From IMG/VR virus record IMGVR_UViG_3300031555_004728, positions 128,001 to 192,000 of that record: a stretch of DNA of 64,000 nt. One strand, written 5' to 3'. The DNA is from a virus (lineage: Duplodnaviria > Caudoviricetes). Positions 1 through 64,000 of the stretch are shown here, piece by piece; position 1 is the first letter of the stretch, and the number at the start of each line of letters is the position of its first letter. The notes beneath the pieces were generated by a model, which was not told the origin of the DNA, ran no database searches, and was given only the letters and a program-made list of their open reading frames with translations. A program made the translations under genes and the position numbers.

Positions 1-1193
1 TCACCTTTTAACATAAGTTCAATAACTTTTCTTATAGGTTCAGAACCAAATTCATATGTTGTATTAAGAATTTCCTGTTTTTCTTTTAAGAAAGATAATG
101 AATCTTCAATATCTTTCTTAGTATAATTAATTTCACCAAACATATTCTCTCTATTTTTTATAGAAATTTCTAATGATGAAATTATACCTTTCAACCCATC
201 AATATCAGATTGGGAAATTATATTTCTTAATTTAGTATTAGTTAAATCTATTTCTGTTCTAGATTTATCTATGGTTTCTAAATATACTGATAATGAAGAC
301 TGAAGACTTTTTTGTCGTTCGTCACTTGTAATTATCGATGTATTAAGTATCTTTTCCCTTTCCTGAAGAGTTTTTAAACTTAAACTATCTCCTATAGAAC
401 CCTTCATAAGTTTAGATAATTTCTTTTCAGATTCTTTCATTTTAAGTGAAACATCTTCTGGTATTTGTGATAACTGAAATGATGTTTTTCCTATACTATC
501 AGAAATAGATATAATTGATTTTTCTATATCATCTAATTCTTCTATTCTAGTTTTAAGAATAGCCATAGATTCTTCTATATCTTCTATTTCAGTTTTCTTT
601 ATTTTATCCATAACCATGGATATCATAGTTTTAAGAGCATTAAGCTCTGAATTTATTTTTTTAAAATAAACTAAATATACATTAACTTCCTCAAGTCTTT
701 TAGACATGAATGTCTTTCGTTCAGCACTTTTAAGTTCAATCATATTTATTACGTTATTTCCTAAACGAATTAATTTCATGTAATCTTGTTCCATATCTAG
801 TTCATTTTTTACAACTTCTTTGAATGATGTCACATTTCCATTAGGATTTAATTCATCACCATTCTTTTTAATATATGATTTCACAGTATGTGAAGTTTTA
901 CTCGGTGTATAAAAATGCTCTATTTCATATTCATTTCCACCATCCAAAATTACTACTTTTTTATACCCTTTTTTATCTTTCATAATAAGTGGAAGAGCAT
1001 CTCGTTCGTCTAAAGTTCCTAATGTAGCAAATGGATTTAACTGTGATAATAAAACAGTTTTTCCATGCCCATTAGGTCCAGTTATTAAACAAATTTTGTT
1101 TTTTGTGTTTCGTAAATCTAATCTTATATAAGGTGTATGCATTGCAACATTAACACCTTCAAAGTTTTCAAGTATTAATTCACAAATTTTCAT
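1..1193 (-). CDS. SbcC/Rad50 (gp46-like) SMC ATPase, N-terminal part, runs off the window
   Basis: Manual translation from ATG at 1193: MKICELILENFEG...ICLITGPNGHGKT (Walker A), followed by coiled coil. Not in the ORF track because it is truncated. Confidence 0.85.
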   Translation of the reverse strand, partial: MKICELILENFEGVNVAMHTPYIRLDLRNTKNKICLITGPNGHGKTVLLSQLNPFATLGTLDERDALPLIMKDKKGYKKVVILDGGNEYEIEHFYTPSKTSHTVKSYIKKNGDELNPNGNVTSFKEVVKNELDMEQDYMKLIRLGNNVINMIELKSAERKTFMSKRLEEVNVYLVYFKKINSELNALKTMISMVMDKIKKTEIEDIEESMAILKTRIEELDDIEKSIISISDSIGKTSFQLSQIPEDVSLKMKESEKKLSKLMKGSIGDSLSLKTLQEREKILNTSIITSDERQKSLQSSLSVYLETIDKSRTEIDLTNTKLRNIISQSDIDGLKGIISSLEISIKNRENMFGEINYTKKDIEDSLSFLKEKQEILNTTYEFGSEPIRKVIELMLKG

Positions 1194-1240
1194 ATATAAA
1201 ATCCTTTCTCGTATTAAAAATTTGTAAAAGAAAAAATAAT

Positions 1241-1265
1241 AAGGTATACTTAAAAAGTATACCTT
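1241..1265. terminator. Stem-loop, probable intrinsic terminator
   Basis: aaggtatact-taaaa-agtatacctt inverted repeat just after the stop of 1272-2231. Confidence 0.6.
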
Positions 1266-1271
1266 ATTAAA

Positions 1272-2231
1272 TTAATCTACGCAACTCATAAGAAGTTTAA
1301 ATTCTTCATCTGTAATAAAACTTTGAACTGATGATTCAAAAATTTTAAGTAAATCTTTACATCCATAATCTTCATTTGAATATAATTCGGATACAAATGC
1401 TTCAGAGATTTCACCATTTGTTACTGATTCATAAATTGCAGTATCAATGACATCTCCAAGTTCTTCAATAAAACTACAAATATCTGATTCAACAACAAAT
1501 TTCTTTTGTTGCATTTTATTTGAAATTTTATCAATAGTTTTCTCTTCATTTAAATCCGATTTTGCCCATGTATCCAAAGTTCTAATTACTTTACCAGATA
1601 CTTCATTATAAACTTCTTGTGCTTCTTTTCCTGTTATTTTTTTAGCAATAATATCTGAAACTTTCTTTGCTAAAATAGGTCCTAATAAAATACCATCAAC
1701 TAATGCTTTACTTGCATGTTTATTATTTGTAACTTTGGAACCATATGCTATCATGGTTTTAAGAGCCCAATCTAATGGACCAACAGCAATAACAGAAGAT
1801 GCAGCAATTTCACCAGTCATAACTTTTTGTTTAACTTTAAGAAGTTTTTCTTTGTGCTCTTCAAGTTTAACTTTAAGCTCATCTGGTTTATTTTTGTATT
1901 TCTTAATAATTTCTGACTTTTCTTTTGCTGTAGCAACTTTAGCAATAGCACTAGATGAAGCATCCATAGCACCTACAAGTGCTGCTGAAGGTACAGATGC
2001 TATTTTTTTAGCAACTTTAACTACACCAGAATCTTTTTTATTATCATCTAATTTTTTAGGTTCTTCTTTTTTATCAGAATCCTTATCCATATTATCATAT
2101 TTATTCTTAATAGAACGAGCTGCATCAACAGTTTTTAGACCTAAACGTCCAATAGTTCCTTTAGCACTCTCTTCTAAGACCATCTCTTTATAATTTCCAG
2201 CAATTTCTAATAATTCGTCAAAAGTAGCCAT
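1272..2231 (-). CDS. Hypothetical protein, probable head/virion protein
   Basis: 319-aa ORF; AACA-N6-TA motif upstream (2257-2268); VVES/IYES/IFES motifs. Confidence 0.6.
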   Translation of the reverse strand: MATFDELLEIAGNYKEMVLEESAKGTIGRLGLKTVDAARSIKNKYDNMDKDSDKKEEPKKLDDNKKDSGVVKVAKKIASVPSAALVGAMDASSSAIAKVATAKEKSEIIKKYKNKPDELKVKLEEHKEKLLKVKQKVMTGEIAASSVIAVGPLDWALKTMIAYGSKVTNNKHASKALVDGILLGPILAKKVSDIIAKKITGKEAQEVYNEVSGKVIRTLDTWAKSDLNEEKTIDKISNKMQQKKFVVESDICSFIEELGDVIDTAIYESVTNGEISEAFVSELYSNEDYGCKDLLKIFESSVQSFITDEEFKLLMSCVD

Positions 2232-2290
2232 AATAAAAATTCCTTTCTTTTAATATTAAAAAATTGTTTTTATTATAACTAAAACCTAGA

Positions 2291-2599
2291 TTATAGTTTT
2301 ATATATAAAATATATAAACAGATCTGATCATTTTGATGTGGTGTTCCATTAAAATTTGATGACCAATGTCTTAATGATATTACAGCAACTTCATTTTCAG
2401 GATAATCTGTATAAATATACATTCTTGGAGATACTACATATGTTGTAAACATGTTGTATCCTATAATACCAAGTGCCCTATATCCAGATATCCCTATAGA
2501 ATAGTCAAATTCAATAACAGAATTTGTATATGATGATGGTAGAGGAACAAAAACTTTTCTCACTTCAATATTAGTTAATAATTTTTGTTGGTTGCAGTT
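2291..2599 (-). CDS. Silent tail-fibre tip cassette C1 (102 aa from NCN)
   Basis: Open from the repeat end: NCNQQKLLTNIEVRKVF...YILYIKL*; in-frame TAA two codons upstream. Confidence 0.7.
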   Translation of the reverse strand, partial: NCNQQKLLTNIEVRKVFVPLPSSYTNSVIEFDYSIGISGYRALGIIGYNMFTTYVVSPRMYIYTDYPENEVAVISLRHWSSNFNGTPHQNDQICLYILYIKL

Positions 2600-2672
2600 T
2601 TGTTAAGTAAGATTTCTGTAATCTTCGTAAATTATCGATAACTAGAGAAATTTAACTTAACAAAATTGGTTC
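2591..2672 (-). repeat. 82-bp palindromic cassette repeat R1
   Basis: GAACCAATTTTGTTAAGT...ACTTAACAAAACTGCAAC on the minus strand. Confidence 0.97.
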
Positions 2673-2760
2673 CACCAATCCCTCTTCTTCCCTACATATT
2701 TATATCCTCTCTAAATATATACCAAAAACATTTTTTTAATTATATAGAAGGTGATAATTT

Positions 2761-3147
2761 ATGATAACAAATATTTCAAATATTTATAAAATAAAAGATA
2801 ATGAACCAGCATTTATATGTGAAACTTTAGGTCTTTGTAAAGCAGGAGAAAAATATCCACTTCATATACCACAATTAATGCCAAAAATAGATTTCAGAAG
2901 ACCTAAAATAGAAGTAGTTAGATCTAGAGGAACTCTCTGTTTTAAAAATAGTTCTAAATGTAGAGTATTAACTGCATCAGTTATAAAAACTCAAAACTAT
3001 TTAAATATTCCATTTGAACGAAATAAATCATGGGATTCTCAATATGATATTGATGATGCTGGAAATAAATTTATTAGAAAAGGGACTAAAGTTATTTGTA
3101 AATGTCCTACATCATCCATTAAGGATATGACATTTTCAAATGATTAA
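2761..3147 (+). CDS. Hypothetical protein (possible baseplate component)
   Basis: 128-aa ORF; SD AAGGTG; AACA-N6-TA at 2727-2738; directly upstream of the gp53-like gene. Confidence 0.55.
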   Translation: MITNISNIYKIKDNEPAFICETLGLCKAGEKYPLHIPQLMPKIDFRRPKIEVVRSRGTLCFKNSSKCRVLTASVIKTQNYLNIPFERNKSWDSQYDIDDAGNKFIRKGTKVICKCPTSSIKDMTFSND

Positions 3148-3161
3148 GGTGGTGATTTTAA

Positions 3162-3578
3162 ATGACTAAAAATTATGATACAATAGAAAACCAAGTTAAT
3201 AGTGAGAGTAAAGATGATCTTGGATATAGGGAGTATATAAGTAAACTTAGTATAACTGATGAAAGGTCTGGAGATACAATAGTTATTCCATATGAAAATA
3301 TAATCAATACTTATAGAGATTATTTAAAAGATTATGTTGTTGAAGAGGAATTGAATGATGAGATGTATATGAAATATAAACAAAATCCTCAAACTATTTC
3401 TGAAGCATTATATGGAACTATACATTTATGGCATACCATTTTGGAATTAAATGGATGTATTAGTAGATTAGATTTAGTTGGTAAGAAGATTAAGTATTAT
3501 AATCCTACAGTTATAGAAACTCTTCTTAATGAGGTTTTGTTAAAACATGATCAAGTAAATTCAATAAATATCTATTAA
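3162..3578 (+). CDS. Baseplate wedge protein, T4 gp53-like
   Basis: PQTISEALYGTIHLWHTILELN matches the P-x-x-I-S-x-x-L-Y-G...W-x-x-I-L-x-x-N pattern of gp53. Confidence 0.6.
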   Translation: MTKNYDTIENQVNSESKDDLGYREYISKLSITDERSGDTIVIPYENIINTYRDYLKDYVVEEELNDEMYMKYKQNPQTISEALYGTIHLWHTILELNGCISRLDLVGKKIKYYNPTVIETLLNEVLLKHDQVNSINIY

Positions 3579-3581
3579 TAA

Positions 3582-3609
3582 AAGGATATCTGGATTTCCA
3601 GATATCCTT
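3582..3609. terminator. Bidirectional terminator-like hairpin
   Basis: aaggatatctgga-tt-tccagatatcctt between convergent ORFs. Confidence 0.7.
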
Positions 3610-3615
3610 TTATTT

Positions 3616-3978
3616 TTATTTTATCCCAGCAACTGTAACCCAATAAGGTTGAGAAGTCCCCTCTGCTGGTAAATTATACATCCGTATATCAATCTGTGTA
3701 TCAGATATTGCATGAATATCTGCATATGCAGGTGGATTTAAAAATGAATATATTAATCTAGTTTTACTACCTTCAGAATTAATGCTATTATAAAATAAAG
3801 ACATTTCTAACATCATTGAATCTAATATGATATTAGCACTTGCTAAATATAAATGAACATATTTAAATTCCGAAAATTTCATTCCATTAATCAATGTTAA
3901 TTGACCAGAATATGAACCGTTAGCTGATGCAGTAGCAATAATTATTCTATTCTTTAACATCTCTTGTTGGTTGCAGTT
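3616..3978 (-). CDS. Silent tail-fibre tip cassette C2 (120 aa)
   Basis: NCNQQEMLKNRII...YWVTVAGIK*, in frame with the repeat core. Confidence 0.7.
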   Translation of the reverse strand, partial: NCNQQEMLKNRIIIATASANGSYSGQLTLINGMKFSEFKYVHLYLASANIILDSMMLEMSLFYNSINSEGSKTRLIYSFLNPPAYADIHAISDTQIDIRMYNLPAEGTSQPYWVTVAGIK

Positions 3979-4051
3979 TTGTTAAGTAAGTTTTCTGTAA
4001 TTCTCGTAAATTACCAATAGATAGAGAAAGTTAACTTAACAAAATTGGTTC
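3970..4051 (-). repeat. 82-bp repeat R2 (identical to R4 and R13)
   Basis: Direct sequence comparison. Confidence 0.97.
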
Positions 4052-4061
4052 CCCTCCCAAA

Positions 4062-4496
4062 TTATAAATCTTTTATTTTTATAACTTCAGCATATGTTCC
4101 TGCAATACCATCATTAACTGTAAATGCTTGAATTGTGTAAACTCCAAATTGCATTCCCTTTGTACATCTAACAAGTGCAATCATATCTGTAGTTGTATGA
4201 GTTCCATATTCAATATCATTTCCTATATAACTAGCAGAACCGTATTCATGTAATATAAACCATGATCTTTTCTCAGTTGTACTAGAAGTAGAACCTAGTA
4301 TATGTATATGTATTATAGCTAACATATCTTGTTGAATATTGATATAACCACCTCTATCAAATGTAGCTATTTCAGAATCTATAAGGCTTTCATCAGTATC
4401 ATCTTGAAAGAATGAAACATATTTTGAAGATGCTAATGAGTATGTATTTTTGGTATAACCAATTGAACTTTTAAACATTTCTTGTTGGTTGCAGTT
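4062..4496 (-). CDS. Silent tail-fibre tip cassette C3 (144 aa)
   Basis: NCNQQEMFKSSIG...EVIKIKDL*; beta-rich; tandem with C2. Confidence 0.7.
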   Translation of the reverse strand, partial: NCNQQEMFKSSIGYTKNTYSLASSKYVSFFQDDTDESLIDSEIATFDRGGYINIQQDMLAIIHIHILGSTSSTTEKRSWFILHEYGSASYIGNDIEYGTHTTTDMIALVRCTKGMQFGVYTIQAFTVNDGIAGTYAEVIKIKDL

Positions 4497-4569
4497 TTGT
4501 TAAGTAAGGTTTCTGTAATCCTCGTGAATTATCGAAAGATAGAGAAAGTTAACTTAACAAAATTGGTTC
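4488..4569 (-). repeat. 82-bp repeat R3
   Basis: Direct sequence comparison. Confidence 0.97.
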
Positions 4570-4785
4570 CCCCTCCCCCTCCAATACTATTAAAAATGAA
4601 AAGGTTTGAGTAGTCCATAAAAATGGACTACTCAATATTACTAATGACTAAGAGAACGTCAGTACATAAGAACTGACTCTGGTATATTAAACCAAGTAGT
4701 TTACTTCTAACTACTTACTATAAAGTTTAATAAATATAAAAATAAAAGATAAGAGATTTTCTCTTATCTTTTATTTTTTATCTTA

Positions 4786-6330
4786 TTAATTCATTGCATA
4801 TTCTTTAGCAATTCTTTCAACATCCATTGTGTTAAAACTTTCAAGATATAATGCTTTTGAAATATTGAGAAGTGTATACTCAGTAATAGCATTGTCAAAT
4901 GCTGCTTCTTTTACTTCTTTATTTTCATACTTAGCAATTAATGATTTAATAATATCAACAACACCAACTACATAAGTAATTGCTGCTGAATAATAGTACA
5001 AATCTGCTACATAATATTCAAGTGCAATTTCATATACCTTGATAACATCTTTAGGATTATCACATTTGTTAGCCTTAGTTGAAACATATGTAGATGCTTT
5101 ATTTACATATGATTTAACATCAGGATTTTCGAAAAATGAATCTAATGCCGAAACTGCTTTATTCATTTCTGAAATAGCATCTTCAAGTTTGTATACTTTT
5201 GAGTTTGATTTACATTCAAACATTTCTTTTTTCTTAGATTCCATCATTCCTTTTACAGATGCTCTATAATCTTCAACTTCTTTCTTAACAGAATCAAGAT
5301 CATTTGGAGCTTTTACTGTAAGTTCTCCTGTTACAACAGGACTCTTTAAGATATCCTTAGCCATTTTACTAAGTTTCTTAATATTAATAGGAACAATTTT
5401 ACTTCTATACTCACTATAAATTGCTTTGTACATTCCTTCTATACTTGCAATAAATGTAGGATGAGATTTTGAAATTGTTACTTTAGCATCAGATTCTGCT
5501 TTAGCTTTAAAAGATGCTTTGATTTTGTCAATAACACCTTCAGTCACATATTCAGGAATATTAAATTCCGTTTCACCTATTTTAGAATCTGCTGATTCCA
5601 TAGCATTAAATTTGCTAATCATTACTCCTTCAAATAATGAAGGTGTATAAATAGAAGTTGTTTTTCCTACTTCTCTTTCTTTTAATGCTTCCATAAGTGC
5701 AGACTCTGTAGTTATTGATTCATCATTTGTAAGTTCTTCTTCTAAAGCGAGTCTATCTTCTTTTTCTTTTTTTGCAAGTTCAACTTCTGTAATAGCAGTA
5801 TCTCTTACATTATCTTTGATAACATCAGCCAAATCATCAAGATGGTTATCACGAATAACAGCTGATAATTTATCTGTAATTTCTGGTGTCATCTTGAAAT
5901 CATAATCTTCTTCTGTAATAGATTCTGGATTTAATGTTTTCTCCATATATTCACCATTTACGATTTTTTGAACTGATTCGTATACATTCTTGATTACTGA
6001 TGTATTTTTAGGGTTCTTTCTGATAGCTTCTTTTACATAGAATTCTAATCCTTTTCCACAAGATCTTCTTGCGATATAATCTGAAACAAATTTATCTAAA
6101 TCAGGAGTATCTGCTACTCTACCGTTTACTTCAGGAATTGCATTCATACAGATCTTTGAAAGAATGTGATTCATGCAAGTATCAACACCCTTTTGTTTTG
6201 TCTCATTTAAACGACGCAATTTGATAGTTGGATCATTATTGATACTATCGTATGCATTGTCAAGAGAGCGTTGTTTATTAACTTCATCAATGAAGTTAAT
6301 TACTGTATTTTTTCCATCTAAAGGATTCAT
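4786..6330 (-). CDS. Hypothetical virion/head protein
   Basis: 514-aa ORF; AACA-N6-TA at 6360-6371; VYES, TTES, AMES, VTEG motifs. Confidence 0.6.
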   Translation of the reverse strand: MNPLDGKNTVINFIDEVNKQRSLDNAYDSINNDPTIKLRRLNETKQKGVDTCMNHILSKICMNAIPEVNGRVADTPDLDKFVSDYIARRSCGKGLEFYVKEAIRKNPKNTSVIKNVYESVQKIVNGEYMEKTLNPESITEEDYDFKMTPEITDKLSAVIRDNHLDDLADVIKDNVRDTAITEVELAKKEKEDRLALEEELTNDESITTESALMEALKEREVGKTTSIYTPSLFEGVMISKFNAMESADSKIGETEFNIPEYVTEGVIDKIKASFKAKAESDAKVTISKSHPTFIASIEGMYKAIYSEYRSKIVPINIKKLSKMAKDILKSPVVTGELTVKAPNDLDSVKKEVEDYRASVKGMMESKKKEMFECKSNSKVYKLEDAISEMNKAVSALDSFFENPDVKSYVNKASTYVSTKANKCDNPKDVIKVYEIALEYYVADLYYYSAAITYVVGVVDIIKSLIAKYENKEVKEAAFDNAITEYTLLNISKALYLESFNTMDVERIAKEYAMN

Positions 6331-6420
6331 ATCTTTTTACATCCTTTCTTTAATAGTTTTAGTATAATGTTTTTAGTTGATAATATTATGTCAATAACTA
6401 TTAAAGATATTTATTTAAAA

Positions 6421-6759
6421 TTATGACTTTCCAATTATTAATACTGCTATCGATAAAATATGTCCACTTACAAGTCCACCATCTGGATAATTAGCTAATA
6501 AACGCAATCTTTTATTTGATGGTTCTGGTGCAGATGATAGAGTTATAGTATTTGTACAAGGAGTTTGACTAACATGATTTACTGTAAGATGTATAGTACA
6601 TTTTGCATATAAACCACTATCAAAAAATCCTGCTGGTAATAATTCACCTTCAGTAATATAAGTTTCTAATAAATTATTTGATGAGTAGTACATAGTTATA
6701 TTAAATGAACTAATTATTTTATATTTAAAATAATCTTCTTTTTCTTCTTGGTTGCAGTT
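6421..6759 (-). CDS. Silent tail-fibre tip cassette C4 (112 aa)
   Basis: NCNQEEKEDYFKYKIISSFNITMYYSS...IAVLIIGKS*. Confidence 0.7.
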   Translation of the reverse strand, partial: NCNQEEKEDYFKYKIISSFNITMYYSSNNLLETYITEGELLPAGFFDSGLYAKCTIHLTVNHVSQTPCTNTITLSSAPEPSNKRLRLLANYPDGGLVSGHILSIAVLIIGKS

Positions 6760-6832
6760 TTGTTAAGTAAGTTTTCTGTAATTCTCGTAAATTACCAATA
6801 GATAGAGAAAGTTAACTTAACAAAATTGGTTC
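6751..6832 (-). repeat. 82-bp repeat R4
   Basis: Direct sequence comparison. Confidence 0.97.
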
Positions 6833-6837
6833 CCCCC

Positions 6838-7131
6838 TTATAAATATCTTTCAATAAAAGAGCCATTTTCACATCTAAGATGACATAACGCTCCAGCAAA
6901 ATTATGTATAAATATAGATCCATATAATCGTGATGTGTAAATATATCCTTGAAATAGGTGTAATCCTGATGACCATATAATTCCACTTAATAATCTATCT
7001 GATGGAAGATTATTCCATTCTTGTTTTAAAGTATCTATAGGTCCATCACTACCTTCTAATAACATATTGATAGAATCGTTCACAGATATTAATTGGTTTA
7101 TAATATCTTGCTGATCCAGTTGGTTGCAGTT
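6838..7131 (-). CDS. Silent tail-fibre tip cassette C5 (97 aa)
   Basis: NCNQLDQQDIINQLISVNDS...FIERYL*; its stop lies 5 bp before R4. Confidence 0.7.
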   Translation of the reverse strand, partial: NCNQLDQQDIINQLISVNDSINMLLEGSDGPIDTLKQEWNNLPSDRLLSGIIWSSGLHLFQGYIYTSRLYGSIFIHNFAGALCHLRCENGSFIERYL

Positions 7132-7204
7132 TTGTTAAGTAAGATTTCTGTAATTCTCGTAAATTATCGATAACTAGAGAAATTTAACTTAACAAAATTG
7201 GTTC
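7123..7204 (-). repeat. 82-bp repeat R5
   Basis: Direct sequence comparison. Confidence 0.97.
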
Positions 7205-7288
7205 CCCTACCCAGTCTGCTATAATAATAATTCCATATAATTTAGTACTGAAAACAATTTATTAATCGGATATTAGCGAGGTGAAAAT

Positions 7289-8812
7289 ATGCAAAATTTA
7301 GTTAATTCAGAACTTGTAACTGAATCTGTAAAAGGTAAAGTTGGTCAAGTTGTTAGAAAATTAAAAGACCGTGTTGATATTGAAAAGACATGGAATATAT
7401 CTTCAACAAATAAAAAATATTCTGAAAAGAATTTATCTGATGAAGATTATGATACTATAGCAAAAGCATTTGCTGGTATGAGAAAAGCTGAAACATTTCC
7501 TGAATATAAGAAGCATTATTTATCACTCTGTAGTGTAACCGGTATTCCAAAAGATCATGTTGTAATCGTAACTTACAGATTACAACGTTCTAAAGAAAAT
7601 AACTTTGTTGAAATTATTTATAACGTATCTCCAAAGAAAATTACAATTCCATCAGGTAGTACACTTTATCATATGTCTACCTGTCATACAATTGATTCTT
7701 TAGAACCTAAATTCAAGGGAAAATCTGCAAAATCATATTTATATTCTTCACCAAGAATTTATTTTACTCTTAAAAAGAATATGAATAAATTTGCTGCAGA
7801 TATAAAACATGATAAGAAAACTACTACTTATACACCAGTGGAAGATATAAAATATGCGTATATTGATCCATTAGTTCCTGTATATAGTATGGGTGCTGTA
7901 TTTGTAGAGACAAGTTTTCCTATTAAAGTTGAAAAAGTAGATATGAGTAGAAAAAACATCAAAGATGTACAAGAATCCGTACAAGAAGATTTATTTCAAG
8001 AACCTATATTTACATCATTAAGTGATTTTATGGAATATTATGGTTTGGAATTTGCAGATGATGATGAAGTTTATCAAGAAGGTGTTATTAAAGATAAAAT
8101 CGGAGAATTAAAAAGAAAATTCGATGGTAAAAAACATCTTAAAGAAGAATGGGATAAAATTTCAGAAAATATCAATAATAGCGAAGAAACTATGAATTTA
8201 CCAGAAGATGATAAAAAAGAACTTAAAGAAAAATTAATTACTATGAAATCAACAGATAATTTCAATGTTTACAAAAAAGCGCATGATTGGATTTGTAAGT
8301 TATTTAAAATCCCAAGTGATAAAACTGTAATTGAAAAAATTGAGACTGTTGATAAAGATGATGATGTGAATATCAAATATAATGTAGGTAGTGGTAAGAA
8401 AATCATTATACCTACAGATACTGAATTAGTTCATAAAACTGATGTTGACAATATTAGGGAACTTAAACCAGTTTTTAAATCTAAAGGAAAATTCTTCTAT
8501 CCATCAAAAAGAGTATATTTCTCATTAAGAAAGAAAGGTACTAAATCGAATGGAGAACAAAATGAATATATTCCAAAAGAAGAGGTTAAAACTGCATATA
8601 TAGATCCAAGAGCATCAAGTTTTAATTCTAGTTCTATATTTATAGATACTTCTCTTCCTATACCTGTAAAGAAAGTAACAGATAAAATGGTGGAAGAAGA
8701 AAAATCTGTAAAGGAAAATACAATTGATTTAGAACTTAATATTCATAAATATATGTATGAAGGAGTTATTACAGAAGATGAAAAAGAGATTTTAATTAAC
8801 GCTTTAAAATAA
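7289..8812 (+). CDS. Virion-type protein with two tandem homologous domains (possible ADP-ribosyltransferase-like fold)
   Basis: Internal duplication: LYHMS..LEPKFK..RIYFTL..AYIDP..FVETSFPIKV versus LVHKT..LKPVFK..RVYFSL..AYIDP..FIDTSLPIPV; AACA-N6-TA at 7253-7264. Confidence 0.55.
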   Translation: MQNLVNSELVTESVKGKVGQVVRKLKDRVDIEKTWNISSTNKKYSEKNLSDEDYDTIAKAFAGMRKAETFPEYKKHYLSLCSVTGIPKDHVVIVTYRLQRSKENNFVEIIYNVSPKKITIPSGSTLYHMSTCHTIDSLEPKFKGKSAKSYLYSSPRIYFTLKKNMNKFAADIKHDKKTTTYTPVEDIKYAYIDPLVPVYSMGAVFVETSFPIKVEKVDMSRKNIKDVQESVQEDLFQEPIFTSLSDFMEYYGLEFADDDEVYQEGVIKDKIGELKRKFDGKKHLKEEWDKISENINNSEETMNLPEDDKKELKEKLITMKSTDNFNVYKKAHDWICKLFKIPSDKTVIEKIETVDKDDDVNIKYNVGSGKKIIIPTDTELVHKTDVDNIRELKPVFKSKGKFFYPSKRVYFSLRKKGTKSNGEQNEYIPKEEVKTAYIDPRASSFNSSSIFIDTSLPIPVKKVTDKMVEEEKSVKENTIDLELNIHKYMYEGVITEDEKEILINALK

Positions 8813-9010
8813 AAATAAATTTCCTAGGGAGCCATCTGGCAATCCCTAGGAAATTTTCTTGTGTGTAACATGTAAGAAATCACACAGTTACTTTTACCTG
8901 CTATACTATAATCATAAATTGGTATTACAACTACTCTACATAAGGATTCACAATTTTTCCGATAATATTTTCAATATATATTTCATTATAATACAGTATT
9001 TTTAGAGTAC

Positions 9011-9502
9011 CTAAACAGGGTGTTGACATCTCCCGAAAACACGTCTGTGAATGTCACGTGAAACTGTTATTTTTGATCTTACTATATAAAAGACCTTACT
9101 ACATTCTTTACACACAGTATTATCACATGTACGTCTATGCGCCATCATCAGTGGCTTGTGCGATAACATAGATATCGTAGCGACTATTTCTACGAATAGA
9201 ATTTGTCTATCCCTCTTTGCTACATTGCTAAACACGTCTATTATATAATCATCTAAAGGGATTTCGTCAATTTTATAATGACTATTATAGAACCGCGATG
9301 TGTGATGACTATATCTCATATAAAGACCTATTTCGGCTTCGGTATTTGAATGAGAACTTCGAAATGTCCCGAATAACACAACGAATATCATCACCAATGC
9401 AAATAATCTCATGTACTTATTTTTGTACAAGTCTATAGCAATTAAATGATCCAGTTTACTCCGGCTAACTCTTTCCCATTTCATTTTCTCACCTCCTCTC
9501 AT
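9011..9502 (-). CDS. Hypothetical protein with one TM segment
   Basis: Hydrophobic LFALVMIFVVLFG; the real start is probably MKWE after GGAGG. Confidence 0.5.
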   Translation of the reverse strand: MRGGEKMKWERVSRSKLDHLIAIDLYKNKYMRLFALVMIFVVLFGTFRSSHSNTEAEIGLYMRYSHHTSRFYNSHYKIDEIPLDDYIIDVFSNVAKRDRQILFVEIVATISMLSHKPLMMAHRRTCDNTVCKECSKVFYIVRSKITVSRDIHRRVFGRCQHPV

Positions 9503-9561
9503 TCATAAATAATTGTAACTAGGTTTATAAATTATAAAACTTCCTATAAAATAAGCCAGAA

Positions 9562-9573
9562 AACAAATTATTA
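9562..9573 (+). promoter_or_regulatory. AACA-N6-TA late-promoter motif (representative copy)
   Basis: Same motif at 2727, 7253, 42968, 58011, 61028, 63179 (+) and 2257, 6360, 31587, 40604, 57341 (-), each just upstream of a structural-type gene. Confidence 0.7.
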
Positions 9574-9597
9574 ACGTAAATAGAAAGGATTGAAACT

Positions 9598-12500
9598 ATG
9601 AGTATATTTACTGAAAACGAAAGAAAATTACTTGAAAAACTAGATGAAAATATATTTGTAGAATCTACTGAAAAAGAAAGAGAAACCTCTTTAAAGAAAG
9701 CAGTCGATGTTCTTAAATCACTTGGTTTTGAACCTAAGATTTCAAAGAATGAAATGAAGAAATGGATTTCTACTAATAATTCTGGTATGTTCGGTGAAAG
9801 TTTATGTATATCATTAGGACAACTTAAAGGACTTCCTGATGTATGTACTAAAGTAAATAAAGAAATTAAACCTAAAGCACAAGTTTCTCCTGATAATTAT
9901 GGAACTATTTTTATCAGTATGAAAGAAAGTTGCTTTACTGAATCTTATATTGGAAATTTCTTTGTTAACAAAATACTTCTTCATAGATTAAGTAAAAATC
10001 CTGAACTTAATAGAAAAAGTATTATTAAGTTTATTAAACAACTTAAAATAAAATATGAAGATAGTTTAAAGACAGAAGAAGTCCAAAACTTAATGAAAAA
10101 AAGAGATGTTGGTGATTATTCTGTTCCAGAAGCATCTCTTAAATTTGATGATGGAATGGAAATTACATTTAATTTCTGTTATGATAAAAAATCTTTGACT
10201 CCTGGTGCTGCTTTTAAAAGTCCAGAAGGAAAATATTATGTTTTATTATACCCATTATTTTTTGAAAGTGAATTAGAAAATCAAATATTCACTGTAATGC
10301 ATGAAGTTGGTCATATTAGACTTGGTCATTGTGAACACAAGAACCAACCATTCAATCCTAGTTCAAGAGAAGATGCTATGATTAAAGGTAATGCTGTATA
10401 TTCAGAAAAGAATGCTGATTTATATGCAGCTTTAAATGGTGCTAAAATTTATACAATTCTTCAGGACAGTTTAGGTTCGGATTATAGTAGAAAGTATGAC
10501 TATAGACCTACTAATGCAGAATTATCTCAAAGATACACATATGTATTTAAAAACCTTAAAAAGTTAGGAAACTATAATGAATCAGTAAGTTATCAAGATG
10601 AATATTATACAGAATCTACTGATGAAATAGTTCCTGATGATTCAAAGATTGAAAAGGTATATTTCAAAAATAATGGTGAACATGCAAATGCATATGTAAA
10701 AGCTAAAGGAATTGATAAGCCTTTACGTGGAAGAAGTGAAGTATTAATCATTAATGGAGATAAAGTATACCTTTGCTTTAAAGATAATGGAGAGTATAGA
10801 TTACCAGGTGGTGGATGGGATGAAAATGAACCACATGAAAAATCTGCAATAAGAGAAGCTAAAGAAGAAGCTAAAATTAATTGTACTGATATTAAGTATA
10901 TTAGTTCTAGAATTTCTGTTAATGATAATGCTATTGAAAAGTGTAAAAAAGAAAATGTGCCAGAAGAAGATTGGTGGTATGGTTGGTATACAAAATTATA
11001 TGTAGCTGATTATTCTAAAAAATTTACTGGTTATGTTAATAAAGAAGACCGTGATGATAATATGGTTAAAAATGGTAAATGGTATGATATTATTGAAGTT
11101 TGGGATAAATTATACCCTGATCATAAAGATGCATTAAAAAGTCAAATGGTAATGACAATACTTCGTGATCATGGTCTTGAATTAGTTGATGATGATAGAG
11201 ATAATATCAAAGTTGTAAAAGAATCATGTGAATCAGATTTAACTAAATTTACTTGGTATCATGCTGAAATAGCTCGTAAAGGATTTAATCCTAAACTTGC
11301 TGGTGGATGGGATGAAGAGTTATATTCTAAATCTATTGAAATGTGTATTCATAATGATATTGAATCTAATTATCATTTTAAAGATTTAGATAAAACTGAA
11401 GCTCATTTATATACCGCAGGAGAAGAACTAAGACCTATATATCTTGGTATAATTACTATATGGAGAACTGAAAAAGGTCTTAACTGGGAATGGTCCGAAC
11501 AGCAACCAATTCCAAAATCAATGGTTTCATATATAAAAGAAGAAATTCATCCAAATCTTTTAAAAGAATCAGTTATGACTGAAGGTGTTATAAAATCATT
11601 ACTCAATTCAGATAAGAAAATAAGAGAAGATAACAAAAAGAAAATTAAACTAGATTTTCCAGAATCAAAATATAAAAATGGTTGGTATATATTAAATAAT
11701 GATATATTTTTACCATCATTAACAGCATCCTGTATAAATGATATTATTACAGATGGGTTTATAGATCGATATACAGAAAAAGATTTAAGTTTTAATCCTA
11801 ATGATGACTTACCTTCAAGATATATAGAATCTTTGAGTATAATAGGAAAAAATGAAATTTTAAAATATATCGAAAGTGATAATGGTGATTCTGGTGATAA
11901 TTATTATAGTGACTGGGAAAATAATAAAAATCACTATGTAATGATTTTACATAATGATTCAGATGGTGATATTGTTTATTGTAAAGAAACAAAAAAGACT
12001 TATGTAACATTTGCAAAATATGATGAAAAACCTATAGAAATATCATTAGATAAACTTATTTCTGACAGTAATAATTGTGTTTCAGACTTTAAAAAAATAG
12101 TTTCTGATAATAATTATTTTAAAGAATCAGTTATGACTGAAGGTGTTGTTTTAAACGATAAAGATATTTACTACAACAAAGCAAAGTTTGAATCTGGTGA
12201 AACTAATCTTTGTTTTATAACAGGTCACTCAGGTTCTGGTAAATCAACTATGGCACATGGAATGGAAAAAGTTGAAGTGTATGAACTTGATGATGTTATC
12301 TGGAATAAAGAAAGATATACAATTCCAGAATTTAAAGAGTATGGAGATTGTATATATTCATTCTTTAATGGAAGTGGTAAAAAATATTACTATACTGCAG
12401 AAGAAGTACGTGAAGGAAAACATGAAAAATTTAATGGAAACTATGAAGAAAGTTTAATTAAAGATTTTGTGAATCATGCTATTTCATATGCTAAATCACA

Positions 12501-14127
12501 CAAAAATATAAATGTCGTAATTGAAGGTGTGTGGCTCTATATGTTTATTGAACCATCTACTCTGAAAGATTATGCTGTTTATATTAAAGGAACATCTGGT
12601 ATCTTAAGTACAATAAGGGCTGCAAAAAGAGAAGCAAAAAGAGATGATAAACTTAAAGATAAAGTTAAAACTTTCTTTGGTGTATCTTTTGCAAATATAA
12701 AAGGTGATGCTGGATTTGATAATGATAACTTAATTGGAGTAGAAGGAAAAATCAAAAAATATAGAGATTATTTCTCTAGCCTTCAAAAGAAACAAGAAAA
12801 ATCATCAGTAGGAGTATTTAATGAAATGAAAAATGACTTTATTTTTGAAGCAGTTCAATGCTTTGATGATCCTACTATATTTATGGAATCATTCAAAGAT
12901 TCTATAAATGATAATGAAGACTGTTTTATAGATGCTTTAAGTACTTTCTTAGAAGCAACTAATAATACTCATATTATTATTGAAGAGATTTATCCTAGAG
13001 TAGAAGAAGTGTTGTCTACTCCAAATGGTGATAAATTATTCAAGAAAACAGTTGAAGAGTTTGTAAACAGAAATACTGATAAATTACATGAACCATGTCC
13101 AATATCAATGATTGCTTTTACTGATGTTGATAAGTCAAAATTCTATGCAATATTTGATTTTACAGAAAAAGAATTAATGAAAATTGTTGGTAAGGCAGTC
13201 TCTGCTGTGTCAGATACTGCTCAGTTCAGATTGGTTAAACAAAATCCAATTTTCTCAGTATTTTACTGTGTTTTAAGATACTATACACTTAAAAATGATA
13301 ATGCTGGTGTTAATACTACATTAATTATTCATGCATTAGCATCATACCCATCAGTATTTAGTAAATACTTTAAATATGGTGCAAATCCAGGTGTAATGAA
13401 ATATACAGCAGATCATTTAACAGAGAAGTTTATCTTTAAACAAGAAAAACATGTTTTTGGAGCACTTAAAAAATCAATTGATTCTGCATATAAATTCTTA
13501 AAACCTTACTTCAAAGAAGGTTCAGATAAAGAAATTATTAGATATATTCAAAGAATCAGAAATGACCAAAACTCAATGATTAAGAAAATAGCTAATGAAT
13601 ATAATAAGAATTATAATGCTGGAAAAACTGTAAGTACACAATCAGAATCATATGATACAGGAGCTCTTATTACAGATTATAATAATGATACTTCTAAAGT
13701 TGAAACTATTACGCATAAGATTATTATCAATCTTTTAACTAATGGTATTGATCTTAGAATACTTGAAACTGCTGGTCATATGGCTCAATTATCTGTAAGT
13801 GAGCTTAGACTATATCTTACAAAAATTCTTATTGATTCTCGTTCTACAGAATTAGAAGAATTTATTAATGCAGTTTTATTCATCTATTTATTTGATGAAA
13901 AACATGAAGTATCAGAAATAAAATCAAAAATGTTCTTATCTTATGGAATAGAGTTATTTAGAAAAACTAATTCTAATAATAAGAATATTGCAACTATTAA
14001 AGGATTACTTGATAAATGGGCAGAAGAAACTGGTATTCATAGTAGATATAGAAGAGAACCTACTAGAATATCTTATAAAAAAGGTATATACTGGTATATT
14101 CTTCTTACTATTCAAACTAATTCTTAA
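9598..14127 (+). CDS. Large multidomain head-type polyprotein: HEXXH peptidase-like, Nudix, P-loop kinase-like modules and a C-terminal helical domain
   Basis: MHEVGH; Nudix box PGGGWDENEPHEKSAIREAKEE; GHSGSGKST; modules separated by xxES/TEG motifs. Confidence 0.7.
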   Translation: MSIFTENERKLLEKLDENIFVESTEKERETSLKKAVDVLKSLGFEPKISKNEMKKWISTNNSGMFGESLCISLGQLKGLPDVCTKVNKEIKPKAQVSPDNYGTIFISMKESCFTESYIGNFFVNKILLHRLSKNPELNRKSIIKFIKQLKIKYEDSLKTEEVQNLMKKRDVGDYSVPEASLKFDDGMEITFNFCYDKKSLTPGAAFKSPEGKYYVLLYPLFFESELENQIFTVMHEVGHIRLGHCEHKNQPFNPSSREDAMIKGNAVYSEKNADLYAALNGAKIYTILQDSLGSDYSRKYDYRPTNAELSQRYTYVFKNLKKLGNYNESVSYQDEYYTESTDEIVPDDSKIEKVYFKNNGEHANAYVKAKGIDKPLRGRSEVLIINGDKVYLCFKDNGEYRLPGGGWDENEPHEKSAIREAKEEAKINCTDIKYISSRISVNDNAIEKCKKENVPEEDWWYGWYTKLYVADYSKKFTGYVNKEDRDDNMVKNGKWYDIIEVWDKLYPDHKDALKSQMVMTILRDHGLELVDDDRDNIKVVKESCESDLTKFTWYHAEIARKGFNPKLAGGWDEELYSKSIEMCIHNDIESNYHFKDLDKTEAHLYTAGEELRPIYLGIITIWRTEKGLNWEWSEQQPIPKSMVSYIKEEIHPNLLKESVMTEGVIKSLLNSDKKIREDNKKKIKLDFPESKYKNGWYILNNDIFLPSLTASCINDIITDGFIDRYTEKDLSFNPNDDLPSRYIESLSIIGKNEILKYIESDNGDSGDNYYSDWENNKNHYVMILHNDSDGDIVYCKETKKTYVTFAKYDEKPIEISLDKLISDSNNCVSDFKKIVSDNNYFKESVMTEGVVLNDKDIYYNKAKFESGETNLCFITGHSGSGKSTMAHGMEKVEVYELDDVIWNKERYTIPEFKEYGDCIYSFFNGSGKKYYYTAEEVREGKHEKFNGNYEESLIKDFVNHAISYAKSHKNINVVIEGVWLYMFIEPSTLKDYAVYIKGTSGILSTIRAAKREAKRDDKLKDKVKTFFGVSFANIKGDAGFDNDNLIGVEGKIKKYRDYFSSLQKKQEKSSVGVFNEMKNDFIFEAVQCFDDPTIFMESFKDSINDNEDCFIDALSTFLEATNNTHIIIEEIYPRVEEVLSTPNGDKLFKKTVEEFVNRNTDKLHEPCPISMIAFTDVDKSKFYAIFDFTEKELMKIVGKAVSAVSDTAQFRLVKQNPIFSVFYCVLRYYTLKNDNAGVNTTLIIHALASYPSVFSKYFKYGANPGVMKYTADHLTEKFIFKQEKHVFGALKKSIDSAYKFLKPYFKEGSDKEIIRYIQRIRNDQNSMIKKIANEYNKNYNAGKTVSTQSESYDTGALITDYNNDTSKVETITHKIIINLLTNGIDLRILETAGHMAQLSVSELRLYLTKILIDSRSTELEEFINAVLFIYLFDEKHEVSEIKSKMFLSYGIELFRKTNSNNKNIATIKGLLDKWAEETGIHSRYRREPTRISYKKGIYWYILLTIQTNS
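11563..12147 (+). repeat. 27-bp exact direct repeat (11563-11589, 12121-12147) encoding KESVMTEGV, bracketing a 186-aa module
   Basis: aaagaatcagttatgactgaaggtgtt occurs twice, 558 bp apart. Confidence 0.9.
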
Positions 14128-14384
14128 TAAAAAATAATCGTACTGTAAACAAAAGGATAATGAATAAAAATAGTATTCATTGTTAAAATACCATGGTTTA
14201 TACCTTTTTAGGTTTATTAAAATCATAATGTACATTACAAGAAAAATCCTCCATGAATATCGGTAAGTTCATGGAGGAGTCCTTTCTAGAAAATGTATGA
14301 AACAATGCTAAATATTTTTATTTTTTCCTTTCGTAGGTAAGAAAATAGATAGTAGGTCTTAAAAAACCTACTATCTATTTTATT

Positions 14385-14759
14385 TTAACTTATATTATCA
14401 CTAAGTTTTATAGCTGCTAAATATGTAGCATTTCTAATATTATATGATGCACCCGATAAATTTTGAAAACAGAAATCTTTACCATCTTCACCAACATCAT
14501 ATATTTTACTAAATCCTGATTTATTACTAACTACACAATATCCAAAATTTAGTATAGGATCAGTTATTCCATCTACCCATGCTACAACATCAAATCCATC
14601 AGTAATACTTTCCCCAACCAAATAACCTATAATTAAATATATTCCTTTTGATAAATGGAATTCACAGAATTTTTCATCAACCCCTATAGTTCTATTACCA
14701 GAATATACAATTTTACTATCACCAACTCCTAAATTTATAATTTCTTGTTGGTTGCAGTT
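14385..14759 (-). CDS. Silent tail-fibre tip cassette C6 (124 aa)
   Basis: NCNQQEIINLGVGDSKIVYSG...LSKGIYLIIG...LAAIKLSDNIS*; no ATG in frame. Confidence 0.7.
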   Translation of the reverse strand, partial: NCNQQEIINLGVGDSKIVYSGNRTIGVDEKFCEFHLSKGIYLIIGYLVGESITDGFDVVAWVDGITDPILNFGYCVVSNKSGFSKIYDVGEDGKDFCFQNLSGASYNIRNATYLAAIKLSDNIS

Positions 14760-14832
14760 TTGTTAAGTAAGATTTCTGTAATCTTCGATAATTCTCTAAA
14801 GATAGAGAAATTTAACTTAACAAAATTGGTTC
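14751..14832 (-). repeat. 82-bp repeat R6 (identical to R9)
   Basis: Direct sequence comparison. Confidence 0.97.
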
Positions 14833-14860
14833 ACCATATATATATATATATATATATATA

Positions 14861-15229
14861 TTAAATACCTATCACCATATAAAAGACTCTAAAAATATTA
14901 TTTAAAGCAGTAGACTCTTCAAATATACCTATTGTATTATATACTTTAATAGCAAATTTAGTTGTAGTAACTGATTGTACCTGTGCAGTTGAATAAACAT
15001 CTAAACTTGATTGAGAGTTAGTAGGATTAATATATTTAGTTACAAGTGTTACTGGTATATTTGTATACTCAAATGGAAAATATACTACCTTATCAATAAT
15101 ATATTCTGTTTTAAAAGTATCAATAACTGTATATCCATATATAATTTTAATACCATTCTCAAACTTAATATACCCACAAATTTCATTATCATTATCATTA
15201 GTACTATACTCTATAATTCGATTGCAGTT
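14861..15229 (-). CDS. Silent tail-fibre tip cassette C7 (122 aa; typical fibre C-terminal domain), start-less
   Basis: Manual translation NCNRIIEYST...GYIKFENGIKIIYG...VYFPFEYTNIP...VFYMVIGI*; absent from the ORF track because it has no usable start. Confidence 0.8.
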   Translation of the reverse strand, partial: NCNRIIEYSTNDNDNEICGYIKFENGIKIIYGYTVIDTFKTEYIIDKVVYFPFEYTNIPVTLVTKYINPTNSQSSLDVYSTAQVQSVTTTKFAIKVYNTIGIFEESTALNNIFRVFYMVIGI

Positions 15230-15302
15230 TTGTTAAGTAAGTTTTCTGTAATTCTCGTGAATTATCGATAACTAGAGAAATTTAACTTAACAAAATTGGT
15301 TC
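15221..15302 (-). repeat. 82-bp repeat R7 (core variant AACTGCAAT)
   Basis: Direct comparison; the change is synonymous (Asn). Confidence 0.95.
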
Positions 15303-15383
15303 CCCTCTCCACACTCCAATTACTTCACCATATATCCACTAATTATTCATTATTTTGACATTCGTATAAGACTAAATGAAAGG

Positions 15384-16574
15384 TTGATTATTATGGGAAT
15401 TGAATTAAACTCAGATCAAATCTTTGCATATTATGAAGCCGATAAATGGTGGCATTCTGCATCATCAGATCAAGTATTTGAAATATCTGGTGCTGCTGGA
15501 ACTGGTAAAACCACATGTATAAGATATATTTTAGAAAAAATAGGTCTTGATCCTATGAGAGAAGTTTTATGTGTTGCATATACAGGTAAAGCTGCTACAC
15601 AATTAGCAAGAAATGGATTACCTGCAGTAACAGCACATAGTGCATTTTATGAATTCAGAAAAGAGATTGAACGTGATGAAGATAATAGAATAGTTTTTCA
15701 ACCAAATGGTAAACCAAAATTAAAAAATGTCTTTGTTAAAAAAGAATATCTTAAAAAAAGATATAAAGCAATTTTAATAGATGAAGGTACAATGATTCCA
15801 CCTGAAATGAGGAAAGATATAGAATCTTTTGGTATTCCTATATTTGTACTTGGTGATTTAAATCAATTACCACCAGTATTTGGTAAACCAGCATTTTTGG
15901 TAGAACCTGATGTCATTTTGAAAAAATTGATGAGACAATCAGAGGATAATCCTATTGTATATATTGCACATAGAATTTTAGATGGTTATGATTTAAGACC
16001 AGGTGTTTATGGTAATAGTGCTATACTCAGAAAAAAAGACCTAAACCAATACCAATTAGAACATGCAGATATAATACTTACAGTAACTAATAGTCTTAAA
16101 CAGCATATAAATAAATTATTTAGAGAAGATTATTTAAATTTTCCAAGAATAGATTTACCTTATGTTGGTGAGAAAGTTATTTGTAAAAGAAATGACTGGT
16201 CAAAATCTGTAGGAGATAATTTATATCTTACAAATGGCACAACTGGCTTTTTAGAATATGTAAATAGAGAATCTTATAATGGTAGAAGTATTGAAGTTGA
16301 TTTTAGACCAGATTTTACTAAAAAGACTTTCAGAAATTTACCTGTAGATTATAAACATTTAATGACACTTGAAAAGAGTGACATGCAAAAGAAAATGAGT
16401 TTTGGTTTAAATTTATTTGAATTCGCATATGCAATTACTGTATATGCATCACAAGGATCACAGTGGAATAATGTAACTGCTTTAGCAGAATTATATGGTG
16501 ATAAAGATTTTCAAAGAAAAGTTTTATATACTATGGTTACTAGAGCAATTGATTCCGTGACGTTAGCAATTTAA
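15384..16574 (+). CDS. SF1B DNA helicase, Dda/RecD2-like
   Basis: GAAGTGKT, IDEGTM, LGDLNQLPPV, MRQ, YAITVYASQGS, YTMVTRA. Confidence 0.9.
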   Translation: MIIMGIELNSDQIFAYYEADKWWHSASSDQVFEISGAAGTGKTTCIRYILEKIGLDPMREVLCVAYTGKAATQLARNGLPAVTAHSAFYEFRKEIERDEDNRIVFQPNGKPKLKNVFVKKEYLKKRYKAILIDEGTMIPPEMRKDIESFGIPIFVLGDLNQLPPVFGKPAFLVEPDVILKKLMRQSEDNPIVYIAHRILDGYDLRPGVYGNSAILRKKDLNQYQLEHADIILTVTNSLKQHINKLFREDYLNFPRIDLPYVGEKVICKRNDWSKSVGDNLYLTNGTTGFLEYVNRESYNGRSIEVDFRPDFTKKTFRNLPVDYKHLMTLEKSDMQKKMSFGLNLFEFAYAITVYASQGSQWNNVTALAELYGDKDFQRKVLYTMVTRAIDSVTLAI

Positions 16575-16578
16575 ATCA

Positions 16579-16586
16579 TATATTAT
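16579..16586 (+). promoter_or_regulatory. TATATTAT early-promoter-like motif (representative copy)
   Basis: Also at 23148, 24263, 26699, 50221, 60937 (+) and 42919, 45639, 60896 (-), mostly upstream of non-structural genes; resembles the phiKZ early TATATTAC motif. Confidence 0.6.
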
Positions 16587-16656
16587 TTTAATGAATTAAG
16601 AAGATAGATTATATAGTCTATCTTCTTAATATTTTTATCGAAAAGGAGATTTAAAA

Positions 16657-16998
16657 ATGGCAACTGTAGATGTAGCACAATTTAAAGAAAACTTTCATGT
16701 TCCAAAAGAAAGATTTCGAAATATTATTGCTATGGAAGATTTAAGTAAAAATGAACTTAGAGTATTTTGTTATTTACTTACAGTCTTAAATGGTTATAAT
16801 AAAGCGAGACGAATGGGTACGTCTCGTGAACATGAAGACCCACAAAATTTCACTAAAATTCATACAAAAGTTATAGCAGATGAACTTAAAATTAGTGAAA
16901 AGAAAGTTAAAAAGATTATCAAGAAATTGAGAGATATTCAACTTATTGAAAAGGGTGATAGTCCTGCAGTAAAAGGTGGACATAGATTTACATTTTAG
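16657..16998 (+). CDS. Winged-HTH DNA-binding protein
   Basis: LSKNELRVFCYL...TKVIADELKISEKKVKKIIKKLRDIQLI. Confidence 0.7.
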   Translation: MATVDVAQFKENFHVPKERFRNIIAMEDLSKNELRVFCYLLTVLNGYNKARRMGTSREHEDPQNFTKIHTKVIADELKISEKKVKKIIKKLRDIQLIEKGDSPAVKGGHRFTF

Positions 16999-17008
16999 GA
17001 GGTATAAT

Positions 17009-17539
17009 ATGGGTGAATTGAATCATATTGAACATAGTTCAGAAGAAATTGAAGAATCTAAATTGACAGGATTTTTTCATGATTCATTAGTGCATACTAC
17101 AACAGGATTAAAACCTATATATCAAATAAATCCTGGCGATGTTGTATATTCAATTGATGAAAAAAGTAATAAAATTGTTGAACGGAAAGTACTGTCAACA
17201 ACAAGATATACCATTATTAGTAAATTACATCATTTACGAATCACAAAAGAATTATATGGTGAAATTATAATTAATCATTTATCATGTTTACCAGATACAG
17301 AATTTGGTGTGTATGATGATAATGGGAATATATATTATAAAATCCCTGAAGAAAAAGATATACTAATATCAAATAATTCTGAATCACCTTTTGAAGATAG
17401 AGAATCTATTGTAGATTTTAAATATGTGATTGATAAATCATATAATCCAAACTATCAATTAGTTATTGAAGGTGATAATAATTATTTTATCGGTTATAAA
17501 AAACGAGGATATTTAGTAAAAGGAGGAGTATTAAAATGA
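17009..17539 (+). CDS. Stand-alone Hint (intein-like) domain protein, catalytically degenerate
   Basis: GFFHDSLVHTTTGLKPIYQINPGDVVYS (block A-like) and YQLVIEGDNNYFIG (block F-like); ATG 17009 after GGAGG. Confidence 0.65.
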   Translation: MGELNHIEHSSEEIEESKLTGFFHDSLVHTTTGLKPIYQINPGDVVYSIDEKSNKIVERKVLSTTRYTIISKLHHLRITKELYGEIIINHLSCLPDTEFGVYDDNGNIYYKIPEEKDILISNNSESPFEDRESIVDFKYVIDKSYNPNYQLVIEGDNNYFIGYKKRGYLVKGGVLK

Positions 17540-17838
17540 AAATTACAAAAACATCTAGTATGGTAAATACTTACAAATCATATGTTAATAATGCAAATAT
17601 TGGATGTAATGTTTGTCCATGTTGCGGAGAAACAAGAGAGGTACAATTAGAAAATAATAAACTTGTTGGTATTGATGATGGTATCTCTTGTACAGAAGCT
17701 AAAGGATTTTTAAATATAAAAGTATACCATACAACATGTTATAAATGTCATACTTGTGGTGCACAATGGGAATCCGAACCATATTTATCAGAAGATGATT
17801 ATAATGCTGAGAAAAAGAAGAAGAGAAGGTGGTTTTAA
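17536..17838 (+). CDS. Zn-ribbon protein
   Basis: CPCCG...CHTCG. Confidence 0.6.
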   Translation: MKITKTSSMVNTYKSYVNNANIGCNVCPCCGETREVQLENNKLVGIDDGISCTEAKGFLNIKVYHTTCYKCHTCGAQWESEPYLSEDDYNAEKKKKRRWF

Positions 17839-17991
17839 ATGGAATCTATTACATTAGCAGTTGTTGGATTTGCATTTTTATGGTCATCTAAAAATACAAG
17901 TAGTAATTCTACTATTGGTAAACTGTTTGATGGTTTCGAAGCATGTATAGGATATTTTCTTTTAATGACATCATTACTTACTATAATATAA
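17839..17991 (+). CDS. Small membrane protein (50 aa)
   Basis: MESITLAVVGFAFLW...YFLLMTSLLTII*, manual translation. Confidence 0.5.
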   Translation: MESITLAVVGFAFLWSSKNTSSNSTIGKLFDGFEACIGYFLLMTSLLTII

Positions 17992-18007
17992 AAGGAGGAT
18001 ATATTAA

Positions 18008-18172
18008 ATGAGAGGATTCACATTAGCATTTGTAGCATATGTATTAATTACAATAGCAAAAAGTGTTAATACTAAAAAAGATAATGAAGTACTAAAAATC
18101 AAAGGACTACATATAGTATTAGCATGGATTCTTTTAGTCGTTGCAGTGGTTTTTGCTATACTTGGTATTTAA
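18008..18172 (+). CDS. Small membrane protein (54 aa)
   Basis: GGAGG SD; two hydrophobic segments. Confidence 0.55.
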   Translation: MRGFTLAFVAYVLITIAKSVNTKKDNEVLKIKGLHIVLAWILLVVAVVFAILGI

Positions 18173-18187
18173 TCGGAGGTGACAAAT

Positions 18188-18715
18188 ATGACTGGATTTT
18201 TAAATATCCAACTAGTTCAGACTGTAAATGGTATAATTAAAGCTGGGGATTTACTTCCAGGAATGGAAGTTTATTCATATGACCTAGAACAAAGAAAAGT
18301 AATTATATCTAAGGTAAAAAGAGTTTCAAATTTAGGAACTCAACATAAATTAATACATTACACTTTTGATCATGGTCAAAATTTATGGTGTACAGAAGAT
18401 TTAGAAATTGGTATTTGTGAAACTAAATACTATCAAAAAACTAAGGAGTCTGATAAAATACCATATTCAAAAACACGATTTAAATATATAAAAGACATCA
18501 ATAGACGATACAGAATTCAGACAAATATTTTACCAGAATATATGGAAGGGGAATTCCCGTCAGGTAATAAATTATTTAGATCTGAGATTGATGATGGTTT
18601 AACAAGTGATTGCTATGTATGTCAGGTCGTTTTAGAAGATGCTTCAAATTTATTTATCACGTCAAAATATTCAAAAGCGGAAGGAATCTTAGTAAAAGTA
18701 TTTCAGGAGGAATAA
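18188..18715 (+). CDS. Second stand-alone degenerate Hint-like protein
   Basis: GFLNIQLVQTVNGIIKAGDLLPGMEVYSYD...VCQVVLEDASNLFI; similar layout to 17009-17539. Confidence 0.55.
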   Translation: MTGFLNIQLVQTVNGIIKAGDLLPGMEVYSYDLEQRKVIISKVKRVSNLGTQHKLIHYTFDHGQNLWCTEDLEIGICETKYYQKTKESDKIPYSKTRFKYIKDINRRYRIQTNILPEYMEGEFPSGNKLFRSEIDDGLTSDCYVCQVVLEDASNLFITSKYSKAEGILVKVFQEE

Positions 18716-18718
18716 AAT

Positions 18719-18961
18719 ATGAAACAAGAAATTTCAGAAATTATTAAAGAATGGAAAGATGAAGCTGGCGTAAAAGATATTATTCTTGTTGGTGCCAGAT
18801 CATCATGTTTACGAACAATAAAAATTTGTACATCTAGACCTGGAGCAATGATAGGTTTAGGCGGAGAATTACATGACAAATATAAAGAAAAACTTAAAAA
18901 GGTAAACCCAGTTCTCGAACATATTGAATTTGTCGAGACTGACTCTTGGTACATAAAATAA
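18719..18961 (+). CDS. Small type II KH-domain protein resembling the ribosomal protein S3 N-domain
   Basis: IKICTSRPGAMIGLGGELHDKYKEKL versus the S3 pattern T-x-RPG-x-x-IG-x-x-G. Confidence 0.6.
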   Translation: MKQEISEIIKEWKDEAGVKDIILVGARSSCLRTIKICTSRPGAMIGLGGELHDKYKEKLKKVNPVLEHIEFVETDSWYIK

Positions 18962-18981
18962 AATAAAAAGGAGAAATTGAA

Positions 18982-20520
18982 ATGAAAAATGTAATTATAC
19001 CTATTCACGTAACACATGCAGCAGATATGGATGGAGTTGGATGTGCACTACTCACAAAATATGTATTTGACAATAATACTATTACACAAGTAAATCCATA
19101 TACAGGACAAACAATGGATACTATGTGGGCTCAGGCATTAATTATACCAGTTGGAAATAATGTAACTGATATTATGGAAGAAATCGAAAGATTGAGAAGT
19201 AATAAGAAAAGTAAGCAATTATTATATGAATTTGAATCTTTTGTTAAAGATTATGGAAAATGTACATTTTCTAATAAAAAGAACAGGAGAATCATTTTCT
19301 TATACATTTTTACTGATATAAATTTGCCTGTAGATACTTTTGCAAAATTACAAGAATACACATCGAATCTTATATCATATAATGATAATGAAGAGTATAC
19401 TCATTATGATTATTATTCTGCATTCTGGGAATTTGACCATCATAAAACAAATCCTAAGTACAGAGAAATATTAAGTTATAATAATGATTCATGTATTGAG
19501 GATTTGTATTCTGAACATGGATATTCAGAGTGGTTTGGTATTCCGGCTTATGCATCTATCGTTTCATCTTATATGAATTTAGGATACGAATTTCAACCAT
19601 TTTTGAAATGTGTTTATCCTACAATAAAATATAATCATAATAATCTCAGTGAATCATACATTACTGAAAATAGAGCGTCTATATCTGATATGTTGCATTT
19701 ATTGCAAATGGATGGTAATTCATTATCACGTGCAGAACGGTCAGCAACATATTTCTATTTCATGTTCTTATACAATTTACGTGTATTTGATCAATGTAAA
19801 TATAAATATATCTGCAGGCTTATACATTCAGTATTTCATATTTCAAATTATGATACATTTGAATTTGCTAAGAAAAATCCTGAAATACCTGAAGATTTTA
19901 AAGTTAATCGACCTGACAAGTTTACAATTTATTTTAAGCAAATTTGTAATGGTGATTTCTTTAGAACGCTTGAAAATCTACATTCGAGAATTACATCATC
20001 ATATGATGATATACCAGCGGGAAATGACTTTTTCCCATTTGATAAATCTGATAATATTCTTATAGACTATGAATATGAAAAGCGAGATAACGAATTCGAA
20101 TCTATGGTTTATAAATCATTTGTTATTACAGGAAAAGAATTCTGTACAGAAATGGGAATCGAAATTAAAAATTCAGGACTTCGCGTTGCTGATAATGTAG
20201 CAATTATTACATATCCAGTAAATGATCCATCTTATGTAGGAAATTCTATTGTTGAGAATTATGCTGTACGAATGGTTGTTATGCTTTACCCAGATTCAAG
20301 AATTGTTTCATTCAGAAGTAATAATAAAGAAGATAAACCAGTTGACTGTTCAATTATTGCTAAACGTCTTGGTGGTGGAGGTCATATGTTTTCATCTGGT
20401 TGTAAACTTGATGAGGGTAATGCTATTAGATTATTACGATTAGGTTGGGAACCTAATGTTAGACAACTTAAAAATTTATACATTGATGATAGTCTATGTA
20501 TGGCAGAAGAAGAGTCTTAA
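18982..20520 (+). CDS. DHH/DHHA1 family phosphoesterase
   Basis: THAADMDG, FTD, FDHH, SFRS...LGGGGH. Confidence 0.85.
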   Translation: MKNVIIPIHVTHAADMDGVGCALLTKYVFDNNTITQVNPYTGQTMDTMWAQALIIPVGNNVTDIMEEIERLRSNKKSKQLLYEFESFVKDYGKCTFSNKKNRRIIFLYIFTDINLPVDTFAKLQEYTSNLISYNDNEEYTHYDYYSAFWEFDHHKTNPKYREILSYNNDSCIEDLYSEHGYSEWFGIPAYASIVSSYMNLGYEFQPFLKCVYPTIKYNHNNLSESYITENRASISDMLHLLQMDGNSLSRAERSATYFYFMFLYNLRVFDQCKYKYICRLIHSVFHISNYDTFEFAKKNPEIPEDFKVNRPDKFTIYFKQICNGDFFRTLENLHSRITSSYDDIPAGNDFFPFDKSDNILIDYEYEKRDNEFESMVYKSFVITGKEFCTEMGIEIKNSGLRVADNVAIITYPVNDPSYVGNSIVENYAVRMVVMLYPDSRIVSFRSNNKEDKPVDCSIIAKRLGGGGHMFSSGCKLDEGNAIRLLRLGWEPNVRQLKNLYIDDSLCMAEEES

Positions 20521-20590
20521 TGACTCTTCTTTTTTGTATTTAATTTTCTTTTTTACATTTCTTTAATTTGAAAGAAAGGAAAATGTAATT

Positions 20591-23119
20591 ATGTCAAAAG
20601 AATTTACTGAACTTCTAGACGTGAATGAGGTCATTGAAAATTTAGAACCTAAATCTAGAAAGACTATTGGTTTAGTTGATGCTTTAAAAGCAGAAGAAAA
20701 GAAAGATGAAAATTACTTTGACTGTAATGCTTCCATCGTTACTTATAAGACAGGATTACCACAACTTGATTACTATCTTGGATATCGTATTAATGTATAT
20801 GATCAATATGATCATGTTATCGATTCATATCCATCAATAGGTATTACAGGTGGTTCAATGGTTACATTTATTGGAAAACCTAGTACAGCAAAGACAACAA
20901 CAGCTGCACAGATAGCAGCTAATATAGTGAGGAATTTCCAGAACGGTATTGTATTACACTTTGACCTGGAACAAGCAATGAATTACTCACGTATTCAAAA
21001 CTTAACGAAGTTTTCTATGAGTGATATTAAAGCGGGTAAATATATATTAAGACAAGAACTTAATACTATTAATGATATTAAGGCTTCACTCATGCGTTTG
21101 TATTTAAAGAAGACTTCAAACCCTGATTTATATAAGTATAAAACAGGTAAACTTAATGAATTTGGTGAAGAAATCGAGGTATTCGAACCAAGTGTCATCA
21201 TCATAGATTCTATTGCAACTTTGAGTACAGGAATTGATGAAGGAAGTAAAAAAGATTTGGCTAAACTTGAAGAAGTTGGTAGTCAAACAGAAAGAATGAG
21301 AATTACTGGTGAAATAGGAAGATTCTTTAATGAGGTATTACCATATCTTAGAAAAGCAAATATTATTCTTATTACTATTAACCAGATTAAAGATAAACCA
21401 CAATTAGGATTTATTCATGAACCATCAGAAATATTATATCTAAATCCGAATGAGGCTCTAAAATTTACAAATATATTATTATTTAGTAGAATAGTATATT
21501 TGAACAGGTGGAGCTCTACACAGAGATGTGTAGCATAAAACCTCTCTAATTGCTGGAAACTCCTGTTAGGTTATCAGTACAGTAAAGTGTAATAATCTGA
21601 TAAATAGGGACAATCAGCAGCCAAGACCAAATATATTTCTACAAAAATATTGTGGAGGTATATAAAATGACATTAAAAAAGTTATTATATGAAAAAGGAT
21701 TATTATATGATACTTTAGAAAAGAATGCTTTTCAAAATGAGGTTTTTATTAAAATGGATACAACGTTATATCCAGAAATAAAACCAGATACTTATATGAT
21801 AAGTAATAAAGGAAGAGTATATCATATTTTAGAAAAAAGATTTTTATCAGTAAAAATTCACTCTAAAAATAAAAATGATTGGTATTATACAGTTAATTTA
21901 GGAAACAAAAAATATGCAGTTCATAGATTAATGATGGCATCTTTTGAAAATTTGGGTGATGTTGAACTTATGCGTAAATTACATATAGACCATAAAGATG
22001 GTGATAAAACAAATAATGAATTATATAATTTACGATGGGCTACACCTAAAGAAAATACAAATTATGCTAAAGAACTTAATTTATTAAATACAAGAAAAGG
22101 TGAAACTCACCCATGTGCAACAATAACTAATGAAATGGCACATAGTATTTGTAAATTATTAGAGAGTGGTAAATACTCACAATCACAAATTTCAGAAATA
22201 CTTGATATACCTTATGATACAATAAATAATATATTTTTAGGTAATTCATGGAAATGGGTGTCAAAAGATTATTCTTTTGATAAAATGAGAAAAATGAAAT
22301 ACCCAAAATGTTTTACACTAGAACAAATTCATGAATTATGTAAATATTTTCAAGATAACAAAAAAGATGAAAATATTAGTATTAGAAAATATTGTAAACA
22401 AGCATTAGTACATATAAATTATGATGAAAATATAATAACTGAAAGTATTATAAATGGAGTAAGATCTATTTATAAAAAAGAACGTTATTTTGATATTATA
22501 TCGAAATATATTTGGTAAGGTTCAACGACTATCGAAAGCATAACATAAGAGAAAGACTTATGTGAAGAAGCGAGTAGAGTACATATAGAAATATATGGAA
22601 ATGGGAGGCTCCTACTTCATGGTAACAGTGAAGAGGATGAAGATATAGTCTGAACATCTATAGAAATATAGAGATTAACATAATTAACCAGGAGGTAAAG
22701 CACCACAATTTAATGCATCAATTCTTCTTAAGTTTGTTGCTGTGGGATCAGAGAAATATAATTTGGATGATGATGGTTTCGATGGATTTGGACTAAAAGT
22801 AATGATAGTTAAATCAAGAGGAAACCAAGCAGGACGATTTGTAAATCTTATCTATGATAAGGTAAGAGGTATTGATCCAATTAGATCTAGTATTGCATAT
22901 GCAAAAGAATTAGGTCTTACAGGTGGTAATAAAAATGCTTTCTATTTTACATCTGATAAAGATGCTAAATTCTCTCTTAAAAATGTACATGAAGAATTTA
23001 GAGCAGATAGAAGTAAATATAGATTATTATTTGATAATATCGTTCCTGTACTTGAAAGTAAATTATCAATGCTTACAGAAGCAGATTTAGAGGTAATCGA
23101 GGAAGAAATGGATTATTAA
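20591..23119 (+). CDS. RecA/UvsX-like recombinase; exons 20591-21459 and 22687-23119
   Basis: GKPSTAKTT, IIIDSIA, ITINQIK; splicing gives EAL-PGGKAPQFNAS (compare RecA TPGGRALKFYAS) followed by IVKSR. Confidence 0.8.
21460..22686 (+). mobile_element. Group I intron in recA carrying an HNH homing endonuclease
   Basis: Core motifs aattgctggaaac, aatcagcagc, ttcaacgactat, aagatatagtct; P1 pairing of exon ggctct with ggagct. Confidence 0.85.
21667..22518 (+). CDS. HNH homing endonuclease (NUMOD4/HNH_3-type)
   Basis: YMISNKGRV, VHRLMM, IDHKDGDKTNNELYNLRWATPKENT; ATG 21667 after GGAGG. Confidence 0.9.
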   Translation: MTLKKLLYEKGLLYDTLEKNAFQNEVFIKMDTTLYPEIKPDTYMISNKGRVYHILEKRFLSVKIHSKNKNDWYYTVNLGNKKYAVHRLMMASFENLGDVELMRKLHIDHKDGDKTNNELYNLRWATPKENTNYAKELNLLNTRKGETHPCATITNEMAHSICKLLESGKYSQSQISEILDIPYDTINNIFLGNSWKWVSKDYSFDKMRKMKYPKCFTLEQIHELCKYFQDNKKDENISIRKYCKQALVHINYDENIITESIINGVRSIYKKERYFDIISKYIW

Positions 23120-23252
23120 TAAATCGAATATTAAATCTCTTCAGAAATATATTATTTTCGTGAAGATAAGTATAAATTAGTAGAATGATTTATTTCATTC
23201 TACTAATTTATTTTGTCTTTGAGATTATATATTACAAAAGGAGATGTAAAGT

Positions 23253-24165
23253 ATGTGTGGAATTAATTCACAATGGAGCAATATGTTTGGGAGAGCACAT
23301 AAGCTTCAAAAAAGAACTATCGTTAGAGGGTTATATTTACCGGATCTAAATGGTAGTGAAAAAGAAAGACCAGCATTAGTATTAAATGATGTTGGAAATA
23401 CAATGAATCAAAATATTATGGCTGGAGCAGGTATTAGATTAGTACCAATAAAATCTAGACCATATAATCATTTTGATATCCCGTTTATATATTCACCTGA
23501 ATATCATCTAAGTACAGTTAGTTTTATTTCTGTGATGAATGAGTTCAATCTTATCATGACAGATCTAGAAAAAAAAATCAAGCAATTCATGTGTAGTTTT
23601 ACCGGACGATGCTTTCGATTTAGTTATTAATGTTAAAAAACTAATTAACGAAGATACTAAAGAAAGTATTAATGAAGCAATCGGTTTAATTAAAGAATGG
23701 AGACTCAATCTTATGAATGAATATAACATTCATTCAATTCAGTATCCAGTGTCAACACAAGAAGGTTACATACTATACAAAGATGGTACAGAAGAATATA
23801 TTAAAATAAAAGGAATGGATTTTGAAAGACTTGTTGTTTTGGACAGTGATAAAACTCCAACTATAGGAGATGACTTTAAAGATGTTTTAAATATGTGTGT
23901 TGAAAACTCTAAAATACCTGAAGATATATATGAGGTTAAAGCAAAAAGAGAAAGAATCAATTTCAAGAAATGTACAGATTCTGAATTGGTTCAATTTATG
24001 AAAGTATTGGAAAATTATAAAGATAGAACTGCAATTGAGATGTCAAAGATATTAAATATATCTCCAGCTACAGTTCCAACAAGGTATAAAGCAATTTCAA
24101 AAGAATTAGATTTTAGAGGATTGGGTGATTATGTAATACCTTATCCGTTTGCAAGAAATTTATAA
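23253..24165 (+). pseudogene. PemK/MazF-like domain plus C-terminal HTH, split by a frameshift at an A9 run (23569-23577)
   Basis: GSEKERPALVL...RLVPIKS; removing one A joins 23253 to the frame of 23713 through an open stretch (KSSNSCVVLPDDAFDLV...). Confidence 0.55.
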
Positions 24166-24306
24166 TTAAATTGGGTTGAAGAATCAGTTAATAACTGATT
24201 CTTCTTTTTTATATTCTCATTCACATTCCATTAAGTTTTATCGTATTTTTTGTATAAATTAATATATTATAAAATAGGATATAACTAGAAAGGAGATTTT
24301 ACGTAC

Positions 24307-26643
24307 ATGAAGGAGAAGTATAACTTAAGGGAAGAGTTGTTAAAATGTGACGAACTCTATCAAGGTGATAGATCTATTGAAGGTAAGGGTATGCTTACAT
24401 TCCCACAATATATCAATAGTATGCGAAGTGTTATGTTCGCTTCTCACCTTAATCAATTTAAAAATCAAATCAATCCAAACTTTCCACAGTTTTTCACTGG
24501 AGGTGAAAATGTAGTTGGAAAATATTCAGATGGATATAAACGTCTAGATGAAGCAGAAGTTTACAGAAAAATTGTTAAATTTGAAGGTTTGGTTGAAAAC
24601 CCAACTGTATATAAATTATTCATATACAACAAAACTAAGAAACGTTTTGAAGTAATCACTCGTCAACCAGATGAAGATTTAGTTGAAGTATTTGGGTATA
24701 GATATAATACCGATGTAATTGATTCTTTTGAAGAGGGAGACCATATTGATGAGGGTACTATTGCATATCGTTCAACATCATACGATGAAAATATGAATTA
24801 TTCATATGGTAGAGATGTTATAACGACATTTTCATTAGACCCATTTACATCAGAAGATGCTGCAGTTGTTTCAGATTCTTTAACTCAAGATATGAGAACT
24901 ATAGAAACTGAAGAAAACGTAGCAACTTTAAATGATAATGATTTTCCATTAAATCTTTATGGAGACGAATTTACATATAAAGTATTTCCTGATATTGGAG
25001 AATTTTCTAATGGTATTTTAATGGCTACAAGAAGAAAATTTAATAATCAGGTATTGTTTGATTTTAAAGCTGATATGCTTGACCATGTAACAGATACTGA
25101 TACAAAGTATTATCTTAAAGGTAGAGTAATGGATATTGATATCTATTGCAATAATGAAGATTTACAAGATAATTCTTTCTATCATCAAATTTATAATTAC
25201 TGGTGTTATCAAACAGCATATTATAAAGACATTAAAAGAACTTGTGAAGAGATTTTTGCATCAGGAGAAGAATTTTCACAAGATATCGATTATCTTTATA
25301 AACGAGCATGTGAGATGTTAGATCTTAAAAAGAAATGGAAAGAAAAAGATAGTGCATTCTCAAATGTTCAAGTACATATTTTAGTTGAACGTGAAATACC
25401 TTTAGAAGTTGGACAAAAGGTATCAGGTCGTTATGGAAATAAGAGTGTTATTTCAGAAATTCGTAAGAAAGAAGAAATGCCTTATTACTATGATGAAAAT
25501 GGAAATAAAGTTCACGTTGAAATGATTTTGAATTTATTCGCTATTATAAACAGAACAACTGCTGGAGTTATCATGGAACTTGCAGCTAATTTTATAGCAA
25601 AAAGAATAAGTCAAAAGATGAAAACATTTACAACTATGAAAGATAAAGAGAAATTATTATTTGAATTCTTAAAGATATTTAATGAAGATCAATATAGTTT
25701 CTTATTTAATAAATATAAGAATCTTTCAACTGAAAAGAAAAGAGAATTTTTATCATATTGTGAAAATGAAAAGATTCATCTTAATCAACCATCAATAAAC
25801 GAAAAAGTACCATTCTTTTATCGTATTATTGAATTAGAGAATAAGTATAAAGAATTATTAGCTCCTGATAAGATGTACATTCAAAAATTTGGAAGAGAAA
25901 TACCTTGTATTAGTGATTCATATATTTCTAATATGTATACTATTACACTTAAACAAACTGCAAAGAAAGGATTTTCTGTTCGTGGTATTGGTGCTATTAA
26001 TAGTAAGGGTATTCCTGAAAGAAGTTATAAATCTAAAGCACATAAAGATTTATATTCATCTACAGCAATTAGATTTGGAGAATTCGAAACACTGAATTTC
26101 ACAATAGCTATGGATCCAAAAGAAGTTGCATTAGTACATGCATTATACCGTACATCTGTCAAAGGACGAAAAGATTTAGGTAAAGCTTTATTATCTAATG
26201 AACCAGTTATTCAGTTACATAAATCATATGATTCAAGAGTAGCTGAGTTCTTTGAAATTATTCTTAAGTCTTTAGGTTTCCAATTAGAGTTCTTGGATTC
26301 TGATGATGATTTATTAGAACTTAATAATGATGATTTAGATTATTTTGTATTAGATTCTGGTAAAAGTATTTTATGTACAGAATATGATAAATTTATCATT
26401 GATAGAAGACGGGAAATTGGTCAAGAACTTCTTGAAGAATTTGGTTTAATTAATACTGATGAATTAAATGATATGATTGATGAGGAAATTCAAGCAAGAC
26501 AATTCATCATTGGTTCATATGATGGAACAACAGATTTCTATAGAAACTGTACTGAAATTGAACCCGTTAAGAAAGAGATTAAATCATCTGAAGAAATTGA
26601 AAGTGAACTTAAAGATTTAATTGATGTTGAAGTTACTTTATAA
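24307..26643 (+). CDS. Phage multisubunit RNA polymerase beta subunit, C-terminal half
   Basis: SEDA, VGQKVSGRYGNKSVIS, NRT, IRFGEFE motifs of beta. Confidence 0.9.
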   Translation: MKEKYNLREELLKCDELYQGDRSIEGKGMLTFPQYINSMRSVMFASHLNQFKNQINPNFPQFFTGGENVVGKYSDGYKRLDEAEVYRKIVKFEGLVENPTVYKLFIYNKTKKRFEVITRQPDEDLVEVFGYRYNTDVIDSFEEGDHIDEGTIAYRSTSYDENMNYSYGRDVITTFSLDPFTSEDAAVVSDSLTQDMRTIETEENVATLNDNDFPLNLYGDEFTYKVFPDIGEFSNGILMATRRKFNNQVLFDFKADMLDHVTDTDTKYYLKGRVMDIDIYCNNEDLQDNSFYHQIYNYWCYQTAYYKDIKRTCEEIFASGEEFSQDIDYLYKRACEMLDLKKKWKEKDSAFSNVQVHILVEREIPLEVGQKVSGRYGNKSVISEIRKKEEMPYYYDENGNKVHVEMILNLFAIINRTTAGVIMELAANFIAKRISQKMKTFTTMKDKEKLLFEFLKIFNEDQYSFLFNKYKNLSTEKKREFLSYCENEKIHLNQPSINEKVPFFYRIIELENKYKELLAPDKMYIQKFGREIPCISDSYISNMYTITLKQTAKKGFSVRGIGAINSKGIPERSYKSKAHKDLYSSTAIRFGEFETLNFTIAMDPKEVALVHALYRTSVKGRKDLGKALLSNEPVIQLHKSYDSRVAEFFEIILKSLGFQLEFLDSDDDLLELNNDDLDYFVLDSGKSILCTEYDKFIIDRRREIGQELLEEFGLINTDELNDMIDEEIQARQFIIGSYDGTTDFYRNCTEIEPVKKEIKSSEEIESELKDLIDVEVTL

Positions 26644-26744
26644 TTTATAGAGTTAGGATTTGTATCCTAACTCTATATTTTTTGTTATTTTTTGATGATA
26701 TATTATTTTATAGATATCAAATAAAATCTAGGAGGATTATAATC

Positions 26745-27002
26745 ATGATTATTATCACAAAGAGAAAATTCAAAAAAATACAAACTACTAATTATATGAT
26801 TAGTGGGGCAGGAGTTGCTGTTGGGGTTATTGGAACAACAATGGCTACAGTAGCATTATGTAAAAACTCAAAAACAAATAAGAAAGTTAAAGAAATTGAA
26901 GAACATGTTGCTATTGCTGAAGAGAGTGCAAGCAAATGCTGTAGAGCATTAGCACCTATTCAACAAGCAATGATTAATGCAGGTGCTATTAGAAAAGAAT
27001 AG
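26745..27002 (+). CDS. Small membrane-anchored protein
   Basis: ATG after GGAGG; GAGVAVGVIGTTMATVAL. Confidence 0.55.
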   Translation: MIIITKRKFKKIQTTNYMISGAGVAVGVIGTTMATVALCKNSKTNKKVKEIEEHVAIAEESASKCCRALAPIQQAMINAGAIRKE

Positions 27003-27057
27003 TATAAAAAGAAATGACTAAAAGTCATTTCTTTTTTTATATATTTTTTGTTAGGGG

Positions 27058-27139
27058 GAACCAATTTTGTTAAGTTAACTTTCTCTAGTTATCGAGATTT
27101 TCCTTAGATTACAGAAAACTTACTTAACAAAACTGCAAC
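27058..27139 (+). repeat. 82-bp repeat R8 (identical to R15)
   Basis: Direct sequence comparison. Confidence 0.97.
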
Positions 27140-27502
27140 CAACAAGAAATATTAGATAATATAACTATGATAAATGATGTATATTGGTTATATGAGGATG
27201 TAATAAATAACGATATAGTTATTTCGGTTATATTATATAAAATAACACAAACTATTTTTTATATTGATTTAAATATAACATGGAGAAGTGCTAGAACAGC
27301 TTTTGAAGATGAATTTCTCTGTTCTGGATTACCTATTCAAATTCAAAGCACTCAACGTTTACCGAGTTTAATTAAAGTTAGTACAAAAATCGTTGGATAT
27401 GGAGTTGCTGAATTTAAAAATGATTCAATTTATATTTCACATACTGGTTATGGTAATCCACATTCATTAGTTTGTACAGGTGTTTTAATACCAAACATAT
27501 AA
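27131..27502 (+). CDS. Silent tail-fibre tip cassette C8 (123 aa)
   Basis: NCNQQEILDNITMINDV...CSGLP...GVLIPNI*. Confidence 0.7.
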   Translation, partial: NCNQQEILDNITMINDVYWLYEDVINNDIVISVILYKITQTIFYIDLNITWRSARTAFEDEFLCSGLPIQIQSTQRLPSLIKVSTKIVGYGVAEFKNDSIYISHTGYGNPHSLVCTGVLIPNI

Positions 27503-27550
27503 TTTTTTCATCTTTTTCTTTTTTGTAAGAGTGTATATAGTAAGTAGGGG

Positions 27551-27632
27551 GAACCAATTTTGTTAAGTTAAATTTCTCTATCTTTAGAGAATTATCGAAG
27601 ATTACAGAAATCTTACTTAACAAAACTGCAAC
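27551..27632 (+). repeat. 82-bp repeat R9
   Basis: Direct sequence comparison. Confidence 0.97.
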
Positions 27633-27992
27633 CAACAAGATTTAGTAAATAGATTACAAACTGTAAATGAAGGATATCATATATTTGAGAATGGTCTTAA
27701 AATATGTTTCGGTACAGGTTATTTCACAACAGTACAAAATGGACAGGTATTGAGTGGATTAATAGAATATCCTATCTCATTCAATAATAATCCTACAACT
27801 GTTATAACAAAAATTATGAGACCTGGTGTAGAAGGTGGTCAATGTGATTTACATTCAAATGTATCATTAATCGGATATAGTGATGGAAGAAAATGCTGGA
27901 TTAGATTTAATGTAAGTATTTCATATTTTGAGAATACAACTTGGATAAATGATAAAAATGTATATGTTTCATATATTGCTATAGGATATTAA
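27624..27992 (+). CDS. Silent tail-fibre tip cassette C9 (122 aa; typical fibre C-terminal domain)
   Basis: NCNQQDLVNRLQTVNEGYHIFENGLKICFG...YPISF...VSYIAIGY*. Confidence 0.8.
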   Translation, partial: NCNQQDLVNRLQTVNEGYHIFENGLKICFGTGYFTTVQNGQVLSGLIEYPISFNNNPTTVITKIMRPGVEGGQCDLHSNVSLIGYSDGRKCWIRFNVSISYFENTTWINDKNVYVSYIAIGY

Positions 27993-28036
27993 ATAAAAAT
28001 AAAGAGAATAAGCATTTGCTTATTCTCTTTATAATT

Positions 28037-29404
28037 TTACCAATGTATAACTAATGATTGTTTTACATAATTACCTACTTTAACATCGGTAACTTCAGAA
28101 ACAACATCAGAATATTTAACCATTGTTGTAGCATCAAATTCTTCATCTGCTATATCGTCAGCAACTACTAAGAATTTGTCTGGTGTTATATCCCATTCAT
28201 ATTCAGGACAAATAACCCATTCATATGCCATATCATCAGGTAATTCATTACCAGAATCCCCAGTATTGTCTCCACCTGTGTTATCTCCACCGGTTCCTTC
28301 ATTTCCTCCTGTATTATCTCCACCAGTAGAACCTTGATTTCCATCATCTGGTTTATTATCAGGATTTTCATCAGGATTTTGAGTTTCATCATCTGGAATC
28401 ATAGGACAATTTGGATTCCAGCAATCTCCTGGTTTAATAGGCGTATCTCCTGATGATACAGGATGTTTACATCCACATCCTGGTTTAATACCAGGTTTCA
28501 TAAATGGAGGCATCGGTCTATTTCCTGGACATGGTGGTCTATTAACAATAGGATCAAATGGTGAGCAACAACCATTGAAATCTTCGAATTCTGATGGTGC
28601 ATCAGATTCTGTTCCACCATTATTCTGAATAACTCTCCAAATTTCTGTATCATCAGCAACAGCACAAAATTGATTAATAAGTGCTTCAACAGATACAAAA
28701 ATAGTATTTGGAAGATAGTTTAATTTTTGCACTGGAATTGTAATTCCATAATATTCTGTATCAAGTAATACTACAGAATGCTTTGTAATTGAATTTACAG
28801 TACCTGAATTGTATGCAAATGTTGTATTCTGTCCAGAGATACCAAGATTTCTAATATAATATTCACTACCAGAATCTGTAAGATTTGCATATATTTTAAC
28901 GCTATTGATTTTAAAATATATACCTCTTGGAATTGGGTCCATTACACCATAAGTACTTCCATTGATTCTTGTAATAGCAAATTTCTTTTTCAAGTATTCT
29001 GCTTTTCTGTATGGAAGCATATTTGTGATAGGATCTGGATCAAGTAATACATTTACCTCATCAGCATCTGTTTCAATATATCTAATACCAGCATCTAAAA
29101 TAACACCATTTGTATCAGTAATTTGATAATCAAGTGCTACCTTAAATGAGAAATATAAAGTATTAATATAATTAATACCTGTTTGTGCAAGATAATTTAA
29201 AATCTTAGCATATAATACTTCATTAGGTTCTTCTTTATAAAAATCCATAGTATTGATTCTTATACATGATGTCAAAGAACGTTCAGATGTATTTTCTTTA
29301 ACATATGTTGAAGATTGAAATGGATTTATAACTTTAGGTTCTACTTTAGTCTTAGTAGACATTCTGTAGACTTTATCTCCAAAAAAACCATATAAATTAG
29401 ACAT
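28037..29404 (-). CDS. Hypothetical structural protein with a Pro/Cys-rich and GGDNT low-complexity linker
   Basis: 455-aa ORF; start overlaps the RusA stop. Confidence 0.6.
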   Translation of the reverse strand: MSNLYGFFGDKVYRMSTKTKVEPKVINPFQSSTYVKENTSERSLTSCIRINTMDFYKEEPNEVLYAKILNYLAQTGINYINTLYFSFKVALDYQITDTNGVILDAGIRYIETDADEVNVLLDPDPITNMLPYRKAEYLKKKFAITRINGSTYGVMDPIPRGIYFKINSVKIYANLTDSGSEYYIRNLGISGQNTTFAYNSGTVNSITKHSVVLLDTEYYGITIPVQKLNYLPNTIFVSVEALINQFCAVADDTEIWRVIQNNGGTESDAPSEFEDFNGCCSPFDPIVNRPPCPGNRPMPPFMKPGIKPGCGCKHPVSSGDTPIKPGDCWNPNCPMIPDDETQNPDENPDNKPDDGNQGSTGGDNTGGNEGTGGDNTGGDNTGDSGNELPDDMAYEWVICPEYEWDITPDKFLVVADDIADEEFDATTMVKYSDVVSEVTDVKVGNYVKQSLVIHW

Positions 29405-30011
29405 ACGATTTTCTTCCTTTCTTTTTTATTTTCTTTTTATTAAACTCAGAATCAAAATCTTCCATATATTCTATAGTGATTTCAATTCGAGGTTTCCATG
29501 AATAATATTTTGATGATGTTCCTTCAACTATTAATTTATCATCATCTAAAATTACATCTTGTAACATGTCTGAATATGTTTTAACCAAATTATCAAAATC
29601 TGGTTTACTAACAGGTCTAATAAAACCTTTTTCAGCAAGTATTTGATCTGTCGAATTCATACTTTTAGGTATTGGTAAGTATGATGTACAGTGAAATTTA
29701 CAAGGTGTATCTATATATGGTAAATCCATATCTCTTATTGCTCTTTGGAAAAAGACTTTATTATCTTTAGCACCCTTGACATAAAAGAATGAACCATTAG
29801 CAGTTGATCTTGGTCTTGGGGTTGCTTTTGGTAAAAGATAAATCACAAATGTCTCTGATTTCCAATTAATTAAATTTATTCGTTTCATTTCAGAAAATAC
29901 ATCTCTTTTAAGTCTATTTATTTGATGTTCAGACAAAAAATCTGATAATCGTTTAGAACTATCTCTTGATATATTTCCATATTCTGATTCGTATTCTTTT
30001 TCTAATTTCAT
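29397..30011 (-). CDS. rusA: RusA-family Holliday junction resolvase
   Basis: PKATPRPR...KPDFDNLVKTYSDML...DDKLIV...PRIEITI. Confidence 0.85.
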   Translation of the reverse strand: MKLEKEYESEYGNISRDSSKRLSDFLSEHQINRLKRDVFSEMKRINLINWKSETFVIYLLPKATPRPRSTANGSFFYVKGAKDNKVFFQRAIRDMDLPYIDTPCKFHCTSYLPIPKSMNSTDQILAEKGFIRPVSKPDFDNLVKTYSDMLQDVILDDDKLIVEGTSSKYYSWKPRIEITIEYMEDFDSEFNKKKIKKKGRKSYV

Positions 30012-30025
30012 TTTTGAACTTCCTT

Positions 30026-31567
30026 TTATAGTGTTACAAAGCCAGAAAAGGCTTTTTCTATCTTATCTCCAATGTATGATTTAAAGTTATTATCAATATC
30101 TTTTACACCAGCTGTAAAGTTATTTAAATTCATAGCTAACTTCTTCTCTAGTTGTGGTGATATTAAATCCAAACCAGAAACTGTTGCAAGATAATCAATA
30201 AGTGATGTATTATTAGCAAATAACTCTTTATCTGTAGATGGTGACATCTGTAAATCAGAATATAAATCTTTTATTCTTATTTGAACATCAACTTCCATAG
30301 GGAGTCCATCTACTGACCATGCATCTTCTGATACAGGTTTTGTTATTTGTACAGATTCCACAATTCCAAGATTGCAGTTAAATACACCTGGAAAATATGC
30401 TTTGATTAAGAATGGAGAACCATAAGTATTTGATGTTGATTGTCTTGGTAATACCAATCCTAATATATGAAGCATTGGAGCAATAACATCCATAAAAACA
30501 GAATATTTATTTCCATATGGTGATTTTAAATGAATATCAACTGTATAGTCAATCCCATATTCAGAACTTTGATAAATATCTGGTAAAATAACATTTGCAC
30601 CATGAATTATCTGTGATCCTACACCTAAAATTCTGTTTACTGATGATGCTATTTTATCATCTGTATCTTCATTAATAAGAGCATCTAACATTCCAGTTGT
30701 TAACTGGTCTACATTTCCCATTGCATTTTGAAATGCTTCTCCACCAGCAGTATTTGTAAGCCATTGGAATTCTCTAACGGTTTGAGATAAACCATCCATT
30801 GTACCTTTTATACTAGACGGTCCAGTCGTATTTGACATTGATTGTGATGCACCTGATGTAGGGTCTACATAAAACTGAACAAAATTATTTGTTGCTGTTA
30901 TTCCTGCAGTACCACTATCATTTTTATCAAAATCAAAATTTACTAATGAACCAGATCTCAACCCATTTACTACATTAGGTATATATTGGGTTATTGTGCC
31001 AATAGTTGAATTCCAAGCATATTTAGCAACTGCACCTGCAGCACTTTTATATGTCTCTCTATTCCATCTATAATTTTTCCAATCATATGTTTGAAATGTT
31101 TCTTTTTTACCACCAACATCAATGTATTCATGTATTTCAAGAAATGTTGCTACAGTTCTACACATGATGTTTACACATTTCATATATTCAACATAATCTT
31201 CTTCAAAATCATAAAATCTTAATTTATCAAATTTACTAGCTACGTTATTTGTAGCATTATTGTCAGTAGCATTTGCTATAAAACTTATATTACCATTAGC
31301 ATTTTCTAATAACATATGTGCTGTACTATTTTTATTAGTAGCATTTGGTAAAAACTTAGCCTTACCAGGTATAAAAATAACTGTTGGGGCATCAGTTATA
31401 ATTCTTTTTACAAAGTTAGTACCTATAACACTAGAAACTGTCGGTATTCTAGGGTCTACGGTTTCTATAAATTGATAAGGAAGTCCAAATAATCTCATAC
31501 TATTTGAACACGAACTTTTTGAATTGTCGCTAGCCATAATTACCTCCTTAAACAATAAAAAGTTCAT
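30026..31567 (-). CDS. Tail/baseplate-associated structural protein
   Basis: Follows the tape measure gene; C-terminal PFLIKAY...GIVESVQI...GLPMEVDVQIRI is tube/hub-like; the real start is probably MASDN. Confidence 0.5.
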   Translation of the reverse strand: MNFLLFKEVIMASDNSKSSCSNSMRLFGLPYQFIETVDPRIPTVSSVIGTNFVKRIITDAPTVIFIPGKAKFLPNATNKNSTAHMLLENANGNISFIANATDNNATNNVASKFDKLRFYDFEEDYVEYMKCVNIMCRTVATFLEIHEYIDVGGKKETFQTYDWKNYRWNRETYKSAAGAVAKYAWNSTIGTITQYIPNVVNGLRSGSLVNFDFDKNDSGTAGITATNNFVQFYVDPTSGASQSMSNTTGPSSIKGTMDGLSQTVREFQWLTNTAGGEAFQNAMGNVDQLTTGMLDALINEDTDDKIASSVNRILGVGSQIIHGANVILPDIYQSSEYGIDYTVDIHLKSPYGNKYSVFMDVIAPMLHILGLVLPRQSTSNTYGSPFLIKAYFPGVFNCNLGIVESVQITKPVSEDAWSVDGLPMEVDVQIRIKDLYSDLQMSPSTDKELFANNTSLIDYLATVSGLDLISPQLEKKLAMNLNNFTAGVKDIDNNFKSYIGDKIEKAFSGFVTL

Positions 31568-31607
31568 AAGATAGTAAAAACTATCTTATGAACTTGTTTT
31601 CGTAAAT

Positions 31608-34600
31608 TTATAAACCACCACGTGCAATTTGTTCTGCTATGGCGTATTTTTTAGATTTACTTTGTGTATTTTGTGTAGTCTCTGGGGTAGTTGTGTTTCC
31701 ACCGTTTTGAACTACATTTGTAGTTTTATTCACGAAATTTCCCCCATTTTGACTTAGGTTTTTAAGTGCATTTAATGCATTTAACTTATCTGATGACTCT
31801 CCTAGTACAGCAAGAATTTGTGATAAATAATGAATTACTTCATTTAATTCATGAGTACTACGAACTTCATATTTAGATGAAATTAATTTATGTTCAGGTC
31901 TATTTATACCATTCGGTTTAAAGGTTTGTATAGAACTTTGTGTAGGTCCATAACCACCTTTTCCACCAGCCCCACTAAAATAACTTCCTTGGTTAGTTAT
32001 ACTTGTAACACTATTTCTATTTTTACCAGGATTTGTAGTACTGATAATATTATAACCAGCTTTAGTCCCCTTAACTGACCTATACCATTTATCTTTATCA
32101 ACTACAAATTCAACTACAGTTTTTCCATTGTCATGACCCCATTTGTTACAACCAGGATCACCTTGGCTTTTTATATCAGCAATAATACCTTTAAGTACAC
32201 TACCATCGGATCTATTAATGTCGATATAGTCACCTACTTGACCAAATGTATTTGTCGTAGCTACTGTATAGCGTCCATTAATTTTACCATAACCATTAGA
32301 ATCGAAATTTTGACCAGCTGCTTCACGAAGTTTATATTGTTTTGATGTTTTAGATGTAATCATCTGCCATCCCATAAATGTATTACTTGTACCTAAATTA
32401 GAAGGTAGTGTAACAGTTTCACCTTTTCTAGCAGTAGCATTTCCACTAGCAGCTGCATCTGAATTATCAGTAGTTCCAGAATCACCTGTTGTACCAGATG
32501 TATTATCAGAAAATACTCCAGACCAATCATTATTCCAGTTACCAGTTGTTATACCAGTAATTGATCTATTTACCAATTCAGTAAGACCAGTTCCTATTTT
32601 AGTTAAGAAATTACCACCAGAATTATTTGATGCTGTTGCAGAGCCATCATATGTTTCAGTGACAGAACCATCAGCAGGTACACTTACAATATTTGCTCCA
32701 GGAGAACCAGGAGACCAAACTGTAGTGTATGATTTATAGGATGAACCTGTAGGTACTGATGAATTACAACTACTGTCACTACCACAATTGTAAACATAGT
32801 GTTTTGAACCATCATTATATGCAAATATTTCAACGTGTCCAGATTTAGAAATAATATCACCAGGGTTCAAATCATTCCATGATGTAAATGCTCTAGATGT
32901 GAATCCAGTAGATTTCATTGTAGAGTTATTTGAATCTGTTGTTAATGAGCTAGTAATATTTGTTTTATCACCTAAAACACCGTAGAATTTTAAACATGCA
33001 GCAACATAGCCGCTACAGTCAGTTCTAACACTAATCGTTTTTCCATCTAATGTTACATTTGTCCAATTAGATTGTGAATATCCTAATTTTTTAGCAGCTA
33101 ATGAACGTTTAACAGCCTGACAAATACCAACCCATTTCTGTCTATTTGTATATCCAGAATCAGTTGTCATTCCTGTTAATGTATTACCTGAACTATCTTT
33201 AACTATAACTCCTTGATTTTGTGGAGTGTTTGCTAAAATAGATGGTACAGTACTAGTTGTTGTAGGTAATTTTGGTGTAAATACATTATTCATCAACATT
33301 AAACCTGCTGATGGACCTCTACCACCAAATCCCCAAGCTGCTCCAGTTTCATTAACTATAGCATTTTTATTATAAACTCTACCCATTCCATCCATTGAGT
33401 TAGGGTCATTAATAATGTAATTTCCACTAGAATCTTTTCCAGTAGCAACCACATAATGACCTTGAGATGTATATGGTGTAGCATTGGTATTTCCGCTAGA
33501 TCTACCAGATAGAACAACTGGTTTTCCAGCATTTAATTGTGAATCGATAAATCCTGAAGATGGGTTTCTCTCCATCGTAGAATTTATACCATATTCATTT
33601 GCAGCTTTTCCAATACCATACCAATTAGTACCAGTTTCATCTCTAGCACCAATTCTTTGCATAGTTTTTGCTGCATCCATAGGGTCAATATTTAAGCCAG
33701 AACCAGACGCTGCCATTGCAAATGCTGCAGGTCCACATCCAGCATCAGCCATAGTCTCAGGACCACGACCACCCTGTTCATATTCCATTCCTGCCCATCT
33801 AGGATCTTTTTGTGAATAGAATGGTATTCCGAAGCCACCTTTTCCACCTGTTGTAGATTTCTTAGATGCTTCTTTTGATACTTTGGCATCAGATTTAGAT
33901 TCAGAATCTCCACCTTTACCCCAAAGTTTTTTCCAACCAGATTTAATACTAGCACCAAACTTAGCAAGTCCAGTTTTATTTTGATCATCATTATATTCTG
34001 CAAATCCTTGAGCGTCTGTATCAATTTCACCCTTAGCAACTTTTTTCTTATACTCTTCAAAAGTAAGCTTTGAATTTGGATGTTCTTCTTTATAAGTATT
34101 ATATTCTTTCTTAAGAACACTTTCCTTATATTCTTCCCAATCATCCTTAAGTTTCTTCTGTGAACCAGTTAACTTATCATCATCTTCCTTTTTAGAGATT
34201 GCTTTATAAAGCAAAGTTGCAGTTGCAGATAAAAAGTCACCACCAGTGATAGCACAATAAATTTCATTGATAACATCAATAATTGTACCTACTGTAGTTT
34301 CAGCAAAACCACCAAATGCTGCTGATATGATTTGCATCTTACCATCAACCACATCTTGTTGACAACGGAATAATCTAGCTGTACCACCTTTACCAGCATT
34401 ATTTAAAGCACCTACTGCTAAGAATAAACCATCTTTAGCAAGTACACCTAATGCTCCAATGCCAGTAGCAGCAACACCAGTTGTTACTCCTAAGAATGTA
34501 CCAAGTTTTGCTAATTTTTTCATAATCCAAGATTTAAGTTTTCCAAGCATTCCTTTCGAAATAGCTTCAATAACTTCATCTACATATTTAAGTGCTTTAG

Positions 34601-37600
34601 ATAAGATGGTTCCTACTTTACCACCTTTCATTTTACTAACGATAATTTCTCCAGCTTTTTGTAAGCCTTCTTTAATCATCTTACTAGCAGTTTGAAGTAT
34701 TGTAGTTTTTGCTGTCTTTTCAGCTGCAGCTTCAACTCCTTCTTCAGCAGCTTCTTTAACTACTGCTTTACTAGCTGATTTAGCAACCTTTTCAACTCCT
34801 TCTTCAGTAGCTTCTTTTCCTGCTTTAGCACCAAAATTCTTTAATTTTTTAAACATACCCGTTATACCTTTACGGTCAGGGTTTGTGGTATCTAATGCCT
34901 TATTAACGGCTTCAAGAGCACCGTCTACACCACCTTTGTTTTTCACATTAGCGGCAAGATCTTTAATCATTGTAAGTTGTGCAGATGCGTCAGTTTTCTT
35001 AAACATATTAACTGCACCATCTTTTAACATTCCTAATTTACCAGCACCATCAGCTTTAAAGAATTTACCAACAGTTTTTCCAGCATTAACGACAGATCTA
35101 CCTGCTCCAGCTATATTACTACCGATATTCTTTACAGTTTTGATTGGGTGTCTAATTAGTTGTCCAGCACCTTTTTTGAGAGTCCTTATTGGATGTAATA
35201 ACGCATTTGCTGTTTTTACATTTCCAGAATCTCCATTTAATATAAATTTACCAGCTTGTCGACCAGCTTTAGTGATTACTGATGATTGAGAATCCCATTC
35301 ACCATCTTCACCCAACAAGAATTTCTTAGGGTCTTTAAATATAGAAGACCAACGAGATGTTTGGTTTTCCATGTTTGTAGCAAAGTCTGCTCCACCTTCA
35401 TATCCATCATTTGTATAAACTTTAGATACTGTATCTATTTCATTCGCAGCAACTTCACCAGCATTTTTACCTAAATCACCTAATCCACTTAATAACTTAC
35501 TTAATAATTCTTGTACTTTCTCATTTGAAAGTAATTTAACTAATCCAGCTATAGCACCACCAGTAAGAAGAACTTTTCCTAATCCACCAAGTGAATCACC
35601 AAGTTTCTCTAAGAAACTCTTTTCTTTTTCTCCATCACCACCATTGCCACTAGTAATCTCATCATTATCAGATTTGATCATATCATAAGATACTAATGTA
35701 TTAGGTTTTTCAAGTGCTTTTTCAATAGTTGTTTTATTATCAGTAGAACCATCAAGTTTTGCAGATGTTCCATAAGTAACAATTGGACCATTTTGACCAA
35801 TTAAGTTAACATCTTGAACACCTTTATTTCTTGCCAATATTTCAGCAGCCTGTGATTCAACATCAACAACTTTAACTTTGATAATATCGTTATTCGATAA
35901 TACATGTTCACCACCAGAGAATCTTACAATTTCTGGTCCGTTTTCACCAACAACTGCAGCACCTTCTTTTGCATTTCCAGTACCAGTTGCATTATGTGGT
36001 ACGTTTGTACGGAGTATATCGTGAACTTTTGTTTTTTGTTTTTTACGATATTGGGATTTTGCTCTACCATGTTCTATTTTGGCAGCTTTATCATTTTCTT
36101 TATTTTTAGCAACCCAATCCTTATATACTTGATAAGCATCAAGACGTTCTCTAGCAGATTTACTAGGATTTCGTATGATTAATGCTTGGTTATACATAGG
36201 ATGATTTTGGTCATCTAAAATTTTACTTATTTCTTTTTTATCTTTCTTATTATCGTAACTGAACTGTGTGGTATAATCAGGATCATCAACAAATGGCATT
36301 ACAGCATCATTAAATGAATCAGTAAATGATTTACCAGCATTTGCTTGGGTTCCTCTCATTTCCAATTCTTTTTTAATTTTATTTTGTCGATTTTCACTTA
36401 ATTTATTAATACCTTTTTTAGTATAATCAATTGGAGCACCTAATACACCTTTTGCAACTTCTTGGAATGTGATACCTATCTTTTCAAGCCAAGATAACTG
36501 TTCATTCATAACTCCAAGTTGTTCAGTTTCAATTTTAACCTCTTCTGATTCACCTTCACCAGGTTTCTTAATACTTTCTACAGATAATAATCTTTGAACC
36601 TCCTCATCAGAAAGTCCCATCATACCTTTAGAATTTTTATATCCTCTGGTTTTCTTATAGCCTTCCATTGCAGCTTTAAGTGATTCTTCAGAAGCGGTAG
36701 AATATTTACCACCTGTAAGACTAGCAATTAATGCTTCTCTATTAATGGTATCACGACGTTCTTTACGTCTTTCAACACGACTCTTTTGTCTATCAAGTTT
36801 ATCTTGATGTCGTTCTAATCTAGTGTCACCACCATTATAGAACATAGTTTCAGCCATGTATTTTTCATAATCTTCAAATGATTTAAATTTTTTAGCTTCT
36901 TCTGGAGAAAGATTATTATAATCATCTTGAAGTTTAGCGTATTTATCTTTAAATTCATTTGTAGTACGGTATTTTTCACTAAACCATTTCTTTGAAGATG
37001 CTTTTCTATTTGAAGCTCTTAAAGCATTTAATGGTCCACGACTTACTTTAGGTTCTTTTTCATCACCCTTATCTTTTCTATTGAATACTTTCCCAATAAA
37101 ACCTTTAGCAGCACCAAAAGCTAACTTCATAGCACCACTTACAGCATTTTTAACTTTATCAAAAGTACCAGAAACTTTCTCTTCTACTTTTTCATAAAGT
37201 CTTCGTGTATATCCTGCAAGAGGTTCTGCTAAACTAACTAATGGGTCTAAAACCTTATCTATTATTGCATCTTTAGCTTTATCTAAAGTATTTGCAGCAA
37301 TTCCTGCTAATGGAGCAACAACAGTTTTAGATATTTGGGCACCAAGTTTACCTAATAAGCCTTTGTGTTCACCATCATCTTCCTCTTTACCAAAAAGAAG
37401 ATCATGGAATTTATTTTTAGATGCAATCATTGAGCCTGCTAATCCTAAAGCAGCACCACCAATAGGTCCGAGTGGAGTAAACATACTTAAAAGTAAACCT
37501 GCTCCAGTACCAATAGTGGCTCTTCCTGCTAATGCCTTAGCACGTTGTGTTGTATTGTCATCTTTTCCTTTTACATCAGAGAATGCTTTATTAAACGCAC

Positions 37601-40583
37601 CTAAAATACCACCGATACGTTTTTTCCTTCCACCTTCTCCTTCAACTTCTTTACCAAAAATAAATTCTTGGAAAGTTTTTGATTTTGTAGCCATTCCTAC
37701 TGCCGAACCAATTAATGCTCCAGCAATTGGACCACCAACCAAAGTTCCTAAGAAACCACCACCGGTTACTGCACCACCGATAGTTCCAATAGCAGCTGAA
37801 CCTACAATATGTTTCTTATTTTCTCTCATGAAGGTTTGTGTTTCTTTAGAAATTAAACCTCCACCTTTAAATTCAAATTCTCCAGTTTCTTCATTATATT
37901 CTTTACCAAAAATTAATTTTTGGAAAGCTTTTGATTTAGAAGCTATTGAACCTGCAGTTCCAATTAATGCTCCTGTAATAGGACCACCTATTAAACTACC
38001 AAGAATGCCACCAGATGCTATTCCTAAACCAACACCTGCTACAGCACCTTTAATTCCAGCATCAGCATTCTTTTGAACTTTTGTCTGTATTTCTTTTTTA
38101 ACATCATCTAAAGATTTTTCTTCACCAAATAGAGTCTTACTCCAATCAGATAATCCATTTTTAAGAAATCCTACTACAGAGTCTTTTCTACCAGTGCGTT
38201 TTCCTTCTTCATTTTTTTCTCCAAAAATGAATGATGTTACATCTTCTTTAACACCAGAAAATACTTCTGATATCTTTGATTTAAGACTAACTGCTTTTCC
38301 ATCTTTATCTGTACCAAATACAAATTTCTTTGCAGGTTCAAATATAGAATTATTTACAGTCTGTCCCATTGCTTTCACACCATCACCAAACATGGCACCA
38401 AATTCACCATATACTTTAGAAGGTTGACCCTTGATTATATAGTGCATTATTCTACCAAGTCTATCTTGTGTATTGGCAATAAATTGACCTTTTTGTTTTT
38501 TACCACCAATTGTAGTAGCATTATTACCTTGAGTTTGAGCTTCATCAATTAATTTCTGTAACTCTTCTGGTGATAAATCACTAGTATCTATTTCAGCATC
38601 AGATGCTACTTTAGCAGCACTGGTTTGCTGTTTAGATTCATTTCCACCTTCAGAAGAAGATGATGTTTTAGATCCGGATGTACTTCCATAAGGAGTATAT
38701 CCAGTAACTCTTACATTAATACCTCTATCAAGAAGAGTTTCAATACTGTCAATTTTTCCTAATAATGAATCAGGAGTAAATCTAGTTACCCTTGTACTTC
38801 TACCATCATAACCATACAATACATCAGCCATAGCTTCATCAATTGTTTGATTATGAGATGTGAGTATAGAAGCTATATCACTTGTATTTGACTCTTCAAG
38901 TTCAAGTATTCTGTCATTACGACTTTTCTTAGCATTTAGTCTAGCGCTATTAATATTAATACCACCGCGACCATGTTCGAAACTTGAATATACGGAAGCT
39001 TCTAAAATTCTTTTAAGACCAGCATCACCACTTAATGACCCTACAATTCTTGCGATATCACTATCAGCTCCACGCTTAGTGATATCAATTCTTTGAGCAT
39101 CATCTTTTTCTAATGCTAAATAAAATTTATTTAATAACTCATTAAAAGAATCTTTTTGTTTTTCAGAGATAATACTACTATCAGCAACTTGTCTTAATGA
39201 TTTACCAAAATCACTATTTTCCATTGAATATATAACAGATTCATTTATAGAACCCATTAGACCTTTTGTAAAGTCATCGTATCTCTGATATGTTCCAGTT
39301 TCCTTATTAAATATTTTAGAACCTCTTACTGCTTCATCAGGGTCTCCACCATTTAATCTAACTAAAGCACGTAAATAAGAGTTACTTTCTCTAAGATATT
39401 TAGGAATTTCTGCTGAAATAGCATGATGAACAACTCCATCAAAAACAGCAGCGTCATTTGTAACTTTACCTGCAGTATTAAACTTTTCTTTTCTTCCCAC
39501 ATTAATATCTAATGCTTCACCTAAAAATCGTTTAAATCCAGCAAAATTACCTTCTGACATTTTCAATGTCTCTGATGTTTTCATCAGCATTTCTGTAACA
39601 AAGTTACCAAATGTCTTATCAAGATTTTCAGTTGATTTCTTAACAGCCTTTGGTATTACACTATTCATCAAAGATGTTGTAATAATCTTTAATGGATTAG
39701 TAACGATTTGATCACCAAATGCAGATAGCATACTGGTAATTTGACCAGGCATTGTATTTTGATAAGCATTTGAAAAGTTTTGCTTTAATAATTTAGGTAA
39801 ATTTCCTAAATTAAGTTGACCTCTTCTATCAATAAGGTCTGCACCAGAAAGTCCAGCTTCAGGACGTTGTTTATCTCTAGGTGCATATACTTTTCCCATC
39901 ATTTCATAGAATGCCATACTAGAGCTAATAAACGATGACATATTATCATTATTATATTTAACTATAGCTTGCAAACTATTATTGATATTATTTAATGCAT
40001 TTAACGAAGCATCTGCATTCTTTTGATGCATAGCAAGCATTGCTGAAGAAGTTGCCACCATAGTATCAACTTGTGCTTTAGCTGATAATGCTTGTAATTT
40101 CGTTTGCTTAGTTATCGATTGATTGATCGAATTTAAACCTTCAGGATTAAAGTTTACGACAGCTTTAACTGACGATACTTCCGCTTCACTGGCATCATTT
40201 ATTTCACCAAAATTAACACTAGTAGTGGAGTCATCATCCCCTCCACCAAATCCACCTCTAGATGTATTATTGAAATTACCAGTTTTTAAATCTTTCATAA
40301 GATTATCTATTGCAGTCTTACCTGATTTAATAAACTGATTATTTTGTAAAACACTTGCCACATTTTTTTGGCTAACTCTAGAATTTGTTACGGCACGTTT
40401 AACTTGGGATGTAGAACTCACAGCACTGTAAATATTAGGACTAATATCTTGCAGTACGTCTACTGCGTTAGCTCCTAATGAACGTGTTGCATTTTTAAGC
40501 CATTGCGCATTTAGCTTAAATCCGTTCTTCTCTTTTAAGGTACTAGAAACTTTTATTTCTTTACCTGCCATATTTTTAATCAC
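31608..40583 (-). CDS. Tape measure protein with C-terminal C39-like peptidase and NlpC/P60-CHAP-like domains
   Basis: 2991 aa; Gly/Ala-rich hydrophobic repeats; YSQKDPRW..GCGPAAFAM..GHYVV; DCSGYV..GHVEI. Confidence 0.85.
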   Translation of the reverse strand: MIKNMAGKEIKVSSTLKEKNGFKLNAQWLKNATRSLGANAVDVLQDISPNIYSAVSSTSQVKRAVTNSRVSQKNVASVLQNNQFIKSGKTAIDNLMKDLKTGNFNNTSRGGFGGGDDDSTTSVNFGEINDASEAEVSSVKAVVNFNPEGLNSINQSITKQTKLQALSAKAQVDTMVATSSAMLAMHQKNADASLNALNNINNSLQAIVKYNNDNMSSFISSSMAFYEMMGKVYAPRDKQRPEAGLSGADLIDRRGQLNLGNLPKLLKQNFSNAYQNTMPGQITSMLSAFGDQIVTNPLKIITTSLMNSVIPKAVKKSTENLDKTFGNFVTEMLMKTSETLKMSEGNFAGFKRFLGEALDINVGRKEKFNTAGKVTNDAAVFDGVVHHAISAEIPKYLRESNSYLRALVRLNGGDPDEAVRGSKIFNKETGTYQRYDDFTKGLMGSINESVIYSMENSDFGKSLRQVADSSIISEKQKDSFNELLNKFYLALEKDDAQRIDITKRGADSDIARIVGSLSGDAGLKRILEASVYSSFEHGRGGININSARLNAKKSRNDRILELEESNTSDIASILTSHNQTIDEAMADVLYGYDGRSTRVTRFTPDSLLGKIDSIETLLDRGINVRVTGYTPYGSTSGSKTSSSSEGGNESKQQTSAAKVASDAEIDTSDLSPEELQKLIDEAQTQGNNATTIGGKKQKGQFIANTQDRLGRIMHYIIKGQPSKVYGEFGAMFGDGVKAMGQTVNNSIFEPAKKFVFGTDKDGKAVSLKSKISEVFSGVKEDVTSFIFGEKNEEGKRTGRKDSVVGFLKNGLSDWSKTLFGEEKSLDDVKKEIQTKVQKNADAGIKGAVAGVGLGIASGGILGSLIGGPITGALIGTAGSIASKSKAFQKLIFGKEYNEETGEFEFKGGGLISKETQTFMRENKKHIVGSAAIGTIGGAVTGGGFLGTLVGGPIAGALIGSAVGMATKSKTFQEFIFGKEVEGEGGRKKRIGGILGAFNKAFSDVKGKDDNTTQRAKALAGRATIGTGAGLLLSMFTPLGPIGGAALGLAGSMIASKNKFHDLLFGKEEDDGEHKGLLGKLGAQISKTVVAPLAGIAANTLDKAKDAIIDKVLDPLVSLAEPLAGYTRRLYEKVEEKVSGTFDKVKNAVSGAMKLAFGAAKGFIGKVFNRKDKGDEKEPKVSRGPLNALRASNRKASSKKWFSEKYRTTNEFKDKYAKLQDDYNNLSPEEAKKFKSFEDYEKYMAETMFYNGGDTRLERHQDKLDRQKSRVERRKERRDTINREALIASLTGGKYSTASEESLKAAMEGYKKTRGYKNSKGMMGLSDEEVQRLLSVESIKKPGEGESEEVKIETEQLGVMNEQLSWLEKIGITFQEVAKGVLGAPIDYTKKGINKLSENRQNKIKKELEMRGTQANAGKSFTDSFNDAVMPFVDDPDYTTQFSYDNKKDKKEISKILDDQNHPMYNQALIIRNPSKSARERLDAYQVYKDWVAKNKENDKAAKIEHGRAKSQYRKKQKTKVHDILRTNVPHNATGTGNAKEGAAVVGENGPEIVRFSGGEHVLSNNDIIKVKVVDVESQAAEILARNKGVQDVNLIGQNGPIVTYGTSAKLDGSTDNKTTIEKALEKPNTLVSYDMIKSDNDEITSGNGGDGEKEKSFLEKLGDSLGGLGKVLLTGGAIAGLVKLLSNEKVQELLSKLLSGLGDLGKNAGEVAANEIDTVSKVYTNDGYEGGADFATNMENQTSRWSSIFKDPKKFLLGEDGEWDSQSSVITKAGRQAGKFILNGDSGNVKTANALLHPIRTLKKGAGQLIRHPIKTVKNIGSNIAGAGRSVVNAGKTVGKFFKADGAGKLGMLKDGAVNMFKKTDASAQLTMIKDLAANVKNKGGVDGALEAVNKALDTTNPDRKGITGMFKKLKNFGAKAGKEATEEGVEKVAKSASKAVVKEAAEEGVEAAAEKTAKTTILQTASKMIKEGLQKAGEIIVSKMKGGKVGTILSKALKYVDEVIEAISKGMLGKLKSWIMKKLAKLGTFLGVTTGVAATGIGALGVLAKDGLFLAVGALNNAGKGGTARLFRCQQDVVDGKMQIISAAFGGFAETTVGTIIDVINEIYCAITGGDFLSATATLLYKAISKKEDDDKLTGSQKKLKDDWEEYKESVLKKEYNTYKEEHPNSKLTFEEYKKKVAKGEIDTDAQGFAEYNDDQNKTGLAKFGASIKSGWKKLWGKGGDSESKSDAKVSKEASKKSTTGGKGGFGIPFYSQKDPRWAGMEYEQGGRGPETMADAGCGPAAFAMAASGSGLNIDPMDAAKTMQRIGARDETGTNWYGIGKAANEYGINSTMERNPSSGFIDSQLNAGKPVVLSGRSSGNTNATPYTSQGHYVVATGKDSSGNYIINDPNSMDGMGRVYNKNAIVNETGAAWGFGGRGPSAGLMLMNNVFTPKLPTTTSTVPSILANTPQNQGVIVKDSSGNTLTGMTTDSGYTNRQKWVGICQAVKRSLAAKKLGYSQSNWTNVTLDGKTISVRTDCSGYVAACLKFYGVLGDKTNITSSLTTDSNNSTMKSTGFTSRAFTSWNDLNPGDIISKSGHVEIFAYNDGSKHYVYNCGSDSSCNSSVPTGSSYKSYTTVWSPGSPGANIVSVPADGSVTETYDGSATASNNSGGNFLTKIGTGLTELVNRSITGITTGNWNNDWSGVFSDNTSGTTGDSGTTDNSDAAASGNATARKGETVTLPSNLGTSNTFMGWQMITSKTSKQYKLREAAGQNFDSNGYGKINGRYTVATTNTFGQVGDYIDINRSDGSVLKGIIADIKSQGDPGCNKWGHDNGKTVVEFVVDKDKWYRSVKGTKAGYNIISTTNPGKNRNSVTSITNQGSYFSGAGGKGGYGPTQSSIQTFKPNGINRPEHKLISSKYEVRSTHELNEVIHYLSQILAVLGESSDKLNALNALKNLSQNGGNFVNKTTNVVQNGGNTTTPETTQNTQSKSKKYAIAEQIARGGL

Positions 40584-40690
40584 TTCCCTTCCGTGAAGTT
40601 CATTAACAAATTGTTTTTAGCCTCGAAAATTAGCGGAAAAAAGAAAAAAAGAAGATGAATCATATGATTCATCTTCTTTCATAATCAAAG

Positions 40691-41227
40691 TTATTTTTCA
40701 CCAGTAGAACCGAACCCGCCTCTTGAAGGGTCTGTCATACTTTCAACTTCTTTGAAATTGATTTTATTTTGCTTTTTAACAATTCTAAATTGAGCAATTC
40801 TAGCTCCTTTAGGAATAGCTGACTCATCTGTAGCAATAGCTCTGAGTTTCCATTCATCTTCTTCTCCACAAAAACTATTATCAATAATACCTTGTGAATT
40901 TTCCATCATAATATTATACTTTCTACAGGTACTACTTCTTGGTAAGAGATGTGCTTCATATCCTTTTGGAAGTTTCATAATAACTCCAAGTGGAATATCT
41001 CCTCTTTGACCTTTGTGTAGTCGTATATCTTTTGATGTTTTAAGATCGATCCAATCACCTTGTTCAATCTCTTCAATTTTCACATCGGGGTCAAGATATT
41101 TAATTTTGATAGTTTTTCTTTTTGAATCTTTAATTTTAAGAACTGTTAAAACTGTAGCAATAGTTGTTCCTACTGTGATAACGTAACTTATAACAACTGA
41201 GCAAAACTTTTTCATATTTTTTACCAT
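40691..41227 (-). CDS. dut: Trimeric dUTPase with an N-terminal hydrophobic segment
   Basis: WIDL, PRSS, GIIDNSF, RIAQ, RGGFGSTG. Confidence 0.92.
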   Translation of the reverse strand: MVKNMKKFCSVVISYVITVGTTIATVLTVLKIKDSKRKTIKIKYLDPDVKIEEIEQGDWIDLKTSKDIRLHKGQRGDIPLGVIMKLPKGYEAHLLPRSSTCRKYNIMMENSQGIIDNSFCGEEDEWKLRAIATDESAIPKGARIAQFRIVKKQNKINFKEVESMTDPSRGGFGSTGEK

Positions 41228-41236
41228 CCTTTACTT

Positions 41237-41794
41237 TTATACCTGTCTTCTATTTGTAAGGTATTTAGGACAGCTTGATTTAACTGAAAGTACTTTATGT
41301 GCTTTCTTGGTAGTTTCAAATGTACCGATTACTTTTCCATCAGAAGGTGATTTAACTTCTGAAACTTTTACAGTTTCATCAACTTCTTTAAGAGCAATCG
41401 TTGCTGCAAAATCTTCTTTCTTAGGTAAATCGAATTTGTTACCTTCAAGGTATAACCAAAGAACCTCTGCGAAGAAATCATACATCCATCCAATATTTCC
41501 AACTTGGAAGTTTGGATCCTCAACAACAGATGATTCGTTAGCATCAATACCTGCACGTTCTACAAGACGTCTCATCCATTTTCTGAACTCTTGTCCACAT
41601 GCAATTTCTTTGTAACCTGCAAATTCACCTTTCTTAATAATTGCGACCTCTGATGAGAAATTTGGATCGCTTGCTGCTGCATTCAAAAGTCTTTCAAAAC
41701 TTGTTCTGTTGAAACGATTAAGTTTTCTTTTCCCTTTATCGTCAAGCTTTGCAGCGATGGCTGTTAAGACATCATTTACTGTTTCTTTTGCCAT
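41237..41794 (-). CDS. Hypothetical protein, possibly HU/IHF-like C-terminus
   Basis: 185-aa ORF with GGAGG; the arm-like KSPSDGKVI..KAHKVLSVK similarity is weak. Confidence 0.4.
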   Translation of the reverse strand: MAKETVNDVLTAIAAKLDDKGKRKLNRFNRTSFERLLNAAASDPNFSSEVAIIKKGEFAGYKEIACGQEFRKWMRRLVERAGIDANESSVVEDPNFQVGNIGWMYDFFAEVLWLYLEGNKFDLPKKEDFAATIALKEVDETVKVSEVKSPSDGKVIGTFETTKKAHKVLSVKSSCPKYLTNRRQV

Positions 41795-41998
41795 TGTTAT
41801 TACCTCCTTATTTTTATTTATTGAAAATGCTTATAGCATTTACAATCATAAAATTTAATGCCAAATACTTTTGACATCTTTTTTACTTCTTCTTTTTTTC
41901 AAAAGTTTTTCTAATGCTTCTGAAATATTGAAGTCTTCATATTTATCAGTGATTTTTTTGTTTTTCTTCTTTTTACTCATAATTTATCACCTTTCTTT

Positions 41999-42883
41999 TT
42001 AAACTACTGTGGTTGGAATAATTGAATTGTATTCTCTTGTATTTAGATATTTTATTATCTGAACGTATATGTAGTCTAAATAATCAAAACTATCCATTTT
42101 AAGAGTTCTATCGATTAATCCTAAATAACTATCAATAATATGTATAATTTTATCAGCGTCACTAATCTTTATAAAATTACCTACTGAATAACTCTTATGA
42201 GTATTAGTTATGAATTTACTAGTTACTACTGTTTTTTGATAGTCTTTTAACATTAAATCTCGTTTACTCATTTTAAATACATATCGTAATAAATCACATG
42301 AAAAGTTTCTCAAAACCCAAATACTTAAATCATCATTTGTAAAACCAGTATAAATTTCTGGTCTTCCAATATATACATTATAATTTATTGCATGTTTGCT
42401 TACATACTTAGCAAATATTGCTGTAATGAATACATGTGTTTGAGATCTATAAAAAGATACAAAATGTTTAAATCTCTTTTCATCAAAACTTCTATTTTCT
42501 TCAAAAAGTTGTATTCTTGATTTTATTAATTCTTTATATGAATCACTTAAATTATATAAAGTTAGATGATTATCTTCAATTGTAGTTAACATGGTTTCTG
42601 ATTGGTTTCCTGGATATTTTATTGAAACTCTTATATCCAGTATAGTTTTTCTTGGATACTTATTATAGAATTGAGCTATAACTGTATCAAGAATATACTT
42701 ATGTTTTTCTTTTGAAATTGATGATGTGCATTTAATAAGCATAGTATTTGTTGTAATATCGGAATTATTATCCAATATTTCAAAAATCAAAATTGCTGTT
42801 TTATCAAGGTCAAAATCTCCCATAGACCCTTTGATAATTGGTTTTTGTGCTTCTAATGCTGCTTTAAATTCTCTCCCTGTCAT
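41999..42883 (-). CDS. Hypothetical protein
   Basis: 294-aa ORF; SD and TATATTAT upstream. Confidence 0.6.
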   Translation of the reverse strand: MTGREFKAALEAQKPIIKGSMGDFDLDKTAILIFEILDNNSDITTNTMLIKCTSSISKEKHKYILDTVIAQFYNKYPRKTILDIRVSIKYPGNQSETMLTTIEDNHLTLYNLSDSYKELIKSRIQLFEENRSFDEKRFKHFVSFYRSQTHVFITAIFAKYVSKHAINYNVYIGRPEIYTGFTNDDLSIWVLRNFSCDLLRYVFKMSKRDLMLKDYQKTVVTSKFITNTHKSYSVGNFIKISDADKIIHIIDSYLGLIDRTLKMDSFDYLDYIYVQIIKYLNTREYNSIIPTTVV

Positions 42884-43012
42884 ATTTTAAAATCTCCTTT
42901 TTATATAATACTAAAAATATAATATACTCTTATTTTTATTTATCTTTTACAACTATTAAATCATGAAAACATTCATTTAATACGTAATTATAAGAAATGA
43001 GGGCATTAAGTT

Positions 43013-44248
43013 ATGAATTTAGAAGCTCAAAAAATTAGATTTGAACGTATTGATAAATGCTTTGAAGAATTAAAGAAGAATAGACGAAAAGTAAATCTTC
43101 TTAGAGATATTGAAAGAAATTTAAAAGAGGTATTTGATCAGACGTTTAATATATCAATCATAGAAGCAAAGAGAAATGATCCATGTTTTGTAATGTCAGT
43201 ATTTCCTGAAATTGCTACAATCGATAGAATTGTGGAATCTATTGTAAGGGAAGAATCTGTAAGTGTAATTCATGAATTATGGTCAAAAAACACTGTTTGG
43301 AACATAGAAATAGATAGAAGAGTTTTAGATGATTCATTAGTACCAATATCTGCTAGAGAATGTACTGCTCTTTTATTACATGAAGTAGGTCATACAATCC
43401 ATAGTAATTCTATTCCGAATAGAATAGTTAGAGTAATTAAATATGAATTTGCTAATTTACATACAGGAATTAAAGCAGTATTAAAATCTCAGAACTTTGG
43501 TAATGTTTTATCTTTACCAGTTGCTGATTCTTGTTCATTATCAAATAATAGAATCAGTGATTTAAAAACTGAAATTGCTGCAGATAACTATGCAAAAAAT
43601 TTAGGTTATGGAATGGAATTATCTTCAGTATTAGATAAATTTTCTTCAAAGGTTTCTAATGATCCTGATAAGTCAATGAAATCTGTAATGAAGTTTTCTA
43701 TTGATACTATAAATAATTTCAAAGAAAGAAAATCAAAATTAAATAAACGTAATTTTGCAATTCTTTCAGAAAAGGTTCCAAGTACTTATGTAAAGAATAT
43801 GATTTCTGTACTTTCTAAAGAATATACAGAAAGCACATTTAAAGACTCTTCTATAGATGATAAGAAGAAGATGGAAATGGTGTGTGAATCAGTAAATGAT
43901 ATTCTTGATAATTACTATACAGAGTTCTTCTTTAGTAAAAAGAAACTAAAGAAAATACCTGAATATGATTTGGACTATATTGCTGTAGAGATTGATAAAA
44001 TCAAAACAAATGATGACAAATTACTTCTATTATCTTATACAAGAAGTAAGATTGATACGGTTCAATATTATATTGACATATTAAAGAGTGATAAATACTC
44101 TAAAAAATTTGAAGTTCCGCATTCATTAGAATACTTAGTTGCATATAAGAATAGATTATATAAATCTCTTGATGTAATTATGAAGAAAAAAATAGAACCT
44201 AAAGATTATAGAATTCTTGTTCAATATCCAGTTGGATATGAAGGATAA
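43013..44248 (+). CDS. Virion-type protein with HEXXH motif
   Basis: LLLHEVGH...EIAADNYA; AACA-N6-TA at 42968. Confidence 0.6.
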   Translation: MNLEAQKIRFERIDKCFEELKKNRRKVNLLRDIERNLKEVFDQTFNISIIEAKRNDPCFVMSVFPEIATIDRIVESIVREESVSVIHELWSKNTVWNIEIDRRVLDDSLVPISARECTALLLHEVGHTIHSNSIPNRIVRVIKYEFANLHTGIKAVLKSQNFGNVLSLPVADSCSLSNNRISDLKTEIAADNYAKNLGYGMELSSVLDKFSSKVSNDPDKSMKSVMKFSIDTINNFKERKSKLNKRNFAILSEKVPSTYVKNMISVLSKEYTESTFKDSSIDDKKKMEMVCESVNDILDNYYTEFFFSKKKLKKIPEYDLDYIAVEIDKIKTNDDKLLLLSYTRSKIDTVQYYIDILKSDKYSKKFEVPHSLEYLVAYKNRLYKSLDVIMKKKIEPKDYRILVQYPVGYEG

Positions 44249-44276
44249 AAATAAATGAGTAAGTGATTTATTTCAC

Positions 44277-44606
44277 TTACTCATTTTCATTTTGATAATT
44301 CTTCAATAGACTAATTTCATGATTTAATCTTTCTGTAGATTCTTTAATTTCATCTGATACAGAATCAATAGATAATCTTAAAAGAGTTGCATGATTTTTT
44401 CTCATACTATTAATACTTGATTGTAAAGATTCGATATGTTCTGTTAACATAGTAATTGCTACAGGTATTTCAGATGAATGCATCATTTTAGCAAGACCTT
44501 CACCACGTTTCAAATCTTCTCTTTCTTTTTTATATTGCTTAAGTAGAGCTTCGGAACTTTTTATTTCTTCTTCTTGAAGTTTCAATTCTATAATACTAAT
44601 CATCAT
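44277..44606 (-). CDS. Hypothetical coiled-coil protein
   Basis: 109-aa ORF. Confidence 0.5.
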   Translation of the reverse strand: MMISIIELKLQEEEIKSSEALLKQYKKEREDLKRGEGLAKMMHSSEIPVAITMLTEHIESLQSSINSMRKNHATLLRLSIDSVSDEIKESTERLNHEISLLKNYQNENE

Positions 44607-44679
44607 AGTTTCCTTTCATAATAAAAAATAAAATTTTTATTATGTGAGGCAATTGATAAAATCAATCACCCCACATTTC

Positions 44680-44767
44680 CATTGAGACCCTCTTGTAACC
44701 AATATGGTTACGTTTTTACATTGAGACCTTTTGTACTGTTAATACAGTACGATGTACATTGAGAACC
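44680..44767. repeat. Three CATTGAGA(A)CC repeats spaced 39 and 38 bp, separated by different 6-bp-stem hairpins
   Basis: Starts at 44680, 44719, 44757; spacers gtaacc-aatat-ggttac and gtactg-ttaata-cagtac. Confidence 0.7.
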
Positions 44768-44789
44768 ATATGTAATTAGCGACAATGAA

Positions 44790-45173
44790 TTATTCATCGT
44801 CACCAGTATTACCTGTACCTTCATCTTCCGGTTCGCCATCTTCGAATTCATCTTCTTGGAAGATTTCATCAATTTCTTCATCGTCTTCATAATCGTCTTC
44901 ACATTCAGCATTTTTTGCTGCAATACGATAACGAATATTTTCAACGCCGTCAGATACTGCATTGAATGCTGCACCTGTTACTCTACCAACACCATAAGCG
45001 ATTGTTTCGATACCAGAAATTACGAGACCACTTACGGTTGCAACCGCAACGTCGTATCCGAATCCACCAACTGTACGACGGAATTTTCTTCTTTCGAAAT
45101 AGTTCATTCCGAGTTTCTTTCCTACTGTATCGATTGATTTGTTTACTTTCTTTACTACTGAATTCTTTTTCAT
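44790..45173 (-). CDS. Hypothetical protein with acidic C-tail
   Basis: 127-aa ORF; SD GAGG. Confidence 0.6.
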   Translation of the reverse strand: MKKNSVVKKVNKSIDTVGKKLGMNYFERRKFRRTVGGFGYDVAVATVSGLVISGIETIAYGVGRVTGAAFNAVSDGVENIRYRIAAKNAECEDDYEDDEEIDEIFQEDEFEDGEPEDEGTGNTGDDE

Positions 45174-45323
45174 ACTAACCTCTTGGCTCTTGATATTATC
45201 TCCACCACATGTAATAAATTTTGTTTGCTGACGATTGTTTTTATTACGTCACGCTATGAACTTTTTTGATAGAAACAACTGATTTTATTTATTATTTTTG
45301 CTTCTATTCACAATAATATTATA

Positions 45324-45602
45324 TCATTTCACTTTCTTACTTTTCGCAGCTTCCTGAAATATCTTATCGAGTTCACATTTAAAATAGGTCTCAAACAATT
45401 TGTGTATTTCCATCTCGTCCATATATCGAAAATCTTCTATTCTTTTAGAAAGTTTTCTTCTTTCTGAACGAAATTTACATTTTCTATACACGTTACTTTT
45501 TGGTAGGTGCATAGATTCTGATACACTAACAACAGCATCTTCTAATATTATTTTTGCTTTATGTCTGTATCTACCAATATTCAGTTGTAAGTTTTTAGGC
45601 AT
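45324..45602 (-). CDS. Hypothetical basic protein
   Basis: 92-aa ORF; TATATTAT upstream. Confidence 0.5.
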   Translation of the reverse strand: MPKNLQLNIGRYRHKAKIILEDAVVSVSESMHLPKSNVYRKCKFRSERRKLSKRIEDFRYMDEMEIHKLFETYFKCELDKIFQEAAKSKKVK

Positions 45603-45674
45603 GAAATCACACCCTTTCTATATTCTTTTTACACCAAAATAATATATCTTTTAATATATTTATTTTTACATATT

Positions 45675-45908
45675 TTATTTTGAATCTTTCAAATCAAATT
45701 TAATAGTAAAACCTTCGATTTCTCTAGAAAAGTTTTTAGCATGAATTACTACAGCACCACAATTTTCACACCATAAAGAAAATTGATTTGTACCAGCACC
45801 CATATAACATGCACCTTTTCTATGCATTTTTCCACCACACCAAATACAATCGCATTCATTTGGTATTTCAACTCCATTATTTATAACAGTTTTAATTTTT
45901 TCACTCAT
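45675..45908 (-). CDS. Zn-ribbon protein
   Basis: CIWCGG...CENCG. Confidence 0.6.
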   Translation of the reverse strand: MSEKIKTVINNGVEIPNECDCIWCGGKMHRKGACYMGAGTNQFSLWCENCGAVVIHAKNFSREIEGFTIKFDLKDSK

Positions 45909-45979
45909 ATTATTTATCTCCTTTTATTATATTTCATATAAATGATATATCAATAAAATCCATAAGGGAGAGGATGGGG

Positions 45980-46061
45980 GAACCAATTTTGTTAAGTTAA
46001 ATTTCTCTAGTTATCGATAATTTACGAGAATTACAGAAAACTTACTTAACAAAACTGCAAC
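45980..46061 (+). repeat. 82-bp repeat R10
   Basis: Direct sequence comparison. Confidence 0.97.
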
Positions 46062-46367
46062 CAACAAGAAATGTTTAATTATGTTGATCATTTATATGTA
46101 AATAAAAATAATTGTATAAATGGAACAAAAGTTATAGACTTTCCAACAGATAAAAATATAAATTTCATATCTGCATGTTTATGGAATGGTAATAACAGAA
46201 GTCATGAATATATAACAATACCATTATGTGCATTGGTTAGTAATAGAATTATAGAATTTAGAGATAATACTGGAGCTATATATGCATCAATTACAGTTTC
46301 TAGTGGTGTAGAAAAACTTACATTTGTATGTAACAATGAATGGTATTTATTATGTTTCTTTTTCTAA
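46053..46367 (+). CDS. Silent tail-fibre tip cassette C10 (104 aa)
   Basis: NCNQQEMFNYVD...FISACLWNG...; loosely similar in layout to the expressed tip (FLKVSFWNG). Confidence 0.7.
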   Translation, partial: NCNQQEMFNYVDHLYVNKNNCINGTKVIDFPTDKNINFISACLWNGNNRSHEYITIPLCALVSNRIIEFRDNTGAIYASITVSSGVEKLTFVCNNEWYLLCFFF

Positions 46368-46403
46368 TTATCTTGTATATGTGGAAGTACTATGATAAAG
46401 GGG

Positions 46404-46485
46404 GAACCAATTTTGTTAAGTTAAATTTCTCTAGTTATCGATAATTTCCTTTGATTACAGAAAACTTACTTAACAAAACTGCAAC
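46404..46485 (+). repeat. 82-bp repeat R11
   Basis: Direct sequence comparison. Confidence 0.97.
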
Positions 46486-46836
46486 AAGCAATTTAAACAA
46501 ATACCAACTGATGATACATTTGCAATAAGTCATACATTAGATATTTCTGGATATGATATAACTACTGAACTTATAATAAATATCCATATTGATAATACAG
46601 ATTGGACATTATATCACAGACTTATAAAAAATCAATTAGAATTTGATGATGCTGATGTGATAACATATAGAACAGGTCAAGCTTTTTATATTCCTGACTA
46701 TTCAACAACATATTTATTAGCTGCAAATTGTAGAGTTTACAAAAATAAAACACTTACTATTTCAGCTGCAATATATCAAACAGGTGGGGTTACATCTACA
46801 AATAATACTTTTTGTATTTCAGCATGGTATAGATAA
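46477..46836 (+). CDS. Silent tail-fibre tip cassette C11 (119 aa), start-less
   Basis: Manual translation NCNKQFKQIPTDD...FCISAWYR*; no ATG; not in the ORF track. Confidence 0.75.
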   Translation, partial: NCNKQFKQIPTDDTFAISHTLDISGYDITTELIINIHIDNTDWTLYHRLIKNQLEFDDADVITYRTGQAFYIPDYSTTYLLAANCRVYKNKTLTISAAIYQTGGVTSTNNTFCISAWYR

Positions 46837-46877
46837 TAAAATAGAGTAAGAGTTAAAAAACTCTTACTCTATTATTT

Positions 46878-49663
46878 TTACCAAGGAAAACCACCCATTC
46901 CATCATCATTATTATTTTTAAGACCATTCATTTCATTAAAAAATGACATATCATAATCTGAAAATTCATCTTCATATGTGGTATAATCAGATGGTGTTAC
47001 ATTTTCAGAATTTTCAGTTCTCATATTAATAGAACTTTGCATAATTTTTGCAGTCTCATTTTGTGAAGATTCGATAGCTTCTCTTAATATAGATTCATAA
47101 TCTAATAATTTAGCTCTTTTTCTCTCTTCTACGATAGATGATGCTATATCATCTGGTAATACTTTACTAAGTTCTGATTCACTCTTGTAAAGTAAACCTT
47201 GGTTTCTTGGTCTTTCTTCACGTTGTCCAGGAATATATCCAAAAATACTTAAGTTATTACCATGAACTAAAACATACATAGCAATTAAGTATGACATTAC
47301 GCTATCATCATGAACTTTATTTATATTAATCTTTATATCTCTATAAAGTTTAGACTATATCTTCATTAATAATTCTTTTACCAAATTATCAATGCCTCCC
47401 GTTTCGGTTTCCCTACTCTACTCAGTTACTCATTTAAGTATTTCTCTTAAATTACCCTTTCGATAGTCGTTGAACGTTCCTTAATTAATATTAAGGCTTC
47501 GCTGCTGATTGTCCAATCCTAAAGATTATTACACTTTGGTACTTTAGGCTCTAAGGAGTTTCCAGCAATTAAAGAGGTTTTACCTGATCTTCATTTATAA
47601 TTAGGCAATAATTTTACTATATTATCCTGTTACTATATTACCTTAAACCAGGTCCTGCTAGAATCTTTCCTGATGAATTTCTTATCAATCTGGAAATATC
47701 TCGTGTTACATTTTCTGCTACAAAATCATCTTTACACTGAGCAATTCTATCTGCTAAAATAGCAAACATAGTTTCTCTTGATTTTCCTTCAGTATAAACA
47801 CCATAATATGATTTCATAGATGCTTGTTTCTTAAGCATAGATTCGATTGTTTCTTTATCTTTCATATTAGATTCTGCTAATTCTTTAGCTTTATCATAAT
47901 AAAGTCTAGAAGCAATCTTTGATTGCAGTAAATGGTCAATAACACCATCACCAACTGAGTTACGTTCTATACATACAATAGCACGTGGTACATGTTTTGT
48001 AACTAATTCAATAATTATCTGTTCATATACCGTTTCACCAACATAAGAACATTCAAATTCAAATGCAGGTCTTTCTGTATATGGGTTAATACCTGTTATA
48101 GCATTATTATCTTTAAGTGTACCTGTAGAACAGTCAACTCCTACAATATAAGGTATTGTAGGATCAAGTTCTTCGTAAACCTTAAATTGATAATATTTCA
48201 TAATAAACAAAGTATCTATTGGTACTCTTACATGTTCTACGATATATTCGATATCTTCTTGAGCATATGGTGATAATGAAGAACCATGTAATCTTTGAAG
48301 AAGAATCTCTCTTCGAACTGTAAGGTTATTATTAATTTTAGCACTAATATTTTCTAGCCATTCTCCATCCAAACCAATTTGGAAGTATTGGAATTCTATA
48401 TAGATAATTCTATTACTATTACCAGCTGCAGCAAATTCTTCCATTTCTTCTTGTGTCATATCATAAAGTCTATCTGACCATCTTACACAAGCATCAAGTA
48501 CAAATTGTGCTGACATTCCTGCTGGTGAGTCCAAGTCTCCTGGTGTGCCATATATTAATCTTTATATCTCTATAAAGTTTAGACTATATCTTCAATATTA
48601 ATTCTATTACCAAATTAATATTGCCCTCTATTTCGGACTATAAGTCCTACTCTACTCACTTCTTCACTTAAATCTTTCTCTTAAGCTATGCTTTCGATAG
48701 TCGTTGAACGTTCCTTAATTATATATTAAGGCTTCGCTGCTGATTGACTCTATTCATTGGATTGTCACACTTCACTGTACCAATGACCTAACAAGTTCGT
48801 CCCAGCAATTAAAAGGGTTTTACTTACGCGCATTTCCACGTAAAAATTCTTCCATATAAACTTCCATTTTTCTTTGCGGCTCTAGCAGCAGTATCAAATG
48901 TAGAAACTGAGTTTTCGATAATATCTTTAATGAATAATGTAAATTCAGGTTCATCATAATGAATAATTGCTGCAGTAAGACCTCTGGCTAGAGATACTGC
49001 TTTATCTTTAGTGGTAGCACCAGCTCTAATTTTAATTGAATTTTTTGTTACAGGATGTCTCATTTCAGTAGCATTATTAACAGCTTTTACAGTTTTACCA
49101 TTTTCATCATCAAAAAATGATTCAAATCGTAAATATTCTGGTAATAAATCTATCTGAAGTTTTATACGAGCTAAATTTTCTTTAGCATCAGGTTGTTGTT
49201 TATTTACAAAGATAAATGATGTATTAGTAGTACCGAATGAATAACCCCAAGCTTGAACAGATAATGCAGATTGTGTCTTCCCTTGTTGCCTTGGTAGGCA
49301 TAACCAGGAATCTATACCATTAACAAACAAAAATGCTTGTGCTATATTTCCTCTGTTAGCTTTATATGGTACTCCTTTAGGATTACCAGGGTCTGGAATT
49401 CTTGCTACTTCACGTAAATAATACCAAACGTTTCTTCTACATTCAGTTACAACTCTTGCTATTTGATCACGTGTTAAAGTACAAACTCCATTATCATCAC
49501 ATTGGTAAGGATCTATCTTTATAACTTCTGGGTCTTTTACTTCTAACATAAAATACCAGTTTTTAACACCTAGTGTTTTTAAGTCAGATGCTAATTGTAA
49601 CCATGATGTATTTGATGTACCAACATCAAATATACGGTTTCCAATTCGTTTTAATCTACCCAA
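46878..49663 (-). CDS. Terminase large subunit; exons 49663-48838, 48548-47646, 47314-46878
   Basis: LPRQQGKT, IIHYDE, spliced IFT-C-TPG, IVGVDCS, IERNSVG, spliced AGPG-F-HDDSVMS. Confidence 0.9.
47315..47645 (-). mobile_element. ORF-less group I intron 2 in terminase (331 nt)
   Basis: Core motifs present; P1 cctggtt/gatcagg, P10 atgaa/ttcat; ends in G; splicing restores GFHDD. Confidence 0.9.
48549..48837 (-). mobile_element. ORF-less group I intron 1 in terminase (289 nt)
   Basis: Core motifs present; P1 ttacgt/gcgtaa, P10 tgc/gca; ends in G; splicing restores FTCTPG. Confidence 0.9.
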
Positions 49664-49742
49664 ATTATCACCATCCTTTCTTTAAAGAATAGTTTTTTTA
49701 ATGTAAAAATATTCTAGGTAGATAATCTACCTAGAATATTTA

Positions 49743-50063
49743 TTAATTATATATACCTACAATTTTCACAATTCTAAATGATGAAACATCTACTGATGAG
49801 GGGTTTTCTATATAAAAACTATTATCATCAGATTTTACAAAAGCATATAAATAATATTCAGAATATGGTAATATAAATGCATGTGAATTAATATCACGTG
49901 CAAATATGAATGTTTGATAGTATTGACCTGTTTTTACAAATGTAACTAACAAATATTCTATTTTTGAAATATTTTCATCATAAAATACTTCAGTTAATGG
50001 ATATCCATTATATAAAAAATATAAAACTTTATTTTTACTTTGTTTAAATTGTTGGTTGCAGTT
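49743..50063 (-). CDS. Silent tail-fibre tip cassette C12 (106 aa)
   Basis: NCNQQFKQSKNKVLYFLYNG...IVKIVGIYN*; no ATG. Confidence 0.7.
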   Translation of the reverse strand, partial: NCNQQFKQSKNKVLYFLYNGYPLTEVFYDENISKIEYLLVTFVKTGQYYQTFIFARDINSHAFILPYSEYYLYAFVKSDDNSFYIENPSSVDVSSFRIVKIVGIYN

Positions 50064-50136
50064 TTGTTAAGTAAGTTTTCTGTAATCTTCGTGAATTACT
50101 GAGAGATAGAGAAATTTAACTTAACAAAATTGGTTC
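50055..50136 (-). repeat. 82-bp repeat R12
   Basis: Direct sequence comparison. Confidence 0.97.
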
Positions 50137-50261
50137 CCATCCCCTCTCCACCTTCTCTCACATACTATTTTTTATAATAATAACCTTAAAATAGCATTTT
50201 TAATTTTTACCCAATATTGATATATTATTTTAATAGATATTAAAGAAGGAGATTTATAATT

Positions 50262-52304
50262 ATGGGTAAAAAGAAAAGAAATTTCAAATATCTTAATAGA
50301 GAACTTAGTTGGATTAAATTTAATAATCGAGTTCTTGATGAAGCTAAAGATTCAAAACTTCCTATTAGTGAAAGGATTAAATTTCTAAGCATAGCATCAT
50401 CTAATTTCGATGAATTTTTTATGGTTCGAGTTGCATCTCTTAAGGATATGATTAATGTTGGATATAAAAAAAGAGATATATCTGGAATGACTTCATCTGA
50501 ACAAATAGTATCTATAAATAGATTAGTTCATTCTATAGTTACTAGTCAATATAATATTTATGAAAATTCTATAAGAAAAGAAATGGGATTAAATAAATAT
50601 AATTTTGTTAAATCAATAAAACAACTTTCAGATTCAGACATGAAATATATCTCAAAATATTTCAAGGATACAATATTTCCAGTATTAACACCTATTATTC
50701 TTAATAATAGTAGTACATTTCCATTAGTTAAAAATAAAGCAATCCATATAATCGTAAAGATTAAAAAGAAAAAATCTAAGAAAGAAGAATTTGCAATAGT
50801 TCAGATACCAACAAATTTACCTAGATTAGTTGTAATTCCAAATGATAAAGATAAGCCATCTGTTATTCTATTGGAAGAAGTTGTATCTGAATTTATCGGT
50901 AAGTTATTTAAATCTTATGATATATTGGAAATGTCTAAATTTAGAATTACTAGAAATGCAGGTCTTAATATTGATGAGGACGATGCTTCAGATTTATTAA
51001 ACAAGATTAAAAAGAAACTAGATGAAAGAGAATGGGGAGAAGTAATAAGACTTGAGATATTGAAAAATACAAATAAGTCTATATTTAAATTCTTAAAAAA
51101 TAAATTCAATGTCAATAAAAATAATATTTATGAAATAAATGGTCCATTAGATTTGACTTTCTTAATGGAAGTTTATGATTTAATAAAAGATATTGATGAC
51201 AAGAAACAAAAAGATTATATTCCAAAAGTTTATGATGAATTGGAATCTAATAACCTCTTTAATGTAATTTCTTCAAAAGATGTATTTTTACATCATCCAT
51301 ATGAATCATATAAACCTATAGTTGATTTCATAAAACAAGCAGCTGAAGACCCTGATGTATTAGCAATAAAACAAACTCTTTATAGAGTAAGTAGTAGTTC
51401 ACCAATTATCGAATCTTTAAGAAAGGCTGCTGAAAATGGTAAAGAAGTAACTGTACTTGTAGAACTTAAAGCCAGATTTGATGAAAATAATAATATTGAA
51501 TGGGCTAAAGTTTTAGAAAAAGCAGGCTGCCATGTAATTTATGGAATCCCAAATCTTAAGATTCATAGTAAAATATGTTTAGTTATAAGAAAAGAAAATG
51601 ATAAACTAAAATATTATACACATCTTGGTACAGGAAATTATAATGAAAAAACAGCAAAGATTTATACTGATATGTCATTATTCACATCAAATGAAGATAT
51701 TGGTAAAGATGCTATAACTTTATTTAATTTCTTAAGTGGTAATTCTAAACCAAGTAAATGGAATAAATTAATTGTAGCACCAGATAATCTAAAAGATGAA
51801 TTTATCAAACTTATTAATACAGAAGCAGAAGTAGCAAAAGAAGGAAAAAATGCACATATTATGGCAAAAATGAATTCACTTTGTGATAAAGATATCATTG
51901 ATGCATTATACAATGCAAGTAAATCAGGTGTTAAAATTGATTTAATTGTTAGAGGGATTTGTTCATTAAAACCTGGTGTTAAAGATTTAAGTGAAAACAT
52001 AAAGGTTAAATCTGTTGTAGGAAAATATCTAGAGCATTCAAGAATTTATTATTTCTGTAATTCTGGTCATCCAAAAGTATTCTGTAGTAGTGCAGATTGG
52101 ATGCCTCGAAATTTAGAACGTAGAGTAGAAATTTTATTTCCTATATTAGATATGAGGATTAAAGAACAGATAGTTGATATATTAGATTCTTTCTGGAAAT
52201 ATGATTATAAATCTTATAATATGAATTCAGATGGAAAATATATACGGGTTACAAATTCTACAAAAGAAAATAAGATTCATATTCAAAAATATCTCGAAGA
52301 ATAG
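50262..52304 (+). CDS. ppk1: Polyphosphate kinase 1
   Basis: NRELSW..FN.RVL, DEFFMVRVA, LHHPYES, TLYR, ELKARFDE, KIHSK, GTGNYN, LEHSR, SADWM.RN..RRVE. Confidence 0.97.
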   Translation: MGKKKRNFKYLNRELSWIKFNNRVLDEAKDSKLPISERIKFLSIASSNFDEFFMVRVASLKDMINVGYKKRDISGMTSSEQIVSINRLVHSIVTSQYNIYENSIRKEMGLNKYNFVKSIKQLSDSDMKYISKYFKDTIFPVLTPIILNNSSTFPLVKNKAIHIIVKIKKKKSKKEEFAIVQIPTNLPRLVVIPNDKDKPSVILLEEVVSEFIGKLFKSYDILEMSKFRITRNAGLNIDEDDASDLLNKIKKKLDEREWGEVIRLEILKNTNKSIFKFLKNKFNVNKNNIYEINGPLDLTFLMEVYDLIKDIDDKKQKDYIPKVYDELESNNLFNVISSKDVFLHHPYESYKPIVDFIKQAAEDPDVLAIKQTLYRVSSSSPIIESLRKAAENGKEVTVLVELKARFDENNNIEWAKVLEKAGCHVIYGIPNLKIHSKICLVIRKENDKLKYYTHLGTGNYNEKTAKIYTDMSLFTSNEDIGKDAITLFNFLSGNSKPSKWNKLIVAPDNLKDEFIKLINTEAEVAKEGKNAHIMAKMNSLCDKDIIDALYNASKSGVKIDLIVRGICSLKPGVKDLSENIKVKSVVGKYLEHSRIYYFCNSGHPKVFCSSADWMPRNLERRVEILFPILDMRIKEQIVDILDSFWKYDYKSYNMNSDGKYIRVTNSTKENKIHIQKYLEE

Positions 52305-52339
52305 AAATAAGAGAGTGTAAAAAACACTCTCTTATTTTT

Positions 52340-55300
52340 TTAATCTTCGTTATATAAAACAAGACAAATTTGGTCTTTATTAATACATAACATTTCTGGT
52401 ACATATGCAAATCTTTCTTCTTTACTAAGTTCATTAATATCTTTTGTGATATTTTTAATTGACTGGTAATCTGTACTATAACCCATAGTATCAGTTGTTT
52501 TGTATGAACCAGAGGCATCAATATCACCATTAATACCAATAAATTTAATATGATCTACATATGCAAAATTATTCTCAATAGTTCTCATAAGATTAGAAAT
52601 ATGAAGTTCATTAGAACCTGTTGTATTGAGATTTTCAATAGTTTCTTTAATAAATGATTTAATTTCATCTGTAACTTTGATTGCGTCTGTTCCAGCAACA
52701 AGATAAATATAGAACCCAATAGAAATATTTACTCTATCGATAATTTCATCACTATCTCCAATAATATAATTTTTACTCTTACCATATGTATTATACCATT
52801 TAAGATCAAGATATGTTGCTTGACAAATAATAGAATACAGCACAGTTTCAAGATTATTATATTGGTTTCTATACTGATTGATTAAATATGTAAACATTTC
52901 ATAATTAGTTTTTCCACACTCATTTTTTGTATATGCTCCATTAGAATCAAAATGTTGCATAAGTGAATACTTAATCATTGGTGATGAATATAAATAAATA
53001 TCACCATTTGCTACATTATAAAGTCTATCATCTCTAAAATACATTGAGCTTCTAATCATTGTAAGAGGTTTGATAAAATCTACTCTATCTGAGAATGTAG
53101 AATAGATATTTGTCCAATTATAATTAACAAGACTAAACATTGCTTGTTGTGATGGGTAGTTGTTTGTTGTATAAACATAATCATCATCAACTTCATACTC
53201 TTTATAAAGAACTACAAATTTAACTTCAACATCTGTCATAGGTATAAGTTTAGAAGTTTTATTTATGATATAAGTGAAATTACCACGAATACCAGAATTA
53301 TCAATAACCTCTTCTTCTGTATTAGATCCTTCTGTAATTGCTGAACGAAGTCTCATTACACTAGCAGTTTCAGTACCTGTATTTTCTGAAGAGTCGTCAA
53401 TATACTCTCTTTCATTAACCCATAACTTCAATTTTTCACTTTCATCCATTGTATATTCAGTAGATGTATAATCCATAAGATATGGATTATATCCAAGTTC
53501 TTCATTTGTATAGTCTTGAATTTGCATTTGATTTCCAAGTGTTACATGATCATTAGTTCTAAATTTACATTCAAATGTAACAACATCTAAATCTTTATCA
53601 TATGATGTTGGAACCATTTCCATATAACAAGAATCAACACCACCATCTTCAATAATCATCATTACTCTTACATAATTTTTTGAAAGATTTGTTCGTTTTC
53701 CAACATAATCATCATTTGAAATTCCTGGAATTAATAATTCAGGATTCCATTGCATTGATGACATTAATCTTAACTTTACAGAATATTCTTTATCCTTAGA
53801 TAAAGCTCTTTCAAAAGTAGCTTGATTGATGATAAATTGATTTGGTACATCAATATTATATTGAAGGAAATCCAAAAGTGATGTTTGATTAATTATAGTT
53901 AGGTAGTAATTTACAAGTCCTGGATGTTTTGTAATACTCATAAGGAATGGATTTGCATAAACAAACATATCCTTTGTAATACGACTTTCAATTTCTTCAA
54001 CATCAAATACTGTAAGAACCATATCTGCCATGTTATATCCAGTTTTAATACCTTCATTATGGCAGCAATAACATAATTCTTTTCCAGAATCTGGATCACT
54101 GAAAGTTCTGTGTGATTGGAAACCACAATGTGGACATGTATAAATTACATTTTCAACATAATATTCCAAAGTCTCATTTTCATTTTTTGATGAAATATAT
54201 AAAGATTCCCAGTCTTCTTCACTACTTGAATAGCTTGGGTTAACTGATGGATTAATACCATGTAACCACTTGAAGTAATCTTTCATTATATTTTGATATA
54301 CATTTTGACCTTGGAAATTTCTGAATAGTTTATCTTCTTTAAAACCTAATTTAAATAAAGGAACTACTCTATTATTATAACCATTTTCAGTTTCATATGT
54401 ATAAAGGTATCCTGGGTCTTGGGTATATGTATAACCACCATCAGGATTATTCCATGACTTGTAATTCATAGTAATATCTAATGTATTTGTAGGATATACA
54501 TAGTCCTCATTCTTACATACCATAAAACCTGTATACAAACGAGATGATAAGTCATCTCTTCTTTTAATAAATTTAATTCTGTTTTCATTCTTATCTTTAT
54601 AAGAATTAAAAAACTCTTCAAGATCTTCATCAGTACTTAATACATTTGCTGTTCTAAATTGTGTTGCGGTTAATCTTCGAAGGTCTTCTAAACTTATAGT
54701 ATCAGAACCACCTTCTGAACCTGATGTAACTAAAGCACCTAATATAAAGGTTTCATTATAATTATACTCTTCAGTATCTTTAATTATTGAAACTTCTTTT
54801 CCTGTATAAGTATCAAAGTTACCATCTTTACCTAAAGTTGTATAAGTAACTATTTTAATTTCAGAATTAAATTCTGGTTGAAAATATGAGTCATTTAAAC
54901 TAAATGATAATCTCAAAATATTCTCATCAATAATTTTATAGAAACAAAATGGATCTTTTTCTGGTAAAGAGTTTTCAACTCTAAGTAACAACTGAGTATA
55001 TTCAGTATCACCAGGTGCTTTATAAAAAGCATCAAACCCAGCTAAGATTCCATCGAATTTAACATCAATGATTGGATAATTTATAGTTGAATTATCTATA
55101 AGATTTTCTGTTGTTTCTTCTCTTACACATTGATGTCCTATAACTTCCATAGCAAAATATCCATCTACACTTCTCCTTATTTTTATATAAGGATTTGTGA
55201 TGTCTGATATAGAGTTATTGAATTCTGTAACTACATATTTAGCTGCATATACATATTCAGTAGCAGCAAGTTTTGTTTTCTTTCTAGTTATTTCGATATC

Positions 55301-55744
55301 ATAATCTAATACGAATGGTATTTCTTCTACATAAATAGTAGTATTTTTACTTAAGTAAATAACGTTTTGAGTAACTTGCGTAGCATACATATTTGCTTCA
55401 TCAAAAACTTTACTTAATTCTTTTTCATCTAAAACTAACAAAAATCTACATTTTGCCGCAGAACCAATTACATTACTTAATTGAAATAATGAAGCATATG
55501 CATAAATTGATTCTGGTAATGAAGCTTTTTGTATAAAAAATTCTTTCAATAACGTAGATGTTGCATAGAACGTATCTTCTGAAATAGTTGATAGCTGTTC
55601 TGTAGTAAATCCTATAAGACCAGAAGTTCTTGTGGAGATATCTTGGTCTGGGAAATACTTAGGTATGAGGACATCTGTTGTCAAGGTTTTAAAATCGAAA
55701 TTATCTCTATAATTTCTAGTTGTATTTACCAACTTTAGACTCAC
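52340..55744 (-). CDS. Baseplate wedge protein (gp6/baseplate-J-like) with an inserted Zn ribbon
   Basis: E-F-I-x-x-A...SI N-terminus, Y-T-T-x-G-x-x-G-N and GGSD..S..DLR..A....TDED motifs; CPHC...CYCC insert. Confidence 0.65.
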   Translation of the reverse strand: MSLKLVNTTRNYRDNFDFKTLTTDVLIPKYFPDQDISTRTSGLIGFTTEQLSTISEDTFYATSTLLKEFFIQKASLPESIYAYASLFQLSNVIGSAAKCRFLLVLDEKELSKVFDEANMYATQVTQNVIYLSKNTTIYVEEIPFVLDYDIEITRKKTKLAATEYVYAAKYVVTEFNNSISDITNPYIKIRRSVDGYFAMEVIGHQCVREETTENLIDNSTINYPIIDVKFDGILAGFDAFYKAPGDTEYTQLLLRVENSLPEKDPFCFYKIIDENILRLSFSLNDSYFQPEFNSEIKIVTYTTLGKDGNFDTYTGKEVSIIKDTEEYNYNETFILGALVTSGSEGGSDTISLEDLRRLTATQFRTANVLSTDEDLEEFFNSYKDKNENRIKFIKRRDDLSSRLYTGFMVCKNEDYVYPTNTLDITMNYKSWNNPDGGYTYTQDPGYLYTYETENGYNNRVVPLFKLGFKEDKLFRNFQGQNVYQNIMKDYFKWLHGINPSVNPSYSSSEEDWESLYISSKNENETLEYYVENVIYTCPHCGFQSHRTFSDPDSGKELCYCCHNEGIKTGYNMADMVLTVFDVEEIESRITKDMFVYANPFLMSITKHPGLVNYYLTIINQTSLLDFLQYNIDVPNQFIINQATFERALSKDKEYSVKLRLMSSMQWNPELLIPGISNDDYVGKRTNLSKNYVRVMMIIEDGGVDSCYMEMVPTSYDKDLDVVTFECKFRTNDHVTLGNQMQIQDYTNEELGYNPYLMDYTSTEYTMDESEKLKLWVNEREYIDDSSENTGTETASVMRLRSAITEGSNTEEEVIDNSGIRGNFTYIINKTSKLIPMTDVEVKFVVLYKEYEVDDDYVYTTNNYPSQQAMFSLVNYNWTNIYSTFSDRVDFIKPLTMIRSSMYFRDDRLYNVANGDIYLYSSPMIKYSLMQHFDSNGAYTKNECGKTNYEMFTYLINQYRNQYNNLETVLYSIICQATYLDLKWYNTYGKSKNYIIGDSDEIIDRVNISIGFYIYLVAGTDAIKVTDEIKSFIKETIENLNTTGSNELHISNLMRTIENNFAYVDHIKFIGINGDIDASGSYKTTDTMGYSTDYQSIKNITKDINELSKEERFAYVPEMLCINKDQICLVLYNED

Positions 55745-55755
55745 CTCAATTCTTT

Positions 55756-57306
55756 TTATTTTTCTCTAAATCTTAACTTGTAAACTGTACGTCCAAGTTT
55801 ATCAGGAACCATTTCAATGAATGGTGCCCCAACCCATGTATTACCAGTTGATAATATTTTAGGGTTATATGTTTCAAGGTAGTTTTTACTACCACTAGAA
55901 TTTAAATTAAATTCTGTTATAATTTCAGTATTCCAATCTTTTTTAAAAGAATACTGGTAGTTTATACTTATTTCTGGGTTTGTAATAAACTGTGACTTTG
56001 CAAATGTCATAATAGAATCTGGAATATTTGTTGGGAAAACTCCATAGAGTTTTGACCAATAAATAATATCCTCACCATTTTCTGCACAAACGATATAATA
56101 TGCAGAACATGCATAGTCAAGTACTTTATTTATAAGGTGATTATCTTTAGGTCTGAGTTCACCTTTATTTACAGCTGAAATATACTCTACCCAAAATTGG
56201 TGCATTCTAAATAGATGCAAATCTCTATCATCATTAAATGATATACTTAATTCTCCAGCAGCTAAAGAATCATCGATATGTCTACCATATGCAATACTAT
56301 TACCATGTAATGTCTTTCCATATGTATCATATTTAATAGATCGGTCTCTACATTCAAAACTTGTTACTCTATTTGAAGGTAACATCATGAATTGATGGTC
56401 CAATCCTACAGATTGTGACAACTGAAGTAATGTACTTGGGTTATTTTTAAACTCATATACATAATCAGGTATAGATTTTACTTGGTCTACTAATGTAAGA
56501 TTATTTGAACCTGTTGAATATATTACATTGCAATCAGGTCGTGTAAAGAACACATGTGCAAATGTTCTTGTTAACATATCATCTGGAGTAGCAACTTTAA
56601 ATCTGTTATAGTATTTGGCATATCTTTCATATAACTGAATACTACTTTCTTCATGTAAATTAATACTCTCCTTCAAATCATTAACTGCTTGTATGAAAGA
56701 ATTATCTGCATAATCGGTTTCATAATTATATTTATATTTATTAGTAGATGGATCGAATTCTGCAGCGGGAAATCCTTTGCTATTTTGAACTTTAGTCGGT
56801 GATTCTGATACTTCAGGATTAATCTGTTTAGGCTTAGTAACTCTACTTCCACTAAAATTAAAGCTGTTAATAGTAGAAAGTGCTAGTGATGGGTGTGATA
56901 CTTTATAAGTATTAACCTTCTTACCAGTTTCTATATTTTCAACAACTTTACCAGATGTCTTAATTTTAGAACCACTATTATCTTGAACTATGGATGTTGA
57001 TATTGTACTTTTATTTGTCTGTCTTGTAACAGCACTATTGTATACTGTATCACTATTCATAGCCATTAAAGATATACCTTCCATCTCTAAAAATGAATAT
57101 GAAACAGATGGGTGTTTAAGAATTACCCATCCAGATATATTACTATTTTTTACATTTACCCATTCGACATTATTTACAACACGATAATCTAATACTTCAA
57201 CTTTAGAACCAGTTGGTAGTGAACCAATGTAATTTTTATCTGAAGAATTTGATGTTGTATATACTTTTAATGATGAACGTCTTGTTTTAACTACAGCATA
57301 ATCCAA
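55756..57306 (-). CDS. Tail/baseplate structural protein with an N-terminal SH3b-like domain
   Basis: SLKVY..IGSLPTGSKVEVL..WVNV..SGWV; C-terminal KLYGVFPTNI is tube-like. Confidence 0.6.
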   Translation of the reverse strand: MDYAVVKTRRSSLKVYTTSNSSDKNYIGSLPTGSKVEVLDYRVVNNVEWVNVKNSNISGWVILKHPSVSYSFLEMEGISLMAMNSDTVYNSAVTRQTNKSTISTSIVQDNSGSKIKTSGKVVENIETGKKVNTYKVSHPSLALSTINSFNFSGSRVTKPKQINPEVSESPTKVQNSKGFPAAEFDPSTNKYKYNYETDYADNSFIQAVNDLKESINLHEESSIQLYERYAKYYNRFKVATPDDMLTRTFAHVFFTRPDCNVIYSTGSNNLTLVDQVKSIPDYVYEFKNNPSTLLQLSQSVGLDHQFMMLPSNRVTSFECRDRSIKYDTYGKTLHGNSIAYGRHIDDSLAAGELSISFNDDRDLHLFRMHQFWVEYISAVNKGELRPKDNHLINKVLDYACSAYYIVCAENGEDIIYWSKLYGVFPTNIPDSIMTFAKSQFITNPEISINYQYSFKKDWNTEIITEFNLNSSGSKNYLETYNPKILSTGNTWVGAPFIEMVPDKLGRTVYKLRFREK

Positions 57307-57504
57307 GGCTAATTCACCTTCTTTCTGTATCTTTCTGCCTTAAACTATTGTTTTCTGGGTTAATTTGCATAGGTAGAAACAAGTAATTAAGGGTGATGTG
57401 TACAAATGTTTATTGTCATCTATTTTATACTCAGTAGGAAATCTCACGTCCTACTGAGTATATTTTGTTAAAATAATATATTTTTGGATAGGTTGTGAGG
57501 ATAG

Positions 57505-57586
57505 GAACCAATTTTGTTAAGTTAACTTTCTCTATCTATTGGTAATTTACGAGAATTACAGAAAACTTACTTAACAAAACTGCAAC
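57505..57586 (+). repeat. 82-bp repeat R13
   Basis: Direct sequence comparison. Confidence 0.97.
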
Positions 57587-57910
57587 CACCAAATATATTA
57601 TACAAAACATGAGACTGAAAATGGTATTGAATGTTTTAGAGTTGGTAACATGGTTGAACTTTCATGTATAACAACATTTGATTTTCAGACTGATGGTACA
57701 ATACCAGATAATGTTGTTATACCATATGGATATAGACCATATTATAGGGGTATTCGTTTTCCAGTAATTCTTAGATCTGGTAGTGAGTATACATGTTGTA
57801 AAGGTTTTTTAACAATTGACGGTGTATTAACATTTGATAGTGTATCTTATAGTTGGAGAGAAGTACATTTTGTTTTAAGTTATATAACAAATGATGATTA
57901 TCCATCTTAA
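57578..57910 (+). CDS. Silent tail-fibre tip cassette C13 (110 aa)
   Basis: NCNHQIYY...FRVGNMVEL...IPYGYRP...LSYITNDDYPS*; the R-x-G-N-x-V and P-x-G-Y-R-P pattern is typical of fibre tips. Confidence 0.8.
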   Translation, partial: NCNHQIYYTKHETENGIECFRVGNMVELSCITTFDFQTDGTIPDNVVIPYGYRPYYRGIRFPVILRSGSEYTCCKGFLTIDGVLTFDSVSYSWREVHFVLSYITNDDYPS

Positions 57911-57924
57911 AAAATTAAGATGGG

Positions 57925-57942
57925 GAACCAATTTTGTTAAGT
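57925..57942 (+). repeat. Left half-site of the repeat (GAACCAATTTTGTTAAGT) upstream of the tail-fibre gene; an extra TTTTGTTAAGTAAAAT at about 57960-57975
   Basis: Exact match to the first 18 bp of R1-R15, with the same G-run lead. Confidence 0.9.
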
Positions 57943-58100
57943 AAAATAAACAAAAACTTTTTTGTTAAGTAAAATTTTTATTGTAAAAATATACCATAAA
58001 TAAAATAAAAAACATTCTTTTAATGTGAAATACTACGGAGTTCTATCCGTATTTTCCTTTATTATTTTCATGAAAATATTAAAACAAGGAGGATTTTGAT

Positions 58101-59528
58101 ATGAGTACAGTAAGACATCATATTGAAATGACCCACTTAGATTCGGGTGGAAATAAATATATACTTTATCCAAAGAATACCTTGGCTGACGTTCATACGA
58201 GCTCAACATCAGGTGTTACGATCGACGGAAAAGTTAATTTCTATGGAACTTGTACAACAGCTGCAGTTACAGCTGCTAAAACTGCTTCAATTAGCGGATT
58301 TACACTTGCACAAGGACAACATGTAACAATAGCTTTCACTAACGGAATTACAGTAGCAAGTCCTACTTTAAATATCAATAGTCTCGGTGCAAAAGCTATT
58401 TATCACAAAGGTGCAGCTTTAAAAGCAAATGTTATTAGAGCAGGTGCACGTGTTCAATTAGTTTATGACGGAACTAACTTTGAAGTATTAAACTTTGATG
58501 CACCATACGCACAAAGTAACAACACTACAAAGTTTTATTTGTTAGGTACACCTAACGCTGAAAATGGTGTTCCATCTGACCAATACTTCGATACAGGCGT
58601 ATATGTAAGTGCAACAGATGGTCAATTAGTTGCAAAATCATTCTCTGGTAATGGTTCTGCATTAACAAACTTGAATGCTGGAAATATTGCTTCTGGTACA
58701 GTAGCAGCAGATAGACTTCCAACTTCAGGTGCAACAGCTGGAACTTATGGTGAAAATGCTGGAGATAATACATCATTAGCTCATAGTGGTTCTCTTGTAG
58801 TTCCAAAAATTTCATTAGACAAATACGGTAGAATTACATCTGCTGAAAACATTGTTTATACAATGCCAGCAAATGAAAATACTGATGAAAAAGTAAAAGT
58901 AACTCAAAATGCTACTACAAAAGCATATGTAACAGGTACAACAACTGCAAATGGAAATGCTGGTGGATTATTATATGATCCAAATGTATATCTTGATACA
59001 ACATCTGGTAGATTCCATGCAGCAACAATGAACTCAAATACTTACTACCTCGGAGATACTTCTAACTACATTGACAGTTCAAATTATACTGGAACTGCAG
59101 CAAATGTCGGAACACTTTCTGAGTGGTTGGTAGATAGTTGTGCTTCAGATAGTGCTAACGGAGTCACCAATCAGGCACTTACAGCTAATCAGGGATATTT
59201 GTTACAAAATCAGATTGATGAGCTAAACTGCAACCTGAATGAATTTGGAACACCTATTACAACAATTTATACTGATACTGTAGAAAAATCTGTAGAGATA
59301 CCACCTAATGCTAGATTTTTAAAAGTTAGTTTTTGGAATGGTTATGATAAATATTATGGGGCAGATATGTTTCATGCAAGAGGATTAAAAACTAGTGGAT
59401 CGGTGAATATTATACTTAGAGTTAGGTATGATAATTACATAGCACAAATAACAATAACACCAAATTCAAATATACTTAAATTTAAAATGGAATCAGGTTC
59501 AATTAATGTAATGCTTCATTTTATATAA
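58101..59528 (+). CDS. Tail fibre protein: constant region aa 1-375, then the NCN junction and a 100-aa tip
   Basis: PTLNINSLGAKAI, LVYDGTNF, FSGNGSALTNLNA, DKYGRITS, ALTANQGYLLQNQIDEL fibre motifs; GGAGG SD; AACA-N6-TA at 58011. Confidence 0.9.
   Translation: MSTVRHHIEMTHLDSGGNKYILYPKNTLADVHTSSTSGVTIDGKVNFYGTCTTAAVTAAKTASISGFTLAQGQHVTIAFTNGITVASPTLNINSLGAKAIYHKGAALKANVIRAGARVQLVYDGTNFEVLNFDAPYAQSNNTTKFYLLGTPNAENGVPSDQYFDTGVYVSATDGQLVAKSFSGNGSALTNLNAGNIASGTVAADRLPTSGATAGTYGENAGDNTSLAHSGSLVVPKISLDKYGRITSAENIVYTMPANENTDEKVKVTQNATTKAYVTGTTTANGNAGGLLYDPNVYLDTTSGRFHAATMNSNTYYLGDTSNYIDSSNYTGTAANVGTLSEWLVDSCASDSANGVTNQALTANQGYLLQNQIDELNCNLNEFGTPITTIYTDTVEKSVEIPPNARFLKVSFWNGYDKYYGADMFHARGLKTSGSVNIILRVRYDNYIAQITITPNSNILKFKMESGSINVMLHFI
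59225..59235 (+). other. Core junction AAACTGCAACC inside the tail-fibre gene
   Basis: Same sequence and frame (N-C-N, codons 376-378) as the 3' end of the repeats. Confidence 0.85.
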
Positions 59529-59565
59529 ATATTATATATAAAATACTATTAAGAAGGTGAGGGGA

Positions 59566-59647
59566 GAACCAATTTTGTTAAGTTAAATTTCTCTATCTAT
59601 CGATAATTTCCTTTGATTACAGAAAACTTACTTAACAAAACTGCAAC
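59566..59647 (+). repeat. 82-bp repeat R14
   Basis: Direct sequence comparison. Confidence 0.97.
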
Positions 59648-59998
59648 CAACAAGAATTGGTAGCATCATTAACTCCACATGAATCATATGGAGCACATAT
59701 GAATCCTACATATGATGCACAACATTCACTTTTTACATTAGGTAGATTTAAAATTGTATCCGGAACTGTAGAAAGTAAGCATTTTCCATATAATAGTAAT
59801 TCTGGTGCGTATGAATATACTTCATATTTTTCATACCCATTTAATGTGATACCTAGAGTTTTGGTTACTGCAGAATATCCTGCAGGATTACCAGAAGTTT
59901 GTGTAGCTTCAGTAACTACTACATATGTAAAACTTTCATGTAGTTCACAATTAAATAGTTTATGGGTAAATTGGTTTGCATTTTCATTTGATGAATAA
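59639..59998 (+). CDS. Silent tail-fibre tip cassette C14 (119 aa; H-type lectin-like)
   Basis: NCNQQELVASL...FSYPFNVIPRVLVT...VNWFAF. Confidence 0.75.
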   Translation, partial: NCNQQELVASLTPHESYGAHMNPTYDAQHSLFTLGRFKIVSGTVESKHFPYNSNSGAYEYTSYFSYPFNVIPRVLVTAEYPAGLPEVCVASVTTTYVKLSCSSQLNSLWVNWFAFSFDE

Positions 59999-60034
59999 AA
60001 AAAAGAAGAGGGTTTTTAATCCTCTTCTTTTTTC

Positions 60035-60859
60035 TTATAAAATACTTCCAATAGAATCTAAATCCATATCTCTATACATTTTATCAAACATGATGTTTGA
60101 AAATACAGAGCAGTTTTCATTATCTGGAATTGGATAAATATATGTCATTGGATATTTACCCATTTCTTCATAAAACATTTGTGCTACCACATTTGGATTG
60201 TTTTTAAATACACCACAACCATAAGCACCAAGATATAAAATATCAACTAAATGAGAATATGCACATTGCATTAGAATCTGAATTCTTTCTCTCATCGTAG
60301 ATTCTATTTCTTCTTCAGAAACATTATTTCGTAAAGCTGCCCCTCTATTAGGTGCTGCAATAGTAATAACGTCTGCTTTAAAGATACTACCTTTTTCACC
60401 AATAAATATAACATCTGGAGTATAAATCATTCTATGCTTATATAGAGCTTTATTTTTATTCTCTCTATTATAATGATAGAATGTGTCATCGAATGCTTCC
60501 AATATAGGATACAATGTACTAGAATGGCAGATACACTCTTCCTGAGCACTTGAACCTTTAATAAACATCCCACCTGGATTTTTATATGAAGCGAAATTTA
60601 ATACACAAATTTTATTCTTCTTTGATTTTGAATTTGTAACAGCTTCAACAATTCCAGATTTAATAATTTTACATTTAAATGCACCAGAGTTGTCTCTTTC
60701 TAGATTATCTTTTAATAACTCCATGCAATTTTCTTCAGTATATACAACAGAATTTTGAATTGAATATTCTATTTCATCTTGAAATCTTCTGTGCATATCA
60801 ACTATATGCTCACGTGCTTTTTCTTTGTTAAGCTCTTTCTTTGTCCAATAATTAATCAT
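60035..60859 (-). CDS. TIGR02452-type PARG-like macrodomain ADP-ribose glycohydrolase
   Basis: VLNFASYKNPGGMF..GSSAQEECIC.SSTL, IYTPDV, AAPN, LGAYGCGVFKN. Confidence 0.9.
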   Translation of the reverse strand: MINYWTKKELNKEKAREHIVDMHRRFQDEIEYSIQNSVVYTEENCMELLKDNLERDNSGAFKCKIIKSGIVEAVTNSKSKKNKICVLNFASYKNPGGMFIKGSSAQEECICHSSTLYPILEAFDDTFYHYNRENKNKALYKHRMIYTPDVIFIGEKGSIFKADVITIAAPNRGAALRNNVSEEEIESTMRERIQILMQCAYSHLVDILYLGAYGCGVFKNNPNVVAQMFYEEMGKYPMTYIYPIPDNENCSVFSNIMFDKMYRDMDLDSIGSIL

Positions 60860-61073
60860 GATAAAATCCTCCTTATATAAGACATTTCTACAAAAATAAT
60901 ATATTTACAAAAACGAATATTATTCATTAATATAGATATATTATTTTGATGTACAAGGGCACTTGTACACCACCTATTAATTATTCAACAGTGCCCTTGT
61001 GCACCTTATTTTTTATTTATTAATTAAAACAAATTATTAAATCATAAAATATTAGAAAGGAAAGTATGAATTT

Positions 61074-61466
61074 ATGAAAACTATTGATAAATTGAAATTA
61101 GCAATTTTCGAAGCTGGTAATAATGGCATTATCGATGAAGGTAAAGTTAAAGAAATGATTACTGTTTGCGAATCTGCTAATATGGAAAATCAGGATGATG
61201 TAAACGCTCTGACTAAGATTACAGAAGAGTTAATTTCAGTTACAGAATCTGTTGAAAATCCAGAAGCTCCTGTTGTTGAAGAACCAGTAGTTCCTGAAGA
61301 GCAACCTGTTCAAGAATCAGTTGCTGAGATTCAGCATAAAGAAGAAACTCCTTCTGTAAATATGACAGAACTTAAACTTGAGATCTTTGAAAGTGAAGCA
61401 AGTGGTCAAATTACTCCAGAAGAAAGAGATCTCTTGCTAAGTATGATGGATGTACATACAGCTTAA
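61074..61466 (+). CDS. Acidic head/scaffold-type protein
   Basis: IFEA, VCES, VTES, VQES, IFES motifs; AACA-N6-TA at 61028. Confidence 0.55.
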   Translation: MKTIDKLKLAIFEAGNNGIIDEGKVKEMITVCESANMENQDDVNALTKITEELISVTESVENPEAPVVEEPVVPEEQPVQESVAEIQHKEETPSVNMTELKLEIFESEASGQITPEERDLLLSMMDVHTA

Positions 61467-61506
61467 TAAATATGAGATACAGAAAAATCTGTATCTCATA
61501 TTTATT

Positions 61507-62157
61507 TTATTTTCCTTGATATGCTTTAAGATAAAGACCTGGTTCTCTTACTTTAGTAGATGGGGTATTAAATTTTTTAGATATTTCATGATCTTTTATC
61601 TCTTCACCTCTACTTCTAATAGATTCTATAGGCACATTACTCTTATTTTCTTTACCAATTTCTAACCGTGACTCATTGTCTAAAGGGCTAGAATAATAAT
61701 CTCCTCTTGAATAATTTTCTTTATATTTGTTAAGTTTATTTGATAAATCGTGTTCAAGTTTTTTAATTTGAAGTGTGATTTTTTCTTTAACAGAATCACT
61801 TGCTGTTTTTTGTATTTTTTTTAACGCTTTAATTTTTTCTTCAGTTTCTTCATTTTGTTTTCTTAATTCTTGTAATGCTTTTGTATGTTCTTTTTCATAT
61901 CTAGTTGCTTCCAAAAGAACTATACACTCATCATTATCAATAATACCTTCTGTAAATCTTTCTAGTACTGAAATATGATATTTAGAATTATCTACTGATT
62001 CTAATAATAATATACATTCATCTACTGATATATCACCATTAATTACTGATTCTGTAATTGAATCAATAACTGCTGGTTCAGTTTCAATAACCATATCTTC
62101 AACTGATTCTGTAACACAGTCTAAAATATTGTCTAAAAGTTGTTCAAATTTACTCAT
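61507..62157 (-). CDS. Head-type protein with an acidic propeptide-like N-terminus
   Basis: VTES, ITES, LLES, FTEG, LLEA, then a basic coiled coil. Confidence 0.55.
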   Translation of the reverse strand: MSKFEQLLDNILDCVTESVEDMVIETEPAVIDSITESVINGDISVDECILLLESVDNSKYHISVLERFTEGIIDNDECIVLLEATRYEKEHTKALQELRKQNEETEEKIKALKKIQKTASDSVKEKITLQIKKLEHDLSNKLNKYKENYSRGDYYSSPLDNESRLEIGKENKSNVPIESIRSRGEEIKDHEISKKFNTPSTKVREPGLYLKAYQGK

Positions 62158-62242
62158 ATTATTAAATCCCTTTCTCTATATTTAATGAACCCAAAACAAA
62201 GTTTTAATAAAACTTTGTTTTAGGAATTTTTGTTAAAATATT

Positions 62243-63070
62243 CTAATACCAATTGCCTGCTTCAACGCCAATATATTGACTTTCGCTACCATAATAAAAA
62301 TAAACCGTTGTACTTAACGGTGCAACTTCATTAAATGTAATTTGTACAGCATTATATGCATATCCTATAGCTTTTATAGTACCACCAGAATCTATACCAT
62401 TATATTTTAAACCACATGAAGTAGTTACACCATTAATGACAGTTCTAGATGTTCCAGCCATATTATTTATAATCCATGGATCATGAATATAAATACTTCC
62501 ACCAGAATCAGATCCACAAACATATTGTCCATATGGTAATTTGTAATAATATCTTTGACATAACCTCAGTTCTTCATCATATCTTCTAGGAATATTTCCT
62601 GTAAACTTAGTACCCTTTTCAAGTTTTATAAAGTCTATATTATAACTATCAGTCATTAATACTGAAAATTCATCATAATTTTCTATTGGACCTCCTGTGT
62701 GTCTTGTATATGATAACTTTAAATTTGGTGATATAATAAATGAATCACTTACAGATCCATTTATTATATATGATCTTATAACTCCATCAAAACTTATAGT
62801 TATAGTATACTGAGCATTATCATCTATTGTATACTCTAAGATTTGTTTTAGTTCAACTGATTTAACAGTTCCTATATTAATAGATATACCTGAATTATCA
62901 TTTAATTTTGATACTATTGGCATAGTATCATTTGGATTATTTATAGTAATATATTTAATCCACATATCTGCTGTATATCCACTCGCTCCAGTATTAAAAC
63001 TAGTACCTCTTTGCCATACTTGAAAATTTCCATTAATTAAAATATTAGGGTTAACAAATTGGTTGCAGTT
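62243..63070 (-). CDS. Silent tail-fibre cassette C15 (275 aa)
   Basis: NCNQFVNPNILINGNFQVWQRGTSF...YTADMW...KLEKG...EELRLCQRYY. These fibre motifs begin upstream of the first ATG. Confidence 0.85.
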   Translation of the reverse strand, partial: NCNQFVNPNILINGNFQVWQRGTSFNTGASGYTADMWIKYITINNPNDTMPIVSKLNDNSGISINIGTVKSVELKQILEYTIDDNAQYTITISFDGVIRSYIINGSVSDSFIISPNLKLSYTRHTGGPIENYDEFSVLMTDSYNIDFIKLEKGTKFTGNIPRRYDEELRLCQRYYYKLPYGQYVCGSDSGGSIYIHDPWIINNMAGTSRTVINGVTTSCGLKYNGIDSGGTIKAIGYAYNAVQITFNEVAPLSTTVYFYYGSESQYIGVEAGNWY

Positions 63071-63143
63071 TTGTTAAGTAAGTTTTCTGTAATCTAAGGA
63101 AAATCTCGATAACTAGAGAAAGTTAACTTAACAAAATTGGTTC
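63062..63143 (-). repeat. 82-bp repeat R15
   Basis: Direct sequence comparison. Confidence 0.97.
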
Positions 63144-63216
63144 AATTCCTACATTATCAATGATAATTTCTATCTAAAAACAATCTACTAATTAAGTAAA
63201 TAGGAGGATATAAATC

Positions 63217-63936
63217 ATGAATATGTCTTCATTAATATCAAGAATAAAAACTGAACTAGGTCTGTATTCTATAGCATTACCTCTTGACAATGTGGATGCT
63301 ACTATTGCAGAGGTTATAATTAATACAACACTTAGAACATATTCTCAATATTTTCCTCAATATGAAATAATAAGAAAATCTAGTGCTGAAATAGAAAGAT
63401 TATATAGAAATCTTGAGTATTGTGATATGACTCTTGAAGTACCTGATGGTAGTGAAATAGTATTTGTTGCTGATGTTTATTATGATGCATCTGATATAAA
63501 TGGTATTGGATATTATGGTGCTGGTATGCCTATATATTCACCAAATATGATTACTGATTTATTAACTGCTAATATAGGTGCTAATTTGACAAATATGATG
63601 TTTCCTAAATTAACATGGCATTTTCAATATCCTAATAAACTTAGAGTATATCATTTATATGGTGGAAATATATTTATCAAGTGTGCTAAATTACATGATA
63701 AATCATTAACATCAGTTCCTTTTTCACAAAAAGAAACATTTACGAATATTGCTATTTTAGATGTTAAGAAAGCAATGTATAATATAATCAAGCACTATAA
63801 TGAACTTGAAACTGCTCATGGAAGAATTAATTTGAAAATTGATGATTGGGCAGATTCATATAACGAGAGAAAAGAATTACTTAGAGAGTGGGATGATACA
63901 TTCCACTTAGAGCAGAAGTCAGTTTATTTTGCGTAA
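63217..63936 (+). CDS. Structural protein, possibly neck/head-completion
   Basis: 239-aa ORF; GGAGG; AACA-N6-TA at 63179; loosely gp13-like layout. Confidence 0.45.
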   Translation: MNMSSLISRIKTELGLYSIALPLDNVDATIAEVIINTTLRTYSQYFPQYEIIRKSSAEIERLYRNLEYCDMTLEVPDGSEIVFVADVYYDASDINGIGYYGAGMPIYSPNMITDLLTANIGANLTNMMFPKLTWHFQYPNKLRVYHLYGGNIFIKCAKLHDKSLTSVPFSQKETFTNIAILDVKKAMYNIIKHYNELETAHGRINLKIDDWADSYNERKELLREWDDTFHLEQKSVYFA

Positions 63937-64000
63937 AATATAATCCATTGGAATTTTTATTCCAATGGATTATTTATTTTATTGATATAATGGTTTAATT

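What the first reader, a model, noticed from the sequence alone, without database searches (positions are those of the whole stretch)
2291..63143. Genome-dispersed library of 15 silent tail-fibre tip cassettes, each fused to an 82-bp palindromic repeat
Seen: 15 copies of GAACCAATTTTGTTAAGT-N54-AAACTGCAA(C/T), all exactly 82 bp. They start at 2591, 3970, 4488, 6751, 7123, 14751, 15221, 50055 and 63062 (-) and at 27058, 27551, 45980, 46404, 57505 and 59566 (+). In all 15 the terminal AAC-TGC-AAC/T (N-C-N) opens a 97-275 aa frame, with an in-frame TAA two codons upstream and no SD. Several frames have no usable start (C6, C7, C11, C12). In C9, C13 and C15 the conserved fibre motifs begin before the first start codon. 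The cassettes are mutually divergent, but several carry fibre-tip signatures (GY.xFENG..I..G/Y.AIG; RxGNxV/PxGYRP; NILINGNFQVWQRG/LCQRYY). The one complete fibre gene has the same AAACTGCAACC in the same frame at the start of its last 100 aa. Inference: the cassettes are interchangeable receptor-binding tips, expressed only when joined to the constant region at this core, which would give a host-range switching system. Known analogues (Mu Gin, P1 Cin, R64 shufflon) are contiguous invertible loci and DGRs use an RT. I do not recognise a described version scattered among essential genes on both strands.
Basis: partly seen in the sequence, partly recalled or inferred. Interest (0 to 1): 0.97.

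Follow-up and report, generated by a model that had tools for sequence, protein, structure and literature searches.

The report
Scattered swap-in tips for a phage tail fibre
A 275-kb gut phage keeps one tail-fibre gene and about 35 start-less spare fibre tips scattered through its genome, each behind the same 82-base palindromic site, and close relatives carry different spares joined to the same fibre, so the phage swaps its host-recognition tip by DNA recombination.

Summary
All 15 reported 82-nt elements are present, plus a truncated copy at 57925 just upstream of the fibre gene, and there are 35 full copies across the 275,512-bp phage genome. Each opens a 90-276 aa frame (QNCN...) that mostly lacks a usable start.

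Fibre genes with constant regions at least 95% identical are joined at the NCN core to four different tips. Two of these are "silent" cassettes here (C6, C13), and our expressed tip is a silent cassette in a relative.

A second lineage (G001, fibre 65% identical) has its own diverged 82-nt element (16 intact cassette copies, 2 decayed). A contig with 0 mismatches over 33 kb to G001 joins the fibre to another of G001's cassettes, exactly at that lineage's 11-nt core.

Junctions map to both ends of the element: 7 nt, a 68-nt palindrome, then 7 nt. Of 30 rearrangement junctions between the two lineages, 27 lie at elements.

Each genome encodes one Xer-like tyrosine recombinase and no serine recombinase, RT or Y1 transposase. 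A relative with neither element nor recombinase exists.

Best reading: a genome-dispersed, shufflon-like tip-switching system. Not shown: the enzyme, the switching rate, expression and host-range effect.

The parts
57925..57942 (+). Truncated element: the 5' arm only (site A of the expression module), preceded by a G-run
   Evidence: In the relative L007, the junction with a different upstream flank lies within this arm.
57943..58100 (+). Leader of the fibre gene. It holds a second copy of the arm motif, a terminator-like hairpin at 58034-58051, and the SD AAGGAGG before the ATG. It travels with the constant region as one unit.
   Evidence: L007 7823-9135 matches window 57923-59235 at 96.8% identity.
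58101..59225 (+). Constant region of the tail-fibre gene (aa 1-375)
   Evidence: Homologues at 95-96% identity carry other tips. Homologues carry tail-fibre Pfam domains.
59225..59235 (+). 11-nt core AAACTGCAACC (site B of the expression module; encodes NCN)
   Evidence: the only copy outside the elements; the crossover lies within it.
59226..59528 (+). Currently expressed tip (tipF, 100 aa plus stop)
   Evidence: 31% identical to cassette E12, E = 6e-12. Present as a silent cassette in the relative L008 at 91%. AF2 model is a beta-sandwich, pLDDT 74.
2291..2672 (-). Cassette C1: element 2591-2672 plus frame 2291-2602
3616..4051 (-). Cassette C2: element 3970-4051 plus frame 3616-3981
4062..4569 (-). 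Cassette C3: element 4488-4569 plus frame 4062-4499
6421..6832 (-). Cassette C4: element 6751-6832 plus frame 6421-6762
6838..7204 (-). Cassette C5: element 7123-7204 plus frame 6838-7134
   Evidence: Silent in both genomes compared, dN/dS 0.22.
14385..14832 (-). Cassette C6: element 14751-14832 plus frame 14385-14762. Its homologue is the expressed tip in the relative L007.
14861..15302 (-). Cassette C7: element 15221-15302 plus frame 14861-15232
   Evidence: The upstream flank of this element abuts the fibre module in L007.
27058..27502 (+). Cassette C8: element 27058-27139 plus frame 27128-27502
27551..27992 (+). Cassette C9: element 27551-27632 plus frame 27621-27992
   Evidence: Matches phrog_2712 (tail fibre) at its C-terminal end, E = 5.6e-4.
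45980..46367 (+). Cassette C10: element 45980-46061 plus frame 46050-46367
46404..46836 (+). Cassette C11: element 46404-46485 plus frame 46474-46836
49743..50136 (-). Cassette C12: element 50055-50136 plus frame 49743-50066. It lies directly upstream of the intron-split large terminase gene.
57505..57910 (+). Cassette C13: element 57505-57586 plus frame 57575-57910. It is the expressed tip in P0002.
   Evidence: 99% identity. Matches phrog_16877 (minor tail protein) at its C-terminal end, E = 2.9e-5.
59566..59998 (+). Cassette C14: element 59566-59647 plus frame 59636-59998, 37 nt after the fibre stop
   Evidence: Absent at this place in the relative L008.
62243..63143 (-). Cassette C15: element 63062-63143 plus frame 62243-63073 (276 aa)
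   Evidence: Matches phrog_4492 (tail fibre protein) at positions 788-1039 of 1096, E = 2e-18. dN/dS 0.44 against L008.

Best explanation
This is a genome-dispersed, shufflon-like system that switches the tip of a jumbo phage's tail fibre. SHOWN: The genome has one expression module, made of a 5' arm, leader with SD, a 375-aa constant region and an 11-nt core. It also has 35 start-less tip cassettes, 15 of them in the window. Each cassette lies behind an 82-nt element built as a 7-nt outer segment (site A), a 68-nt imperfect palindrome, and a 7-nt outer segment (site B, which encodes C-N of the NCN motif). DNA crossovers occur within the 11-nt core (site B) and within the 5' arm (site A). They join the constant region to different tips and put the former tip behind an element. 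The same crossovers move or invert the ordinary genes lying between elements. INFERRED: The crossovers are site-specific and catalysed by the phage's single Xer-like tyrosine recombinase. It would act on asymmetric sites with one conserved arm and a 7-nt spacer. Sites A and B have different spacers, so A would pair only with A and B only with B. This would allow the whole expression module to be exchanged for the 46-nt filler of any element. Also inferred: cassettes are untranslated until joined (no start codon, stop at positions 68-70); the tips are receptor-binding domains; and switching changes host range.
For: (1) Anatomy. There are 15 full elements in the window and 35 in the genome, all exactly 82 nt. 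The outer 21 nt at each end are almost invariant, and there are 22 different central variants. There is a single truncated 5' arm and a single extra core, both flanking the fibre constant region. (2) Tip swaps in lineage 1. Four different tips follow NCN on constant regions at least 95% identical: P0001, P0002 (= our C13, 99%), P0003, and L007 (= our C6). Our own tip is a cassette in L008. (3) Junctions. All 4 synteny-breaking junctions in the 33 kb of the relative contig lie in an element. L007 7823-7847 is in the 5' arm, L007 9125-9135 and L008 8000-8008 are in the core, and L008 11447-11527 is an element. (4) Lineage 2 (G001, 278,849 bp, fibre 65% identical) has 18 cassette-type copies of a diverged 82-nt element, 16 intact, plus one truncated arm before its fibre. 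Its own 11-nt core is CTAAATAGTAA and it has an in-frame TAG at positions 68-70. The two consensus elements align without gaps, 54 of 82 identical. Dyad symmetry is kept through 2 double compensatory changes (pairs 11-72 and 32-51). (5) A recent event. Contig G002 equals G001 127887-137342 plus 153861-177427, with 0 mismatches in 9,456 and 23,567 nt. The two parts overlap by exactly the 11-nt core, so the fibre is fused to G001's silent cassette at 153791. (6) More swaps. Lineage 2 has 4 tips on constant regions at least 95% identical, and a third lineage (P0006, P0007) has 2 tips on 98%-identical constant regions. (7) Of 30 rearrangement junctions between G000 and G001, 27 have an element or cassette at the junction in at least one genome, against 0.18 per junction end by chance. 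(8) Cassettes silent in both genomes compared are under purifying selection, with dN/dS 0.22 (C5) and 0.44 (C15). (9) There is one tyrosine recombinase at G000 202143-203168. It scores 238.8 bits against NF040815 (cut-off 220), and its catalytic R, K, HxxR, H and Y align with structure 4a8e. An orthologue at 74% identity is in G001. The genome has no serine recombinase, Y1 transposase or RT. The complete relative G003 has neither a recombinase nor a comparable repeat family. (10) Fibre identity. Three of 15 cassettes match only the C-terminal ends of tail-fibre or minor-tail PHROGs. Homologues of the constant region carry tail-fibre Pfam domains.
Against: There are no read-level data. Three IMG/VR contigs are colinear and 99.9-100% identical to G000 across elements E01-E03, so rearrangement is not rampant. 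The recombinase link rests on presence or absence in 3 complete genomes plus the lack of other candidates, and the gene is not adjacent to any element (about 6-7 kb away). The fibre's own copy of site B keeps only about 6 of the 11 arm positions. No canonical two-armed site exists in the window. The G002 junction joins direct repeats, so it is a deletion or a translocation and not an inversion. A simple 16.5-kb deletion would remove genes conserved between lineages, and only 33 kb of that genome is seen. Twelve of 15 cassettes and the expressed tip match no family, and the tip model has no significant structural neighbour. The G-run upstream of the elements looks like an SD and is only explained by inference.
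Confidence: 0.75

Rival explanations
1. The tips do swap at the DNA level, but there is no dedicated recombinase. The 82-nt elements would be portable homology, like the PeSL promoter/stem-loop motifs of T4-type phages, used by the phage's general recombination machinery. Selection then keeps useful chimeras, and the Xer-like enzyme does something else, such as resolving concatemers or dimers.
For: Phage recombination is very active. The central parts of the elements are mosaics of shared variants, which suggests ordinary exchange among copies. PeSLs are a described precedent for repeat-mediated modular shuffling (PMC2839356 and PMC4122927; search listing and abstract starts only). The recombinase is not next to any element.
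Against: The fibre shares only 11 nt with the elements at site B. Yet at least 5 independent B junctions are seen: L007, L008, G002, P0002 and P0003. Such a short match is a poor substrate for homologous recombination (established knowledge, not tested here). The exact 82-nt length, the 7+68+7 symmetry and the compensatory changes across lineages are not needed for mere homology. The elements and the recombinase occur together (2 genomes with both, 1 with neither).
Confidence: 0.18
2. The cassettes are not silent. Each would be translated on its own from the G-rich SD-like run through the element, by ribosomal bypass or shunting over the hairpin or by small-intron removal. This would give many free tip proteins that dock on the fibre.
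For: A G-run lies immediately upstream of 26-28 of 35 elements. ATT and TTG lie at element positions 7-12. The element folds as a hairpin (z = -2.07). The frames are kept open and under purifying selection.
Against: The frame from TTG stops after 3 codons. The only matching codon pairs (TGT/TGC, CAA, AAC) lie in a frame with no start upstream (my reading). The same G-run precedes the truncated arm, where no frame follows. In lineage 2, ATT is followed at once by TAG. No Rfam family hits the elements. Chimeric genes in DNA already explain how tips are expressed.
Confidence: 0.04
3. Joining happens at the RNA level, by trans-splicing or by polymerase template switching at the core, and the DNA chimeras are incidental.
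For: The phage has self-splicing group I introns and its own multisubunit RNA polymerase. The core is conserved at the nucleotide level.
Against: No 5' half of a split intron follows the constant region. All joined forms observed are in DNA contigs. No RNA data are available.
Confidence: 0.02

Closest known systems
Rin shufflon of Bifidobacterium prophages (PMC6109161; passages read)
   Same: A phage-encoded tyrosine recombinase. A constant N-terminal RBP region (Rc) plus alternative C-terminal coding segments (Rv) that are 6-30% identical to one another. An asymmetric 11-bp repeat upstream of each variable segment where the crossovers fall.
   Different: Rin has about 5 segments in one contiguous locus, flanked by the invertase gene, and works by inversions within that locus. 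Here there are 35 cassettes spread over about 190 kb among ordinary genes. The site is an 82-nt palindromic element with two ends (A and B) that both recombine. The constant region with its leader behaves as an exchangeable module. The recombinase is Xer-like and not adjacent to any element.
R64 plasmid shufflon (Rci acting on sfx sites); recalled, not read here
   Same: A tyrosine recombinase acts on asymmetric sites in which a 7-bp spacer and one arm are conserved and the other arm is not. It switches the C-terminal segments of one protein (PilV).
   Different: It is clustered, inversion-only and on a plasmid, and it switches pilus adhesins. Here the sites are dispersed and at least one junction (G002) joins direct repeats.
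Gin (Mu), Cin (P1) and Min (p15B) tail-fibre inversion systems (as described in PMC6109161)
   Same: Phage tail-fibre C-terminal parts are switched by site-specific DNA recombination to change host specificity.
   Different: These use serine invertases and contiguous invertible segments. No serine recombinase is present in this genome.
Integrons (IntI with attC and attI); recalled
   Same: Promoter-less cassettes, each tied to an imperfectly palindromic structured site of similar length. A tyrosine recombinase. Expression only at one promoter-bearing site.
   Different: Here the site precedes the cassette, and the GTT.../...AAC motifs occur in the opposite order to attC. The junction is inside a reading frame. 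The recombinase scores 91.9 bits against the integron-integrase model, whose cut-off is 265. The cassettes are not in a single array.
Silent-cassette antigenic variation (Neisseria pilE/pilS, Borrelia expression sites); recalled
   Same: One expression locus and many dispersed start-less partial genes that are kept under selection.
   Different: Those work by non-reciprocal gene conversion in bacteria. Here the flanks move together with the tip, which indicates reciprocal crossovers, and the system is in a virus.
PeSL motifs of T4-type phages (PMC2839356, PMC4122927; listing and abstract starts only)
   Same: Dispersed conserved stem-loop repeats in phage intergenic regions that mark the boundaries of shuffled modules.
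   Different: PeSLs are promoter/terminator motifs flanking whole genes. Here the repeat ends inside a reading frame and serves a single acceptor gene.

Membership tests
Shufflon (Rci/sfx, Rin/rix type) | One constant N-terminal coding region joined alternatively to several variable C-terminal segments | tested here: met
   Four tips on constant regions at least 95% identical in lineage 1, 4 in lineage 2 and 2 in lineage 3
Shufflon (Rci/sfx, Rin/rix type) | A short conserved crossover sequence at the constant/variable boundary and before every variable segment | tested here: met
   The 11-nt core is present in 35 of 35 elements and once in the fibre. Junctions fall within it.
Shufflon (Rci/sfx, Rin/rix type) | A tyrosine recombinase encoded by the same replicon | tested here: met
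   One PF00589 protein with its catalytic residues. Whether it acts on these sites cannot be tested here.
Shufflon (Rci/sfx, Rin/rix type) | Segments clustered in one contiguous invertible locus next to the recombinase gene | tested here: not met
   The cassettes span 29.5-220.4 kb in 22 arrays or singletons. The recombinase is about 6-7 kb from the nearest element.
Shufflon (Rci/sfx, Rin/rix type) | Rearrangement by inversion only | tested here: not met
   G002 against G001 joins two cores in direct orientation 16.5 kb apart. The JAEIGA contig against G000 can be derived by inversions, but this is my reconstruction and is not unique.
Integron | IntI-type integrase, an attC site at the 3' end of each cassette, and a single attI/Pc array | tested here: not met
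   TIGR02249 scores 91.9 bits against a cut-off of 265. The element lies 5' of the cassette and the cassettes are dispersed.
Serine-invertase fibre switches (Gin/Cin/Min) | A resolvase/invertase-family serine recombinase | tested here: not met
   PF00239: 0 matches in G000. The control matched in 12 of 14 genomes.
Diversity-generating retroelement | A reverse transcriptase with a template/variable repeat pair | tested here: not met
   PF00078: 0 matches. The tips are unrelated sequences, not mutated copies of one another.
Programmed translational bypass (T4 gene 60 type) | Matched take-off and landing codons in a frame that is translated from upstream | tested here: not met
   The matching codons lie only in a frame with no start, and the frame from TTG ends after 3 codons (my reading).
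IS200/IS605 or REP/RAYT hairpin elements | A Y1 (HUH) transposase | tested here: not met
   PF01797: 0 matches

The most novel reading that the evidence does not exclude
A programmed, recombinase-driven system operating across the whole chromosome. A single promoter-bearing constant module, flanked by two non-compatible sites (A and B), is exchanged during each infection for the filler of any of about 35 docking elements. One burst would then release progeny with many different receptor specificities. As a by-product the enzyme would continually invert and translocate blocks of essential genes, so that gene order in the central 190 kb is not fixed within the species. This would be a natural form of cassette exchange using two incompatible sites, and the largest receptor-tip repertoire known for a phage.
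Probability: 0.4. Interest if true: 0.92.

Novelty: new variant of a known kind. Interest (0 to 1): 0.85.

Why it matters
Host range is the main limit on what a phage can infect. The known ways to vary it on demand are small contiguous inversion loci (2 to about 6 alternatives) or retroelement mutagenesis. This system would give one phage some 36 ready-made, mutually unrelated tips. The library is kept under selection while unexpressed and is scattered beside essential genes such as the large terminase, a helicase and RNA polymerase.

The system also links tip switching to large-scale reshuffling of a viral chromosome. That could explain why gene order in these gut jumbo phages is scrambled exactly where the elements lie.

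The two-ended 82-nt site and its partner Xer-like enzyme, conserved with co-varying sequence in two lineages, make a defined and testable recombinase/site pair. It also matters for metagenomics, because such genomes break or mis-join at these repeats and the tips are annotated as orphan small ORFs.

Tried and rejected
Translational bypass, shunting or a mini-intron within the element. I listed the codons of all three frames. There is no in-frame start, the frame from TTG stops after 3 codons, and the G-run also precedes the truncated arm. Rejected as the main mechanism.

Integron attC. The GTTAAGT and ACTTAAC motifs fit the core and inverse-core patterns (patterns recalled), but in the opposite order, and the integrase model scores far below its cut-off.

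A resemblance of the 11-nt arm to Xer-binding arms of chromosomal dif sites is recalled only. It was not tested and no letters are given.

A canonical two-armed site (both arms around a 5-9 nt spacer): 0 in the window.

The filler acting as an intrinsic terminator: none of the 12 terminator-like sites in 45000-64000 lies in an element. The lineage-2 filler looks more terminator-like, but this was not tested.

Rfam: only two group I introns, nothing on the elements.

tRNAs or suppressors: none in the window or in 4 loci.

GenBank phage collection: no DNA match to 50000-64000 and no protein match to the fibre. The RNA polymerase beta subunit is about 30% identical to those of AR9, PBS1 and the staphylococcal jumbo phages.

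IMG/VR scans with the fibre, P0006 and P0009 found no relatives. An exact-motif scan returned only contigs 99.9-100% identical to G000.

Profile search with the tipF family: 7 hits in 1.84 billion proteins, too few for a deep alignment.

Fold search of the tip model: 0 hits at E <= 0.001. The best by probability were a monocin side fibre (9j1l, TMq 0.60) and the phi812 baseplate. This is weak and is not used as support.

Sequencing runs: no RNA holder listed, and all 22 runs are kept as contigs.

Covariation within lineage 1 is uninformative because the arms are invariant, and positions 22/61 occur in both paired and unpaired combinations.

Paper supplements were closed and not consulted. They may hold shufflon site tables that bear on the comparison with Rin.

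Full report
WHAT THE WINDOW IS. The window is positions 128001-192000 of a complete 275,512-bp virus record with direct terminal repeats and 28.5% G+C. It encodes a multisubunit RNA polymerase beta subunit about 30% identical to those of AR9, PBS1 and the staphylococcal jumbo phages. It also encodes virion structural proteins and a 2,991-aa protein with a lysin-like domain. Its large terminase gene is interrupted by two group I introns. Public runs that hold the window are animal gut or faecal metagenomes, all kept as contigs.

THE OBSERVATION. The 18-nt 5' arm occurs 16 times with no mismatch (0.31 expected). The sixteenth, at 57925-57942, has only the arm and lies just upstream of the fibre gene. 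All 15 complete elements run in one fixed frame into open frames of 98-276 aa beginning QNCN, with TAA at element positions 68-70.

Genome-wide there are 35 complete copies, 13 on the + strand and 22 on the - strand, between 29.5 and 220.4 kb, in 22 arrays or singletons. Four of the 35 frames contain no ATG, GTG or TTG at all. Twenty-four of 35 have none in the first 14 codons. In a genome this AT-rich, open frames of about 100 codons are not expected by chance.

The outer 21 nt at each end of the element are essentially invariant. The centre occurs in 22 variants that look like mosaics of one another. The fibre gene (58101-59528) contains AAACTGCAACC in frame (ELNCN) 100 codons before its stop. 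This is the only copy of that 11-mer outside the elements in the genome (0.07 expected). The fibre's last 100 aa are homologous to cassette E12 (31% identity over 108 aa, E = 6e-12). So the expressed tip belongs to the same pool as the cassettes.

A metagenome contig (JAEIGA010000180.1; loci L007 and L008) carries the same fibre constant region, 95% identical in protein and 96.8% in DNA. After NCN it continues into the homologue of our silent cassette C6. The homologue of our expressed tip (91% identical) lies elsewhere on that contig, on the other strand, behind a complete 82-nt element and without a start codon.

The protein collection holds two more fibres with constant regions 95-96% identical to ours. 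P0002 continues after NCN into our cassette C13 (99% identical). P0003 continues into a tip that our genome lacks. That makes four tips on one constant region. The constant region has diverged little between the two genomes (dS 0.078), while the tips have diverged more (dS 0.18-0.60). Two cassettes that are silent in both genomes have dN/dS of 0.22 and 0.44, so the unexpressed copies are kept functional.

WHERE THE DNA IS JOINED. In the 33 kb of the relative that I could see, the colinear differences from our genome are ordinary indels. All four synteny-breaking junctions fall in an element:
- One lies inside the 5' arm. The upstream flank of our element E21 abuts the arm that precedes the fibre leader.
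- Two lie inside the 11-nt core.
- One lies at an element whose two flanks come from E29 and E12.

The stretch from the truncated arm through the leader and constant region to the core therefore behaves as one unit whose flanks change on both sides. I call the two ends site A (element positions 1-18, preceded by a G-run) and site B (the 3' arm plus CTGCAAC).

A SECOND LINEAGE WITH ITS OWN VERSION. A profile of the fibre family found G001, a complete 278,849-bp phage with a fibre 65% identical to ours. It has 19 copies of a different 5' arm. One is a truncated arm before its fibre gene. Eighteen are cassette-type copies, of which 16 are intact 82-nt elements and 2 are decayed. The intact elements end in CTAAATAGTAA, the sequence found at the same place in its fibre (TLNS K/N). 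They have an in-frame TAG at positions 68-70, a G-rich run upstream, and frames of 94-457 aa beginning LNS.

The consensus elements of the two lineages align without a gap over 82 nt (54 identical). Both are symmetric about position 41.5: 7 nt, a 68-nt palindrome, 7 nt. Two pairs changed on both sides between lineages (11-72 TA to AT; 32-51 TA to GC). Several mismatches in lineage 1 are pairs in lineage 2, and two pairs became G-T. So the architecture is conserved while the sequence co-varies. That indicates a selected structure or a symmetric protein-binding site.

A RECENT EVENT. Contig G002 (33,012 bp, a different IMG/VR record) is G001 127887-137342 followed by G001 153861-177427. There are 0 mismatches over 9,456 and 23,567 nt, and the two parts overlap by exactly the 11-nt core. 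In G002 the fibre therefore ends in the tip that is a silent cassette at 153791 in G001. An 11-nt repeat is shorter than the word lengths assemblers use (general knowledge), so this junction should rest on real reads.

The two cores are in direct orientation, so the event is either a 16.5-kb deletion or part of a translocation. The segment contains genes conserved between lineages, which favours relocation. Only 33 kb of that genome is visible, so this is open.

Within lineage 2, four fibres with constant regions at least 95% identical carry four tips. In a third lineage, two fibres 98% identical in the constant region carry two tips.

GENOME-WIDE CONSEQUENCE. Between G000 and G001 the outer parts of the genome are colinear, but the cassette-bearing centre is scrambled into about 30 blocks in both orientations. 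Of 30 rearrangement junctions, 15 contain a G001 element, 24 have a G000 cassette within 1.5 kb beyond a block end, and 27 have one or the other. A random end has a 0.18 chance.

With crude ORF calls, 14 of 22 cassette arrays sit at strand-switch points, against 56 of 222 other gene boundaries (Fisher p = 4e-4). Cassettes lie directly beside the large terminase gene (C12), a Dda-like helicase (C7) and RNA polymerase beta (C8).

WHICH ENZYME. G000 encodes one tyrosine recombinase (202143-203168, which is 10 kb beyond the window). It scores above the cut-off of the XerA / integron-type model (238.8 against 220 bits). The catalytic R, K, HxxR, H and Y align to the Pyrococcus XerA structure 4a8e. 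G001 has an orthologue at 74% identity, and the JAEIGA contig contains part of the gene. There is no serine recombinase, Y1 transposase or reverse transcriptase.

G003, a complete 249,613-bp relative whose fibre is 40% identical, has no tyrosine recombinase and no comparable repeat family. Its most frequent 20-mer occurs 8 times, against 35 in G000. That gives two genomes with both features and one with neither, which is suggestive and nothing more.

HOW IT MOST LIKELY WORKS. What is shown is that reciprocal DNA crossovers in the 11-nt core and in the 5' arm join one constant module to different tips. The rest is inferred.
- Each end of the element would be an asymmetric core-type site, with one conserved 11-nt arm, a 7-nt spacer (GAACCAA at A, CTGCAAC at B) and a non-conserved outer arm. 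I recall this layout for the sfx sites of the R64 shufflon.
- The spacers differ, so A should pair only with A and B only with B.
- A single B x B event between inverted sites swaps tips and inverts everything in between.
- Between direct sites, B x B excises or, between genome copies, translocates the interval.
- A x A plus B x B exchanges just the module for a 46-nt filler.
- The arrangement in the JAEIGA contig can be derived from ours by three inversions: B(fibre) x B(E20), A(fibre) x A(E21), and A(E20) x A(E31). This is my reconstruction and is not unique.
- The fibre's own site B keeps only the inner part of the arm, because the rest has to encode ...IDEL.
- The stop codons in the filler and the lack of start codons would keep the cassettes untranslated.
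- The G-run, which also precedes the truncated arm where nothing is translated, is more likely the outer arm of site A than a ribosome-binding site.

ARE THE CASSETTES FIBRE TIPS? C15 matches the last 250 positions of a tail-fibre PHROG (E = 2e-18). C9 and C13 match the extreme C-terminal ends of tail-fibre and minor-tail families (E = 5.6e-4 and 2.9e-5). The other 12 cassettes and the expressed tip match nothing.

Homologues of the constant region carry tail-fibre repeat, tail-collar, collagen and lectin domains. An AlphaFold model of the expressed tip, built from an alignment of 5 sequences, is a seven-stranded beta-sandwich (pLDDT 74). It has no significant structural neighbour. The nearest by probability are a monocin side fibre and a phage baseplate protein. 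The tip role therefore rests mainly on position, that is on being the C-terminal 100-275 aa of a fibre. It does not rest on fold.

COMPARISON WITH WHAT IS KNOWN. The closest described system is the Rin shufflon of bifidobacterial prophages. It has a tyrosine invertase, a constant RBP part, five variable C-terminal genes and an asymmetric 11-bp crossover repeat, all in one contiguous locus (PMC6109161; passages read). The R64 shufflon (recalled) and the serine-invertase systems Gin, Cin and Min are also contiguous.

Four full-text searches combining shufflon, inverton, silent cassettes, tail fibre, receptor-binding protein, tyrosine recombinase and jumbo found no description of a dispersed version. 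This system works like a shufflon but fails two of its defining features, the contiguous locus and inversion-only rearrangement. It also adds a two-ended palindromic site and a mobile expression module. I class it as a new variant of a known kind.

LIMITS. Switching within a population, its frequency, the silence of the cassettes and any host-range effect are therefore untested. The recombinase assignment is circumstantial. Three IMG/VR contigs identical to G000 are colinear across E01-E03, so rearrangement is not so frequent that every assembly differs.

Noticed in passing
window 46878-49663 (-): The large terminase gene is split by two group I introns (Rfam RF00028 at 47331-47608 and 48560-48867, 81.5 and 79.8 bits). 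The first exon (48824-49663) matches terminase large-subunit PHROGs. The two downstream ORFs match nothing on their own.
   Followed up: partly
window 57943-58100 (+): The fibre leader contains a second direct copy of the arm motif (TTTTGTTAAGTAAAAT) about 30 nt after the first, with a degenerate 3'-arm-like stretch between them. It also has a terminator-like hairpin with a T-run at 58034-58051, upstream of the SD. This could be remnants of earlier recombination or a regulatory leader. Lineage 2 has the same layout.
   Followed up: partly
window 14833-14860: A (TA)n run of about 26 nt replaces the usual G-rich tract immediately upstream of element E20/C6.
   Followed up: no
window 31608-40583 (-): A 2,991-aa ORF in the G+C-richest part of the window (33-35%), with only a lysin-like domain recognised at residues 2326-2415. 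It may be a virion-associated or tape-measure-like giant protein.
   Followed up: no
window 60035-60859 (-): A microbial-type poly(ADP-ribose) glycohydrolase catalytic domain (PF10021, E = 4.6e-30), between cassettes C14 and C15.
   Followed up: no
L008 13056 (-), L007 16582 (+), G001 96094 (+) and 41519 (-): Decayed copies. One element has a changed core (AAAAGTGCAAC) followed by a 17-aa frame. One has a 59-aa frame. One lineage-2 element has a 1-nt insertion in the core. One lineage-2 copy has lost its 3' arm and precedes an ordinary SD and ATG.
   Followed up: partly
G000 200853-203633 vs G001 62877-65663: The block holding the recombinase gene is inverted relative to both neighbouring blocks between the two lineages, with no element at either junction. 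These are 2 of the 3 rearrangement junctions that lack an element.
   Followed up: no
L023 6277-8640 (G003): The element-free relative has two tandem paralogous fibre genes (repeats of 152-207 nt at 1.7-kb spacing, 75-77% identical). This is a different way of carrying two fibre versions.
   Followed up: no
L002 and L003 (IMG/VR contigs identical to G000): Two independent assemblies end within a few nucleotides of an element (E01 and E04). That is expected if assemblers break at these 82-nt repeats, so such phages will tend to be fragmented in metagenomes.
   Followed up: no

Follow-up and report, generated by a model that had tools for sequence, protein, structure and literature searches.

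Mu and P1 carry invertible tail-fibre segments, G and C, which are turned by the serine invertases Gin and Cin. In integrons, promoterless cassettes with attC hairpins are served by the tyrosine recombinase IntI and by a single expression point, attI with the promoter Pc. Recombinase-mediated cassette exchange, an engineering method, uses heterospecific sites that flank a segment, and a double reciprocal exchange swaps the contents cleanly. The vsa locus of Mycoplasma pulmonis is described in PMC2268961, in its part on this locus, as a single promoter, ribosome-binding site and 5' coding region that are joined to silent 3' ends by site-specific rearrangement. The same account assigns the recombinases of vsa (HvsR) and of vpma/vsp (Xer1/Mbr) to the tyrosine/Xer type. 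For the R64 shufflon, in which Rci acts on sfx sites to vary the PilV tips, the part of PMC11852207 on the sites reports asymmetric sites with a conserved spacer and one conserved arm. The Bifidobacterium Rin shufflon appears as a prophage shufflon in the relevant part of PMC6109161. In the literature searched, shufflons were found in prophages and plasmids, and neither a system of dispersed tip cassettes whose expression module is mobile nor a natural cassette-exchange design was encountered.

The DNA analysed here, a stretch of 64 kb termed the window, belongs to a genome of 275,512 bp (G000) from a jumbo phage of the gut. The tail-fibre constant region was present in one copy in the whole genome. 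The locus is best read as a DNA-level switch of tail-fibre tips, in which an expression module and a hairpin would be exchanged at two half-sites, likely by an Xer-like tyrosine recombinase. A probability of roughly 65% was assigned to this reading.

Tip cassettes and their hairpin repeat

An 83-bp hairpin repeat, consisting of a left arm, a variable hairpin interior, a right arm and a core, was present in 35 copies in the G000 genome. All 35 cassettes of the genome, including all 15 of the window, were promoterless and read in frame from NCN. Thirteen were located on the plus strand and 22 on the minus strand. They spanned 29.6 to 220 kb and were thus spread over about 190 kb, with essential genes between them, and the terminal cassettes had no repeat downstream. 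Apart from the two that adjoin the expression module, the window contained the following repeats, in window coordinates:

2591 to 2673, minus strand: repeat R1, with a downstream cassette of 102 aa
3970 to 4052, minus strand: repeat R2, cassette of 120 aa
4488 to 4570, minus strand: repeat R3, cassette of 144 aa
6751 to 6833, minus strand: repeat R4, cassette of 112 aa
7123 to 7205, minus strand: repeat R5, cassette of 97 aa
14751 to 14833, minus strand: repeat R6, cassette C6 of 124 aa, whose orthologue is the expressed tip in the relative L010
15221 to 15303, minus strand: repeat R7, cassette C7 of 122 aa; in L010, the module has its left junction at the left end of R7
27057 to 27139, plus strand: repeat R8, cassette of 123 aa
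27550 to 27632, plus strand: repeat R9, cassette of 122 aa
45979 to 46061, plus strand: repeat R10, cassette of 104 aa
46403 to 46485, plus strand: repeat R11, cassette of 119 aa
50055 to 50137, minus strand: repeat R12, cassette of 106 aa
63062 to 63144, minus strand: repeat R15, with a long cassette of 275 aa that extends to 62243 and has a weak PHROG tail-fiber match

A chance origin of the repeat-end matches is excluded. At up to three mismatches, the left 19-mer had 16 matches in the window with 0.14 expected, 15 of them in full repeats and one isolated. The right 18-mer also had 16 window matches (0.20 expected), of which 15 were in repeats and one, with three mismatches, was at 25947. 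In the whole genome, the 35 matches of the left 17-mer comprised 34 in repeats and the isolated left end of the module. The tips themselves are essentially unannotated folds. Pfam searches with 10 window cassettes returned nothing above threshold, with H_lectin at 18.6 and 17.4 bits (cut-off 24) and Gp53-like_C at 15.1 bits (cut-off 24.9).

Five folds of the repeat as single-stranded DNA had z-scores of -1.5 to -5.5. In them, an outer stem of 11 bp is separated by a 4x4 internal loop from the inner stem, and the tip varies. RNAalifold on 54 distinct repeats returned two stems only, the outer one and a short inner one. Between the two lineages compared below, the arms differed by one double change and two G.T changes with complementarity kept. 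Two inverted sites for protein binding would be expected to show the same pattern, so that covariation leaves the choice between hairpin and duplex undecided.

The expression module

According to the preliminary description, the order at the locus was R13, C13, a half-repeat, the constant unit, the core, the tip, R14 and C14. Every element was located at the place given for it:

57504 to 57586, plus strand: R13, a full 83-bp repeat with left arm, variable hairpin interior, right arm and core
57578 to 57910, plus strand: C13, a silent tip of 110 aa from NCN with its stop at 57910; it is the expressed tip in the assembly P0003 at 99% identity
57924 to 57942, plus strand: left boundary site S_L, the first 19 bp of the repeat, GGAACCAATTTTGTTAAGT, as the sole isolated copy in the genome
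57960 to 57975, plus strand: second copy of the arm motif, TTTTGTTAAGTAAAAT; the arrangement is also kept in L010 and in G004 of the sister lineage
58008 to 58025, plus strand: promoter-like motif AAAAACATTCTTTTAATG, common to the upstream regions of several other genes
58086 to 59234, plus strand: SD (58086 to 58093) and tail-fibre constant region, with ATG at 58101 and 378 codons up to NCN
59225 to 59235, plus strand: right boundary site, the S_R core AAACTGCAACC, common to the right end of every repeat
59235 to 59528, plus strand: expressed tip (tipX), a silent cassette apart from the constant region in the sequencing runs X7 and X11
59565 to 59647, plus strand: R14, a full repeat
59639 to 59998, plus strand: C14, a silent tip of 119 aa, with a terminator-like hairpin downstream (59999 to 60035)

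Both module ends proved slightly longer than described. The isolated left end was present and overlapped GGGG, with a length of 19 bp instead of 18 bp. The last 10 bp of the repeat, AAACTGCAAC, were found at 59225 to 59234, and the next base, C, was common as well, which extends this end to 11 bp. The second arm motif reported near 57960 was found as TTTTGTTAAGT at 57960 to 57970, and at the left end of the module the 16-bp direct repeat TTTTGTTAAGTAAAAT was present in two copies, 28 bp apart. An SD followed by 375 constant codons before the core was also confirmed. The 'late promoter' placed at 58011 was upheld as a motif only: AAAAACATTCT (58008 to 58018) is part of AAAAACATTNTNNTAA, which lies about 30 to 45 nt before the start codons of at least eight other genes in the G000 genome and G004. 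The bare 11-mer AAAAACATTCT was not enriched over shuffled sequences, with 36 matches compared to 24 to 44 in 10 shuffles. A blastn search in distant mode with window positions 57400 to 60000 against a collection of phages gave no match. The exact 24-mer across the junction of left half and module had 0 matches in viral contigs and 0 in genome contigs.

Two half-sites of different kinds enclose each slot, and their conserved arms point inward as mutually inverted copies. In G000, S_L consists of GAACCAA followed by TTTTGTTAAGT and S_R of ACTTAACAAAA followed by CTGCAAC. A hairpin of roughly 45 nt fills 35 slots and yields the 83-bp repeat, and the 1.3-kb promoter-plus-constant module fills one. 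To the right of each S_R, a promoterless tip starts in frame from NCN. The 6 to 7 nt outside each arm were invariant in repeats and module and differed between S_L and S_R in both lineages. Arm and invariant nucleotides were kept together in 35 G000 and 18 G004 repeats, with a variable outer side. Each site has just one conserved arm, and at the S_R of the module this arm is missing too, which counts against the two-site reading.

The module at another locus and fusions to other tips

The module was found at a different cassette locus in L010, a relative at 95% identity. The L010 module, corresponding to window positions 57923 to 59235, was 96.8% identical and was located between the orthologues of window positions 15280 and 14760. 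This is the R7/C7/R6/C6 locus, and both flanks were collinear with it. From window position 27200 to 4278, L010 was collinear with G000, save that window positions 57923 to 59235 stood in place of 15279 to 14761. The preliminary description had predicted the constant region at other cassette loci in related genomes, which was borne out here; a constant region always kept between the orthologues of C13 and R14 was looked for, and the contrary was seen. Gene conversion had been offered as an alternative, and pure cassette import leaves the moved module unexplained. Silent-cassette conversion of the pilE/pilS type, with a fixed expression locus, was rejected since the locus of the module differs between G000 and L010 and the module is absent from its G004 locus in G006.

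Fusions of the constant region with different tips were found in related assemblies. In P0003, C13 (99% identity) was fused to the constant region, itself at 96%, and P0002 had the constant variant of P0003 with another tip. The pairs P0004/P0005 and P0006/P0007 each had a common constant region and diverged directly past LNSN/K. Altogether, constant-tip fusions at the DNA level were present in at least four assemblies of the lineage (G000, L010, P0002 and P0003), and additionally in G004 and G005. Since the fusions exist in DNA, RNA trans-splicing, the other alternative named beforehand, is unnecessary. Tip joining in RNA, whether through trans-splicing or through template switching, with the repeat as an RNA element and incidental differences in DNA, would agree with the hairpin fold of the repeat, with its wobble pairs, which are G.T(U) on the sense strand, and with the two group I introns that Rfam detected at gathering thresholds elsewhere in the phage genome. 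The repeat itself matched no Rfam family at these thresholds. Together with the DNA fusions, this disfavours RNA joining, which is considered barely credible.

Among the 20 sequencing runs listed, none was of RNA. Four sequencing runs were compared, all as Logan contigs ending at repeats, and their junctions are known by coordinates, not letters. Only run joints with at least 30 letters on either side were used, and those found at 85% likeness were left out. In X7 and X11, the module ran into about 400 nt other than tipX, and tipX, together with its own flank downstream, formed a cassette apart from the module. R14-C14 was absent from both runs. No alternative junction within a sample was established in the Logan contigs of X1 and X6. 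A joint from 59640 to 57926 was observed in X11, where the coordinates suggest a core-less repeat abutting the left end of the module in an 11-5-11 palindrome.

The sister lineage

G004 contained a homologous repeat of 82 bp in 18 copies. The family was found by self-BLAST; a pattern search starting from the end of the constant region gave matches no better than the control. The G004 module of 1,633 bp was bounded by the left 24 nt and the last 11 nt of the repeat. The genome fragment G006 corresponded to G004 57923 to 135698 (99.995%), followed by 51 nt and by G004 137332 to 146082 (100%), and carried an intact 82-bp repeat in place of the 1,633-bp module. An intact repeat at the vacated place, as predicted beforehand, was thus found in the sister lineage. 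Together with the L010 relocation, the comparison of G006 with G004 supports the earlier proposal that the module relocates or is exchanged with the interior of a repeat. At 0/78 mismatches, the G006 repeat at the vacated locus matched only the G004 repeat at 153794, and the other 17 copies differed at 1 to 17 positions, so that reciprocity in this lineage hangs on one diagnostic nucleotide. In a third fragment, G005, the constant core was joined to exactly the 153794 cassette. This assembly may be a chimera of a mixed population or a dead-end molecule, because it skips 16.5 kb that hold a gene for a 1,612-aa RNA polymerase beta-like protein.

Assembly artefacts through the repeats, with nothing moving, are a highly improbable source of these differences. 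Short-read assemblies do break at repeats, the run contigs end there and G005 may well be chimeric. However, the G006 junction (flank, 82-bp repeat and tip) and each constant-core-tip junction fit within one short read, and an identity of 11 bp does not mislead an assembler. Moreover, both L010 junctions belong to one neighbouring locus, and independent protein records carry one constant region with different tips.

In the synteny comparison of G000 and G004, 20 of 22 cassette clusters coincided with breakpoints, against a random mean of 5.8, a count in which cassettes fall partly into alignment gaps by construction, as cassette DNA is unalignable between the lineages. The telling point is that the blocks flanking the cassettes were non-collinear. 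Such scrambled order at cassette loci would also be expected from a classical shufflon-like system, in which the S_R core alone recombines, large inversions result and the left half-repeat is an inert relic. The presence of one conserved arm and spacer per site, as in sfx according to the site description in PMC11852207, the cassettes on both strands and the likeness of G005 to a core-only event fit this picture. A core-only exchange, however, could never change the upstream flank of the module. In L010, and in G006 compared to G004, the left boundary was exactly in the left arm and both flanks came from one locus. The left half and the second arm copy were also kept in G000, L010 and G004. 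A shufflon-like mode was accordingly judged quite improbable.

Candidate recombinase

One PF00589 protein was encoded in the phage genome, with XerA as the best NCBIfam match (238.8 bits, cut-off 220). Its R, K, HxxR, H and Y motifs aligned with XerC-like and XerD structures. Few residues followed the Tyr motif, and no Rci-type C-terminal extension was evident. The gene was located at 202143 to 203168 of G000 (202.1 to 203.2 kb), with the nearest repeats at 195.1 and 209.1 kb, none of them adjoining. G004 held a homologue at 73%. Homologues at 35 to 44% (8 of 11 loci) were found in ordinary small phages of 10 to 50 kb or in a provirus. None of these eight records contained a convincing homologue of the constant region, the sole record with matches showing E values of 9e-5 and 3e-4. 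The recombinase family is therefore not specific to the tip-switching system, and the link between enzyme and system is confined to co-occurrence in two lineages. Judged from sequence, the catalyst is likely the single Xer-like tyrosine recombinase of the phage, which is conserved in both lineages.

Integron integrase models stayed far below their cut-offs (TIGR02249, 91.9 bits with cut-off 265; NF011946, 52.4 bits with cut-off 435). The whole genome had no match to the serine recombinase family PF00239, for which the control matched in 12 of 14 genomes, and a switch by a serine invertase (Gin/Cin/Min) was rejected on this ground. A diversity-generating retroelement was rejected because the whole genome had no match to the reverse transcriptase family PF00078. 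Hairpin- or RNA-guided transposition of the IS200/IS605 or IS110 type was rejected likewise, as the genome had no match to PF01797 (Y1 HUH transposase) or PF01548 (DEDD transposase).

Jumbo phages recombine actively, and the general recombination and replication machinery of the phage might move the module by homology-driven recombination or gene conversion with no dedicated recombinase. The boundaries of the exchange are the only stretches common to module and repeats, with 19 to 24 bp on the left and 11 bp on the right, and the link between enzyme and sites is drawn from sequence; both points leave room for this explanation. As a substrate for homologous recombination, however, the 11-bp identity on the right would be very short. 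Arm, invariant spacer and hairpin were kept across two sequence-diverged lineages, beyond the needs of homology arms, and so was the tyrosine recombinase. In addition, the G006 locus had the interior variant of the partner repeat, as for a reciprocal rather than a copy-only event. General recombination therefore appears unlikely.

Proposed exchange

In the preferred reading, the two-site exchange between module and hairpin, a reciprocal exchange at S_L and S_R between the module slot and a repeat would swap the module for the hairpin interior. The constant region would then be fused to another tip, the old tip would fall silent with a repeat re-formed in front of it, and all genes between the two loci would be retained in their orientation. 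An exchange at S_R alone would also change the tip and would rearrange the intervening DNA. A point against the reading is that the two G004 loci of the apparent swap, A and 153794, were in direct orientation, where an inversion-only enzyme of the shufflon type could not exchange them in one molecule. We infer the two-site mechanism, its crossover regions, the enzyme, the frequency of the exchange and its effect on host range; all genome comparisons were between assemblies from different samples, and no tip switch was seen inside a single population.

If this reading is true, the 35 tips of G000 (18 in the sister lineage) would far exceed every programmed repertoire of receptor-binding tips so far known from phages, and the system would be the first with the expression module instead of the cassette as the moving part. 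It offers a concrete and testable account of how large phages in the gut might keep pace with shifts in host surfaces. Tip switching would also explain synteny breaks exactly at cassette loci in this phage group. From the site organisation, the recombinase would act on two classes of very short sites that are orthogonal to each other, a property of possible use for laboratory cassette exchange. For metagenomics, the locus is a warning that contigs of such phages break or chimerise at the repeats and that a mixed population may give rise to artefactual 'deletion' variants such as G005.

Comparison with known systems

The phage resembles vsa in having one constant region and 35 promoterless in-frame cassettes. 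The vsa genes are clustered at one place of a bacterial chromosome and rearrange by inversion, whereas the phages carry 18 to 35 cassettes, over about 190 kb, each behind a hairpin repeat of 83 bp, and the second site on the left would permit a clean swap that preserves both flanks. Like the R64 shufflon, the phage has one adhesin gene with alternative C-terminal segments, a recombinase of the tyrosine type and asymmetric sites. That shufflon is a compact invertible block, and Rci is reported to perform inversions only. In contrast, the phage has two heterospecific site classes in dispersed positions, and the expression module itself changes locus. A compact block beside the recombinase gene, as in a shufflon, was not found, with cassettes at 29.6 to 220 kb.

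Integrons and the phage share promoterless cassettes, a single expression point and a tyrosine recombinase. A further possible likeness lies in the imperfect inverted repeat of each cassette, which in single-strand folds has an outer and an inner stem on either side of an internal loop, and a variable tip. Integron cassettes are whole genes that are brought to a fixed attI near Pc, whereas the phage cassettes are 3' gene fragments fused in frame. They are also dispersed, the terminal ones lack a downstream repeat, and the promoter moves instead of the cassettes. As in Mu, P1 and the Rin shufflon, site-specific recombination within the 3' portion of the tail-fibre gene would alter the phage host range. 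Unlike the dispersed phage cassettes, those systems keep their alternatives, two to a few in number, together in a single local block that inverts.

Recombinase-mediated cassette exchange is man-made and uses lox or FRT variants, whereas the phage slots are natural. It is tentatively suggested, at somewhat less than even odds, that the phage system is a natural counterpart of this method, with heterospecific slots that divide the genome into blocks, a mobile module that trades with a small hairpin and reaches any of 35 tips with essential genes left in place, scrambling of gene order between lineages at these sites and perhaps, as with attC, a folded single-stranded hairpin as the substrate.

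Architecture of the fibre locus and its repeats

The preliminary description had placed R13 and C13, the left end of a repeat, a fibre gene carrying the repeat's right end, the tip, R14 and C14 in this order (R, full 83-bp repeat; C, silent tip cassette behind it), and this layout was confirmed in the sequence. Coordinates refer to the window unless marked as genome or preceded by another record.

Features of the fibre locus
57504-57586, full repeat R13
57910, end of the stop codon TAA of C13
57924-57942, first 19 bp of the repeat (GGAACCAATTTTGTTAAGT), its starting two G being the last two of a GGGG run
beyond this isolated left end, AT-rich region with a second TTTTGTTAAGT at 57960
58086-58093, SD
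58101, ATG of the fibre gene, with an open frame of 475 codons
59225-59234, last 10 bp of the repeat (AAACTGCAAC) inside the fibre open frame; the following C is also common to the repeat
59235-59528, expressed tip (tipX) of 98 codons, adjoining the core, as the repeat's right end is called
59565-59647, full repeat R14, followed by C14

With up to three mismatches allowed, the window contained 16 matches to each repeat end, where chance would give 0.14 (left) and 0.20 (right); both ends far exceed chance. Each of the 15 full repeats of the window was followed by an open frame that begins NCN and is in register with the constant gene.

The window covers bases 128001-192000 of the whole phage record (G000), which comprised 275,512 bp with direct terminal repeats and a G+C content of 28.5%. 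It held 35 full repeats, 13 on the plus and 22 on the minus strand, which spanned 29.6-220 kb and occurred singly or in tandem groups of two to three. Behind each lay a cassette, in frame and 89-275 aa long, with terminator-like hairpins 3' of terminal cassettes. The constant region and the isolated left repeat end were both present once in the whole genome. The gap between C7 and R6 (window ~14834-14862, genome ~142834-142862) was taken up by a (TA)n run some 25 nt long. A 27-kb IMG/VR fragment (G002, locus L004), near-identical to the left part of G000, terminated exactly within a repeat, showing how assemblies get broken by these repeats.

Other genes were also identified. Two group I introns (Rfam RF00028; 81.5 and 79.8 bits) at 47331-47608 (-) and 48560-48867 (-) lay in or beside pieces of the terminase large subunit gene and had stretches of 86-88% identity in common (repeat families D4 and D5); the ORF at 48824-49663 matched PHROG terminase large subunit families. 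A full-length polyphosphate kinase with all four PPK1 domains (50262-52304, +; E-values down to 3e-80) was placed between C12 and a structural-looking gene of 1,134 aa. Very long ORFs encoded 2,991 aa (31608-40583, -) and 1,509 aa (9598-14127, +).

Relocation of the module in related genomes

The fibre-gene promoter and constant region, bounded by the left 19 bp and right 11 bp of the repeat, are referred to as the module. In a metagenome scan, 597 stretches matched and 427 of them were relatives; among the 80 relatives retained, L010 was the only one with more than 90% identity. This 21-kb part of an 88-kb contig followed the G000 minus strand collinearly from window 27200 to 4278 (78-96% identity) except at L010 9823-11135, which corresponded to the module, window 57923-59235, at 96.8% identity. 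There, the module stood between the orthologues of window 15280 (left end of R7) and 14760 (core of R6). The junction alignments located the left join inside GGAACCAATTTTGTTAAGT and the right join inside AAACTGCAACC, and the constant region was fused to the C6 orthologue with C6's own terminator behind it. These junctions indicate that the left half moves as one unit with the second arm copy, promoter region and constant region, and that in L010 this unit stands at another cassette locus, from which both flanks come. A shufflon acting at the core only could not give the module a new upstream flank.

Immediately 3' of the fibre locus in G000, window 60035-60859 (-) encoded a protein with a microbial-type poly(ADP-ribose) glycohydrolase domain (PF10021, 4.6e-30). 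In the more distant L011 (40% identity), which lacks cassette-type tips, the fibre gene adjoined a reverse-strand gene that corresponds, by position alone, to this PARG-like gene. The module position in G000 is therefore probably the ancestral one.

The sister lineage was represented by G004, a phage record of 278,849 bp whose constant region and recombinase were 65% and 73% identical, respectively, to those of G000. Its repeat, a distinct one of 82 bp, was present in 18 copies (one truncated), with cassettes following as in G000. The two repeat families aligned base for base and are homologous. The truncated copy (41516, -; locus L106) retained the left arm and hairpin interior without the right arm, core and cassette, and a terminator-like hairpin followed directly; it looks like a dead slot.

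Features of the G004 module
135699-137331, module, bounded by the repeat's left 24 nt and by its last 11 nt (CTAAATAGTAA)
135846-136016 (-), reverse ORF (locus L110) of 56 codons (MSYIDNLRKLYNEMK...), placed after the left half-site and ahead of the fibre promoter

As in G000, a second arm copy lay about 29 nt after the left one. The interval from left half-site to fibre promoter also contained a terminator-like hairpin; the G000 module had neither this hairpin nor the reverse ORF.

Fragments of the same lineage came from other samples. G006 (86,578 bp) consisted of G004 57923-135698 (99.995% identity), 51 nt, and G004 137332-146082 (100%). The 51 nt complete an intact repeat at the place of the G004 module, so the tip expressed in G004 is a silent cassette there. 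This repeat matched the G004 repeat at 153794 in 78 of 78 positions, while the other 17 copies differed at 1-17. In G005 (33,012 bp, third sample), G004 127887-137342 was joined straight to 153861-177427 at 100% identity, and the constant core was fused to the cassette of that same repeat at 153794. Together, the three records look like products of a contents exchange between two slots, although its reciprocity hangs on one nucleotide. The 16.5 kb skipped by G005 include a 1,612-aa gene resembling RNA polymerase beta, so this fragment may represent either a chimera assembled from a mixed population or a molecule that is not viable. G007 was collinear with G004 throughout and uninformative on the exchange. 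The ORF of 1,612 aa (L111:8344-13182) matched RNA polymerase beta subunit PHROGs, and the phage group thus probably encodes its own multisubunit RNA polymerase.

Movement of the module was demonstrated at the level of genome comparison, which supports the central inference of the preliminary description. Its predictions of a constant region at another cassette locus and of an intact repeat at the vacated site were borne out by L010, with both flanks of the R7/R6 locus, and by G006 compared with G004, respectively.

Different tips on one constant region

In protein record P0003, a constant region 96% identical over 80% of the query was followed, past NCN, by C13 (99% identity), the silent cassette directly upstream of the module in the window. 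P0002 had the same constant variant as P0003 with a different tip. The more distant pairs P0004/P0005 and P0006/P0007 each had a constant region in common and diverged right after LNSN/LNSK. Judged by these constant regions with differing tips, tip switching is real, takes place in DNA and characterises a whole phage group. Joining of tips at the RNA level is an unnecessary assumption.

Part of the stretch was present in 20 sequencing runs, all of them DNA, which belonged to 16 animal gut or faecal studies. Four were compared with window 49700-64000 by the coordinates of contigs, which ended at every repeat. Runs X1 and X6 agreed with the reference. In X7 and X11, one contig contained the module to 59235 and then about 400 nt unlike tipX. 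In another, the core with tipX (59225-59528) came after letters unlike the constant region, and 67 other letters separated it from 60013 onward. These flanks indicate that tipX is silent and R14-C14 absent in both runs. The C13 contig of X7 extended 9 letters beyond 57942, unlike the module, which fits a full repeat behind C13. The run contigs are supporting but not decisive evidence. Misassembly might be invoked for the junctions that differ between the genome records, but these fit within single reads, and misassembly cannot make such junctions.

The constant region had no Pfam family of its own in a Pfam search. Among 8000 candidates scored, 379 homologues reached E <= 0.001; 120 were listed and eight of those domain-scanned, revealing Phage_tail_fib, Phage_fiber_2, Phage_fiber_rpt, Peptidase_S74, Gp53-like_C, PTR, Collagen or H_lectin. 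The gene adjoining the fibre gene carried a tail-tube domain, and the longest cassette had a weak PHROG tail-fiber match. On these three grounds, tail fibre with exchangeable tips seems a fair name. The tips themselves were almost without annotation.

Site anatomy, candidate recombinase and proposed exchange

The two ends of the repeat form an imperfect inverted repeat of 19 bp round a variable interior; GGAACCAATTTTGTTAAGT and the reverse complement of the right end, GGTTGCAGTTTTGTTAAGT, were identical at 14 of 19 positions. The single strand folded with an outer stem of 11 bp, then a 4x4 internal loop and a short inner stem that ends in a variable tip. The inner stem of the G004 repeat was a clean 13-14 bp hairpin. 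On the left, module and repeats had the arm and 7-8 nt outside in common, on the right only the arm's last 3 nt and 7-8 nt outside. The invariant outer stretches differed between left and right, with GAACCAA versus CTGCAAC in G000 and ACGGAA versus TAGTAA in G004.

Five enzyme families were searched in G000. One tyrosine recombinase of 341 aa was found (genome 202143-203168), and no serine recombinase, reverse transcriptase, Y1 transposase or IS110 transposase domains. Its best NCBIfam match was XerA (238.8 bits, cut-off 220), and the Arg, Lys, His-x-x-Arg, His and Tyr motifs aligned with XerC-like and XerD structures. Homologues were present at 11 loci: three in the G004 lineage (73%) and eight, at 35-44% identity, in small phages or provirus, none of the eight with a convincing fibre homologue. 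Given this distribution, the assignment of the Xer-like recombinase as the enzyme of exchange is plausible but circumstantial.

We infer the role of this enzyme and the following reaction steps. Two half-site classes, S_L and S_R at the left and right of a slot, would each consist of one conserved arm and a crossover region of 6-7 nt. S_L would recombine only with S_L, and S_R only with S_R. Exchange at both would swap the slot contents; exchange at S_R only would yield a new tip but rearrange the intervening DNA. The core ended in CTGCAAT instead of CTGCAAC in five of the 35 G000 repeats (genome 29593, 108153, 124558, 143238 and 195103), and the cassettes at genome 122574, 143238 and 195103 begin NCNR(I/L)IEY and form one subfamily. 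Were the crossover region 7 nt long, its last position would be a mismatch between the module and these five CTGCAAT cassettes. Homology-driven conversion is another possible means of moving the module or tips; it would, however, need to act on 11 bp and does not account for the conserved site architecture.

Most genes were common to G000 and G004 but distributed over 33 blocks of mixed order and orientation. Cassette clusters coincided with the 32 breakpoints in 20 of 22 cases (random mean 5.8, maximum 14 in 10,000 placements), and 19 of the 32 breakpoints had a cassette, an overlap that arises partly by construction because cassettes do not align between lineages. The flanking blocks, however, are non-collinear, which would follow if the repeats act as recombination sites and have inverted and moved blocks.

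Comparison with known systems

No system like this one was found in the literature searched. Nearest in function is the vsa system of Mycoplasma pulmonis, outlined in PMC2268961, in which a tyrosine recombinase sets a segment that carries promoter, ribosome-binding site and the initial 714 coding nt before silent 3' gene parts. Nearest in site design is the R64 shufflon, whose site is described in PMC11852207 as a 7-bp spacer with two arms, of which one (12 bp) is conserved while the other varies. The hairpin and promoterless cassettes resemble those of integrons; integrase models, however, fail on the phage recombinase, and in this phage the promoter is what moves. The novelty lies in the spread over an entire virus genome, in how many tips there are, in the hairpin 'placeholder' and in the proposed second site class enabling clean exchange.
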